Shown piece by piece: positions 1 to 28,654 of a DNA stretch of 28,654 bases (its first letter is position 1; the number at the start of each line of letters is the position of its first letter). Both the position numbers and the translations under genes were made by a program. The stretch is taken from the NCBI GenBank assembly GCA_003647035.1, contig QMMB01000001.1, positions 1 through 28,654 of the forward strand, written 5' to 3'. The notes under the pieces are model-generated. The model worked only from the letters and a program-made list of their open reading frames with translations, ran no database searches and was not told the origin of the DNA. Source of the DNA: Deltaproteobacteria bacterium. Its GTDB lineage: Bacteria > Myxococcota_A > Polyangia > Polyangiales > Houyiibacteriaceae.

Positions 1-2
1 AC

Positions 3-884
3 GTGCTCGAATACACGTACACCCGAAGCACCGGTCCGGTGGTCGGACGCTTCTTGGAAAACCTTCGGTACGAAGTGCTCGAAGGCGTCAAGACGGTCGA
101 CGGTCGCGTGCTTTGCCCGCCTCTCGAATACGACGAGGAGGGTGAACCGACGACCGGTGAGTTCGTACCGCTGCGTCCGTCGGGCACGGTGAAATCTTGG
201 TCATGGGTGCAGGAGCCTCGCAAGGGGCATCCGTTCGATCGTCCATTCGCTTGGGCCCTCATTCAACTCGACGGCACCGACAACGCCATGGTGCATGCCG
301 TCGATGCGGGCAAAGCCAAGCGAATGAAGACGGGGATGCGTGTTCGTTTGCGTTGGGCCGACCAGAAAAACGGGACCATCCGTGACATCGCGTGCTTCGA
401 GCCGATCGCTCCTTACCTGCCTGGTCCGGTGCATCTCGAGTACAAGGTGAACCCCGGGAAGCACTACACCGCCTATCTGCGCGGGCTGCAGGAGGGGAAG
501 CTCATCGGGGGCAGGGACCCGGAGGCGGGCAAGGTGTATGTCCCGCCTCGAGGGGCCGACCCCACGACGGGCAACCCGACGAGCGAATACGTCGAAGTGG
601 CCGACATCGGTGTCCTCACGACGTTCGCGATCATTCGCATCCCCTTTAAAGGCCAGAAGCTCACGCCGCCGTATTGCTTCGGGGCGATCGTGCTCGATGG
701 CGCGGACAGTCCCATCTACCATCTGATCAGCGGTGTCCCGCACGACGAGATCCGCATGGGCATGCGGGTCAAGGCGAAGTGGAAGCCCCAGGACGAATGG
801 GAAACTTCGCTCGAGAACATCCTCTACTTCGAACCCACGGGCGATCCAGACGCCCCGTTCGATAGCTATAAGGAACATCTCTAG
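3..884 (+). CDS. Tandem DUF35 OB-fold protein (Rv3521-like accessory partner of Ltp aldolases); probably 5'-truncated by the window edge
   Basis: Two internally repeated OB-fold units (GxVxSW/TTF...ALIQLDG/AIVLDG...GMRV). The C-terminus FDSYKEHL resembles Rv3521 (YDTYKHHL, from memory). The frame is open at the left edge and the stop overlaps the ltp4 start. Confidence 0.85.
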   Translation: MLEYTYTRSTGPVVGRFLENLRYEVLEGVKTVDGRVLCPPLEYDEEGEPTTGEFVPLRPSGTVKSWSWVQEPRKGHPFDRPFAWALIQLDGTDNAMVHAVDAGKAKRMKTGMRVRLRWADQKNGTIRDIACFEPIAPYLPGPVHLEYKVNPGKHYTAYLRGLQEGKLIGGRDPEAGKVYVPPRGADPTTGNPTSEYVEVADIGVLTTFAIIRIPFKGQKLTPPYCFGAIVLDGADSPIYHLISGVPHDEIRMGMRVKAKWKPQDEWETSLENILYFEPTGDPDAPFDSYKEHL

Positions 885-1939
885 TGCGTGACGTCGCCAT
901 TGTTTCCTTCTCGCAGCTCCCGTCGGTCAAGGCGATCGAGGCGGCCGATGAGCCCGAGCTCGTCCAGCCCGTCACCTCGGACGCGATGAAGCAGGTCGGT
1001 CTGACGCAAGATGACATCGGCTTCACGTGTTCCGGCAGCACCGACTACTTGCCGGGCCGTGCGTTCTCTTTCGTTGCAGCGGTCGACGGTCTCAAGGCGT
1101 GGCCTCCGATTCGCGAGTCACACGTCGAGATGGACGGCGCCTTTGCGCTCTACGAAGCTTGGGTGCGGCTGATGCAGGGGGATATCGACACCGCGTTGGT
1201 GTTTTCGTTTGGCAAGAGTTCGCTCGCGGCCGTTCCAGACGTCCTGAACCTGCAGAATGACCCCTACTACGTCCAGCCGCTCGGGCTCGACTCGATCAGC
1301 GCCGCGGCGCTTCAGGCGCAGGCCTTGATCGACAGCGGCAAGGCGACAGAGCGTGACTTCGCCGAAGTGGTTGCCCGCAATCGCAAGAACGCGATCGACA
1401 ACCCGAACGCGCACATCAAGGGCGATTTCAGCGTCGATGCAATGCTCGAAGAGCCCTATATCAGCTCCCCATTGCGCAAGAGCTTCTGCCCGCCGTTGTC
1501 CGACTCGGCTGCCGCGATCGTGCTCGCGGTCGGCGATACGGCGAAGAAGCTGGCGAAGCGGCCCGCTTGGATTCGCGGGTTCGACCATCGGACTGAACCA
1601 CATGCACTGGGTCAGCGCGACCTCACGACCTCGCCGTCTTCCAAACTGGCCGCCGAAAAAGCCGGCCTCGGCAAAGGCGAGGTGGACGTCGCGGAGCTTC
1701 ACGCGCCGTTTGCGCACCAGGAGATCATCTTGCGAGAGGCGATGGGCCTTGGTGATCGCGTCAGGGTCAATCCGTCCGGCGGGGCACTGGCGGCGAACTC
1801 GCTGATGACCGCGGGGTTGATTCGCTTCGGGGAAGCGGCGAACCGAGTGCTTTGCAGGGACGCGGATCGCGCACTCGCACACACGACAAACGGCGTCTGC
1901 CTTCAACACAACCTCGTTGCTATCTTGGAGGGCGAGTAA
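884..1939 (+). CDS. ltp4: Thiolase-superfamily lipid-transfer protein, Ltp4-like (putative steroid side-chain aldolase subunit)
   Basis: CSGSTDYLPGRAFSF, ESHVEMDGAFALYEAW, FSFGKSS, VNPSGGALAAN and ALAHTTNGVCLQHNLV closely follow M. tuberculosis Rv3522/Ltp4 as I recall it. No canonical thiolase CxSG cysteine. Syntenic with Rv3521-like and ltp3. Confidence 0.85.
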   Translation: MRDVAIVSFSQLPSVKAIEAADEPELVQPVTSDAMKQVGLTQDDIGFTCSGSTDYLPGRAFSFVAAVDGLKAWPPIRESHVEMDGAFALYEAWVRLMQGDIDTALVFSFGKSSLAAVPDVLNLQNDPYYVQPLGLDSISAAALQAQALIDSGKATERDFAEVVARNRKNAIDNPNAHIKGDFSVDAMLEEPYISSPLRKSFCPPLSDSAAAIVLAVGDTAKKLAKRPAWIRGFDHRTEPHALGQRDLTTSPSSKLAAEKAGLGKGEVDVAELHAPFAHQEIILREAMGLGDRVRVNPSGGALAANSLMTAGLIRFGEAANRVLCRDADRALAHTTNGVCLQHNLVAILEGE

Positions 1940-3087
1940 TGGCTGAGCAGTGTGCAGTCATCGGGATCGGTCAGACCAAGCATCGAGAGAGCCGGCGCGA
2001 TCTGTCGATTCCCGGCTTGGTCCGAGACGCCGCCATTCGCGCTCTACGAGACGCCGACATGACGTGGAAGGACATCGACTCCATCGTCATCGGCACTGCG
2101 CCCGACATGTTCGAGGGCGTCATGATGCCCGAACTGTGGTTGTCGGATGCTCTCGGTGCAGCTGGCAAGCCAATCTTCAGGGTCCACACCGCGGGCTCTG
2201 TCGGAGGCTCGACCGCGGTCGTTGCGTCTCACCTAATTCAAGGTGGCGTGCACGAGAAAGTGCTCACACTTGCGTTCGAGAAGCAGAGCGAGGCCAACGC
2301 GATGTGGGCGTTATCGCCCGTGGTCCCCTTTCAGCCGCAACTCGTAGCGGGTGCTGGCGGTTACTTCGCGCCTCTCATCCGGTCGTACATTCGCCGAGCC
2401 GACGCGCATCCCGACACCGGCTGCATGGTTGCCGTCAAGGACCGTCAGCACGGTTTGCTCAATCCGAATGCGCACCTTCATCTTGATCAAACCCTCGAGC
2501 AAGTGAAGGCCTCGCCGATGCTGTGGGACCCGATTCGATTCTCGGAGACCTGTCCCTCGTCCGACGGCGCGGTGGCGATGGTGCTCGTTAGCGAGAATCA
2601 CGCTGACCGCGTGAAGAACCCGGCATGGGTCAAGGGCACCTCGGTGCGAACCGAGCGCACGTTCTTCGCGGGGCGCGATCAGGTGAGTCCGGCCGCCGGG
2701 AAGCTGTGCGCGAAGGACGTGTACGACGAGGCCGGTATCACCAATCCTCTCAAAGAGATCGACTGCGCCGAGGTGTATGTGCCGTTCTCGTGGTTCGAGC
2801 CGATGTGGCTCGAGAACCTGGGTTTTGCCGAAGAGGGCGCAGGCTGGAGGATGACCATGGACGGCAAGACCAAGATTGGCGGCGCGATGCCGTTCAACAT
2901 GTCCGGTGGCGTCATGTGCACCAATCCGATTGGCGCCAGTGGTATGCTTCGATTTGCGGAAGCCGCGCGTCAGGTGCGCGGGACCGCTGAACAACACCAG
3001 GTTGACGGTGCAAAGGTGGCCCTTGGTCACGCGTACGGCGGTGGCTCGCAGTTCTTCGCGATGTGGATCGTGAGCTCGGAACGCTGA
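1939..3087 (+). CDS. ltp3: Thiolase-superfamily lipid-transfer protein, Ltp3-like
   Basis: APDMFEGVMMPEL, RVHTAGSVGGST, EKQSEANAMWAL, ETCPSSDG, EVYVPFSWFEPMWLENLGF and GHAYGGGSQFF match Rv3523/Ltp3. Start moved to the ATG at 1939, which overlaps the ltp4 stop (TAATG). Confidence 0.9.
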   Translation: MAEQCAVIGIGQTKHRESRRDLSIPGLVRDAAIRALRDADMTWKDIDSIVIGTAPDMFEGVMMPELWLSDALGAAGKPIFRVHTAGSVGGSTAVVASHLIQGGVHEKVLTLAFEKQSEANAMWALSPVVPFQPQLVAGAGGYFAPLIRSYIRRADAHPDTGCMVAVKDRQHGLLNPNAHLHLDQTLEQVKASPMLWDPIRFSETCPSSDGAVAMVLVSENHADRVKNPAWVKGTSVRTERTFFAGRDQVSPAAGKLCAKDVYDEAGITNPLKEIDCAEVYVPFSWFEPMWLENLGFAEEGAGWRMTMDGKTKIGGAMPFNMSGGVMCTNPIGASGMLRFAEAARQVRGTAEQHQVDGAKVALGHAYGGGSQFFAMWIVSSER

Positions 3088-3100
3088 GCCCGGAGAAACG

Positions 3101-4705
3101 ATGGAATACAATCTTGCAGATCTTTACGAGGCCATCGCGGATGCAACTCCCGACAATATGGCTTTGGCTTCAGGTGACGTGCACCACACGTATGCAGAGC
3201 TGGACAAGCGAGCGAACCGGCTCGGGCACTACCTGCAATCGCGGGGCATTGGAGCGGGCGACCACATAGGCCTTCATCTGTTCAACGGCCACGAGTTCGT
3301 GGAAGCGATTTTGGCGCTCTTCAAGATCCGCGCCGTCGGGATCAACATCAACTACCGCTTCGTGGGCCCCGAAGTGCGCTACATGATCGACGACGCGGAC
3401 CTCAAGGGCATCGTGACACAGCGACGGTTCGTTCCCGTGATCAACGAGGCCACGCAAGGTCTCGAGCCACTTCAGGCGCTCATCGTGATTGAGGACGGCG
3501 TGGACGCCATCGCCGATCAGGAGTCGATCGAGTACGAGACCGCGCTCGGGCAGGGCTCCGAGGAGCGGGATTTCGGGCCTAGGTCTGGCGATGACTTGTA
3601 CATCATCTACACCGGCGGCACGACCGGGATGCCCAAGGGCGTCATGTGGCGCCACGAGGACCTTTTCTTCTCGGGGCTCCAGGGCGGATCGCCCGGCGGC
3701 GAACCGGTCGAGTCCCCCGAGCAGCTCGTCGAGCAAGCCAAGGACGGATGGTACACGGTGACCATGCTTCCGTGCGCTCCGTTCATACACGGCGCAGCGC
3801 AGTTCACGCAGTGGATCTGTCACCTGACCGGCGGAAAGCTCGTGTTGCAACACGGGCCGAGCTTCGACGCGGGTCGCATTCTCTCCTTGGTCGCCGAGGA
3901 AGATGCTTCAACCTTATCGCTCGTGGGGGATGCCATGGCGATCCCTCTAATCGACGAGCTCAAGGCCGGCGACTACGACATGTCGAACCTCACGGTGATT
4001 GCGTCGGCCGGCGCCATCCTCTCGCCAAGCGTCCAAGCCGAGATCGAAGAGCTTCTCCCCGACGTAATGATCATCAACAGCTTCGGGACCAGCGAGTCGG
4101 GCGACCTCGGCCGCGCTGCCCGCGATGAGGACAGCCACGAGGGCCGCCCTTCCTTCTACATGGGGGAGGACGTCACCGTCTTGGACGAAGAGGGTAAACA
4201 GATCGAGCCGGGCTCCGGCGAGATCGGCATGGTTGCTCGCTCGGGCCGCTTGTCCCTCGGCTACTCCGCGGCCACCGAGAAGACCGCCGAGCGCTTCAGG
4301 GAGTTCAACGGCAAGCGCTGGGTCGTGCCCGGCGACTTCGCTACCGTCGAAGAGGATGGGCGCATCACATTCCTGGGCCGTGGTAGCAAGTGCATCAACA
4401 CCGGCGGCGAGAAGGTCTTCCCCGAAGAGGTGGAAGAAGCGCTCAAGGCGCACCCGGACATTATCGACGCGCTCGTTGTCGCTGTTCCGGACCCCCGCTT
4501 CGGCTCGAAGGTTGCGGCCGTGTTCAACACGCGTGACAACAAGCACCTTTCGCTCGACGAAGTGAAGGAACACTGTCGAAAGCATGTCGCGAGGTACAAG
4601 CTTCCGCGACAGATCACCATCACCGAGACGGTCTCCCGCATGCCGAGCGGAAAGCCGGATTACCCCTGGGCGGAGAAAATCGCCCGCGACCAGGCGAGCG
4701 CGTAG
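3101..4705 (+). CDS. fadD19: Acyl-CoA synthetase, FadD19-like steroid-CoA ligase
   Basis: AMP-binding YTGGTTGMPKGVMWRHED, GDAMAIPL, FGTSESG, INTGGEKVFPEEVE and GKPDYPWA match the FadD19 subfamily. RBS-like GGAGA upstream of the ATG. Confidence 0.8.
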   Translation: MEYNLADLYEAIADATPDNMALASGDVHHTYAELDKRANRLGHYLQSRGIGAGDHIGLHLFNGHEFVEAILALFKIRAVGININYRFVGPEVRYMIDDADLKGIVTQRRFVPVINEATQGLEPLQALIVIEDGVDAIADQESIEYETALGQGSEERDFGPRSGDDLYIIYTGGTTGMPKGVMWRHEDLFFSGLQGGSPGGEPVESPEQLVEQAKDGWYTVTMLPCAPFIHGAAQFTQWICHLTGGKLVLQHGPSFDAGRILSLVAEEDASTLSLVGDAMAIPLIDELKAGDYDMSNLTVIASAGAILSPSVQAEIEELLPDVMIINSFGTSESGDLGRAARDEDSHEGRPSFYMGEDVTVLDEEGKQIEPGSGEIGMVARSGRLSLGYSAATEKTAERFREFNGKRWVVPGDFATVEEDGRITFLGRGSKCINTGGEKVFPEEVEEALKAHPDIIDALVVAVPDPRFGSKVAAVFNTRDNKHLSLDEVKEHCRKHVARYKLPRQITITETVSRMPSGKPDYPWAEKIARDQASA

Positions 4706-4741
4706 CGCATGCCGACAAGTACCCAAGCCCAAGAGGAACCC

Positions 4742-5716
4742 ATGTCCACCGCACGAGAAAAAGAAGAGGAGCTTTTTCCTGGCTTTCCGCGTGGTTGGTT
4801 TGTCATCGGAATCTCCAGCGAGCTGGCGCCGAGCGACGTCAAACCGATCAAGTACTTCGACCGAGAGATGGTCTTGTACCGAGGCGAAAGTGGCGCGGCG
4901 ATCGTGCACGACGCGTTTTGCCCGCACCTAGGAGCACACCTCGGTCATGGGGGCAAAGTCGTCGGAGAGACGATTCAATGTCCGTTCCACGCCTGGCGGT
5001 TCGACGAAACCGGTAAGTGCGTTGAGGTGCCCTACGCCAAACGGATTCCGCCGCGCGCCTGCGTGAAGAATAACCCTGTCCAGGAGCACAACGGGTTGAT
5101 CTGCATGTGGAATGCCCATGTCGAGGGCGAGGAGCCCACCTGGGAGATCCCCGACGTCCCCGAATACGGCAGTGAAGGCTGGACCGATTGGGGTTCTGTT
5201 CTCATCGACATCAAGACGCACCCGAAAGAGATCGTCGAGAACCTCGCTGACAAGGGCCATTTCGGTCCGGTTCACGGGACATGGGCCAACGAGTTTGGAA
5301 ACGAGTTCAAGGACCACATCGGTATTCAGTACGTCAAAGGGGTTGCGTATCCGCGAGGCGGCGGCGAGGATCACTTCGAGCTGCAATCTACGTACTACGG
5401 GCCCGGCTACATGCTCACCGAGATGCAGAGCGTTCTGCCGAACATCATGCTTCTGTGTCACACCCCGGTGGACAAGAACAACGTTCACGTTCGAATCGGC
5501 GCGATGATCGACATTTCGAACGTCAAAAAGGGTAAAGAGCAATTCGAGCAGGGCTACCGCGAGAACATCATCGTCGGTTTCAAAGAGGACATCGCGATTT
5601 GGGAAAACAAAAAGTACCGAACGCGACCGATTCTGTGTGACGGTGACGGCGACGTGGGAGCTCTGCGCCGCTGGTATCAGAAGTTCTACATGCCCCAAGC
5701 AGAGGTTGGATATTAG
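4742..5716 (+). CDS. kshA: Rieske non-heme iron steroid oxygenase, KshA-like (3-ketosteroid 9-alpha-hydroxylase / Neverland superfamily)
   Basis: Rieske motif CPHLGAHL...CPFHAW. Mononuclear Fe motif ENLADKGHFGPVH. KshA-like C-domain TYYGPGYM, LCHTPV, FKEDIAIWENK and LRRWYQKFY. Start chosen at ATG 4742 (GAGGAA RBS); an alternative ATG is at 4709. Confidence 0.7.
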   Translation: MSTAREKEEELFPGFPRGWFVIGISSELAPSDVKPIKYFDREMVLYRGESGAAIVHDAFCPHLGAHLGHGGKVVGETIQCPFHAWRFDETGKCVEVPYAKRIPPRACVKNNPVQEHNGLICMWNAHVEGEEPTWEIPDVPEYGSEGWTDWGSVLIDIKTHPKEIVENLADKGHFGPVHGTWANEFGNEFKDHIGIQYVKGVAYPRGGGEDHFELQSTYYGPGYMLTEMQSVLPNIMLLCHTPVDKNNVHVRIGAMIDISNVKKGKEQFEQGYRENIIVGFKEDIAIWENKKYRTRPILCDGDGDVGALRRWYQKFYMPQAEVGY

Positions 5717-5718
5717 AA

Positions 5719-6297
5719 ATGGATGACCGAGCCAAGCGCATCGTTGAAACGGCCGTCGCACTCGCGGAGCGCGACGGATACCAGGCGGTACGGCTGCGGG
5801 ACGTTGCAGCCAGTGCACAGGTAGCGCTCGGCACGGTCTACAAGCGTTTCGCCAGCAAAGAGGAGATCCTCATCGCGGCGTTGGAGCAAGAGAGCGAGAG
5901 GCTCGTCGCTAAGATCGGCAAGAAGTCGGTTCCGGGCGACGGCCCACAGGAGCGGGTGCGCTTTGTTTTTACCGCGCTGACGAAGGGGCTTCTTCGGCGG
6001 CCGAATCTTGCCAAGGCCTTGGTCCGGTCGTTGGCGTCTGGGGACCCGAACATCACCGAGCGCGTGGCGAGCTTCCACGCCCTCATCACGGCACTGGTCA
6101 TGGCGGCGATTCGCGGCGAAGCGGCCGCCGACGAGAGTGAGTGGGGGGGCGACGTCGACGAGCGCGAGCGCACCATCTCCTCGATCCTGCAGAACGTGTG
6201 GTTCGCGTCGTTCGTCGGATGGGCCGGCGGCCTCCACGACGGGCCCCAAGTCCTCGAAGACGTCGACAAAACGGCGAAGCTTCTGCTAGCGGCGTAG
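5719..6297 (+). CDS. kstR: TetR-family repressor, KstR-like
   Basis: HTH GYQAVRLRDVAASAQVALGTVYKRFASK resembles KstR (GYEAVQMRAVADRADVAVGTLYRYFPSK). C-domain ISSILQNVWFASFVGW resembles KstR IARVISDVWLSNLLAW. It sits in a steroid operon with a KstR box nearby. Confidence 0.7.
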   Translation: MDDRAKRIVETAVALAERDGYQAVRLRDVAASAQVALGTVYKRFASKEEILIAALEQESERLVAKIGKKSVPGDGPQERVRFVFTALTKGLLRRPNLAKALVRSLASGDPNITERVASFHALITALVMAAIRGEAAADESEWGGDVDERERTISSILQNVWFASFVGWAGGLHDGPQVLEDVDKTAKLLLAA

Positions 6298-6334
6298 GCG
6301 AGGGCCCATTACTTCCACGCAGCGATTTCGATGG

Positions 6335-8446
6335 GTGCTTCCTTGCCCCAAGGGGTGCGAGGACACGCTTGCAGAAGAGGTGCGAAACCTCGACGTGGAA
6401 GTCACCGCTGTGCGGCCAACCGCCGTGCATGCGCGCGGCACGTTGCAAGAGGGATATCGGTTGTGCCTGTGGTCTCGCGTCGCATCCCGGGTCTTGCTTC
6501 CGCTCGTCGAGCTCGATGCCGAAGACGACACCGCTCTCTATGATGCGCTCCGCGGGGTCGCTTGGTGGGAACATTTCGACGCCAATCAGACGTTCGCGAT
6601 TGGCAGCTCTCAGGCTCCGAAGAGCCCTTTCCCTTCGCACTACTGGGTGCAGCGAGCGAAGGATGCGATCGTCGATAGCTTTCGGGATCACTCCGGTACG
6701 CGCCCGAGCATCGACAAGAAGGACCCGGCGATACGGTTTCACCTGCACATCGGCGAGTCGCATCACGAGCTCGCCCTCGATTTCTCGGGGGAGGGCTTGC
6801 ACCGGCGGGGCTACCGGCAGGCGGGCGGCAAGGCTCCGCTCAAGGAGAATCTAGCCGCGGCCATTCTATATCTCGCCGGCTGGCCGCAAGCGGCGCGCAA
6901 GGGCCTGACGCTGATGGATCCGACCTGCGGCTCGGGCACGTTCTTGATCGAAGCAGCCTTGATGGCGACGAACTGTGCGCCCGGGCTCTTGCGAGCGCGC
7001 TTTGGGTTCGAGGATTGGCTGCGGCACGACGATGCGGCGTTCGCCACCGAGCGAGATGCCGCACTGACCGCGCGCCAGGCCGAGTGTCCGGCGAGGATCT
7101 TTGGCTGCGACGCATCGGAGAAGGCATTGTCGTACGTTCGGGACAACCTCGCGGCGGCAGGGGTCGAGCAGCACGTGTCGCTGGCCGTGAAGGAACTGTC
7201 TGCCGTCGAGAAGCCCGCTGAGGGTGGCATCCTCGTGTGCAATCCCCCATACGGTCATCGGCTAGGTGACGAGGGCACGCTGTTCCTGTTCTATCAGGCG
7301 CTCGGCGATACGTTGAAGCGCGTCTTTGACGGATGGACCGCCTACGTGTTTGCGGCGCACGGCGGCAACCTCAAGCACCTCGGACTTCGACCGACGCGCC
7401 GCCACGTTCTGTACAACGGTTCGATCGAGTGCCGTCTGGTAGAGATCCCCATACGCGGTGTGGTCGGGGGAGAATCGGCCAGGCCGCCGGGTTGGCGAAA
7501 GCCCAGCGAGAAGGCCCAGATGTTCGCCAACCGCATCAAGAAGAACAAGAAAAAGTGGGGGAGATGGGCGAAGCGCAGCGGCATCGAATGCTACCGGATC
7601 TACGACGCGGACATTCCGGAGTACAACGTCGCCGTTGATCGCTATCAGACCAAAGCGGTGGTTCACATCTTCCAGAAGGAGCGAGACGCCAACGACGACG
7701 GCGCGAAGCAGCGAGTTCAAGACGTGTTGATGACGCTTCCCGATGCGCTGGGCATCGACCCTGACGACCTCATCGTGAAAGTCAGACGCAAACACGACGA
7801 GGGTGACCAGTACGCCCGCATCTCGCAGCAAGAAGCTGAGATGATTGTCGGTGAGGGTGACCTTCGCTTCGTGGTGAACCTGGAAGACCGGATCGACACG
7901 GGCCTCTTCTTGGACCACCGCGCAGTGCGCGCGTACGCAGCGGAGCAATGCAAAGGGAAGCGCATGCTGAATCTGTTTTCGTACACCTGCTCGGTGAGCG
8001 TCGCGGCGGCGGTCGGCGGCGCCAAGCAGACCACGAGCGTCGACCTCTCGAACACCTACCTCGACTGGGGCAAGAAGAACTTCAAGGCCAACGATCTCGA
8101 CGTCGCAAGACACCGCTTCATCCGCGACGACGCCACCCGCTGGATGGCCAGAGACCGCAACAGCTACGACTGGATCTTCATCAACCCGCCCACCTTCTCG
8201 CGCTCTAAGATGAGCAAGGGCGACTTCAACATCCACAAGGACCACAAGGCGCTGATCGAAAGCGCCATGAGCTCCCTAGACAAAAAGGGCGAGCTCCTCT
8301 TCACCACCCACGCCCGGGCCTTCGAGTTGGACGAGGTAATCACAAGCCGCTTCCACGTCGAAAACGTGACGAAGCAGTTCGTCCCCCCCGACTTCGTCCG
8401 ATACCCCTTCCAAGCCTTTCGCCTGAGGACACACTCCACCCGCTGA
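6335..8446 (+). CDS. rlmKL: Bifunctional 23S rRNA methyltransferase RlmL-RlmK (m2G2445 / m7G2069)
   Basis: YRLCLWSRVASRVLL, GLHRRGYR, APLKENLAAA, DPTCGSGTFLIEAA, NPPYG, CYRIYDADIPEY, DTGLFLDHR, LNLFSYT and INPPTFS. The start is uncertain (GTG 6335 versus a non-canonical ACG at 6317). Confidence 0.95.
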   Translation: MLPCPKGCEDTLAEEVRNLDVEVTAVRPTAVHARGTLQEGYRLCLWSRVASRVLLPLVELDAEDDTALYDALRGVAWWEHFDANQTFAIGSSQAPKSPFPSHYWVQRAKDAIVDSFRDHSGTRPSIDKKDPAIRFHLHIGESHHELALDFSGEGLHRRGYRQAGGKAPLKENLAAAILYLAGWPQAARKGLTLMDPTCGSGTFLIEAALMATNCAPGLLRARFGFEDWLRHDDAAFATERDAALTARQAECPARIFGCDASEKALSYVRDNLAAAGVEQHVSLAVKELSAVEKPAEGGILVCNPPYGHRLGDEGTLFLFYQALGDTLKRVFDGWTAYVFAAHGGNLKHLGLRPTRRHVLYNGSIECRLVEIPIRGVVGGESARPPGWRKPSEKAQMFANRIKKNKKKWGRWAKRSGIECYRIYDADIPEYNVAVDRYQTKAVVHIFQKERDANDDGAKQRVQDVLMTLPDALGIDPDDLIVKVRRKHDEGDQYARISQQEAEMIVGEGDLRFVVNLEDRIDTGLFLDHRAVRAYAAEQCKGKRMLNLFSYTCSVSVAAAVGGAKQTTSVDLSNTYLDWGKKNFKANDLDVARHRFIRDDATRWMARDRNSYDWIFINPPTFSRSKMSKGDFNIHKDHKALIESAMSSLDKKGELLFTTHARAFELDEVITSRFHVENVTKQFVPPDFVRYPFQAFRLRTHSTR
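7985..8428 (+). repeat. Direct repeat copy 1 (3' 148 codons of rlmKL)
   Basis: Manual codon alignment with 11338-11781 gives 444 bp, 35 substitutions and 2 single-base indels (~92% identity). Confidence 0.95.
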
Positions 8447-8551
8447 GAAGCAGCGTGGTATCGTGCACTTTGGGGAGCAGAAGAGTGATCCCTGGGGACG
8501 GGAGCGTGGCCTTTTCTTTCGCAAGGGAGGTCTACGGGTCATAACGCGGGG

Positions 8552-9580
8552 ATGAGCGAGCCGTCGAGTGCCGGCCCACCGGGGCGAGATGCAGCTGCTC
8601 GGGTCGGCGCCCGCGTCGCGGCCCTACGTGAACTCGGCGAGCATATCGCCGAACGCGTGCCCTCGCGGTTGCGCAAGGGCCTGCGTCGGGCGCTCTCGGT
8701 CGGATTCTTCGTCGTGATCGCGCTGGTGCTTTACCGACAACTCTCCGGCACCGATTGGTCCGAGGTACTGCGTTCGGTCCCGCGATCGCCCTGGTTCTAC
8801 GTCATCTTCCTTGTGCGATATCTCAACGTTCCGATCACAGACGCGCTCTCCTACTCGGCCGTTTGGGCGACGAATCTCTTCCGTCACTTCGGCGTCTTCC
8901 TCATGAAGCGCGTGATCAATAGCTCGTTCTCCGGGGGTTCGGGCGACGTCTACTTCCTGCTGTGGACAGTCAGAACGCTCCGCGTGACCTATTGGCAGGC
9001 CTTCTCCGCAGGGAAGGATGTGACCTTACTTTCCGCAGCAGCTGCCAACGCGGTTGCCGTCGTGGTGTTAGGGGCTTACTTGGCCTTTGGCGATCTGTCC
9101 CTCGTACAGGCCGTGAGCCCGGCGGTGCTGGGTCTCGTCATCGGAGTCACCCTTGCGACCGCCGTATTGAGCCTATTCGTCGTTCGTTTTCGGGGTAAGG
9201 TCCTGGGGATCGGCACCGACGTCATGTGGCGCATCCTCGGGTACCACGGTGCACGAAGCATTGCCAAGATCCTCTTGCTGGGGCTGCAGTGGACCGTCGG
9301 CCTGCCCGGGTCGAGGTTCTCGGACTGGATTGGCTTGCTCGTCGTGGACATGCTGGTTGCTCGCACACCGTTGGTGCCGGCGCGAGAGTTCCTGTTTCTC
9401 TCGCTGGCCTTGAGTCTGGCGGGCACGATCGACGCCCCCGAAGTGCAGGTGACCGCGATGTTCCTGACAGATACCGCCCTGATGCAACTCGGTTCCGTGG
9501 CCTCACTGATTGCCGGGATCGTGTGGAAGTCCAAGCCCGACCCGCTCCCAAGGGCGCCTGAGAACGGAGGACCGAAGTAG
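8552..9580 (+). CDS. Multi-pass membrane protein, resembling lysylphosphatidylglycerol-synthase TM / flippase-like domain proteins
   Basis: Several hydrophobic stretches (GFFVVIALVLY, WFYVIFLV, AVAVVVLGAYLAFG, VLGLVIGVTLATAVLSLFVV, FLFLSLALSLAG). No catalytic motif recognised. Adjacent to a glycosyltransferase. Confidence 0.55.
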   Translation: MSEPSSAGPPGRDAAARVGARVAALRELGEHIAERVPSRLRKGLRRALSVGFFVVIALVLYRQLSGTDWSEVLRSVPRSPWFYVIFLVRYLNVPITDALSYSAVWATNLFRHFGVFLMKRVINSSFSGGSGDVYFLLWTVRTLRVTYWQAFSAGKDVTLLSAAAANAVAVVVLGAYLAFGDLSLVQAVSPAVLGLVIGVTLATAVLSLFVVRFRGKVLGIGTDVMWRILGYHGARSIAKILLLGLQWTVGLPGSRFSDWIGLLVVDMLVARTPLVPAREFLFLSLALSLAGTIDAPEVQVTAMFLTDTALMQLGSVASLIAGIVWKSKPDPLPRAPENGGPK

Positions 9581-9627
9581 CAGACGTCCGACTGGACCGA
9601 GCCTCCGTGCGCGGGTAGACCGGCCTA

Positions 9628-10614
9628 GTGCGTATCGCCTACTTCGTACATGGCAACGGTCGCGGCCACGCGATGCGCGCTCGCTCGCTCGTCCCGGCGC
9701 TCCGCACGCACGGTCACGACGTGCACGTCCATGCGAGCGGCGAGGCGGTCGCGATGCTGCGCGACCTCGGGGGCGCCGAGGTCGACGCTTTCCTTCCGGG
9801 GAGGCAGCTCGCATCACGGTTCGCCGCGCGTCTCGCCACCGATCGTCGACTCCTGGGCGCCCTGCGGCCTGACGTGATCGTCGTGGACGGCGATGCGCCA
9901 TCTCTTCACGCGGCGGCCATGCTGCGGGTCCCGAGCGTCGCGATCGGGCACGGCCTCATCTTCGCGCACTGCCGTCTACCGATCGCGCTTCCGCTTCACC
10001 ATCGCGCGCGCGAGGCGCTGAGTGCGGCGAGCGCCTCATGGCTCGCGCACCGCGTGATCGTAGTGCACTTTGGCGTGCTCGAGTCCTTCGATCCACGCGT
10101 GGTCGTCGCGCGACCCGACCCGCGACCTGAGCTCTTCGAAGGCGACACACGGCCAGGGGACAAGCTCGTTGTGTACGCGGGGACGACGGATCTCTCTGCC
10201 TACGTTCGAGGGCTGCACACGCGCGGACACCGGCTCGTGGTGTTCGGCCGCGTGGCGAATCTGCCTGACGGCGTGGTGGCCGAGGCTCCCGACGTGGCGC
10301 GTTTCGCGGCCGCGCTTCGCGGCTGTCGCGGCATCGTGGGGACCGCCGGCTCCAACCTCGTTTCAGAGGCGGGCGCGCTCGGTCGCCCGCTCCTCGCGCT
10401 TGCGCCTGGGCACATGATCGAGCAGCAGGTCAACGCTCGTCTCGCCGAGCGCGACGGCTTCGCGATAGCGGCCGCGGCCGGGCGGATTGATGTCCCTGCA
10501 ATCCAACGCTTCGAGGCGCTCCTGGAGCGCGGCGTGCCGCGGATCGAGCCGCCGACACCGACCGTGACCGAGGCCTTGTCCGCGTGCCTCGCCGAGCTTG
10601 CAGGCGCCGTTTGA
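9628..10614 (+). CDS. GT-B glycosyltransferase (MJ1255/VC2487-like, Glyco_trans_1_3/GT28-like)
   Basis: N-terminal RIAYFVHGNGRGHAMR (GxGxGH) and C-terminal GIVGTAGSNLVSEAGALGRP...EQQVNA nucleotide-sugar-binding motif. Confidence 0.75.
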   Translation: MRIAYFVHGNGRGHAMRARSLVPALRTHGHDVHVHASGEAVAMLRDLGGAEVDAFLPGRQLASRFAARLATDRRLLGALRPDVIVVDGDAPSLHAAAMLRVPSVAIGHGLIFAHCRLPIALPLHHRAREALSAASASWLAHRVIVVHFGVLESFDPRVVVARPDPRPELFEGDTRPGDKLVVYAGTTDLSAYVRGLHTRGHRLVVFGRVANLPDGVVAEAPDVARFAAALRGCRGIVGTAGSNLVSEAGALGRPLLALAPGHMIEQQVNARLAERDGFAIAAAAGRIDVPAIQRFEALLERGVPRIEPPTPTVTEALSACLAELAGAV

Positions 10615-10645
10615 CGGTTCGCGGCCTGTGCGCCATGCCCCGCAT

Positions 10646-11311
10646 ATGACGGTTGTCTCTCCTCTCGACGCGCCGTGGGCCCTCGGCGAGCGAGCTTATT
10701 CTCAGATCCTCCGACACCTCCGGGCGATCGACGCGCGCACGATCGTCGAGCTCGGTAGCGGCGCGTCGACCGCGGCGCTTGCTCGCGACCTCCCCGATGC
10801 GACGATCCTTTCGGTCGATGACGACGCGAGTTATTTCGCGCGCACCCGCGCGCAGCTACCCGTGAACGCGCGCGTGACGCTCGTGCACCGTCCCCTCGTG
10901 TGGCAGCGCCATGGCGGCGCGCCCTACCTGAGCTACGAACGCGGCACGTTCCCTCGCGCCGTGGACGCACTCCTCGTCGACGGGCCCCCTCACTGGACGC
11001 GCCGCGGCCGCGAGGCATGTCTTTACCAGGTAATGCCGTCGCTCGAGGTCGGCGCGCGGATCTTCTTGGACGACTATCGGCGCACAGCGGAGCAGCGGAC
11101 GGTGCGGCACTGGCTCAGCGCCTACCCAAATGTCCTGCGTCTCGTCGAGGTGATCGAGGAAGGTGACTACGTCGCAGTGCTCGAGAAGACCGCAGAAGCG
11201 ACTGAGCCACGGCACACGCTCTGGCGCCGCGCCGATGCGCAGTTGCAAGCGATGTTGCAGCCGCTCACGAGCCGTGTGCGTAGCGTCGCACTGCGGTCAC
11301 GACGGCGGTAG
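10646..11311 (+). CDS. Class I SAM-dependent methyltransferase (Methyltransf_24-like)
   Basis: IVELGSGAST (motif I), LSVDDD, LLVDGPP and IFLDDYRR. Start at ATG 10646; an alternative TTG at 10598 overlaps the GT stop. Confidence 0.75.
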   Translation: MTVVSPLDAPWALGERAYSQILRHLRAIDARTIVELGSGASTAALARDLPDATILSVDDDASYFARTRAQLPVNARVTLVHRPLVWQRHGGAPYLSYERGTFPRAVDALLVDGPPHWTRRGREACLYQVMPSLEVGARIFLDDYRRTAEQRTVRHWLSAYPNVLRLVEVIEEGDYVAVLEKTAEATEPRHTLWRRADAQLQAMLQPLTSRVRSVALRSRRR

Positions 11312-11337
11312 CGGACAAGCACACCCACGAGTAGCCC

Positions 11338-11814
11338 ACGTGTTCGGTCAGTGTCGCGGCGGCGGTCGGCGGCGCCAAGCAGACCACGAGCGTCGATCTC
11401 TCGAACGCCTACCTCGACTGGGGCAACAAGAACTTCAAAGCCAACGACCTGGACCCCCGCGAGGCACCGTTTCATTCGCGATGCGCCACCCGCTGGATGG
11501 CCAGAGACCGCAACAGCTACGACTGGATCTTCATCAACCCGCCCACCTTTTCGCGCTCGAAGATGAGCAAGGGCAACTTCAACATCCACAAAGACCACAA
11601 GACGCTGATCGAAAGCGCCATGAGCTCCCTAGACATGAAGGGCGAGCTCCTCTTCACCACCCACGCCCGGGCCTTCGAGTTGGACGAGGTAATCACAAGC
11701 CGCTTCCACGTCGAAGACGCAACAAAACAGTTCGTCCCCCCCGACTTCACCCGCTACCCCTTCCAAGCCTTCCGCCTCCGGAAAAGGGGACCGTCCCCTT
11801 TGTCGAAAGGATAA
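11338..11814 (+). pseudogene. rlmKL: 5'-truncated rlmK C-terminal fragment (direct repeat copy 2, homology 11338-11781)
   Basis: Reads TCSVSVAAAVGGAKQTTSVDLS...FINPPTFSRSKMSKG...YPFQAFRLR. In-frame TAG at 11332-11334 and no start codon until Met 11497. It lacks the SAM-binding LNLFSY start. There is a +1 insertion (C run 11454-11458) and a -1 deletion (after 11483). Confidence 0.9.
11783..11801. terminator. Palindrome AAAGGGGAC-C-GTCCCCTTT (REP-like / bidirectional terminator-like)
   Basis: Perfect 9-bp arms. On the minus strand the hairpin is followed by TTTT, about 29 nt past the amidohydrolase stop. A near-identical copy is at 20669-20690. Confidence 0.65.
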
Positions 11815-11829
11815 TTCGCTCGGACCCTT

Positions 11830-12702
11830 CTATTGCTCCAACTTGAAGACGCGCTGCGCATTCTGACGCAGGAACTTCGGCCAGACGTGGTCCTTGAAGG
11901 GCACGTTTTGCATCTCGGTGAAGATACGCTCTAGTGACAGCCCCATCGGGAAGTAGCCGGCGAACATGATCTTGTCGGCTCCGCGCGTGTTCGCGTAGTG
12001 GATGATCGACTTCGGGTAGTGCTTCGGCGCGAAGGCGCTCGTGCTGTAGTAGAGGTTGGGGTATTTGAGCATCAGCTTGACTGCCAGGTCGACCCAGGGC
12101 TCGCCACCGTGGCGCATCACGAATTTCAGCTCCGGGAAAAACCAGCAAACTTCGTCGATGTGTTCGACCTTCTGCGGCTCCATTGGGATGCGCGGCCCGG
12201 GGACGCCCACGCAGACGCAAATCGGGATGTCTAGGTCAACGCAGGTCGCGTAGATCGGGTAGTACTTTTTGTCGTTCAACGGGACCTGTGGGCACAGGCC
12301 CGACGGAAATCCGGTCACAGCCTTGAGACCGTGCTCCTTGTGCAGCTTCCGGATCTTCCGGACCTCCTCCATGCCGTTGTTCGGATTCGCCCCGTACGAC
12401 GTGAAGAAGCGGTCCGGGTACTTGCGGCATGCGTCGAGGTTGGTCGAGTTCGGCCCGGAGATGCCCAGCATCGCCTGCTCGATGCCCCACTTGTCCATCT
12501 CTGCGATCGCGTAACCGACGTAGTCCTTCTGATCGACGATCTGCGGGATGTCCTTGAACATGTACTCGGCCGGCATCTTGAACTGCTTCCGGCTCTCTTC
12601 GTCCAGCAGCAGCGGCTTGATGAACTCGTACCAAGCTGTGGGGTCCCCGTCGGGGATGTTCATCATCAGATCGATGGCTTTGAGGCCACTCGGTATCGGC
12701 AT
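11830..12702 (-). CDS. Amidohydrolase_2-family TIM-barrel protein (atypical metal ligands)
   Basis: YPDRFF, KYYPIYATCVDLDIP, FPELKFVMRHGGEPW, KYPNLYYSTSA, DKIMFAGYFP and FLRQNAQRVFKL are typical of the family. Divergent from hsaA. Confidence 0.8.
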   Translation of the reverse strand: MPIPSGLKAIDLMMNIPDGDPTAWYEFIKPLLLDEESRKQFKMPAEYMFKDIPQIVDQKDYVGYAIAEMDKWGIEQAMLGISGPNSTNLDACRKYPDRFFTSYGANPNNGMEEVRKIRKLHKEHGLKAVTGFPSGLCPQVPLNDKKYYPIYATCVDLDIPICVCVGVPGPRIPMEPQKVEHIDEVCWFFPELKFVMRHGGEPWVDLAVKLMLKYPNLYYSTSAFAPKHYPKSIIHYANTRGADKIMFAGYFPMGLSLERIFTEMQNVPFKDHVWPKFLRQNAQRVFKLEQ

Positions 12703-12756
12703 GAAACGGCGTCCTTTCAGGGGTCCCCAATCGGCCCTATGCTCTCACGGGCCAGC

Positions 12757-12785
12757 TGGACATGTCACAACCCGTGGGCTAGAAC
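12757..12785 (+). promoter_or_regulatory. Possible sigma70-type promoter for the hsaA operon (TGGACA-17 nt-TAGAAC)
   Basis: The -35 matches TTGACA at 5/6, the spacer is 17 nt, and the -10 matches TATAAT at 4/6 and overlaps the KstR box. Inferred from pattern only. Confidence 0.3.
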
Positions 12786-12793
12786 ACGTTCTA
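12780..12793. promoter_or_regulatory. KstR operator TAGAACACGTTCTA
   Basis: Exact match to the established KstR consensus TnnAACnnGTTnnA, with perfect 6-bp arms (TAGAAC/GTTCTA). It lies in the divergent intergenic region, 77 nt from the amidohydrolase start and 95 nt from the hsaA start. Confidence 0.8.
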
Positions 12794-12888
12794 CTTTATG
12801 GCCCGAGGCGGCCCTTCTGTAAAGCCGGGACCACACGACTCATCGAATGCCATCGGCCCCCAGCCCGTGGCGCTTGGAGACACGAGCA

Positions 12889-14079
12889 ATGCACGGAGAT
12901 CAGAGCCCCATCCCGACACGCGAAGAACTGATTGAGAGCGCCCGCGAACTGGCGCCGACGCTGCAGGAACGATCCAAGAAGGCCGCCGAGCTGCGGAGGA
13001 TTCCCGACGAGACCATCGAGGATTTCCATCGGCTCGGCTTCTTCAAGGTCGTTCAGCCCAAACGATTTGGCGGCTACGAGATGGACCCGTCCATCATTTT
13101 CGACCTGCAGCTTGAGCTCGGCCGTGGGTGCGCGTCGAGTGCCTGGGTCTACGGCGTGCTGAACGTGCACTCCTGGCAGCTCGCGCTCTTCGCGCCCGAG
13201 GCGCAGGACGAGGTGTGGGGCGAAGATCCCAAGACGCTGATTTCCTCGTCGTACATGCCCGTCGCGAAAACCGAGTGGGTCGATGGTGGCGTGAAGCTCA
13301 GCGGGCGTTGGTCGTTTTCGAGCGGGTGCGACGCCTGCCAGTGGGGATTCCTCGGTGGCTTCGTACCGAACGAAGAGGGCAAGCCACCGGACATGCGCAC
13401 ATTCCTGGTGCCGCGCGCCGACTACGAGATCATCGACAACTGGTATGTGTCGGGGCTCCGGGGCTCGGGCAGTAAGGATGTCGTCGTCGACGGTGCGTTC
13501 GTTCCGGACCACCGCATGCACAAGTTCTCGGATGGTTTCAGGCAGCAGAGCCCGGGCAACGAGATCAATCCATCGCCCGTGTACAAGTACCCGTTCGGCC
13601 AGATTCACGTTCGCTCCGTTTCCACGCCGGCGGTTGGCGCTGCCTTCGGGGCGCTCGACTCCTACGTCGACTTCATGAAGAACAAGGTGTCCCAGGCGAC
13701 GGGCGGCAAGGCCAAGGAGTCATTCACCAACAGCATGGTGGCTGCCGAAGCCACGGCTGTGCTCGACCGCGAGGTCTTGACGCTACGGCGCAACTTCGAA
13801 GAGATGGCCGGCTATCTACAGAGGGGCGAGAAGATCCCGCTCGACCGACGGGTCCACTTCCGCAACGACTCGGCGCGGGCCGTTCGCGTATCGACGGAGG
13901 TCGTCCAGCAGCTGTTCATCGCGTGCGGCGCTCGCGCGGCTTTCGAGGACCACCCTATCAACCGCCATTTTCAAGATATTCACACGATTCGACTTCACCA
14001 CGCGAACAGTCCTGACACGCCCGGCTCCAACATGGGGGGCGTGCTGTTCGGCCAAAAGAGCACGGACTTCTTCATCTGA
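12889..14079 (+). CDS. hsaA: Flavin-dependent monooxygenase oxygenase subunit, HsaA/TesA1-like (3-HSA 4-hydroxylase)
   Basis: LRRIPDET, QPKRFGG, VHSWQLALFAPEAQDEVWGEDP, ISSSY, WSFSSGCD, WYVSGLRGSGS and RLHHAN match HsaA. Start moved to ATG 12889 (GGAGA RBS). Confidence 0.85.
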   Translation: MHGDQSPIPTREELIESARELAPTLQERSKKAAELRRIPDETIEDFHRLGFFKVVQPKRFGGYEMDPSIIFDLQLELGRGCASSAWVYGVLNVHSWQLALFAPEAQDEVWGEDPKTLISSSYMPVAKTEWVDGGVKLSGRWSFSSGCDACQWGFLGGFVPNEEGKPPDMRTFLVPRADYEIIDNWYVSGLRGSGSKDVVVDGAFVPDHRMHKFSDGFRQQSPGNEINPSPVYKYPFGQIHVRSVSTPAVGAAFGALDSYVDFMKNKVSQATGGKAKESFTNSMVAAEATAVLDREVLTLRRNFEEMAGYLQRGEKIPLDRRVHFRNDSARAVRVSTEVVQQLFIACGARAAFEDHPINRHFQDIHTIRLHHANSPDTPGSNMGGVLFGQKSTDFFI

Positions 14080-14081
14080 AC

Positions 14082-14882
14082 ATGGATGCCACGGCGCGAA
14101 AGCAGAGGATCGAGGAGCTTGGAGACGAGCTGTACGAGGCCATGCGTGCGCGCCGGACGCTGAGTCCCCTCACGGAACGCTGGCCAGAGATCACAATTGA
14201 AGATGCGTATCACGTGTCGCTGAGAATGGTGGACCGGCGTGTGCAAGGCGACGGTGAGAAGATCATCGGCAAGAAGATCGGTGTAACCAGTCTTGCGGTG
14301 CAAGAGATGCTGGGTGTCTTTCGGCCGGACTTCGGGTATCTCACGGACAAAATGCACTACCCGAACGGCGGTCCGATGCCGATCAGCGAGCAGTTGATTC
14401 AGCCACGCGCCGAAGGCGAGATCGCGTTCAAGTTGAAGAAAGACTTGAAGGGTCCGGGCGTCACAAACGAGGACGTCTTGGAAGCGACGGAGTACGTGAT
14501 GGCCTGCTTCGAGGTTGTGGACAGCCGGATTCACGACTGGAAGGTCAAGATCCAAGACACCGTCGCAGACAACGCGAGCTGCGGATTGTTCGTCCTCGGT
14601 GACGAACATGCCGACCCCAAGGTGCTCGATTTCCCGAACCTGAAAATGCGCGTCTACAAGAACGGCGAGCCTCTCAGCGAGGGACTGGGCTCAGCGGCCC
14701 TCGACTCACCACTCAACTGTGTCAGCTGGCTGGCGAACACTCTGTCGGAGTTTGGGATTGGCTTGAACGCGGGTGACGTCGTGCTTTCCGGTTCGTTGGT
14801 GCCCCTCGAGCCGGTCGTGGCGGGCGACGAGATGCGCCTCGAAGTCGAAGGGATCGGAACCGCGTCCGTGCGGTTCACATAG
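14082..14882 (+). CDS. hsaE: 2-hydroxypenta/hexa-2,4-dienoate hydratase (HsaE/TesE/XylJ/MhpD family)
   Basis: DAYHVSL, GKKIGVTS, PDFGYLTD, QPRAEGEIAF, FEVVDSRI, DTVADNAS, WLANTL and VLSGSLVP. Confidence 0.9.
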   Translation: MDATARKQRIEELGDELYEAMRARRTLSPLTERWPEITIEDAYHVSLRMVDRRVQGDGEKIIGKKIGVTSLAVQEMLGVFRPDFGYLTDKMHYPNGGPMPISEQLIQPRAEGEIAFKLKKDLKGPGVTNEDVLEATEYVMACFEVVDSRIHDWKVKIQDTVADNASCGLFVLGDEHADPKVLDFPNLKMRVYKNGEPLSEGLGSAALDSPLNCVSWLANTLSEFGIGLNAGDVVLSGSLVPLEPVVAGDEMRLEVEGIGTASVRFT

Positions 14883-14894
14883 GAGTAGCGAGAG

Positions 14895-15791
14895 ATGACG
14901 ACGAAAGTGAAGGCAGCGATCATCGGGTCCGGGAACATCGGCACCGATCTGCTCTACAAGGCCCTTCGAAGCGAGATCATCGAGCCGGTATGGATGGTCG
15001 GCATCGATCCGGAGTCCGAAGGCCTCAAGCGAGCGAAGGAGCTTGGCCTCAAGACGACGGCCGACGGTGTCAAGGGCATGGAGCCGCACATCGCCGACGA
15101 CAAAGTCCAAATCGCCTGGGACGCGACCAGCGCGTACGTGCACGAGTCGAACAACGAGATCGTCAAAAAGCACGGCGTCAGGATGGTCGACCTCACCCCG
15201 GCCGCCATCGGGCCCTTCTGTGTGCCCCCCGTCAATCTGCAAGACATGGTTGGGCGTGACGAACAGAATGTGAACATGGTGACCTGCGGTGGTCAGGCGA
15301 CAATTCCCATGGTTGCCGCGGTGAGTCGCGTGCAGGCTGTCGAGTACGGCGAGATCATCGCGACGGTATCTTCGAAGTCGGCAGGGCCGGGAACCCGGAA
15401 GAACATCGACGAGTTCACCCGCACCACGGCCAGGGGCGTCGAGGTCGTCGGCGGTGCGGAGCGCGGCAAGGCCATCATCATCATCAATCCCGCGGAGCCA
15501 CCACTCATGATGCGTGACACGATTCACTGTCTGACCAAGGATGCTCCAAAGCAAGAAGAGATCATCGAATCAGCTCAGCAGATGATAGCCGAGGTCCAGA
15601 AATACGTGCCCGGATACACACTCAAGAACGGGCCGGTGTTCGATGGCAATCGCGTGTCGTTCTACATGGTCGTCGAGGGGCTTGGCGACTTCCTCCCGAA
15701 GTACGCGGGCAATCTCGACATCATGACGGCAGCTGGCCTACGGACGGCCGAGCTCATCGCTGAGGAAATCCAGCGCGCGGAGGCAGCATGA
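14895..15791 (+). CDS. hsaG: Acylating acetaldehyde/propionaldehyde dehydrogenase (HsaG/TesF/XylQ/MhpF family)
   Basis: [46 protein letters not shown] and [11 protein letters not shown]. Confidence 0.93.
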
Positions 15792-16816
15792 ATCTCGAAG
15801 GTAAGAAGGTTACGCTCCACGACATGAGCCTGCGTGATGGGATGCATCCCCAGCGCCACCAGCTCACGACCGAGCAAATGATTCAGGTGGCGACCGCGCT
15901 CGATGCCGCCGGTGTGCCGCTCATCGAGGTGACGCACGGCGACGGCCTCGGCGGCGCATCGGTGAACTACGGTTTTCCGGCCGCAAGCGATGAGGACTAC
16001 CTGAGGGCCGTCGTGCCGAAGATGAACAATGCGAAGGTCTCCGCGTTGCTGATTCCGGGGATCGGCACGGTGGACCACCTGCGGATGGCGCACGATTGCG
16101 GTGTGCACACGATTCGTGTGGCCACGCATTGCACGGAGGCGGATGTTTCGGAGCAGCACATCGCCCTCGGCGCGAAAATGGAAATGGACACGGTGGGCTT
16201 CCTGATGATGGCCCACATGATTCCCCCCGAGCAGCTTCTCGAGCAGGCTAAGCTCATGCAAGGTTACGGCGCGAACTGCATCTACATCACCGATTCGGCT
16301 GGCTATATGTTGCCCGACCACGTCACCGCGCGCGTTGGACACCTGCGCGAAAACCTCAACGCGGATGTGGAGGTCGGTTTCCACGGGCACCACAACATGC
16401 ACCTGGGCATCGCGAATTCACTCGCAGCACTCGAAGCGGGCGCGGGGCGCGTTGATGGCTCCGTGGCGGGCATGGGAGCCGGCGCAGGCAATACGCCACT
16501 CGAGGTGTTCGTCGCCGTGCTCCATCGCATGGGCGTCGAAACCGGCATCGACATGTGGAGGCTCATGGATGTCGCTGAGGACATCGTCTACCCGCTCATG
16601 ACCCACAAAGTTCGCGCAGATCGCGACTCCCTGACACTTGGGTATGCGGGCGTGTACTCGTCCTTCCTGCTTCATGCGCAGCGGGCAGCCAAAAAGTACG
16701 GCCTCAAGTCGACTGACATCCTCCTCGAGCTTGGACGAATGAAGACCGTCGGTGGGCAGGAAGACATGATCGAGGACGTCGCACTCGACATGAAGAAGGC
16801 CGGAGCCGCGGAGTGA
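15788..16816 (+). CDS. hsaF: 4-hydroxy-2-oxovalerate/hexanoate aldolase (HsaF/TesG/XylK/MhpE family)
   Basis: [53 protein letters not shown] and GGQEDMI. ATGA overlap with the dehydrogenase. Confidence 0.93.
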
Positions 16817-16820
16817 CCGC

Positions 16821-18026
16821 GTGAGCGACCTAGAGGAATTTCGTGAGGATGCGCGGGCGTGGGTTCGCGAGAACGCGCCCGACTCGCTCCGGGGGACGAG
16901 TGGCAGCGGCCCGTTCGAAGGCTACTGGGGCGGCTCGAAGTGCGAGGAAACCGACCCGGACCTGTTGAGGTGGCGCGACCTCGGCATCGAGAAGGGGTGG
17001 ACAGCTCCAAGTTGGCCGAAAGAATACGGCGGTGGGGGGCTCAGCCACGAGCACGAAGAGATCATCCACGCGGAGATGAAGGCGATTGGCGTGCCACGGC
17101 CGGTCGCAGGGCAGGGCCTCGCGATGTTTGGGCCTGTGCTGCTCGAGTACGGCAATGACGCACAGAGGGCGGCACACCTGCCTGCGATTGCTCGCGGTGA
17201 GATGCGTTGGTGTCAGGGGTATTCGGAGCCCAATGCGGGGTCCGATCTCGCGAGCCTCCAGTTGAAGGCAGAGCGGGACCGTGATGAATTCGTGTTGAAC
17301 GGCCAGAAGGTTTGGACCTCGCACGCCAATCTGAGCGACTGGATCTGCTGCCTGGCCCGGACGGATCCGAACGCGCCCAAGAAACAGATGGGCATTTCGG
17401 TGATCCTCGCCGACCTCAATACGCCCGGGATCACGGTGAAGCGAATCGATCTGATCAGCGGGTACTCGCCTTTCTGCGAAACCTTTTTCGACGACGTCCG
17501 CGTGCCCGTCGGCAATCTCGTGGGCAAGGAGAACGAAGGGTGGACGATCGCCAAGGCGATCCTCGACCACGAGCGCTCATCGATCGGTCGCTCGATCGCC
17601 CGGCAGCCGGGGTCGGCGCAGCGCGAGGTCGTCGGCCGGACGCGCAAGCATCTCGGCGTGGCCGAGGGCGTCATCCCCGACCCGTTGCTTCGTGATGAGA
17701 TCGCTGCGCTTGGCATGCTCGAAGAGGCGTTTCACCTCACGCTTGCTCGCATTCAGCAAAGCGCCGCAAGCGGTACGCCAGGGCCCGAAGGCTCCATCAC
17801 CAAGATCGTGGGCACCGACCTCAAGCAGATGCGTTTCGAGCTCGGGATGAAAGTCGCTGGCGTCGACGGATTGGGGTGGGAAGGGCCGGGCTTCGACGAG
17901 GACGACCTTCAGTACACCCGGGATTGGCTGCGGTCGCGCGCAAGCACCATCGAGGGAGGCTCGTCCGAGATCCAAAAGAACATCGTCTCCAAACGTGTGC
18001 TCGGCTTGCCGGAGGGGAAGAAATGA
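16821..18026 (+). CDS. Acyl-CoA dehydrogenase, catalytic subunit of a probable alpha2beta2 pair
   Basis: WCQGYSEPNAGSDLASL, NGQKVWTS, FCETFFDDVRVP, LDHER (candidate catalytic Glu) and TIEGGSSEIQKNIV. Confidence 0.88.
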   Translation: MSDLEEFREDARAWVRENAPDSLRGTSGSGPFEGYWGGSKCEETDPDLLRWRDLGIEKGWTAPSWPKEYGGGGLSHEHEEIIHAEMKAIGVPRPVAGQGLAMFGPVLLEYGNDAQRAAHLPAIARGEMRWCQGYSEPNAGSDLASLQLKAERDRDEFVLNGQKVWTSHANLSDWICCLARTDPNAPKKQMGISVILADLNTPGITVKRIDLISGYSPFCETFFDDVRVPVGNLVGKENEGWTIAKAILDHERSSIGRSIARQPGSAQREVVGRTRKHLGVAEGVIPDPLLRDEIAALGMLEEAFHLTLARIQQSAASGTPGPEGSITKIVGTDLKQMRFELGMKVAGVDGLGWEGPGFDEDDLQYTRDWLRSRASTIEGGSSEIQKNIVSKRVLGLPEGKK

Positions 18027-19168
18027 GCGGGCATACGGCGCCGTCCCTTCTTCTGAACGACGAGCAACAGATGCTCTCGAAGACGGCGCACCAATTCATC
18101 CACGACCGCGCGCCGGTCGCTCGCCTTCGGACCCTCCGTGACTCGAAAGACGAGACTGGGTTCTCTCGCGAGCTTTGGAACGAGATGGCGGAGCTCGGTT
18201 GGCTCGGTCTCCAAATACCGGAGCAGTACGATGGTATGGGCCTCGGCTTTTTCGATCTCTGTGTCGTCCTCGAGCAGAGCGGCCGCGAGTTGATGCCGGA
18301 GCCATTCGTGTCGACCCTTTTGCTCGGCACGCAAACGCTTCTGCTCGGCGGAACCGATGCGCAGAAGAAGGCTCTGCTCCCTGGCATCGCGTCTGGTGAA
18401 ACGATAGTGACCCTGGGCTACGAAGAGGCCGGGTCGCATGGAGATGCCTCGATGGTCGCGACGACGGCTCGCAAATCGACGGCCGGCTTCGAGCTCAGCG
18501 GGGCGAAGCTTCAGGTCCTCGACGGCCACCTTGCCGAGCGGATCATCGTATCTGCCACCACTTCGGATTCGGGTTACACGCTCTTCCTAATCGACCCGGC
18601 CCGTTCGGGTGTCACGATCACGCGCCAGTTCCGAATCGACGGACTGAACGCAGCCATCGTTCAGCTCGACGCAGTGCCGGTGGAGCGTGACGACGTCATC
18701 GGCGAGATCGGTGGCGGAGCGGTCCTCCTCGAGGCGGTGTTCGACCGTGCCGGGGTGGGTTTGTCGGCGCAGATGCTGGGCGCCTCGGAGCAAGCCTTTG
18801 CCGACACGATCGAATACCTCAAGGAACGCGAGCAGTTCGGCGTGCCCATTGGGTCATTCCAGGCGCTTCAGCACCGTGCCGTATCAGTGTACACGGAGTT
18901 GGCGCTAACCCGCTCGGCGGTCCTTGCCGCCGCCCGCGCAATCGACGACGCGCCAGATGATGTCCCGCGACTAGCGTCGCTCGCCAAGGCCATCGCCTCG
19001 GAGACGTTCATGCACGCCGCCAAGGAAGCCATCCAAATGCATGGCGGCATTGGCGTGACCGATGAGCACGACATCGGCTTCTACATCAAGCGTGCACAAG
19101 CGACCTACATGACTTTCGGAAAGCCTTCGCAACACCGGCAACGCTGGGCGGAGCTCCACGGTTACTAG
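18023..19168 (+). CDS. Acyl-CoA dehydrogenase, partner subunit of a probable alpha2beta2 pair
   Basis: REQFGVPIGSFQALQHR and AIQMHGGIGVTDEHD are present, but the SEPxxGSD and IxGG motifs are absent. Start moved to ATG 18023 (ATGA overlap with the upstream ACAD). Confidence 0.88.
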   Translation: MSGHTAPSLLLNDEQQMLSKTAHQFIHDRAPVARLRTLRDSKDETGFSRELWNEMAELGWLGLQIPEQYDGMGLGFFDLCVVLEQSGRELMPEPFVSTLLLGTQTLLLGGTDAQKKALLPGIASGETIVTLGYEEAGSHGDASMVATTARKSTAGFELSGAKLQVLDGHLAERIIVSATTSDSGYTLFLIDPARSGVTITRQFRIDGLNAAIVQLDAVPVERDDVIGEIGGGAVLLEAVFDRAGVGLSAQMLGASEQAFADTIEYLKEREQFGVPIGSFQALQHRAVSVYTELALTRSAVLAAARAIDDAPDDVPRLASLAKAIASETFMHAAKEAIQMHGGIGVTDEHDIGFYIKRAQATYMTFGKPSQHRQRWAELHGY

Positions 19169-19196
19169 CGACCCCTAAAGAAGAGCGAGAAGCACG

Positions 19197-19949
19197 ATGA
19201 AAAGGTTTGAAGGAAAGAACGTTGTAATCACCGGCGCAGCGGCGGGCATCGGCCAGGCCACGGCGAAGCGCATCGCCGAGGAGGGTGGCAACCTCGCTCT
19301 CATCGACATCAATGCCGAGGGACTGGCTGCCACGAAGAAGATAGCCGAAGACTTGGGCGTCAAGACGTGGGTCTACGAGTGCAACGTCACCGACGGTGCC
19401 CGTGTGAAAGAGGTGATCGACCAGGCCGCGAAAGACATGGGCGGCTTCGACACCCTGTGTCACTGCGCCGGAATTCTGCGCACCTACCACACGCACGAGA
19501 TGACCTTCGATCAATGGCACGAGATCATCGACATTAATCTCAATGGCACGTTCTACGTCAACCAGGCCGCACTCCCGCACCTGTTGAACAACCGCTTCAG
19601 CGCCCTGGTGAACTGTTCATCGACTTCCGCCCTCGGTAGCCATCCGTGGATGGCCGCCTACGCGGCCTCGAAGGGCGGCATCCTCTCGATGACCCGCGCG
19701 CTCTATCAGGAATACGTAAAGCAAGGTCTGCGCGCCAACTGTGTAATCCCCGGCGGAATCGCCACGGCGCTACACGGCGACTTCAAGGCCCCCGAAGGCG
19801 CCGACATGGAGCTCCTCAAAGGCGCGATGCCCTTCGTAGGCTTCGCCAAGCCCGCCCACGCAGCAAGCGTCATCGCCTTCCTAGCCTCCGACGACGCCCG
19901 CTACATCAACGGCACAGAAATCCGAGCCGACGGCGGCGCCCTCTCCTAG
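19197..19949 (+). CDS. Classical short-chain dehydrogenase/reductase (SDR)
   Basis: TGAAAGIG, HCAGI, INLNG, catalytic S...YAASK and YINGTEIRADGG. Confidence 0.9.
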   Translation: MKRFEGKNVVITGAAAGIGQATAKRIAEEGGNLALIDINAEGLAATKKIAEDLGVKTWVYECNVTDGARVKEVIDQAAKDMGGFDTLCHCAGILRTYHTHEMTFDQWHEIIDINLNGTFYVNQAALPHLLNNRFSALVNCSSTSALGSHPWMAAYAASKGGILSMTRALYQEYVKQGLRANCVIPGGIATALHGDFKAPEGADMELLKGAMPFVGFAKPAHAASVIAFLASDDARYINGTEIRADGGALS

Positions 19950-19963
19950 GCGCTCGCGTGGGG

Positions 19964-19997
19964 GCGGCGGGGTGGGGATGAAGGGCCCACCCGCCGC
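19964..19997. terminator. GC-rich hairpin between the convergent SDR and DJ-1 genes
   Basis: GCGGCGG(G)GTGGG pairs with CCCACCCGCCGC (12 bp with one bulged G, 9-nt loop). No U-tract. Confidence 0.45.
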
Positions 19998-20019
19998 GTA
20001 TACGTCTCGCTCGGGCTAT

Positions 20020-20652
20020 CTAGTTCTTCAGCTTCGCAAGCTCCTGCACGCGAGCGAGTACCGTTGCGTCAACTTTGTGGAGCGCGCCCGCGTCGTGTGG
20101 TGGCTGTGGATCGTACTCGATCATGAGCTGTAGTGCCTTTGCCGTAGTCGCATCGGTGAGGCGTTCGGCCAATTGCAGCGCCATGTCGATGCCGCTCGAG
20201 ACGCCGGCTGCGGTGATGATCTTGCCTTCGACCACGACGCGGTCTTCGGAGGGCTTCGCTCCGTACTTGGCCAGAAGGTGGCGCGAGGCGAAGTGTGTGG
20301 TGGCGCTCAGCCCATCCAAGATTCCGGCTGCCGCGAGCAGCAAGGAACCCGTGCAAACCGACGTCGTGAACTGCGTCGTCTCATGCGCTGTGCGAATCCA
20401 CTGCAGGATTACAGCGTCATGCACCAGGGCTCTCGTGCCGATACCACCCGGGACCAAGAGAATGTCGGGGCTTGGTACCTCGTCGAACGTCCGATCGACG
20501 GTGAGACCCAGGAACCCGTTGTCGGTCCGCACTTCTCCCTTTCGGTGGCCGACGAAGCGGACCTCTGCTCCAGGAAGGCGCTGCAGGACCTCGTACGGCC
20601 CAACCGCGTCGAGGGCCGTGACTTGGTCGAACAGGGCGACTGCGATTTCCAT
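20020..20652 (-). CDS. DJ-1/PfpI (ThiJ) family protein, isonitrile-hydratase-like subgroup
   Basis: LDAVGPYEVL, DILLVPGG, nucleophile elbow SVCTGS, ATTH, ITAAGVSSGIDMAL and QLMIEYDPQPP. Confidence 0.85.
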   Translation of the reverse strand: MEIAVALFDQVTALDAVGPYEVLQRLPGAEVRFVGHRKGEVRTDNGFLGLTVDRTFDEVPSPDILLVPGGIGTRALVHDAVILQWIRTAHETTQFTTSVCTGSLLLAAAGILDGLSATTHFASRHLLAKYGAKPSEDRVVVEGKIITAAGVSSGIDMALQLAERLTDATTAKALQLMIEYDPQPPHDAGALHKVDATVLARVQELAKLKN

Positions 20653-20668
20653 CGAACGAACGCTTTCG

Positions 20669-20690
20669 AAAAGGGGACTGTCCCCTTTTT
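20669..20690. terminator. Palindrome AAAAGGGGAC-T-GTCCCCTTTT(T) (REP-like / bidirectional terminator-like), second copy
   Basis: Perfect 10-bp arms, 2 nt past the malic enzyme stop, with T-tracts on both strands. Confidence 0.7.
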
Positions 20691-20692
20691 GT

Positions 20693-22426
20693 CTAGTCTA
20701 GGTGGCCGCGGACGAAGGGGAGGTAGGTGGGGTGCCAGACGTGTGCTCGGACGAAAGCTTCGATGTCGTCGGGGATGTTTTCTCGGCGGGCAACGCCGTC
20801 TTCGATGGCCTGCTGCACCACTCGGGTGGCTACGCGAATGGCGGTTTCCTGGAGGTCGGACACCGGCGGGTAGATCAAGCCGCCTTCGACGTACTTCTCG
20901 ATGGTGTAGTCGGCGAGCGCCTGCGAGGCCTCGAGGACCATGCCGTCCGTGATCGCCTTCGCGTTGCTCAGGATCGCCCCGAAGCCGAGCCCGGGAAAGA
21001 TGAACGCGTTGTTGCCCTGTCCGATGGGGTGCGTCACGCCGCCCATCTGCACCGGATCGAATGGGCTGCCGGTTGCCACGATCGCTTGGCCTTCGGTCCA
21101 CCGAAAGATGTCGATCGGCGTTGCCTCCGCGGAGTCGGTCGGATTCGACAGCGGGAAGATGATCGGCCCCTTGTGGTTGTCCGCCATCGCGCGGACCACT
21201 TCTTCGTCGAAGGCGCCCGGCCGGCCCGATAGGCCCAGGAGCACCGTAGCCTTCGCGTTGCGAATGGTCTCCACCAGATCGGGTGCATCACCCGCGAACT
21301 CCCAGCCTCGGATGGCGGCGCGCTCCTGCGCGAAGCCCTGCTTGTACTCTTCCATATCGCGGTCCGTGAGCAGCAGGCCCTTCGAATCCAGCACGAACAC
21401 GCGTTCCGTTGCTTGCTCTTGGCTCAGGCCAGCGCGGACCAAACCCTCACGAATCGCCCAAGCCACGCCTACGCCACCTGCCCCGGCTCCGTGAATGACG
21501 AAGACCTCGTCCTTCAGGCTTTCGTCACGAAGATGACAAGCCGCGAGAATACCCGCCAAGGCGACCGCGCCAGTGCCCTGAATGTCGTCGTTGAAGGATG
21601 GCCCTCGGGTCCGGTATCGATCGAGAACCGTGAAGGCGGCGGTCTTCGAAAGATCCTCCCATTGAATTACGGCATCGGGCCAACGAGACCAAACCGCGTC
21701 CACAAACTGGTCGAGGAACTTGTAGTAGTCGTCACCCTGCAGCCGCTTCTGGCGAACCCCGAGATAGTTGGGGTCGTTGATGAGATCCATGCGGTCCGTG
21801 CCCACGTCGAGCGCGACGGGCATCGTGTGGAACGGGCTCACGCCCCCCCCGACGGTATAGAGGGCCATCTTCCCGATGGGAATCGCGAGGCCACCGTACC
21901 CTTGGTCGCCGATGCCGAGGATCGCCGAGGAGTCGGTCGCGACAATCATGCGAACGTCCTCCATTGGGTAGCACTCGAGCGTTTGATCCGCGCGGTCGAT
22001 GTTGAGCGGAGAGAATGAGAGCCCCCGCGGGTTCTGGTAGAGCGCGCTGAACTGTTGTACTGCTGCGCCGACGGTCGGCGTGTAAACGATCGGCAACATC
22101 TCGTCGAGGTGCTTCTCGAGCAAGGCGTAGAACAGAATCTCTTGCCGTTCCTGAAGGCTCCGCAGGTACTGATACTTGTCGATGTCGGTCGGCGCCTGGA
22201 CGAAGCCCTCATAGACGCGGTCGATCTGCTGTTCGAGCGTATTGAACTGGGGAGGAAGAAGGCCCCCTAGCCGAAGTGCGACACGCTCTTCGTGGCTGAA
22301 CGCCGTGCCCTTGTTGGAGAGTACGAGTCGCAGCAGGGTGATGCCGTCCTGGTAGACCTCCATGTACGGGCGTCCATGTTCATCTTCCTTGAGGTCAAAC
22401 AACCGGCTAACGCGTTTGCGGGGCAT
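20693..22426 (-). CDS. maeA: NAD-dependent malic enzyme (MaeA/SfcA type)
   Basis: NKGTAF, LPIVYTPTVG, ILGIGDQG, FNDDIQGT, GAGAGG, IFPLSNPT and GQGNNAFIFPGLG. Confidence 0.92.
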   Translation of the reverse strand: MPRKRVSRLFDLKEDEHGRPYMEVYQDGITLLRLVLSNKGTAFSHEERVALRLGGLLPPQFNTLEQQIDRVYEGFVQAPTDIDKYQYLRSLQERQEILFYALLEKHLDEMLPIVYTPTVGAAVQQFSALYQNPRGLSFSPLNIDRADQTLECYPMEDVRMIVATDSSAILGIGDQGYGGLAIPIGKMALYTVGGGVSPFHTMPVALDVGTDRMDLINDPNYLGVRQKRLQGDDYYKFLDQFVDAVWSRWPDAVIQWEDLSKTAAFTVLDRYRTRGPSFNDDIQGTGAVALAGILAACHLRDESLKDEVFVIHGAGAGGVGVAWAIREGLVRAGLSQEQATERVFVLDSKGLLLTDRDMEEYKQGFAQERAAIRGWEFAGDAPDLVETIRNAKATVLLGLSGRPGAFDEEVVRAMADNHKGPIIFPLSNPTDSAEATPIDIFRWTEGQAIVATGSPFDPVQMGGVTHPIGQGNNAFIFPGLGFGAILSNAKAITDGMVLEASQALADYTIEKYVEGGLIYPPVSDLQETAIRVATRVVQQAIEDGVARRENIPDDIEAFVRAHVWHPTYLPFVRGHLD

Positions 22427-22439
22427 GGCGTTCCTTTCC

Positions 22440-23516
22440 TTAGGCGCCTTCGATGGTGGCCACGACTGCGCCTGCCATCTCCGTCGTGCCGAGCGATCGC
22501 TGTCCGCCGCTCAGGTCTGCAGTTCGAAGTCCACTGTCGAGGACCTTCCGGACGGCGTTTTCAATTGTTTTCGCGTCGTCGTCGAGGTCGAGGCTGTGCC
22601 GAAGTAGCATCGCGGCACTTAGAATCGTACCCAGCGGGTTCGCGACCCCTTTGCCTGCGATGTCCGGGGCGGAGCCGTGGATGGGTTCGTACACACCAAG
22701 CGTGCCTTCACCGAGCGAGGCGCTTGGAAGCAGCCCGAGCGACCCGGTCAACACCGCGCCTTCGTCCGAGAGGATGTCGCCAAACATGTTGCCACTCACG
22801 ATGACGTCGAACGATGACGGGTCGGTGACGAGGCGCATGGCGGCCGAATCGACGAGCTGATGATCGAGCTGGATGTCCGAGTTCTCTTTGCCGACCTCGG
22901 TCGCGACCTCGCGCCACACTTGCATCGTGGCCAGAACGTTCGCCTTGTCGATGGAGGTGACGTGTCCGCCTCGCCTCCGCGCGACTTGGAAGGCTAGCTC
23001 GACGATGCGGCGAATCTCGCTCTCGTCGTAGACCATCGTATCGAAGCCGGTGCGCAGACCGTTCCTGGTCTCTTTGCCCTTGGGCTGACCGAAATAGATG
23101 CCGCCGGTGAGCTCGCGGATGAACACCAAATCTACGCCACGCAGGCGTTCGGGACGGAGCGGGGAGGCCGCTTCGAGGCCAGGAAAGAGCTTCACCGGGC
23201 GAACATTCGCGAATAGCTTCAGGGCCTTCCGCATTCCGAGAAGCCCCTGCTCCGGCCGAACCTTGGCGTTGGGGTCCTCCCATTTCGGGCCGCCAACCGC
23301 ACCGAGTAAGACGGCATCCGCACTGCGGCACCCCACGATGGTGTCGTCCGGAAGTGGAACACCCGTCTCGTCGATGGCGATGCCGCCGATGAGGTGTGTC
23401 GAGAACGTGAACGTGTGATTGGACTTGCTTGCGATCGTCTCGAGCACTTGGCGAGTCGCGTCAACGATTTCGGGACCGATTCCGTCACCAGGGAGAAGTG
23501 TAATCTTGGCTTTCAT
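22440..23516 (-). CDS. leuB: 3-isopropylmalate dehydrogenase
   Basis: LLPGDGIGPE, GAVGGPKW, RELTGGIYFG, IDKANVL, NMFGDILSDE and EPIHGSAPDIAG. Confidence 0.96.
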   Translation of the reverse strand: MKAKITLLPGDGIGPEIVDATRQVLETIASKSNHTFTFSTHLIGGIAIDETGVPLPDDTIVGCRSADAVLLGAVGGPKWEDPNAKVRPEQGLLGMRKALKLFANVRPVKLFPGLEAASPLRPERLRGVDLVFIRELTGGIYFGQPKGKETRNGLRTGFDTMVYDESEIRRIVELAFQVARRRGGHVTSIDKANVLATMQVWREVATEVGKENSDIQLDHQLVDSAAMRLVTDPSSFDVIVSGNMFGDILSDEGAVLTGSLGLLPSASLGEGTLGVYEPIHGSAPDIAGKGVANPLGTILSAAMLLRHSLDLDDDAKTIENAVRKVLDSGLRTADLSGGQRSLGTTEMAGAVVATIEGA

Positions 23517-23572
23517 CTATCGTTACCTGTGCGGCCGGCCATGATGCACGGCACACGTCATGAGGGCAATGG

Positions 23573-25165
23573 CTAAGTCGCGCGTTCCAGCGTGAGCCCG
23601 TACTCGATGCTGTCGATCAACGCCTGAAGTGACGCTTCGATGATGTTGCTCGATGCCCCCACGGTGCTCCATGTGTCGTGGGCCGACTGGCTGTCGATGA
23701 GCACTCTGGTCGTCGCATCGGTCCCCTTGCGGCCGTCGAGAATGCGAACCTTGTAGTCGCTGAGATGCATCTCTGCGACCTCGGGGAAGAAGGGGAGGAG
23801 CGCCTTTCGGAGCGCTGAGTCGAGTGCACTCACCGGGCCGTTGCCTTCGCCCGCGGTGTGCACGACCTCGTCCCCGATTTGGACCTTTACCGTAGCCTCG
23901 GCGAGCATGCCGCCGCCACGCCGTCGTCCAACGCCTGCTTGGAAGTCCAATACCTCGAAAGGTGGTTTGTAGTCGACTTGGTGACGAGCCATGAGTAGCG
24001 CGACCGACGCCTCGGCCGCTTCGTACGCGAAGCCCTTGGACTCGAGCTCCTTGATCTTCTCGAGCACGCGGCCGCCGTGGTCCGAGCTGACCTCGAGCCC
24101 AAGCTCTTCCGCCTTGCTCATGACGTTGCTGCGTCCGGAAAGCTCACTCACCACCACTCGCGACTCGTTCCCGACGAGAGTTGGCTGGATGTGCTCGTAT
24201 GATTCGGGATGACGGCGAATCGCCGACACGTGGATGCCGCCTTTGTGGGCGAAGGCACTACGCCCGACGTAGGCCGCATGATCGTTGGGACTCAGGTTTG
24301 CGATCTCGGCAACGAAGTGTGACAGGTCGTAGAGTTGGTTGAGTTTGCCTTGAGGAAGGCACTGCAAGCCCAGTTTGAGCTCGACGTCCGGGATGATCGC
24401 GCAGAGGTTGGCGTTTCCGCAGCGCTCCCCGTATCCGTTGATCGTTCCCTGGACGTGGCGGACCCCCGCACGCACCGCGGCGACGGAGTTGGCGACGCCA
24501 CATTCACCATCGTTGTGGGCATGGATGCCGAGTGGTGTGTCCGGAAGGGCCTCTCGGACCGCTTTCACGATCTCCTCGACCTCCCAGGGCATCGAGCCGC
24601 CGTTGGTGTCGCAAAGAGCTACCCGCTCGGCGCCACCGCGCGTAGCGGCTCGCAGCGTGTCGATCGCGTACTGCGCATCGGCCTTGTATCCGTCGAAGAA
24701 ATGCTCCGCGTCGTAGATCACCCGCCGGTCGTTCTGCCGGAGAAAGGCCACGCTCTCCTCGACCATACGGAGGTTCTCTTCGAGGGTCGTGCGAAGCACT
24801 TGCGTAACGTGCATGTTCCAGGACTTGCCGAAGATCGTGCACACTGGTGTCTCGGCGGCGAGCAAGGTCTGAAGTTGCTTGTCGTCCTGTGCGCGAAGCT
24901 GAGCGCGACACGTCGACCCGAACGCGGCCACGATGACGTTCTTCCAATCGACATCCTTCGCCCGCTCGAAGAACTCGACGTCCTTGGGGTTCGACCCCGG
25001 CCAACCACCCTCGATGAAGGTGACACCCAGCGAATCCAAGTGCTCCGCGATCCGCAGCTTGTCCTCGCAGGACAGACTCATCCCTTCCATCTGCGTGCCA
25101 TCACGCAGAGTGGTGTCGTAGATCTCTACGACCGGGTCCGAGCCACTATGTCCGCTGTTGCTCAT
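23573..25165 (-). CDS. cimA: Citramalate synthase (CimA, bacterial type)
   Basis: YDTTLRDG, GGWPGSNPKD, FGKSW, YDAEHFFDG, GERCGNANL, AFAHKGGIHVSA, VSELSGRSN and WSTVGAS. Start moved to ATG 25165 (overlaps the leuD end by 20 nt). Confidence 0.9.
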   Translation of the reverse strand: MSNSGHSGSDPVVEIYDTTLRDGTQMEGMSLSCEDKLRIAEHLDSLGVTFIEGGWPGSNPKDVEFFERAKDVDWKNVIVAAFGSTCRAQLRAQDDKQLQTLLAAETPVCTIFGKSWNMHVTQVLRTTLEENLRMVEESVAFLRQNDRRVIYDAEHFFDGYKADAQYAIDTLRAATRGGAERVALCDTNGGSMPWEVEEIVKAVREALPDTPLGIHAHNDGECGVANSVAAVRAGVRHVQGTINGYGERCGNANLCAIIPDVELKLGLQCLPQGKLNQLYDLSHFVAEIANLSPNDHAAYVGRSAFAHKGGIHVSAIRRHPESYEHIQPTLVGNESRVVVSELSGRSNVMSKAEELGLEVSSDHGGRVLEKIKELESKGFAYEAAEASVALLMARHQVDYKPPFEVLDFQAGVGRRRGGGMLAEATVKVQIGDEVVHTAGEGNGPVSALDSALRKALLPFFPEVAEMHLSDYKVRILDGRKGTDATTRVLIDSQSAHDTWSTVGASSNIIEASLQALIDSIEYGLTLERAT

Positions 25166-25733
25166 AACTTGTGATCTGCTCGTCGAACGAGAGGAGGTAT
25201 CCAAGCTGGTCGACACCCTCGAGGAGACAGTGCTTGGAGAAGGCGTCGATAGGGAACGTTGCCTCGAGCCCGTCGACGCCCGTCACGGACTGGGTCGGGA
25301 GTTCGATGGTGATCTTCGTCGACCGGTCCCGTTGAACGGCTTCCATGAGCGCCTTGTACACTTCGGCGTTGACCTCGACGGGCAGCAAACCGTTCTTCAG
25401 CGAGTTGCTCCGGAAGATGTCTGCGAAGCCGGTGGAGATGATCGCGCGGAAACCCCAACCGACCAACGCCCAAGGTGCGTGCTCGCGCGAAGAACCACTG
25501 CCGAAGTTGTTGCCGGCGATGAGGATCCGCGCACCCTGCGAAGCGGCCTCGTTGAGCACGAACTCAGGGTTGTCCGACCCGTCCTTGAGGTAGCGCCAGT
25601 CGCAAAATAGGCTGTCCCCGAGACCGTGCTTGTCGGTCACCTTGAGAAAGCGCGCTGGGATGATCTGATCTGTGTCCACGTTCTCGGCAGGGAGCGGGAC
25701 TGCATGCGATGTCAGTGTGGTGAATTTGGCCAT
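25146..25733 (-). CDS. leuD: 3-isopropylmalate dehydratase small subunit
   Basis: NVDTDQIIPARFLK, NFGSGSSREHAPWAL, FADIFRSN and LLEGVDQLG. Start moved to ATG 25733. Confidence 0.96.
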   Translation of the reverse strand: MAKFTTLTSHAVPLPAENVDTDQIIPARFLKVTDKHGLGDSLFCDWRYLKDGSDNPEFVLNEAASQGARILIAGNNFGSGSSREHAPWALVGWGFRAIISTGFADIFRSNSLKNGLLPVEVNAEVYKALMEAVQRDRSTKITIELPTQSVTGVDGLEATFPIDAFSKHCLLEGVDQLGYLLSFDEQITSYEQQRT

Positions 25734-25744
25734 GACTCTGTCTT

Positions 25745-27154
25745 TCAAGAAAGGAGCAAGCTCCGCGGGTCGGTGACTTTGCCGGTGATGGCCGAGGCGG
25801 CTGCGGTGAGTGGAGATGCGAGGAAAGTGCGGCCACCCTTGCCCTGTCGTCCCTCGAAGTTGCGGTTGGAGGTGCTGACGGCGTACTGACCGGGCTCGAG
25901 ATTGTCACCGTTCATCGCGATGCACATCGAACAACCGGGCTCACGCCACTCGGCGCCCGCGTCTTTGAAGATCTCATCGAGCCCTTCGGCCTCGGCCTGC
26001 TTTTTGATGTCGTGCGAGCCCGGAACCACCAGAGTACGCACACCTTCCGCGACCTTGCGGCCGCTGAACACACCGGCCGCCATGCGTAGATCACCGATAC
26101 GCGAGTTGGTGCACGAGCCGATGAAGACCACGTCGATCTTCTGGCCGAGCAGGGGCTGTCCCGGCCGCAGGCCCATGTAGCCCATCGCTTTTTCGAATGC
26201 GGCTCTTTGTGAGGCGTTCTCGAATGAGTCTGCGGTTGGCATGGACTCGCCGATCTGCATGCCCATGCCCGGGTTCGTGCCGTAGGTGATCATCGGCTCG
26301 AGCTGGTTGGCGTCGATGACGACGGTCTTGTCGAAGGTCGCGCCTTCGTCCGTGCGGAGCTGGCTCCAACGCTCGACCGCAGCGTCCCAATCGGCGCCCT
26401 GCGGCACGCGGTCGCGCCCCTTCAAGTACTCGAAGGTCGTTTCGTCGGGGGCGATCATGCCCGCTCGTGCGCCTGCTTCGATGCTCATGTTGCAGACCGT
26501 CATTCGGCCTTCCATGTCGAGGTTGCGGATGGCCGACCCGGTGAACTCGATCACGTACCCGGTTCCGCCGCCCGTTCCGATCTCCGCGCACAGTGCGAGG
26601 ATGATGTCCTTGGCGGTCACACCTGGCATCAGCTGGCCGTCGAGCCGCACTTCGAGAGTCTTGGCTTTGCGCTGCAGGAGACACTGCGTGGCCAAGACGT
26701 GCTCGACCTCGCTTGTCCCGATGCCAAACGCCAGGGCACCAAAGGCGCCATGGGTCGACGTATGGCTGTCGCCGCAGACGATTGTCTTGCCTGGCTGCGT
26801 GAATCCACGCTCCGGCCCGATCACGTGCACGATCCCGTTGCGGCTGTCGCCGAGAGCGAAGAGCTCCACCCCGAACTCCTTGCAGTTGGTCTCCAACTGA
26901 TCGAGCTGCGCCTTCGACTGGTCGTCGATGACCCACAGCGACTTCGGAAGCGTCGGCGTCGAGTGGTCCATCGTCGCGACGGTCTTGTCCGGGCGGCGAA
27001 CCTTTAGGCCGCGTTCACGGAGACCGGTGAACGCCTGGGGGGACGTCACCTCGTGAATGAGTTGCAGGTCGATGTAGAGGACCGCGGGCCTGTCCGGCTC
27101 CTGAACGACGACGTGATCGTCCCAAACCTTCTGAAATAGTGTTCTTGGTTTCAT
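25745..27154 (-). CDS. leuC: 3-isopropylmalate dehydratase large subunit
   Basis: [58 protein letters not shown] and [12 protein letters not shown]. Confidence 0.97.
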
Positions 27155-27162
27155 GATGCTGG

Positions 27163-28654
27163 TTACGCAGCGCTTCCTGCTGCCGCGCTAGCGGCTTGCG
27201 TCCCTTCTCTGATGGCGAGGATGCGGTTGATAGCCGCGATGTAGGCCTTGGCGCTCGCGACGATGACGTCCGTGTGTGCGCCGTGACCGTGGAACACCCG
27301 TGCGCGCGAGTGCTCGTATTGTGGATTGAGTTTTCCGGGCGGCGCCTCGTTGTCGTCGGTAGAGACGCGCACGCTCACCTCTCCCAGCGCGTCGATGCCT
27401 TCAGTCACCGATTGAACGGTGTACTCGAGCAGCGAGCAGGGGACGTGAACGAGGTTTTGGATGGCCTTGTACGCGGCATCCACCGGGCCGGTTCCGACTT
27501 CCGCCGATGTCTGTGTTTGACCGTCGGGCCCGGTGAGCTTCACGGTGGCCGTCGGCATACCTGTCCCGCACCCCACCTGGATGGCGTCGAGCCTCCAGAA
27601 CTCCTTCGGCTGATAGAGCTCGTCACTCAACAGGGCCAACAAGTCCGCATCGGTGATGTGCTTCTTCTTGTCGGCGAGCTTCTTGAACCGCGCGAACGCC
27701 TTGTTGAGCCCATCACCGGACACGGAGTAACCGAGCTCGGTCAAGCGGTTCGCAAACGCGTGCCGCCCGGAGTGTTTCCCGAGGATGAGCTGCGTCGTAC
27801 CCGCGCCCACCGTCTCCGCGCGCATGATCTCGTAGGTCTCCTCATGCTTGAGCATCCCGTCCTGGTGAGTGCCGGCCTCGTGCGCAAACGCATTCGCACC
27901 CACGATCGCCTTGTTCGGCTGTACGATCATGCCGGTCACCTTGCTCACCAACCGGCTAGCGCGCGTGAGCTGTGTAGTGTCGACGTGCGTGCCGATGCCA
28001 AAGAGGTCGCGCCGCACATGCAGCGCCATGACGACCTCTTCGAGCGAGGCATTGCCGGCTCGCTCGCCGATGCCGTTGACCGCCACTTCGACCTGGCGGG
28101 CGCCGTTGACCACTGCCGAGAGACTATTGGCCACTGCCATCCCGAGGTCGTCGTGGCAATGAACACTGATGACCGCATTATCGATGCCAGGCACGTTCTG
28201 CCGGAGCATCGCAATGCGCTCACCAAACTCCACAGGGATCGTGTAGCCGACCGTGTCCGGGATGTTCAACGTACTGGCTCCCGCCTCGATGGCGGCCTGA
28301 AGTGCTTCGTACAGGAACTCCATCTCGGTTCGGCCGGCGTCCTCGGGGCTGAACTCGACGTCGTCGCAAAAGCTTCGCGCGTACGAGACCATCTCGGTGA
28401 TCTTCGCGAGCACCTCGGCCTTGCTCATCCGTAGCTTGTGCTCGCGATGGATCGGCGACGTCGCGATGAACGTGTGGATCCGGCCGCGCTTCGCCGGTGC
28501 CACAGCCTCCGCAGCCTTGCCGAGGGCGGACTCGTGCCCCCTCGCCCAGCTGCACACCGCCGGCGGCCCCGGGAGCGGCCGGCCCTCGCCGCCCGTCACG
28601 CCCACCGCGGCGGCGATGGTTTTCACGGCTCGCAAGTCATCGTCGGAAGCGGCC
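27163..28654 (-). CDS. leuA: 2-isopropylmalate synthase, 5'-truncated by the window edge
   Basis: [67 protein letters not shown] and GTGPVDA. The frame stays open to the window end (AASDDDL...), so the TTG at 28635 is not the true start. Confidence 0.95.

Follow-up and report, generated by a model that had tools for sequence, protein, structure and literature searches.

A predicted KstR-type regulon for sterol catabolism in an uncultured myxobacterium (Myxococcota) from marine sediment

The window, that is the whole stretch of 28,654 nucleotides analysed here, is an entire contig of a 3.5-Mb MAG (570 contigs, 90.6% complete) from an uncultured, Polyangia-type lineage of marine-sediment Myxococcota with genomes of approximately 4 Mb. 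The principal features are listed in Table 1. The housekeeping genes of the window encode malic enzyme, LeuB, a second LeuA/CimA-like protein, LeuD, LeuC and LeuA; of these, LeuA, LeuB and LeuC had been named in the initial annotation, as had the fused RlmKL (Pfam domains), and all are indeed present. The GC content is approximately 62% and is even over the steroid and leu genes. A Myxococcota/Polyangia host, guessed from the sequence, is upheld by the fact that its GTDB genus is shared with MAGs titled Polyangiales, Myxococcales, Myxococcota and "uncultured delta proteobacterium"; the genus-mates agree with the loci so titled coordinate for coordinate, and the host is not actinobacterial.

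Table 1. Features of the window (coordinates in nucleotides; operator predicted)
Feature	Position	Strand	Basis
DUF35/ChsH2-type OB-fold protein (Rv3521-like)	3..884	+	Pfam OB_ChsH2_C, 83.9 bits, two stretches
Ltp4-type lipid-transfer/thiolase-like protein	884..1939	+	NCBIfam NF005924 (PRK07937), 487 bits, cut-off 419
Ltp3-type thiolase-like protein	1939..3087	+	NCBIfam NF006180 (PRK08313), 629.5 bits, cut-off 514
FadD19-type steroid/long-chain acyl-CoA synthetase	3101..4705	+	NCBIfam NF005863 (PRK07798), 674 bits, cut-off 543
KshA-family Rieske steroid oxygenase, 335 aa	4709..5716	+	Pfam Rieske + KshA_C, 178.8 bits
TetR repressor, KstR-like, closing the steroid genes of the side-chain operon	5719..6297	+	NF033703 KstR best family, 123 bits
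Fused RlmKL rRNA methyltransferase	6335..8446	+	Pfam RlmL_1st, THUMP, UPF0020, Methyltrans_SAM
Amidohydrolase_2 family gene, divergent from hsaA	11830..12702	-	Pfam PF04909, 93.5 bits
KstR-type operator TAGAACACGTTCTA, perfect 14-bp palindrome	12780..12793	.	pattern match
HsaA-type flavin-dependent 3-HSA hydroxylase, oxygenase subunit	12847..14079	+	NF045629, 406 bits, cut-off 450
HsaE/HsaG/HsaF-type hydratase, acetaldehyde dehydrogenase and 4-hydroxy-2-oxovalerate aldolase	14082..16816	+	Pfam FAA_hydrolase, AcetDehyd-dimer, HMGL-like + DmpG_comm
Two acyl-CoA dehydrogenase genes, heteromeric FadE/ChsE/IpdE-like pair	16821..19168	+	Pfam ACAD domains
Short-chain dehydrogenase, last gene of hsaA operon	19197..19949	+	Pfam adh_short_C2, 192.9 bits

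The Rv3521-ltp4-ltp3 synteny and the fadD19-, kshA-, kstR- and hsaA-like genes reported initially were all recovered with Pfam and NCBIfam models. The DUF35/ChsH2-OB protein, a predicted partner of the Ltp thiolase-like aldolases, is 80-97% identical over approximately 40 related loci. There its gene stands second in the side-chain operon, which is headed by a small SCP2-like gene and has an operator approximately 430 bp upstream of the DUF35 gene; by their example, the SCP2-like gene and the operator would lie immediately past the 5′ end of our contig. The start of ltp3 is the ATG at 1939, overlapping the ltp4 stop. The FadD19-type ligase scores only 191 bits with the proteobacterial CasG model. 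The KshA-type oxygenase, one of seven proteins in the genome matching KshA_C, has as its top PDB matches the KshA proteins of Rhodococcus (4qdc, 201 bits) and M. tuberculosis (181 bits).

The nearest characterised relative of the TetR protein is M. tuberculosis KstR, both by sequence and by fold. KstR is its best PDB sequence match (E 4e-22), the next TetR family model scores 43 bits, and a Foldseek search with its AlphaFold model (pLDDT 94) gives M. tuberculosis KstR for each of the 17 best matches (TM 0.78-0.91). The predicted fold superposes on DNA-bound KstR with a TM of 0.86-0.91 and an rmsd of 1.8 Å; beyond KstR and an uncharacterised Rhodococcus TetR (3bjb), the nearest solved structure is Thermus FadR (TM 0.66). 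It is the single strong KstR-like TetR of the genome, the next reaching 62 bits. The identification as KstR therefore stands as to best family, PDB match and fold, but not as to membership of the actinobacterial KstR clade, to which the protein is sister at approximately 29-33% identity, its score lying below the curated equivalog cut-off of 280 bits. Given the sister clade and the sub-cut-off score, an effector common with KstR is not guaranteed.

The only match to TnnAACnnGTTnnA in the window is TAGAACACGTTCTA, located in the 144 bp that separate hsaA from the divergent amidohydrolase gene. It is identical to TAGAAC(N2)GTTCTA, the palindrome of the M. tuberculosis kstR promoter and an experimentally defined KstR box (Kendall 2007, PMC1995591), as the initial annotation had it. 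Shuffled windows gave a mean of 0.08 matches, with at least one in 7 of 100 shuffles, and the single match taken alone is weak evidence; its significance derives from the 17 refined sites found genome-wide against 0.79 expected, and from its retention in 37 related genomes. Among these 37, the half-sites TAGAAC and GTTCTA are at least 95% conserved, with variation confined to the central NN, as is a TGGACA block 17 bp upstream, while TTTATGG and CTGTAAAGC on the 3′ side are largely conserved. A strict sigma-70 scan at the operator found no promoter, so that it is the conserved blocks by themselves which suggest an overlap of operator and promoter. The amidohydrolase gene beside the operator (83-93% identity) and the short-chain dehydrogenase (84-97%) are also kept in relatives. 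HsaA scores slightly under its family cut-off and matches the HsaA structures of RHA1 (310 bits) and M. tuberculosis (302 bits). The acyl-CoA dehydrogenase pair matches pimC/pimD-like and IpdE2-like NCBIfam models, the second gene probably starting near 18050.

The 17 genomic TRRAACNNGTTYYA sites (expectation from a first-order Markov model) are almost all intergenic, whereas the loose consensus has 23 further matches, 20 of them intragenic. Sixteen lie outside the window at 15 places, one being a tandem pair. Adjoining sites are three KstD-like genes, a second kshA-hsaA-hsaC-kshA operon, hsaC/hsaD-like genes, ltp2 (its product above the NCBIfam cut-off), genes for a Hsd4A-type SDR, a P450 and a FadA5-like thiolase, and an echA20-ipdAB-ipdC-ipdE-fadA6-like C/D-ring block (contigs C396 and C228); HsaA, HsaC, HsaD and KstD are the best-match families of the respective products. 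The kstD-, hsaC-, hsaD- and ipdAB-like genes which the initial annotation proposed to seek are thus found beside predicted KstR-type sites, and the regulon it proposed is supported as to repressor, operators and targets. This gene list comes from our own crude gene caller on a fragmented genome. A few sites flank non-steroid genes (pdxJ, def and a MauG-like gene). Many targets are generic, such as acyl-CoA dehydrogenases, thiolases, hydratases, an SDR and an aldehyde dehydrogenase, KstR itself was initially described as a regulator of lipid degradation (Kendall 2007, PMC1995591), and acyl-CoA-binding FadRs are the closest solved TetRs after KstR and 3bjb. The repressor and palindrome might accordingly govern general fatty-acid/acyl-CoA beta-oxidation in the manner of FadR or PsrA, the steroid-like names reflecting paralogy. 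We consider this very unlikely in view of the ring-specific targets (KshA-type, HsaA at 406-414 bits, HsaC- and HsaD-like, and KstD-like flavoproteins), of the Ltp2/Ltp3/Ltp4 aldolases for the sterol side chain, accompanied by DUF35, and of the association of the TetR with HsaC-like dioxygenases across the phylum.

This association was seen among 401 sampled phylum genomes, of which 122 carry TetR homologues and 65 HsaC-like genes. The TetR occurs in 59 of the 65 HsaC-positive against 63 of the 336 HsaC-less genomes; as counts over related genomes, these are not independent. Outside the genus, the median number of sites among HsaC-positive genomes is 8; in genomes without HsaC it is mostly 0-3 sites, judging by inspection of the table. 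Within the genus, all 18 sampled members carry the TetR and 14-21 sites each, versus 0-5 for a reversed control pattern.

Approximately 48 species genomes, all of them uncultured MAGs, keep the genes of the cluster in the same order and both operators in constant positions. In all close relatives rlmKL is embedded in the cluster, with synteny at 66-96% identity, and the leu-malic-TetR neighbourhood is kept down to 54% TetR identity. The description of the system as "mosaic" is for these reasons unsupported; the sterol cluster is an old resident system. The same data bear on whether an actinobacterial contig was mis-binned into the MAG, or was very recently transferred from Actinomycetota, making the KstR logic non-native. 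The side-chain genes do score above the cut-offs of NCBIfam models which we take to be built around actinobacterial (M. tuberculosis) proteins, and the operator is identical with the mycobacterial one. Nevertheless this reading is largely refuted and exceedingly improbable: other genomes of this GTDB genus carry the cluster on contigs as long as 2.1 Mb, housekeeping genes lie within (rlmKL) and beside it (leu) in an arrangement repeated in relatives, the GC content is level, the 17 operators are distributed over 16 contigs, and the TetR homologues diverge to approximately 40% identity across the phylum's sampled families (70 sampled), forming a clade apart from the actinobacterial ones.

We therefore read the window as two transcription units of a genome-wide KstR-type sterol-catabolic regulon in an uncultured member of the Myxococcota, with a probability of about 0.85. 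A dimer of the KstR-like TetR would bind 14-bp palindromes, T[AG][AG]AACnnGTT[CT][CT]A, on or beside promoters and repress transcription. By analogy with 3-oxo-4-cholesten-26-oyl-CoA acting on M. tuberculosis KstR, release would most likely be brought about by a steroid acyl-CoA thioester formed by the FadD19-type ligase. The operator in the window would serve the hsaA-hsaEGF-ACAD-ACAD-SDR operon on one side and the divergently transcribed amidohydrolase gene on the other. The tetR gene lies inside the (SCP2)-DUF35-ltp4-ltp3-fadD19-kshA-tetR operon, for which an operator of its own is predicted past the contig end, and the repressor would therefore be autoregulated. The substrates would be sterols, probably C24-branched phytosterols or algal sterols. 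Algal sterols are abundant in marine sediment, and the actinobacterial Ltp3/Ltp4 with DUF35 and a FadD19-type ligase, a sterol side-chain set, act on long, C24-branched side chains; the SCP2-like gene at the operon head of relatives points the same way. These observations make it unlikely that a real regulon answers instead to other polycyclic lipids (bile salts, steroid hormones, or hopanoid- or triterpenoid-derived compounds), in which case "KstR-like" would describe the DNA-binding half only. That alternative draws on the ligand-binding domain, only about 30% identical with that of M. tuberculosis KstR, on the 7 KshA paralogues, 2 HsaA, 2 HsaC and 3 KstD-like genes, which suggest several substrates, and on the fact that orthologues of cholesterol oxidase, 3beta-HSD and Cyp125 were not identified in this genome analysis.

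The predicted sterol regulon resembles that of KstR (Rv3574/MSMEG_6042) of Mycobacterium and Rhodococcus (structures PDB 3MNL, 5CW8, 5UA1/2 and 5FMP; Kendall 2007, PMC1995591) in its TetR repressor of the same modelled fold, its 14-bp operator, its likely autoregulation, its size (17 sites, versus 16 in M. tuberculosis and 31 in M. smegmatis), the tandem double sites ahead of a kshA/hsaA unit (cf. Rv3570c/Rv3571), and its target classes (ltp, fadD19, kshA, hsaA-G, kstD, fadA5 and hsd4A types). It differs in its Gram-negative marine-sediment host, the sequence divergence of the TetR, and the position of the repressor gene, which is a divergent single gene in that system and here is the last steroid gene of the side-chain operon. 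The C/D-ring (HIP) block, echA20-ipdA-ipdB-ipdC-ipdE1/E2-fadA6-like, recalls the KstR2 (Rv3557c) regulon. In Mycobacterium this block is under KstR2, whereas here the echA20-ipdAB-like gene pair follows a KstR-type box, TGAAACGCGTTTCA, and a separate IpdC-like (NMO/FabK-type) gene has such a box of its own in front; the ipdAB-ipdC-ipdE-fadA6-like run at a further contig end may continue the pair, the junction being unassembled. No intergenic AnCAAGnnCTTGnT site of the KstR2 type was found in the genome, its three matches all being intragenic.

With proteobacterial 9,10-seco pathways (Comamonas testosteroni tes/sca, Pseudomonas, and the marine OM60/SAR86 degraders predicted in Bergstrand 2016) the organism shares a Gram-negative cell, the aerobic ring-opening enzyme set and a TesEFG/HsaEFG lower pathway, but its side-chain genes (Ltp2/3/4, DUF35, FadD19) are of the actinobacterial sterol type, as the low CasG score also indicates. 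The steroid regulators of Comamonas are of LuxR/LysR type, e.g. TesR, TeiR and HsdR, unlike the KstR-like regulator here. Steroid degraders in Bergstrand 2016 and Holert 2018 comprise Actinobacteria and alpha-, beta- and gammaproteobacteria only, and our literature search turned up no publication dealing with KstR or the breakdown of steroids in Myxococcota, in keeping with the initial view of a little-described system. The presence in a myxobacterium of sterol genes, this type of repressor and the exact mycobacterial DNA switch suggests a third bacterial phylum that degrades sterols.

The window is the complete contig C1 of a metagenome-assembled genome that comprises 3.52 Mb in 570 contigs (63% GC) and is 90.6% complete and 2.9% contaminated. 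Its host is a genus of Myxococcota with genomes of about 3-5 Mb and no actinomycete. Scanning species-representative genomes with an alignment of the window's TetR regulator returned 97 genomes; the titles of the best 80 of these are almost all those of Polyangiales, Myxococcales, Myxococcota, Deltaproteobacteria, Sandaracinaceae or Nannocystaceae MAGs, "Myxococcales bacterium SG8_38" among them. Kinship of the host was taken from the GTDB grouping of 401 sampled genomes of the phylum. Genomes grouped in the same genus coincide by coordinates with titled TetR loci (G085 with L068, G205 with L060, G180 with L042, G035 with L064, and G017 with L065), the titles of which read delta proteobacterium, Myxococcota, Polyangiales and Myxococcales. 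The initial annotation had placed the host outside the Actinomycetota and guessed at Myxococcota; the titles of its GTDB genus mates agree on both points. Loci L073, L076, L081, L093 and L100 have "uncultured Rickettsiales bacterium" or "Proteobacteria bacterium" as record titles; genomes matching L073, L076 and L093 fall in the same GTDB phylum as the host, and the NCBI titles are therefore taxonomically misleading. At least 15 metagenome studies of marine sediment and seawater contain near-identical DNA.

Genes of the window, with bit scores and cut-offs where these apply
Feature	Position	Strand	Score (bits)	Cut-off (bits)
DUF35/ChsH2-OB	3-884	+		
Ltp4	884-1939	+	487	419
Ltp3	1939-3087	+	629	514
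FadD19-type ligase	3101-4705	+	674	543
KshA-family Rieske oxygenase	4709-5716	+		
TetR	5719-6297	+		
Fused RlmKL	6335-8446	+		
Membrane protein, glycosyltransferase, methyltransferase block	8552-11311	+		
Amidohydrolase	11830-12702	-		
HsaA	12847-14079	+	406	450
HsaE/G/F types	14082-16816	+		
Two acyl-CoA dehydrogenases	16821-19168	+		
SDR	19197-19949	+		
DJ-1, malic enzyme, LeuB, second LeuA/CimA-like, LeuD, LeuC, LeuA	after SDR	-		

Gene identities in the window were obtained from Pfam and NCBIfam scans, which recover each gene that had been listed from the sequence alone. In actinobacterial work, Ltp3 and Ltp4 together with DUF35 and a FadD19-type ligase are associated with long, C24-branched sterol side chains, and their presence here points to such a substrate. 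The leu cluster contains two LeuA-family genes: a LeuA/CimA-like gene at 23573-25216 (547 aa), situated between leuB and leuD in a position that is kept in distant Myxococcota relatives, and a leuA at 27163-28653 that is truncated by the contig end.

KstR is by far the top NCBIfam family of the TetR protein, which scores 123.4 bits against the KstR equivalog NF033703 (122.6 in the genome search; the cut-off of 280 is not reached) and 43 bits against the runner-up TetR model. M. tuberculosis KstR is likewise its top PDB sequence match (E 4e-22, residues 3-190), and its domains are those of the KstR fold, Pfam TetR_N (helix-turn-helix) and TetR_C_20. An AlphaFold model, for which 57 diverse homologues served as input, has a pLDDT of 94.3. 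Foldseek comparison of this model with the PDB places M. tuberculosis KstR chains at all of ranks 1-17, the best being the DNA-bound structures 5UA2 and 5FMP (TM 0.86-0.91, rmsd 1.8 A, 29% identity); these are followed by the uncharacterised Rhodococcus TetR 3BJB (TM ~0.8) and then by the acyl-CoA-binding FadR of Thermus (TM 0.66). Among 1.84 billion representatives, searched exhaustively, 53 clusters reach E <= 1e-30 and 408 reach E <= 1e-10. Some of the closer homologues (62-66% identical) carry the JGI/IMG label "cholesterol catabolism regulator."

In a tree of 145 TetR sequences, weakly rooted on long-branch paralogues, the window protein lies, together with all of the Myxococcota loci, in a clade of 106 rows (SH-aLRT 96). 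Its sister is a 35-row clade of GTLYRYFPSKVHLL-type proteins with the mycobacterial-type recognition helix, some of them named Marmoricola or Acidimicrobiales; this clade was recognised as actinobacterial-type by cluster names and the recognition-helix motif. The KstR reading of the initial annotation is upheld as regards top family, fold, operators and steroid regulon, and falls short in that the protein lies outside the actinobacterial KstR clade and below the equivalog cut-off. The protein is a KstR-like sister lineage, and not an orthologue within the actinobacterial clade. A homologue is present in 18/18 members of the genus, at 76-94% identity. The system is very unlikely to have been mis-binned or recently acquired from actinobacteria. 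To judge by the titles of PDB entries 5CW8, 5CXI and 5UA1/2, dimeric operator binding and release by steroid-CoA thioesters are documented for the M. tuberculosis protein only. We infer that the window TetR would likewise bind its operator and repress the adjoining genes, with a steroid-CoA as the probable effector.

The window contains one match to the pattern TnnAACnnGTTnnA, the perfect palindrome TAGAACACGTTCTA, which occupies 12780-12793 in the intergenic stretch separating hsaA from the divergent amidohydrolase gene. By itself a lone match over 28 kb carries little weight, since 7 of 100 shuffled windows contained at least one. The genome as a whole possesses 40 matches to the loose consensus, where about 15 are expected; 17 of these have the tight form T[AG][AG]AACnnGTT[CT][CT]A, where only 0.79 is expected analytically under a first-order Markov model. 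A simple gene caller based on GC3 puts nearly all of the 17 tight sites between genes or at the very beginning of an over-extended ORF; of the remaining 23 loose matches, 20 are intragenic. The motif is the same as that defined experimentally for KstR of M. tuberculosis and M. smegmatis, which have 16 and 31 instances, respectively; TAGAAC(N2)GTTCTA was found in the kstR promoter (Kendall et al. 2007, PMC1995591).

Conservation was assessed by tblastn of the window proteins against the best 80 of the 97 TetR loci. Approximately 48 genomes keep the order [operator]-(small gene)-DUF35-Ltp4-Ltp3-FadD19-KshA-TetR-RlmKL-amidohydrolase(-)-[operator]-HsaA-E-G-F-ACAD-ACAD-SDR, with amino-acid identities of 66-97% in the conserved cluster. 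In about 40 relatives an upstream operator, TAGAACAYGTTTCA, lies some 430 bp before DUF35 and heads the operon that ends in TetR; the window is without this operator and the small gene because the contig begins at DUF35. The small gene, of about 110 codons, separates the upstream operator from DUF35 (locus L025, 3840-4285, and about 40 other loci), and by eye its translation resembles an SCP2 sterol-carrier domain. Relatives with 54-55% TetR identity retain LeuC-LeuD-LeuA2-LeuB-malic enzyme-KshA-TetR, which argues that the neighbourhood is old in the lineage.

The rlmKL-amidohydrolase junction differs from that of most relatives, where the spacing is just 2-55 bp. In the window the two genes are separated by approximately 3.3 kb of extra DNA (8447-11777; GC up to 68%), which encodes a membrane protein, a glycosyltransferase and a methyltransferase and is closed by a 442-bp copy of the 3′-end of rlmKL (7984-8424 and 11337-11777, 92% identical). 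In some relatives the genes stand 0.6-2.9 kb apart at this junction, which marks it as a recurrent insertion site.

When the hsaA intergenic regions of 37 genomes are aligned, the flanks drift, while TGGACA, TAGAAC and GTTCTA are each at least 95% conserved and the palindrome varies at its two central bases only; TTTATGG and CTGTAAAGC are largely conserved as well. A strict scan for sigma-70 promoters and terminators around the window operator found none; the conserved TGGACA-N17-TAGAAC blocks are the sole ground for suggesting that the operator may overlap a promoter. Evidence from metatranscriptomes is negligible. One run contained 9% of hsaA words, and a 234-nt contig that maps to 12808-13041 with 8 mismatches begins 15 nt past the operator and extends into hsaA; this contig, whose source may be a related strain or carry-over DNA in the library, is too weak to serve as evidence that hsaA is transcribed or where a transcript starts.

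Genes adjoining the other operator-type sites of the host genome include those for an Hsd4A-type SDR (PRK07791), three KstD-family flavoproteins (KstD-like scores of 570 and 463 bits), an NMO/FabK-like (IpdC-like) protein, Ltp2 (697 bits, cut-off 424), HsaC-like and HsaD-like proteins (the latter 190 bits), a P450, an ACAD, a FadA5-like thiolase and an aldehyde dehydrogenase. Steroid side-chain and ring genes thus both stand beside the sites, as in a KstR-type regulon; the non-steroid genes pdxJ, def and a MauG-like gene flank a few of them. In total the genome encodes seven KshA_C Rieske proteins, two HsaA proteins (406 and 414 bits) and two HsaC-like proteins (209 and 206 bits, under the cut-off of 450), the last having no matches in 14 control genomes. 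A search for kstD, hsaC, hsaD and ipdAB-type genes, which the initial annotation had proposed, gave family-level matches for all. As most scores are below the equivalog cut-offs, the KstD, HsaA, HsaD and C/D-ring assignments are family-level only.

A purely fatty-acid regulon, of the kind that the acyl-CoA-binding FadR among the structural matches might call to mind, is at odds with the ring-specific targets. A polycyclic substrate or effector other than a sterol is possible. The simplest reading of the sequence data is a KstR-type repressor/operator regulon that governs the aerobic breakdown of sterols, the presumed substrate, and is native to a Myxococcota lineage of marine sediments. No member of the squalene/oxidosqualene cyclase family was found in the 90.6%-complete genome, and any sterols used would then probably come from outside the cell; sterol synthesis does occur in some Myxococcota, according to a published abstract.

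A second ring-opening operon (contig C111, 521-5151; locus L014) comprises kshA-like, hsaA (414 bits), hsaC-like and kshA-like genes. It is preceded by two tandem operators, TGAAACACGTTCTA at 521 and TGGAACACGTTCTA at 536, one base apart, which recall the double KstR site at Rv3570c/Rv3571. On contig C192 (1578-3419; locus L016) the operator TAGAACGCGTTCTA is found at 2431 between co-oriented hsaC-like and hsaD-like genes, internal to an apparent single operon; a gene for a TRAP-type solute-binding protein is adjacent.

The apparent C/D-ring genes are spread over a pair of contigs (loci L022/L104). The first, C396 (2313-3714), has the KstR-type box TGAAACGCGTTTCA upstream of an ECH gene (PRK07938), followed by a CoA-transferase gene at the contig end. 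The second, C228 (1-5963), opens with a CoA-transferase pair and continues with NMO/IpdC-like, two ACADs (one of them IpdE2-like) and a thiolase (PRK07801). Together these genes look like an echA20-ipdAB-ipdC-ipdE-fadA6 block. In Mycobacterium the C/D-ring block is under KstR2, whereas the apparent block in this genome would lie behind a KstR-type site. A genome search for the KstR2-type motif gave three matches, all intragenic, and no intergenic box.

Across the phylum, a TetR homologue (E <= 1e-30) is present in 122 of the 401 sampled genomes and HsaC-like genes (E <= 1e-40) in 65, compared with none in the 14 control genomes. TetR accompanies 59/65 HsaC-positive genomes versus 63/336 HsaC-negative ones; these counts are descriptive, related genomes not being independent. 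The operator pattern TRRAACNNGTTYYA occurs 14-21 times per genus member, versus 0-5 times for a reversed control pattern, and 10-31 times in many other HsaC-positive genomes (median outside the genus 8). In most genomes lacking HsaC, by inspection of the table rather than computation, it occurs 0-3 times. Two HsaC-positive genomes, G038 and G066, contain 27 and 21 operator-type sites, respectively, and no TetR match at E <= 1e-30; their repressor may be more divergent, or the TetR gene may be unassembled.

Two broad surveys report aerobic steroid degraders only from Actinobacteria and the alpha-, beta- and gammaproteobacteria (Bergstrand 2016, PMC4810484; Holert 2018, PMC5790920), and the scope of a 2026 comparative preprint is still only Proteobacteria and Actinomycetota. 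Our literature search found no open-access paper linking KstR or steroid degradation to Myxococcota, Polyangia or delta-proteobacteria. Gene content points to a putative near-complete 9,10-seco sterol pathway with KstR-type control in a populous, uncultured Myxococcota genus of marine sediments. The mechanism is familiar; what is new is the phylum, together with the apparent reach of a single KstR-type box to the C/D-ring genes. A broader proposal would make Myxococcota a third major phylum, hitherto unreported, in which sterols are degraded aerobically; it would be prominent in marine sediments, and one KstR-type master repressor would govern its side-chain, A/B-ring and C/D-ring genes, in a unified regulon that predates or replaces the KstR/KstR2 split and that is old in the phylum and no recent import. 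To this we assign a probability of roughly 0.45, slightly short of even odds. An HsaC-like gene is present in about one-sixth of the sampled phylum genomes. Should the pathway prove functional, a widespread sediment group would join the sinks of algal and plant sterols, with relevance to carbon turnover and the preservation of sterol biomarkers. The KstR repressor/operator pair would then be shared between phyla, the box could be used to pick out steroid regulons computationally in metagenomic data, and the single regulon would offer a natural comparison for the partition of the KstR and KstR2 regulons in Mycobacterium tuberculosis.

Follow-up and report, generated by a model that had tools for sequence, protein, structure and literature searches.

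A diverged duplicate of the rlmKL 3' end beside a glycosyltransferase cassette as a probable natural product of microhomology-joined recombination

The window analysed here, a stretch of 28,654 nucleotides from a Deltaproteobacteria genome (GCA_003647035.1, QMMB01000001.1:1-28654), carries an intact rlmKL gene, a cassette of three genes behind it and then, in direct orientation, a second and truncated copy of the 3' part of rlmKL. We consider it probable, at roughly 70%, that this form arose by a rare exchange between a cassette-bearing and a cassette-free chromosome that was homologous at one end and closed at the other by an illegitimate joint of 6 bases. We read the locus as a plain natural example of an already known type of illegitimate recombination, not as a mobile element of a new sort. 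The features on which this reading is built are collected in Table 1.

Table 1. Features of the rlmKL locus in window coordinates, with the evidence on which each was assigned.
Feature	Coordinates	Strand	Basis
rlmKL, intact, 703 aa, bifunctional 23S rRNA methyltransferase	6335..8446	+	Pfam domains and orthologue identity
Divergent patch specific to the window, crossing the left edge of copy A	7250..8135	+	Identity to L062 and L070
Copy A, functional 3' part of rlmKL	7984..8429	+	Repeat search, alignment, codon comparison
Cassette-linked replacement rlmKL 3' end (...RLRTHSTR, stop)	8367..8446	+	Copy A of the window follows L062 here
s1, 16-base motif AAGCAGCGTGGTATCG	8448..8463	+	Sequence comparison
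orf342, multi-pass membrane protein	8552..9580	+	No Pfam or NCBIfam match
Glycosyltransferase, Glyco_trans_1_3 / MJ1255 family	9628..10614	+	Pfam/NCBIfam
Class I SAM methyltransferase, Methyltransf_24 slightly under the Pfam cut-off	10598..11311	+	Pfam
Microhomology CACGTG at the right flank of the cassette; partner at rlmKL 7984-7989 (CACNTG)	11337..11342	+	Comparison with L062
Copy B, apparent relic of an empty-site rlmKL allele, frameshifted and lacking its 5' part; stop at 11812-11814	11337..11814	+	Alignment, indels, end type
Convergent amidohydrolase (Amidohydro_2), next to rlmKL on its right in empty sites	11830..12702	-	Pfam and gene order

RlmKL is the bifunctional 23S rRNA m2G2445/m7G2069 methyltransferase. 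In the window all four of its domains (RlmL_1st, THUMP, UPF0020 and Methyltrans_SAM) score above the Pfam cut-offs, and the protein shares 70-92% amino-acid identity with its orthologues when the full gene is aligned with those of 18 genus relatives. The direct repeat pairs 7984-8429 with 11337-11782 at 92% identity and a spacing of 3353 bases. The repeat search split it into 7984-8101/11337-11454 (92%) and 8131-8429/11484-11782 (94%), both at that same spacing, while a MAFFT alignment of the copies gave a single unbroken repeat of ~444-446 bases, in which similarity begins at 7984/11337 and ends at 8429/11782.

Over the 147 codons compared in the frame of copy A, the two copies differ by 22 synonymous and 9 non-synonymous codons, which reproduces exactly the count of the first-pass annotation, as do the one +1 and the one -1 indel. 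Both indels belong to copy B, since neither copy A nor any of the eight other intact alleles in the alignment has them: one is an additional C within the run at 11454-11458, the other the lack of an A between 11483 and 11484. The Nei-Gojobori estimates between the copies, proposed in that annotation as a check, are dS 0.299, dN 0.034 and dN/dS 0.114, and the split between non-synonymous and synonymous differences departs from the neutral ratio of sites (binomial test, p = 2.6e-8). Moreover, of the 35 substitutions, 21 have both of their states represented among intact relatives. Because of these shared states and a dN/dS of 0.11, we take the copies to be alleles from different lineages, in agreement with the earlier suggestion that both had diverged as working rlmKL genes.

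The ends of the two copies point to where these alleles came from. Ends of the THSTR or TLSTLSTR type were found on the cassette-bearing contigs L062-L064 and in copy A, which shares the cassette-linked end with L062 from 8367 onward; the proposal that the cassette brings its own replacement rlmKL 3' end is thereby supported. Ends of the RKRG type were found in empty sites, and copy B is of this type: its last ~70 bases show 1 difference from the cassette-free contig L070 of the same species, and its C-terminus, RKRGPSPLSKG, is similar to those of the intact genes of two relatives (G063 and G057). Given this empty-site end and its fusion to the amidohydrolase, copy B reads as a relic of a cassette-free allele that is still joined to its old neighbour. 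A further contig (L168) has a related ...TLSTS end, stops 46 bases past rlmKL without s1 and is uninformative.

Across 7250-8366 the cassette-bearing L062 and the empty L070 are identical, and they diverge from 8367 onward; the left breakpoint between the cassette and empty states therefore lies inside rlmKL, at 8366/8367. The window departs from both of these same-species contigs in the patch at 7250-8135, where identity to them is 82-92%, compared with 96-100% in the flanks of the patch. Among the loci compared, no allele was closer to the patch than L062 and L070, and none was a close relative of the head patch or of the left part of either copy.

Three forms of the locus occur within this one species: empty, filled with the cassette and two small ORFs without the repeat, and filled with the cassette and copy B. 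The empty arrangement, in which TetR and rlmKL are followed by the convergent amidohydrolase without the three cassette genes, was found at all genus loci examined that hold both genes and, in the same species, on L070, whose flanks are 96-100% identical to the window. Relatives lacking the cassette, which had been named as a test, thus exist in both the genus and the species. Contigs L062-L066 are 96.6-97% identical to window positions 637-11342 and continue past the cassette through ~1 kb (ORF183 and ORF79) into the amidohydrolase. Directly to the right of the cassette in these sister strains s1 recurs as s2 (15/16), which the window has lost. Since the same cassette stands behind rlmKL without any duplication in sister strains L062-L067, the duplication does not stem from the normal entry of the cassette, contrary to what had been supposed. 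Logan contigs of runs X2 and X6 depart from the window into s2-type sequence at 11342 and 11339, respectively, and the junction between rlmKL and the cassette is present in Logan contigs of runs X2, X3 and X6. In other relatives the slot is occupied by a gene resembling desaturases, by a 480-aa ORF or by a molybdopterin-oxidoreductase-like ORF (named by reading their translations), so that conserved flanks enclose a content that ranges from nothing, through the cassette with either ORF183/ORF79 or copy B, to these genes.

The right-hand edge of the cassette is where the window parts from its sisters. The window matches the L062-type strains up to 11342 and then runs into rlmKL, whereas L062 goes into s2 and ORF183. 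Upstream of the joint, the sequences of the two partners are unrelated. The joint between the cassette and copy B thus appears to mark an illegitimate recombination guided by microhomology, for which homology-facilitated illegitimate recombination is the simplest form, and it does not look like the work of an integrase. Because it lies at a microhomology of 6 bases, a plain RecA single crossover is insufficient and an illegitimate join is required; the earlier idea of a RecA-type single-crossover capture fails on this point, as homologous crossover alone cannot produce such a joint. Away from the junction both flanks are homologous to the sister strains with a patchy identity of 93-100% on either side, so that flank divergence gives no direction of transfer, and no single crossover point can be placed. 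Within the first 150 bases of the repeat, the discriminating sites arrange copy A, copy B and the sister-strain allele as a three-way star (12, 11 and 6 sites), and given this pattern at least one extra recombination, represented by the patch at 7250-8135, has to be assumed.

We propose that, in this group of myxobacteria from marine sediment, the gap between rlmKL and the amidohydrolase is a variable slot, the contents of which would normally be swapped between strains by homologous recombination in both flanking genes. Because such an exchange recombines within the flanking genes, the cassette would take along its own version of the final ~80 bases of rlmKL. In one further, rare event a chromosome with the cassette may have met one without it. 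At one end the exchange was probably resolved somewhere within the homologous flanking DNA, at a crossover that cannot be located, while the other end would have been joined illegitimately, from the CACGTG to the right of the cassette to the CACNTG inside rlmKL. The expected product is an intact rlmKL with the cassette-type end (copy A), the cassette and, as copy B, the terminal 444 bases of the cassette-free allele, still fused to its amidohydrolase; copy B is presumably functionless and decaying. A direct repeat is seen because the piece so joined duplicates a gene already present 3.3 kb away. The recombination pathway, and the involvement of RecA in it, we infer from the sequence comparisons. 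Homology-facilitated illegitimate recombination was reportedly described by de Vries and Wackernagel in 2002; natural transformation is, to our knowledge, not known for this uncultured lineage. PMC6382021, which cites that work, documents such recombination, with joints of 3-10 bp, in transformable bacteria, namely Acinetobacter baylyi, Streptococcus pneumoniae and Pseudomonas stutzeri.

The private changes of copy B comprise 4 non-synonymous and 1 synonymous substitution and 2 frameshifts, and three of them strike residues that in 19 intact homologues are invariant (T, K) or never Met. These changes point to decay. The arrangement of cassette plus copy B seems to be stable, since frameshifts have had time to build up in B. 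The first-pass annotation had regarded 11338-11814 as the displaced tail of the host gene: the tail is indeed of the empty-site type and attached to the amidohydrolase, but the roles of host and incoming DNA cannot be assigned. The nearest species (G069) is 92.1% and 91.2% identical to the two tails over the 353 bases covered, about as close as copy A is to copy B, and distance to species representatives accordingly singles out neither tail as the native one.

As for the cassette itself, a simple scan found no promoters or terminators in 8350-11900. An ESM Atlas feature search relates orf342 to TIGR00374 / LPG_synthase_TM-like clusters, which we take as a lead only, and the predicted contribution of the cassette is likely a function that modifies cell-envelope glycolipids or glycans. 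In other assemblies the methyltransferase appears as a 221-aa version, its start placed further downstream. The insert is located within a cluster of genes for steroid catabolism; among the genes close around it in the window, Pfam identified KshA, TetR, amidohydrolase and acyl-CoA-dehydrogenase-like proteins.

How could the repeat have formed otherwise? In a Campbell-type capture, a 3353-base circle made of the rlmKL tail and the cassette would have entered a cassette-free strain by one RecA crossover within 444 bases of homology, from which it could loop out again. This would predict a direct repeat flanking the insert, as found, and the identical runs of 78, 66 and 44 bases in the copies are long enough for RecA; in addition, the left part of copy A pairs with the window-specific head patch and its right part with the cassette, which fits a crossover near 8131. 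However, closing the circle would itself need the illegitimate CACGTG joint, which makes one step more, and a non-replicating circle would need to pass from cell to cell. The right parts of the copies fit reciprocal hybrids (A of cassette type, B of empty type), the left 150 bases forming the three-way star. The left part of B is not donor-like: over 152 bases it shows 11 non-private differences from L062, whereas the cassette differs by 2-3%. The contigs assembled from the source-like run contained neither an excised circle nor an empty-site recombinant, and the back-joints reported there are copies A and B themselves. We therefore think this capture unlikely, and the loop-out of a ~3.35-kb circle suggested earlier is not borne out by these contigs, the frameshifts of B also speaking for a stable arrangement. 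Still less probable is an integrase-mediated island that targeted the 3' end of rlmKL and whose integrase was lost or acted in trans, even though the cassette supplies a replacement end for its target gene, is bracketed in the sister strains by the 16-base direct repeats s1 and s2, and is found within the genus in no fewer than four further genomic contexts. The three cassette genes and ORF183/ORF79 match no recombinase family in Pfam or NCBIfam, and the Pfam scan revealed no tyrosine or serine recombinase among the neighbouring genes of the window; the insert had rightly been described as lacking an integrase. Furthermore, a repeat of ~446 bases at 92% with two indels is unlike the short, near-identical repeats of att sites, the match at the joint is only 6 bases, and a search of five other genomes revealed no repeats on the flanks of the cassette. 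In the other contexts homology stops at the cassette borders, and in two genomes the methyltransferase gene is on the opposite side. It is because of these contexts, borders, switched sides and bracketing repeats that one might see the 3353-base unit as a recombinase-free mobile module, with the rlmKL piece as a homing arm and host RecA cycling it between circle and chromosome, a reading that we regard as a long shot.

Explanations that keep the two copies within one genome's history, or place their union in the computer, fare worse. A local tandem duplication of the rlmKL tail with later divergence in place would agree with A and B being each other's best match, at 92% over all 444 bases, where most species representatives reach 86-89%. 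Yet B, in its last ~70 bases and its amidohydrolase fusion, is of the empty-site type and A ends like strains that have no B, most differences between them are shared polymorphisms at a dN/dS of 0.11, and G069 is as near to each copy as they are to each other; in-place decay is ruled out by the end types and dN/dS, and we give this origin almost no credence. A strain-chimeric assembly that fused a cassette-bearing to a cassette-free strain might be suspected in a 570-contig MAG, the more so as the nearest alleles differ between the two halves and contigs end at the joint in two assemblies (the Logan assembly of SRR6479059 at 11345 and the ENA assembly ERZ27227316 at 11339), stops for which low depth or a variant present alongside might account. 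This was raised as a concern from the start, and we reject it on the strength of contigs from five other JGI metagenome samples that span both junctions: those of 3300033142 and 3300033144 match the window at 100% identity over copy A, cassette, joint and copy B, and those of 3300033147, 3300033151 and 3300033154 likewise cross both. The 6 bases shared at the joint are too few for a mis-join in a de Bruijn graph, the Logan contig extends 3 bases into B without a mismatch, and the source-like run has no contig that leads from the cassette end to other sequence; in that run A, B and the cassette have a similar depth of ~5-7. The chance of a chimera is accordingly negligible. Internal deletions in B on L157 and L158 were considered as recombination variants between A and B and rejected as probable assembly errors, similar small deletions being present in kshA, and a 25-base tandem duplication in A on L151 was treated in the same way.

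An exchange with one illegitimate end thus remains our preferred reading. Its mechanism is ordinary; the documentation is unusually good, as a single species offers the empty state, the filled state and the filled state with a relic, and comparing them gives a direct view of the joint, of the parental allele types and of how the relic has since decayed. For annotation, the locus cautions that a diverged duplication of a gene end with a signature of purifying selection need not be an integrative element or two working copies. Islands at the 3' ends of genes are known to supply a replacement end at tRNA, tmRNA and protein-gene att sites, and like them the cassette allele bears its own last ~80 bases of rlmKL, with the displaced tail on the far side; unlike them, it has no integrase and a repeat of 444 bases at only 92%, and sister strains carry the cassette without a displaced tail. 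The final topology of gene, insert and truncated second copy in direct orientation is that of a Campbell insertion-duplication, but there is no vector-like circle or replication function here, the edge of the fragment is a microhomology joint, and the reciprocal hybrid pattern expected of A and B is recognisable in their right parts only. Variable slots between core genes, swapped by flanking homologous recombination, are familiar from capsule and O-antigen loci; similarly, rlmKL and the amidohydrolase are conserved around a content that varies across strains and species, the breakpoint lies inside a flanking gene and the flanks show raised divergence, although this slot is small (0-4 kb) and the window adds an illegitimate joint and a gene relic to simple swapping. 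Laboratory transformation has made the footprints of illegitimate gene acquisition guided by microhomology familiar, but few cases are known to us that were followed in uncultured populations in the wild. The window resembles homology-facilitated illegitimate recombination in having a single novel joint at a microhomology of 3-10 bases beside flanking homology, and in having gained foreign DNA and lost ~1 kb relative to the sister arrangement with no dedicated recombinase. It differs from the laboratory examples as a footprint in an uncultured population, known from sequence alone, and from the usual ones in that the 'foreign' piece is a diverged copy of a gene that lies 3.3 kb away.

Two JGI contigs, L160 (sample 3300033142) and L150 (3300033144), match the window at 100% identity over copy A of the rlmKL 3' part, the three-gene cassette, the junction of cassette and copy B (hereafter the joint) and copy B itself, and contigs from 3300033147, 3300033151 and 3300033154 likewise cross both junctions; the two-copy structure is real. 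In X1, a source-like sequencing run, contig depth was ~5 in each copy, 6-7 in the cassette and 11.1, about twice, in the segment identical in A and B, which fits one genome carrying both copies. Contigs in two other assemblies, the Logan one of SRR6479059 and the ENA's ERZ27227316, end at the joint (11345 and 11339, respectively), which five JGI assemblies cross; low depth or a co-occurring variant are candidate causes of these breaks. Three contigs from other samples are identical apart from indels. In L151, 25 bases of copy A are tandemly duplicated (window 8282-8306); L157 (window 5103 and 11620-11682) and L158 (window 5378 and 11551-11637), from the deposited MAGs GCA_019314505.1 and GCA_019311085.1, have 63- and 87-base deletions in copy B. 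As kshA is similarly shortened in the latter two, by 37 and 25 bases, these indels are probably assembly errors. The window's own genome is a MAG in 570 contigs, 90.6% complete.

Coordinates at the locus (window positions unless a contig is named) and cassette homologues elsewhere in the genus
Feature	Position	Remark
RlmKL, 703 aa	6335-8446	all four expected domains found
orf342, multi-pass membrane protein	8552-9580	no family match
Glycosyltransferase, Glyco_trans_1_3 / MJ1255-type	9628-10614	
Class I SAM methyltransferase	10598-11311	
Copy B, second copy of last ~444 rlmKL bases	11337-11782	open frame to stop 11812-11814
Amidohydrolase	11830-12702	convergent, follows copy B
16-base repeat, window	8448-8463	left copy only
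16-base repeat, sister strain L062	7803-7818 and 10702-10717	
Cassette elsewhere, locus (genome)		L161 (G012), L163/L164 (G059), L162 (G016), L165 (G052), L166 (G051), L167 (G013)

The copies are 92% identical at a spacing of 3353. Our recount reproduced the first-pass annotation's 22 synonymous and 9 non-synonymous codon differences (in A's frame) and two indels, giving dS 0.299, dN 0.034 and dN/dS 0.114, a pattern far from neutral (p = 2.6e-8). Both states occur in intact relatives at 21 of the 35 substitutions; nine are changes private to copy A and five to copy B. Copy B's private changes comprise four non-synonymous and one synonymous substitution and both frameshifts (a C added to the run 11454-11458, an A missing after 11483). 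Among 19 intact homologues, its T>A and K>N fall at invariant positions and its K>M where K, R, N or Q is found. These shared states, together with the few and mostly non-synonymous or frameshifting changes private to B, indicate that the divergence is mostly allelic and older than the juxtaposition, with a small neutral-looking layer added after copy B lost function. Copy B begins inside a glycine-rich stretch that we take to be the putative SAM-binding motif of this methyltransferase class.

The right ends of the copies are of different types. That of copy A is the cassette type, with six differences from L062, a same-species cassette strain lacking the repeat, within the final ~67 bases of the repeat and a match thereafter through the stop codon and the 16-base motif left of the cassette. 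Over the same bases copy B, which has the empty-site type, differs once from L070, a same-species cassette-free contig, and its C-terminus RKRGPSPLSKG resembles intact genes of the relatives G063 (RKRGQSPFSKG) and G057 (RKRGQTPFQKG). Cassette-linked rlmKL ends read ...GTHSTR* or ...GTLSTLSTR*, and the window's ...RTHSTR*; the final ~80 bases of rlmKL come with the cassette. With the mostly allelic divergence, these end types bear out the earlier inference that the copies are two alleles and B the displaced empty-site tail.

Three states of the site were found. In the 18 full-length genus loci that were looked at first, the site is always empty: after TetR-rlmKL come the convergent amidohydrolase and an acyl-CoA-dehydrogenase-like gene, and none of these loci holds any of the three cassette genes. 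L070 (PVMK01123931.1) is also empty, and its flanks match the window at 96-100% identity for the most part. Ten bases separate the end of its rlmKL, ...RLRKRG*, from the stop of the amidohydrolase. L062 (PVMK01131246.1) and the JGI contigs L063-L066 carry the cassette without the repeat at 96.6-97% identity over window 637-11342, and then ~1 kb before the amidohydrolase, holding a 183-aa ORF (ORF183) with an N-terminus resembling a lipoprotein signal, and a 79-aa ORF (ORF79; L063 3876-4112, same in L062 and L064-L066). ORF79, whose match is confined to the C-terminal portion of the acyl-CoA thioesterase C-terminal domain (4HBT_3C, E 7e-5), is one more gene relic within the slot. The third state is the window's, cassette then copy B. 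Among further runs, the junction of rlmKL and cassette occurs in X2, X3 and X6, and the non-B continuation like that of L062 in X2 and X6. L062 and L070, from one metagenome, are identical over 7250-8366 and different from 8367 onward, so the cassette and empty states part inside rlmKL. Relatives hold other contents here (by their translations, a desaturase-like gene, a 480-aa ORF and a molybdopterin-oxidoreductase-like ORF), and the rlmKL-amidohydrolase gap is a variable slot, apparently exchanged through homology in the flanking genes.

The window tracks L062-type sequence exactly to ...GTAGCCCACGTG, ending at 11342. Past this point L062 continues CAAGAAGTAGCGTGGTATCG (s2, the motif right of the cassette), and the window continues TTCGGTCAGTG..., the rlmKL sequence that follows CACNTG at 7984-7989. 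Alignment of the A and B sides found no similarity upstream of this six-base match; the joint is an illegitimate one at microhomology. Such a join, occurring in a recombination-prone slot, would have created the arrangement of cassette and copy B, and it replaces the RecA-type single-crossover capture proposed earlier, as the joint comprises six bases with nothing similar upstream.

The direction of the event can be read in two ways. A cassette-free recipient with the B allele may have taken up cassette-strain DNA ending at 11342, as the first-pass annotation had it, or a cassette-strain recipient may have taken up a fragment reaching from rlmKL 7990 into the amidohydrolase, which replaced s2, ORF183 and ORF79. 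On either side of the joint, identity to the sister strains is patchy. Two same-species strains share one sequence across 7250-8135, and the window's rlmKL matches it at only 82-92% there, against 96-100% in the neighbouring sequence; this patch has the look of an independent import from a lineage further removed. Over the repeat's first 150 bases the relation of A, B and the sister allele is a three-way star, and no closer allele was found among the loci compared. Together, these features imply at least one further recombination under any model. Three window-type JGI contigs start at 7237-7306, the left edge of the patch. Integration of a circle would give an identical topology; closing the circle needs the very illegitimate joint, cell-to-cell transfer is needed as well, and the predicted hybrid pattern is not seen on the left side of the copies. 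No excised form was found among assembled contigs.

None of the three cassette genes encodes a recombinase. G+C is 68-72% in the glycosyltransferase and methyltransferase region against 58-62% in rlmKL and the amidohydrolase. For orf342, an Atlas feature search gave no more than a lead, to TIGR00374 / LPG_synthase_TM-like clusters. The window's genome has a more distant second orf342 homologue (71-74% nucleotide identity), split over contig ends C171:6518-6957 and C555:1-296, and several genus relatives, including G014, G048, G019, G050 and G046, have an orf342-type gene on its own, with neither of its cassette partners. A 16-base direct repeat, AAGCAGCGTGGTATCG / AAGTAGCGTGGTATCG, flanks the cassette in sister strains, beginning 2-3 bases from either border; by our own estimate, ~0.01 exact 12-mers common to two 400-base flanks are expected by chance. 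An older microhomology insertion and a regulatory site are candidate origins. The three-gene cassette also occurs in at least four other genomic contexts within the genus, at ~68-80% amino acid identity per gene, and no flanking repeats were found around it there. Between cassette genomes of different contexts, nucleotide homology ends at or just past the cassette borders, and the methyltransferase gene has another place in G012 and G059, where it is found upstream of orf342 and not downstream of the glycosyltransferase.

The locus is a clear-cut example from nature of processes already known and does not represent a new kind of element. In laboratory transformation, homology-facilitated illegitimate recombination forms joints at 3-10 bases (PMC6382021). 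In the window, the microhomology joint and the homologous flanks together form the footprint of this process, and only this footprint is seen.

Follow-up and report, generated by a model that had tools for sequence, protein, structure and literature searches.

A KstR-type palindrome between divergent amidohydrolase and hsaA-like genes

The gap between an hsaA-like gene and a divergent amidohydrolase gene in an uncultured member of the Myxococcota contains a palindrome that resembles the operator of KstR, and the question raised by this locus is whether a relative of KstR acts there. Steroid catabolism is described as being under KstR control in actinobacteria, and Proteobacteria have been given other regulators (PMC6678751, PMC4810484, PMC5790920). 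The KstR site is TAGAAC(N2)GTTCTA, or TnnAACnnGTTnnA (Kendall 2007, PMC1995591), a consensus that is also found in PMC5348764. An earlier note on this DNA had recognized the consensus as the KstR site and hsaA as a mycobacterial KstR target, and the literature bears out both, the gap between Rv3570c (hsaA) and Rv3571 in M. tuberculosis containing two KstR sites that were positive in EMSA (PMC1995591).

The window, by which we mean the whole analyzed stretch of 28,654 nucleotides (28.6 kb), is the entire contig C1 of a Polyangiales-type metagenome-assembled genome (MAG) from marine sediment. The assembly comprises 570 contigs and 3.52 Mb at 63% GC, with 90.6% completeness and 2.9% contamination. 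The palindrome and the genes on either side of it are:

11830-12702, minus strand: gene of the Amidohydro_2 family, divergent from hsaA (Pfam PF04909, E 2.6e-26)
12780-12793, no strand assigned: putative KstR-type operator, perfect palindrome TAGAAC-AC-GTTCTA, i.e. TAGAACACGTTCTA (exact sequence match)
12889-14079, plus strand: HsaA-like flavin-dependent monooxygenase gene, first of its operon (NCBIfam HsaA 406 bits, below the cut-off of 450; next family 254 bits)
14082-16816, plus strand: HsaE-, HsaG- and HsaF-like genes (gene gaps of 2, 12 and -4 nt)
16821-19949, plus strand: two acyl-CoA dehydrogenase (ACAD) genes and an SDR gene, completing the proposed seven-gene unit (gaps of 4, -4 and 28 nt)

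Since the gene following the SDR gene is convergent, a seven-gene hsaA unit is a reasonable assignment. Its HsaE-, HsaG- and HsaF-like members correspond to 2-oxopent-4-enoate hydratase, acetaldehyde dehydrogenase and 4-hydroxy-2-oxovalerate aldolase, respectively. The closest solved structure to the amidohydrolase is that of the uncharacterised BB4693.

With the ATG at 12889 taken as the hsaA start, the gap extends from 12703 to 12888 and has the previously given length of 186 nt. This start is supported by a GGAGA 8 nt upstream and by the NCBIfam HsaA alignment, which begins just past the ATG. The AT-rich palindrome at 12780-12793 had been reported to match the consensus exactly, and we could confirm its position as well as its full agreement with the 14-bp inverted repeat, ideally TAGAAC-N2-GTTCTA. 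It is the single match to the TnnAACnnGTTnnA or TNNAACNNGTTNNA consensus in the window, for which 100 dinucleotide shuffles gave a mean of 0.08 matches to TNNAACNNGTTNNA and at least one match in 7 cases. A second box with up to two mismatches to TAGAACNNGTTCTA was not found in the window, and matches with three mismatches are noise. The earlier estimate of chance occurrence (0.185^6 x 0.315^2, or ~4e-6 per position and ~7e-4 per 186-nt gap) is arithmetically correct. A reading of the palindrome as an RNA hairpin was ruled out, since no hairpin can form from 6 bp of stem closed by a loop of 2 nt.

KstR-type boxes are enriched before steroid catabolic genes

A scan of the 3.5-Mb genome for the motif, which the earlier note had proposed as a check, revealed an enrichment before steroid genes. 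The loose consensus has 40 matches where a third-order Markov model predicts ~20 (~2-fold), the strict class T[AG][GA]AAC-NN-GTT[CT][TC]A is represented by 17 boxes with 0.75 expected (~23-fold), and the perfect form TAGAACNNGTTCTA occurs five times with 0.05 expected (~100-fold). All 17 strict-class boxes sit in promoter regions: the 13 loose-consensus matches in called intergenic DNA are without exception of the strict class, and the remaining four strict-class boxes lie 1-229 nt within ORF calls whose starts are over-extended, as exemplified by the C355 protein, in which the NCBIfam alignment begins at residue 137. The other 23 loose matches are all located deep within genes. Scores of a position weight matrix are bimodal, with 17 sites at 20.3 bits or above and the next best site, within a gene, at 18.1 bits; the matrix was trained on the same 17 sites and the scores are in this respect circular, which applies neither to the score gap nor to the difference in location.

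The genes behind these boxes include a second KshA-like gene, which is preceded by two overlapping boxes and followed by an HsaC-like gene, as well as genes for an HsaB-like flavin reductase, a KstD-like protein (570 bits with the 3-ketosteroid dehydrogenase model), a second FAD enzyme and an HsaD-like hydrolase, the latter encoded directly after an HsaC-like gene. Boxes also precede P450, ACAD, DUF35/ChsH2-like, thiolase, enoyl-CoA hydratase and SDR genes, and further boxed genes encode an aldehyde dehydrogenase, a nitronate monooxygenase, an F420-type LLM oxidoreductase and a PaaX-like regulator. The KstR2 operator AnCAAGnnCTTGnT has three matches in the genome, all within genes and attributable to chance, so that no KstR2-type regulon or boxes were found.

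Several of these loci have features of their own. At C111 (L006, 521-549), two KstR-type boxes, TGAAACACGTTCTA followed by TGGAACACGTTCTA, overlap by one base between a sulfatase-like gene and the second KshA-like gene with the HsaC-like gene downstream, which suggests cooperative or tighter repression by tandem operators. At C321 (L011, 3247-3260), the box lies at the start of the PaaX-like regulator gene, suggestive of a second regulatory tier below the KstR-like repressor. At C463 (L015, 2755-2768), a perfect box, TAGAACATGTTCTA, is placed between the KstD-like gene and def, a divergent gene for peptide deformylase; this housekeeping gene may share a steroid-regulated promoter region.

The palindrome is conserved in relatives

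Conservation of the box in relatives had been named as another check. For this comparison we used 49 hsaA loci of relatives that include upstream DNA and encode an HsaA at least 70% identical (70-95%). TAGAAC-NN-GTTCTA is kept before hsaA in 47 of them, at a distance of 63-123 nt that mostly amounts to 107-109 nt, and the divergent arrangement with the amidohydrolase gene is likewise kept. Both exceptions (L056 and L058) are second hsaA copies from genomes that also possess a box-bearing copy. These second copies are 80% identical, have no KstR-type box upstream and may represent a paralogue that is controlled differently.

Across 48 distinct aligned intergenic regions, none of the 12 bases in the two arms varies, and the central pair reads AC, AT, GT, GC or AA. 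Invariant arms around a variable centre are the pattern expected of a site that is read by a dimer. Invariance also extends to the blocks CTGGACA 17 nt upstream of the box, TTTATGG from 2 nt downstream and CTGTAAAG ~24 nt downstream, and to both ribosome-binding sites. The remaining intergenic DNA varies freely, and the box is thus conserved above its surroundings in these orthologous regions.

These data bear on the possibility that the palindrome arose by chance or is purely promoter-related and serves no repressor. Such an explanation could draw on the ~20 matches to the loose consensus that are expected per genome, and also on the left half of the palindrome, which could be a mere -10-like hexamer. 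We nevertheless regard its probability as practically negligible, because the strict class is enriched 23-fold and solely in promoter regions of steroid genes, and because the combination of two invariant arms with a variable centre is the signature of a dimer site. Judged by its sequence context, the palindrome at 12780-12793 is hence very likely a true binding site of a KstR relative.

The ~50 closest HsaA loci (80-95% identity) stem from MAGs labelled Polyangiales, Sandaracinaceae, Polyangiaceae, Myxococcales, Myxococcota or Deltaproteobacteria, several of which belong to the same genus as the host genome. Since the same arrangement is present on contigs of relatives of up to 2.1 Mb, the locus is no binning artefact. 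A recent transfer from Actinobacteria was ruled out: the TetR protein described below and HsaA are only 33-34% and ~44% identical to the actinobacterial proteins, the GC3 of the locus equals that of the genome, and the arrangement is kept across the whole genus and family.

Outside the relatives, the box is absent from hsaA loci of gammaproteobacteria and present in some actinobacterial loci and in a proteobacterial MAG (L070). In the latter, an uncultured non-myxobacterial 'proteobacterium' from Kiruna that is also represented by L120, two perfect boxes are located at 3003-3054, ~1 kb before hsaA, and the MAG encodes a TetR protein that is 41% identical to that of the window. The KstR-type code may therefore reach further Gram-negative lineages.

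The window encodes a KstR-like TetR repressor

A candidate for the protein that would read this site is encoded elsewhere in the same window:

3-5716, plus strand: ChsH2/DUF35-like, two Ltp-type thiolase-like, acyl-CoA ligase and KshA-like genes (same direction as the TetR gene)
5719-6297, plus strand: KstR-like TetR gene (TetR_N plus TetR_C_20; assigned by domains and KstR homology), last gene of the side-chain/KshA operon

The genes in 3-6297, the TetR gene included, share the plus strand and follow one another closely. The TetR protein has a TetR_N helix-turn-helix domain (PF00440, 5e-12) and the KstR-type TetR_C_20 domain (PF17925, 1.4e-11). Its best match in the PDB is M. tuberculosis KstR, with a full-length alignment covering residues 3-190 (E 4e-22), and the match to KstR2 in the PDB is weak (E 2e-4). 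Among the NCBIfam models, KstR likewise comes first with 123.4 bits and the next family follows ~80 bits lower at 43 bits; since this score is below the 280-bit cut-off of the KstR equivalog model NF033703, we refer to the protein as KstR-like and not as a KstR equivalog. Three actinobacterial KstR proteins that served as controls scored above this cut-off (320-342 bits). They are 33-34% identical to the TetR protein and have the recognition-helix pattern R-VA--A-VALGT-Y--F-SK in common with it. The genome contains nine TetR matches in total, of which that at 5719-6297 is the best, the next being a 62-bit match on C39. The earlier proposal of this TetR as the repressor is thus supported, as no other TetR of the genome is closer to KstR and its helix-turn-helix is conserved. 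Close homologues come without exception from Myxococcota MAGs, and a few of them carry the label 'cholesterol catabolism regulator' from the JGI pipeline.

Between the TetR block and the amidohydrolase gene lie an rlmKL gene and a small cassette. While rlmKL directly adjoins the amidohydrolase gene in relatives, ~3.3 kb intervene here (window 6335-11846), with genes at 8552-11311 for a 342-aa ORF of no known function, a glycosyltransferase and a methyltransferase. Sequence corresponding to the 3' end of rlmKL in relatives is present in a small ORF at 11497-11814, and this match together with the extra ~3.3 kb indicates that an insertion duplicated or displaced the rlmKL end.

The repressor gene and the box occur together

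In five relatives with long contigs, the TetR operon consists of genes for an SCP2-like protein, a ChsH2-like protein, two Ltp proteins, FadD, KshA and TetR, in this order; L115, the most distant of the five, yielded no match for KshA. A KstR-type box is situated ~45 nt before the SCP2-like gene and thus heads the TetR operon in all five. In four of them, the amidohydrolase and hsaA genes with their box follow 1-3 kb after the TetR gene. The SCP2-like gene encodes 111 aa (L111, 7210-7545; also L112-L115) and is sterol-carrier-like by sequence. A search of the genome studied here for this gene and the box before the TetR operon yielded only a 37% paralogue on C3, which implies that the stretch before the TetR operon is missing from the assembly; the contig begins within this operon, beyond the point where the relatives have their box. 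On this comparative ground, it is probable that the repressor acts on its own operon as well. KstR likewise represses itself, through a motif that overlaps the -10 element of its own promoter (PMC1995591).

We further determined the distribution of repressor and box in 301 Myxococcota genomes from 208 genera, counting a genome as TetR-positive if it contained a homologue at E <= 1e-30 among the 10 candidates scored per genome. The KstR-like TetR is present in 91 of the 301 genomes and 57 of the 208 genera, and the perfect box in 67 genomes. The box was found in 54 of 91 TetR-positive and 13 of 210 TetR-negative genomes, and as kin are not independent in these overall counts, the pattern within single families is more telling. 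In family f2, the TetR is restricted to one of 23 genomes, which is the sole one with the box. Both likewise coincide in a lone genome in f18 (1/23) and f8 (1/5), and the same three of 10 genomes have both in f21. The 37 TetR-positive genomes without a perfect box mostly have more distant homologues, which may read variant half-sites. Some genomes (G043, G071) are rich in boxes and TetR-negative with 10 candidates scored for each, and their sister genomes are positive.

This distribution also helps to judge whether the boxes might be bound by a different regulator, for instance the second KstR-like TetR on C39 or the boxed PaaX-like protein. The genome has eight further TetR matches, led by the 62-bit match on C39, and a few box-rich genomes of the phylum have no homologue at E <= 1e-30, both of which would be in line with another binder. 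However, the TetR of the window is by far the closest to KstR and has the same recognition helix; its gene is syntenic with the box in relatives, stands behind a box in five of five cases and, in one family after another, is found together with the box. PaaX-type proteins, moreover, recognize a site of a different kind. Hence, we consider it very unlikely that a regulator other than the KstR-like TetR reads these boxes.

Candidate promoter elements flank and overlap the box

How the KstR-like TetR could act from this site depends on the promoters in the gap before the HsaA-like operon, where conserved -35- and -10-like hexamers flank or overlap the box:

12757-12762, plus strand: candidate -35 element TGGACA of the hsaA promoter (CTGGACA invariant in the 48-sequence alignment)
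12780-12785, plus strand: candidate -10 element TAGAAC of the hsaA promoter, identical with the left half of the putative operator (weak hexamer)
12795-12800, minus strand: candidate -10 element CATAAA of the amidohydrolase promoter (TTTATGG invariant in the alignment)
12819-12824, minus strand: candidate -35 element TTTACA of the amidohydrolase promoter (CTGTAAAG invariant in the alignment)

On the plus strand, the arrangement TGGACA-17-TAGAAC was present as the earlier note had described it, with TGGACA at 12757-12762, a 17-nt spacer and then TAGAAC. On the minus strand, the -10 hexamer of TTTACA-18-CATAAA ends 1 nt short of the box, so that the box would cover the predicted start of the transcript. 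As a -10 element, TAGAAC is weak and lacks the conserved final T, and scans for a consensus sigma-70 promoter and for terminators in 12600-12950 and 19900-20100 found nothing, so that the promoter model is built on the conserved hexamers. The geometry recurs in this genome at four further boxes, those of the ACAD, aldehyde dehydrogenase, thiolase and HsaD genes, where a TTGnnn hexamer precedes TAGAAC by 16-18 nt, and in relatives at the SCP2 operon, as TTGACG-17-TAGAAC. In front of the P450, DUF35 and enoyl-CoA hydratase genes, the box follows a TTGAnn hexamer at a distance of 4-7 nt and then fills the spacer and the -10 region.

Public reads contain the stretch in 17 DNA metagenomes, mostly from marine sediment. 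Three RNA-type runs yielded short contigs of relatives, none of which spans the box. One metatranscriptome contig of a relative (12808-13041) begins 15 nt past the box and another (12533-12710) ends 8 nt before the amidohydrolase start codon; they are compatible with the promoter model and too sparse to place transcript starts or to count as evidence.

From these observations, we consider it likely that the palindrome is a KstR-type operator at which a dimer of the TetR encoded at 5719-6297 binds as long as a steroid-derived effector is absent and thereby blocks RNA polymerase at two face-to-face promoters that have this site in common. For the hsaA operon (hsaA, the hsaEGF-like genes, two ACAD genes and the SDR gene), the left half-site would coincide with the -10 element of TGGACA-17-TAGAAC. 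For the amidohydrolase gene, the box would begin 1 nt after the predicted -10 element and cover the transcript start. Since the box would lie on the one -10 element and over the other start, a single dimer would occlude both promoters. By analogy, the effector may be a steroid acyl-CoA thioester, and the site would be one of ~16 operator loci of a regulon for steroid ring A/B and side-chain degradation. The interpretation of the earlier note, namely that the TetR represses both the hsaA operon and the amidohydrolase gene from one site, is supported at the level of sequence, with the use of TAGAAC as a -10 element and the control of both divergent promoters being the predicted parts of it.

The amidohydrolase has no known role in steroid catabolism, and its minus-strand promoter is deduced from conserved hexamers alone. 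One could therefore also conceive of the box as a real operator for the hsaA operon only, with an independent amidohydrolase promoter. We consider this unlikely, as the divergent arrangement and TTTACA-18-CATAAA, with its -10 element ending 1 nt before the box, are invariant in 47 genomes, and boxes between divergent genes also occur at C51, C111 and C463. Joint control of both genes from one site is thus the reading that we favor.

Comparison with known steroid regulators

If correct, the proposed control has several implications. The box in combination with the TetR could serve as a simple sequence marker for steroid-degrading genomes outside the known groups, and genes that are linked to a box but lack an annotation, among them those for the amidohydrolase, the F420-type oxidoreductase and the PaaX-like protein, would gain a candidate role in the use of steroids. 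The regulon would also provide a natural test of how far a TetR protein can diverge while its DNA specificity is kept. Tentatively, and as a view that we would not yet call probable, the KstR code may be old, resident and widespread in the Myxococcota, many families of which include genomes rich in boxes, and uncultured marine-sediment myxobacteria may form a large unrecognized guild of aerobic sterol degraders, the 14-bp code having stayed unchanged in two phyla with repressors of ~33% identity. In this lineage, the TAGAAC half-site would then double as the -10 element of several promoters, and operator and promoter would evolve jointly.

Full-text searches of the literature turned up no publication that deals with KstR or with 9,10-seco steroid catabolism in Myxococcota. 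The phylum is unmentioned in the reviews and surveys PMC6678751, PMC4810484 and PMC5790920, and two large surveys of steroid degraders name neither this phylum nor Deltaproteobacteria. In the Gram-negative Comamonas testosteroni, the 9,10-seco pathway is governed by the LuxR-type activators TesR/TeiR (review PMC6678751). These act on the same pathway in a Gram-negative host, but they are activators and not a TetR repressor with a palindromic operator, and nothing similar is present here. KstR2 (Rv3557c), likewise of the TetR family, represses the catabolism of steroid rings C/D and is released by a CoA thioester, but it recognizes a different palindrome, AnCAAGnnCTTGnT.

The system described here is closest to KstR of Mycobacterium, Rhodococcus and Nocardia (Rv3574/MSMEG_6042; PMC1995591), with which it has in common the identical 14-bp palindrome, a site overlapping what are here candidate promoter elements, ~16 operator loci per genome and targets of the hsaA, kshA, kstD, fadA5, fadE and echA types. 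On the side of the repressor, the TetR_N and TetR_C_20 domains and the recognition-helix pattern agree, and in the relatives' genomes the repressor gene stands behind its own box. Site, placement, regulon content and the predicted self-regulation match those of KstR in Mycobacterium and Rhodococcus (PMC1995591; PMC5348764; review PMC6678751). In contrast to KstR, the host belongs to the Myxococcota and not to the Actinomycetota, the repressor is only 33-34% identical and scores below the NCBIfam cut-off, and its gene is the last of a six- or seven-gene catabolic operon, whereas kstR is a divergent single gene beside fadE34. Moreover, one box here would serve hsaA and the amidohydrolase gene where M. 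tuberculosis has two in the hsaA/Rv3571 gap, KstR2-type boxes are lacking, and the coincidence of half-site and candidate -10 element is recurrent. The case is unusually complete in that repressor, operator, targets, conservation and co-occurrence agree. It does not represent a new mechanism; in a phylum that has not been reported to degrade steroids and in which it was unexpected, it is a familiar type of switch.
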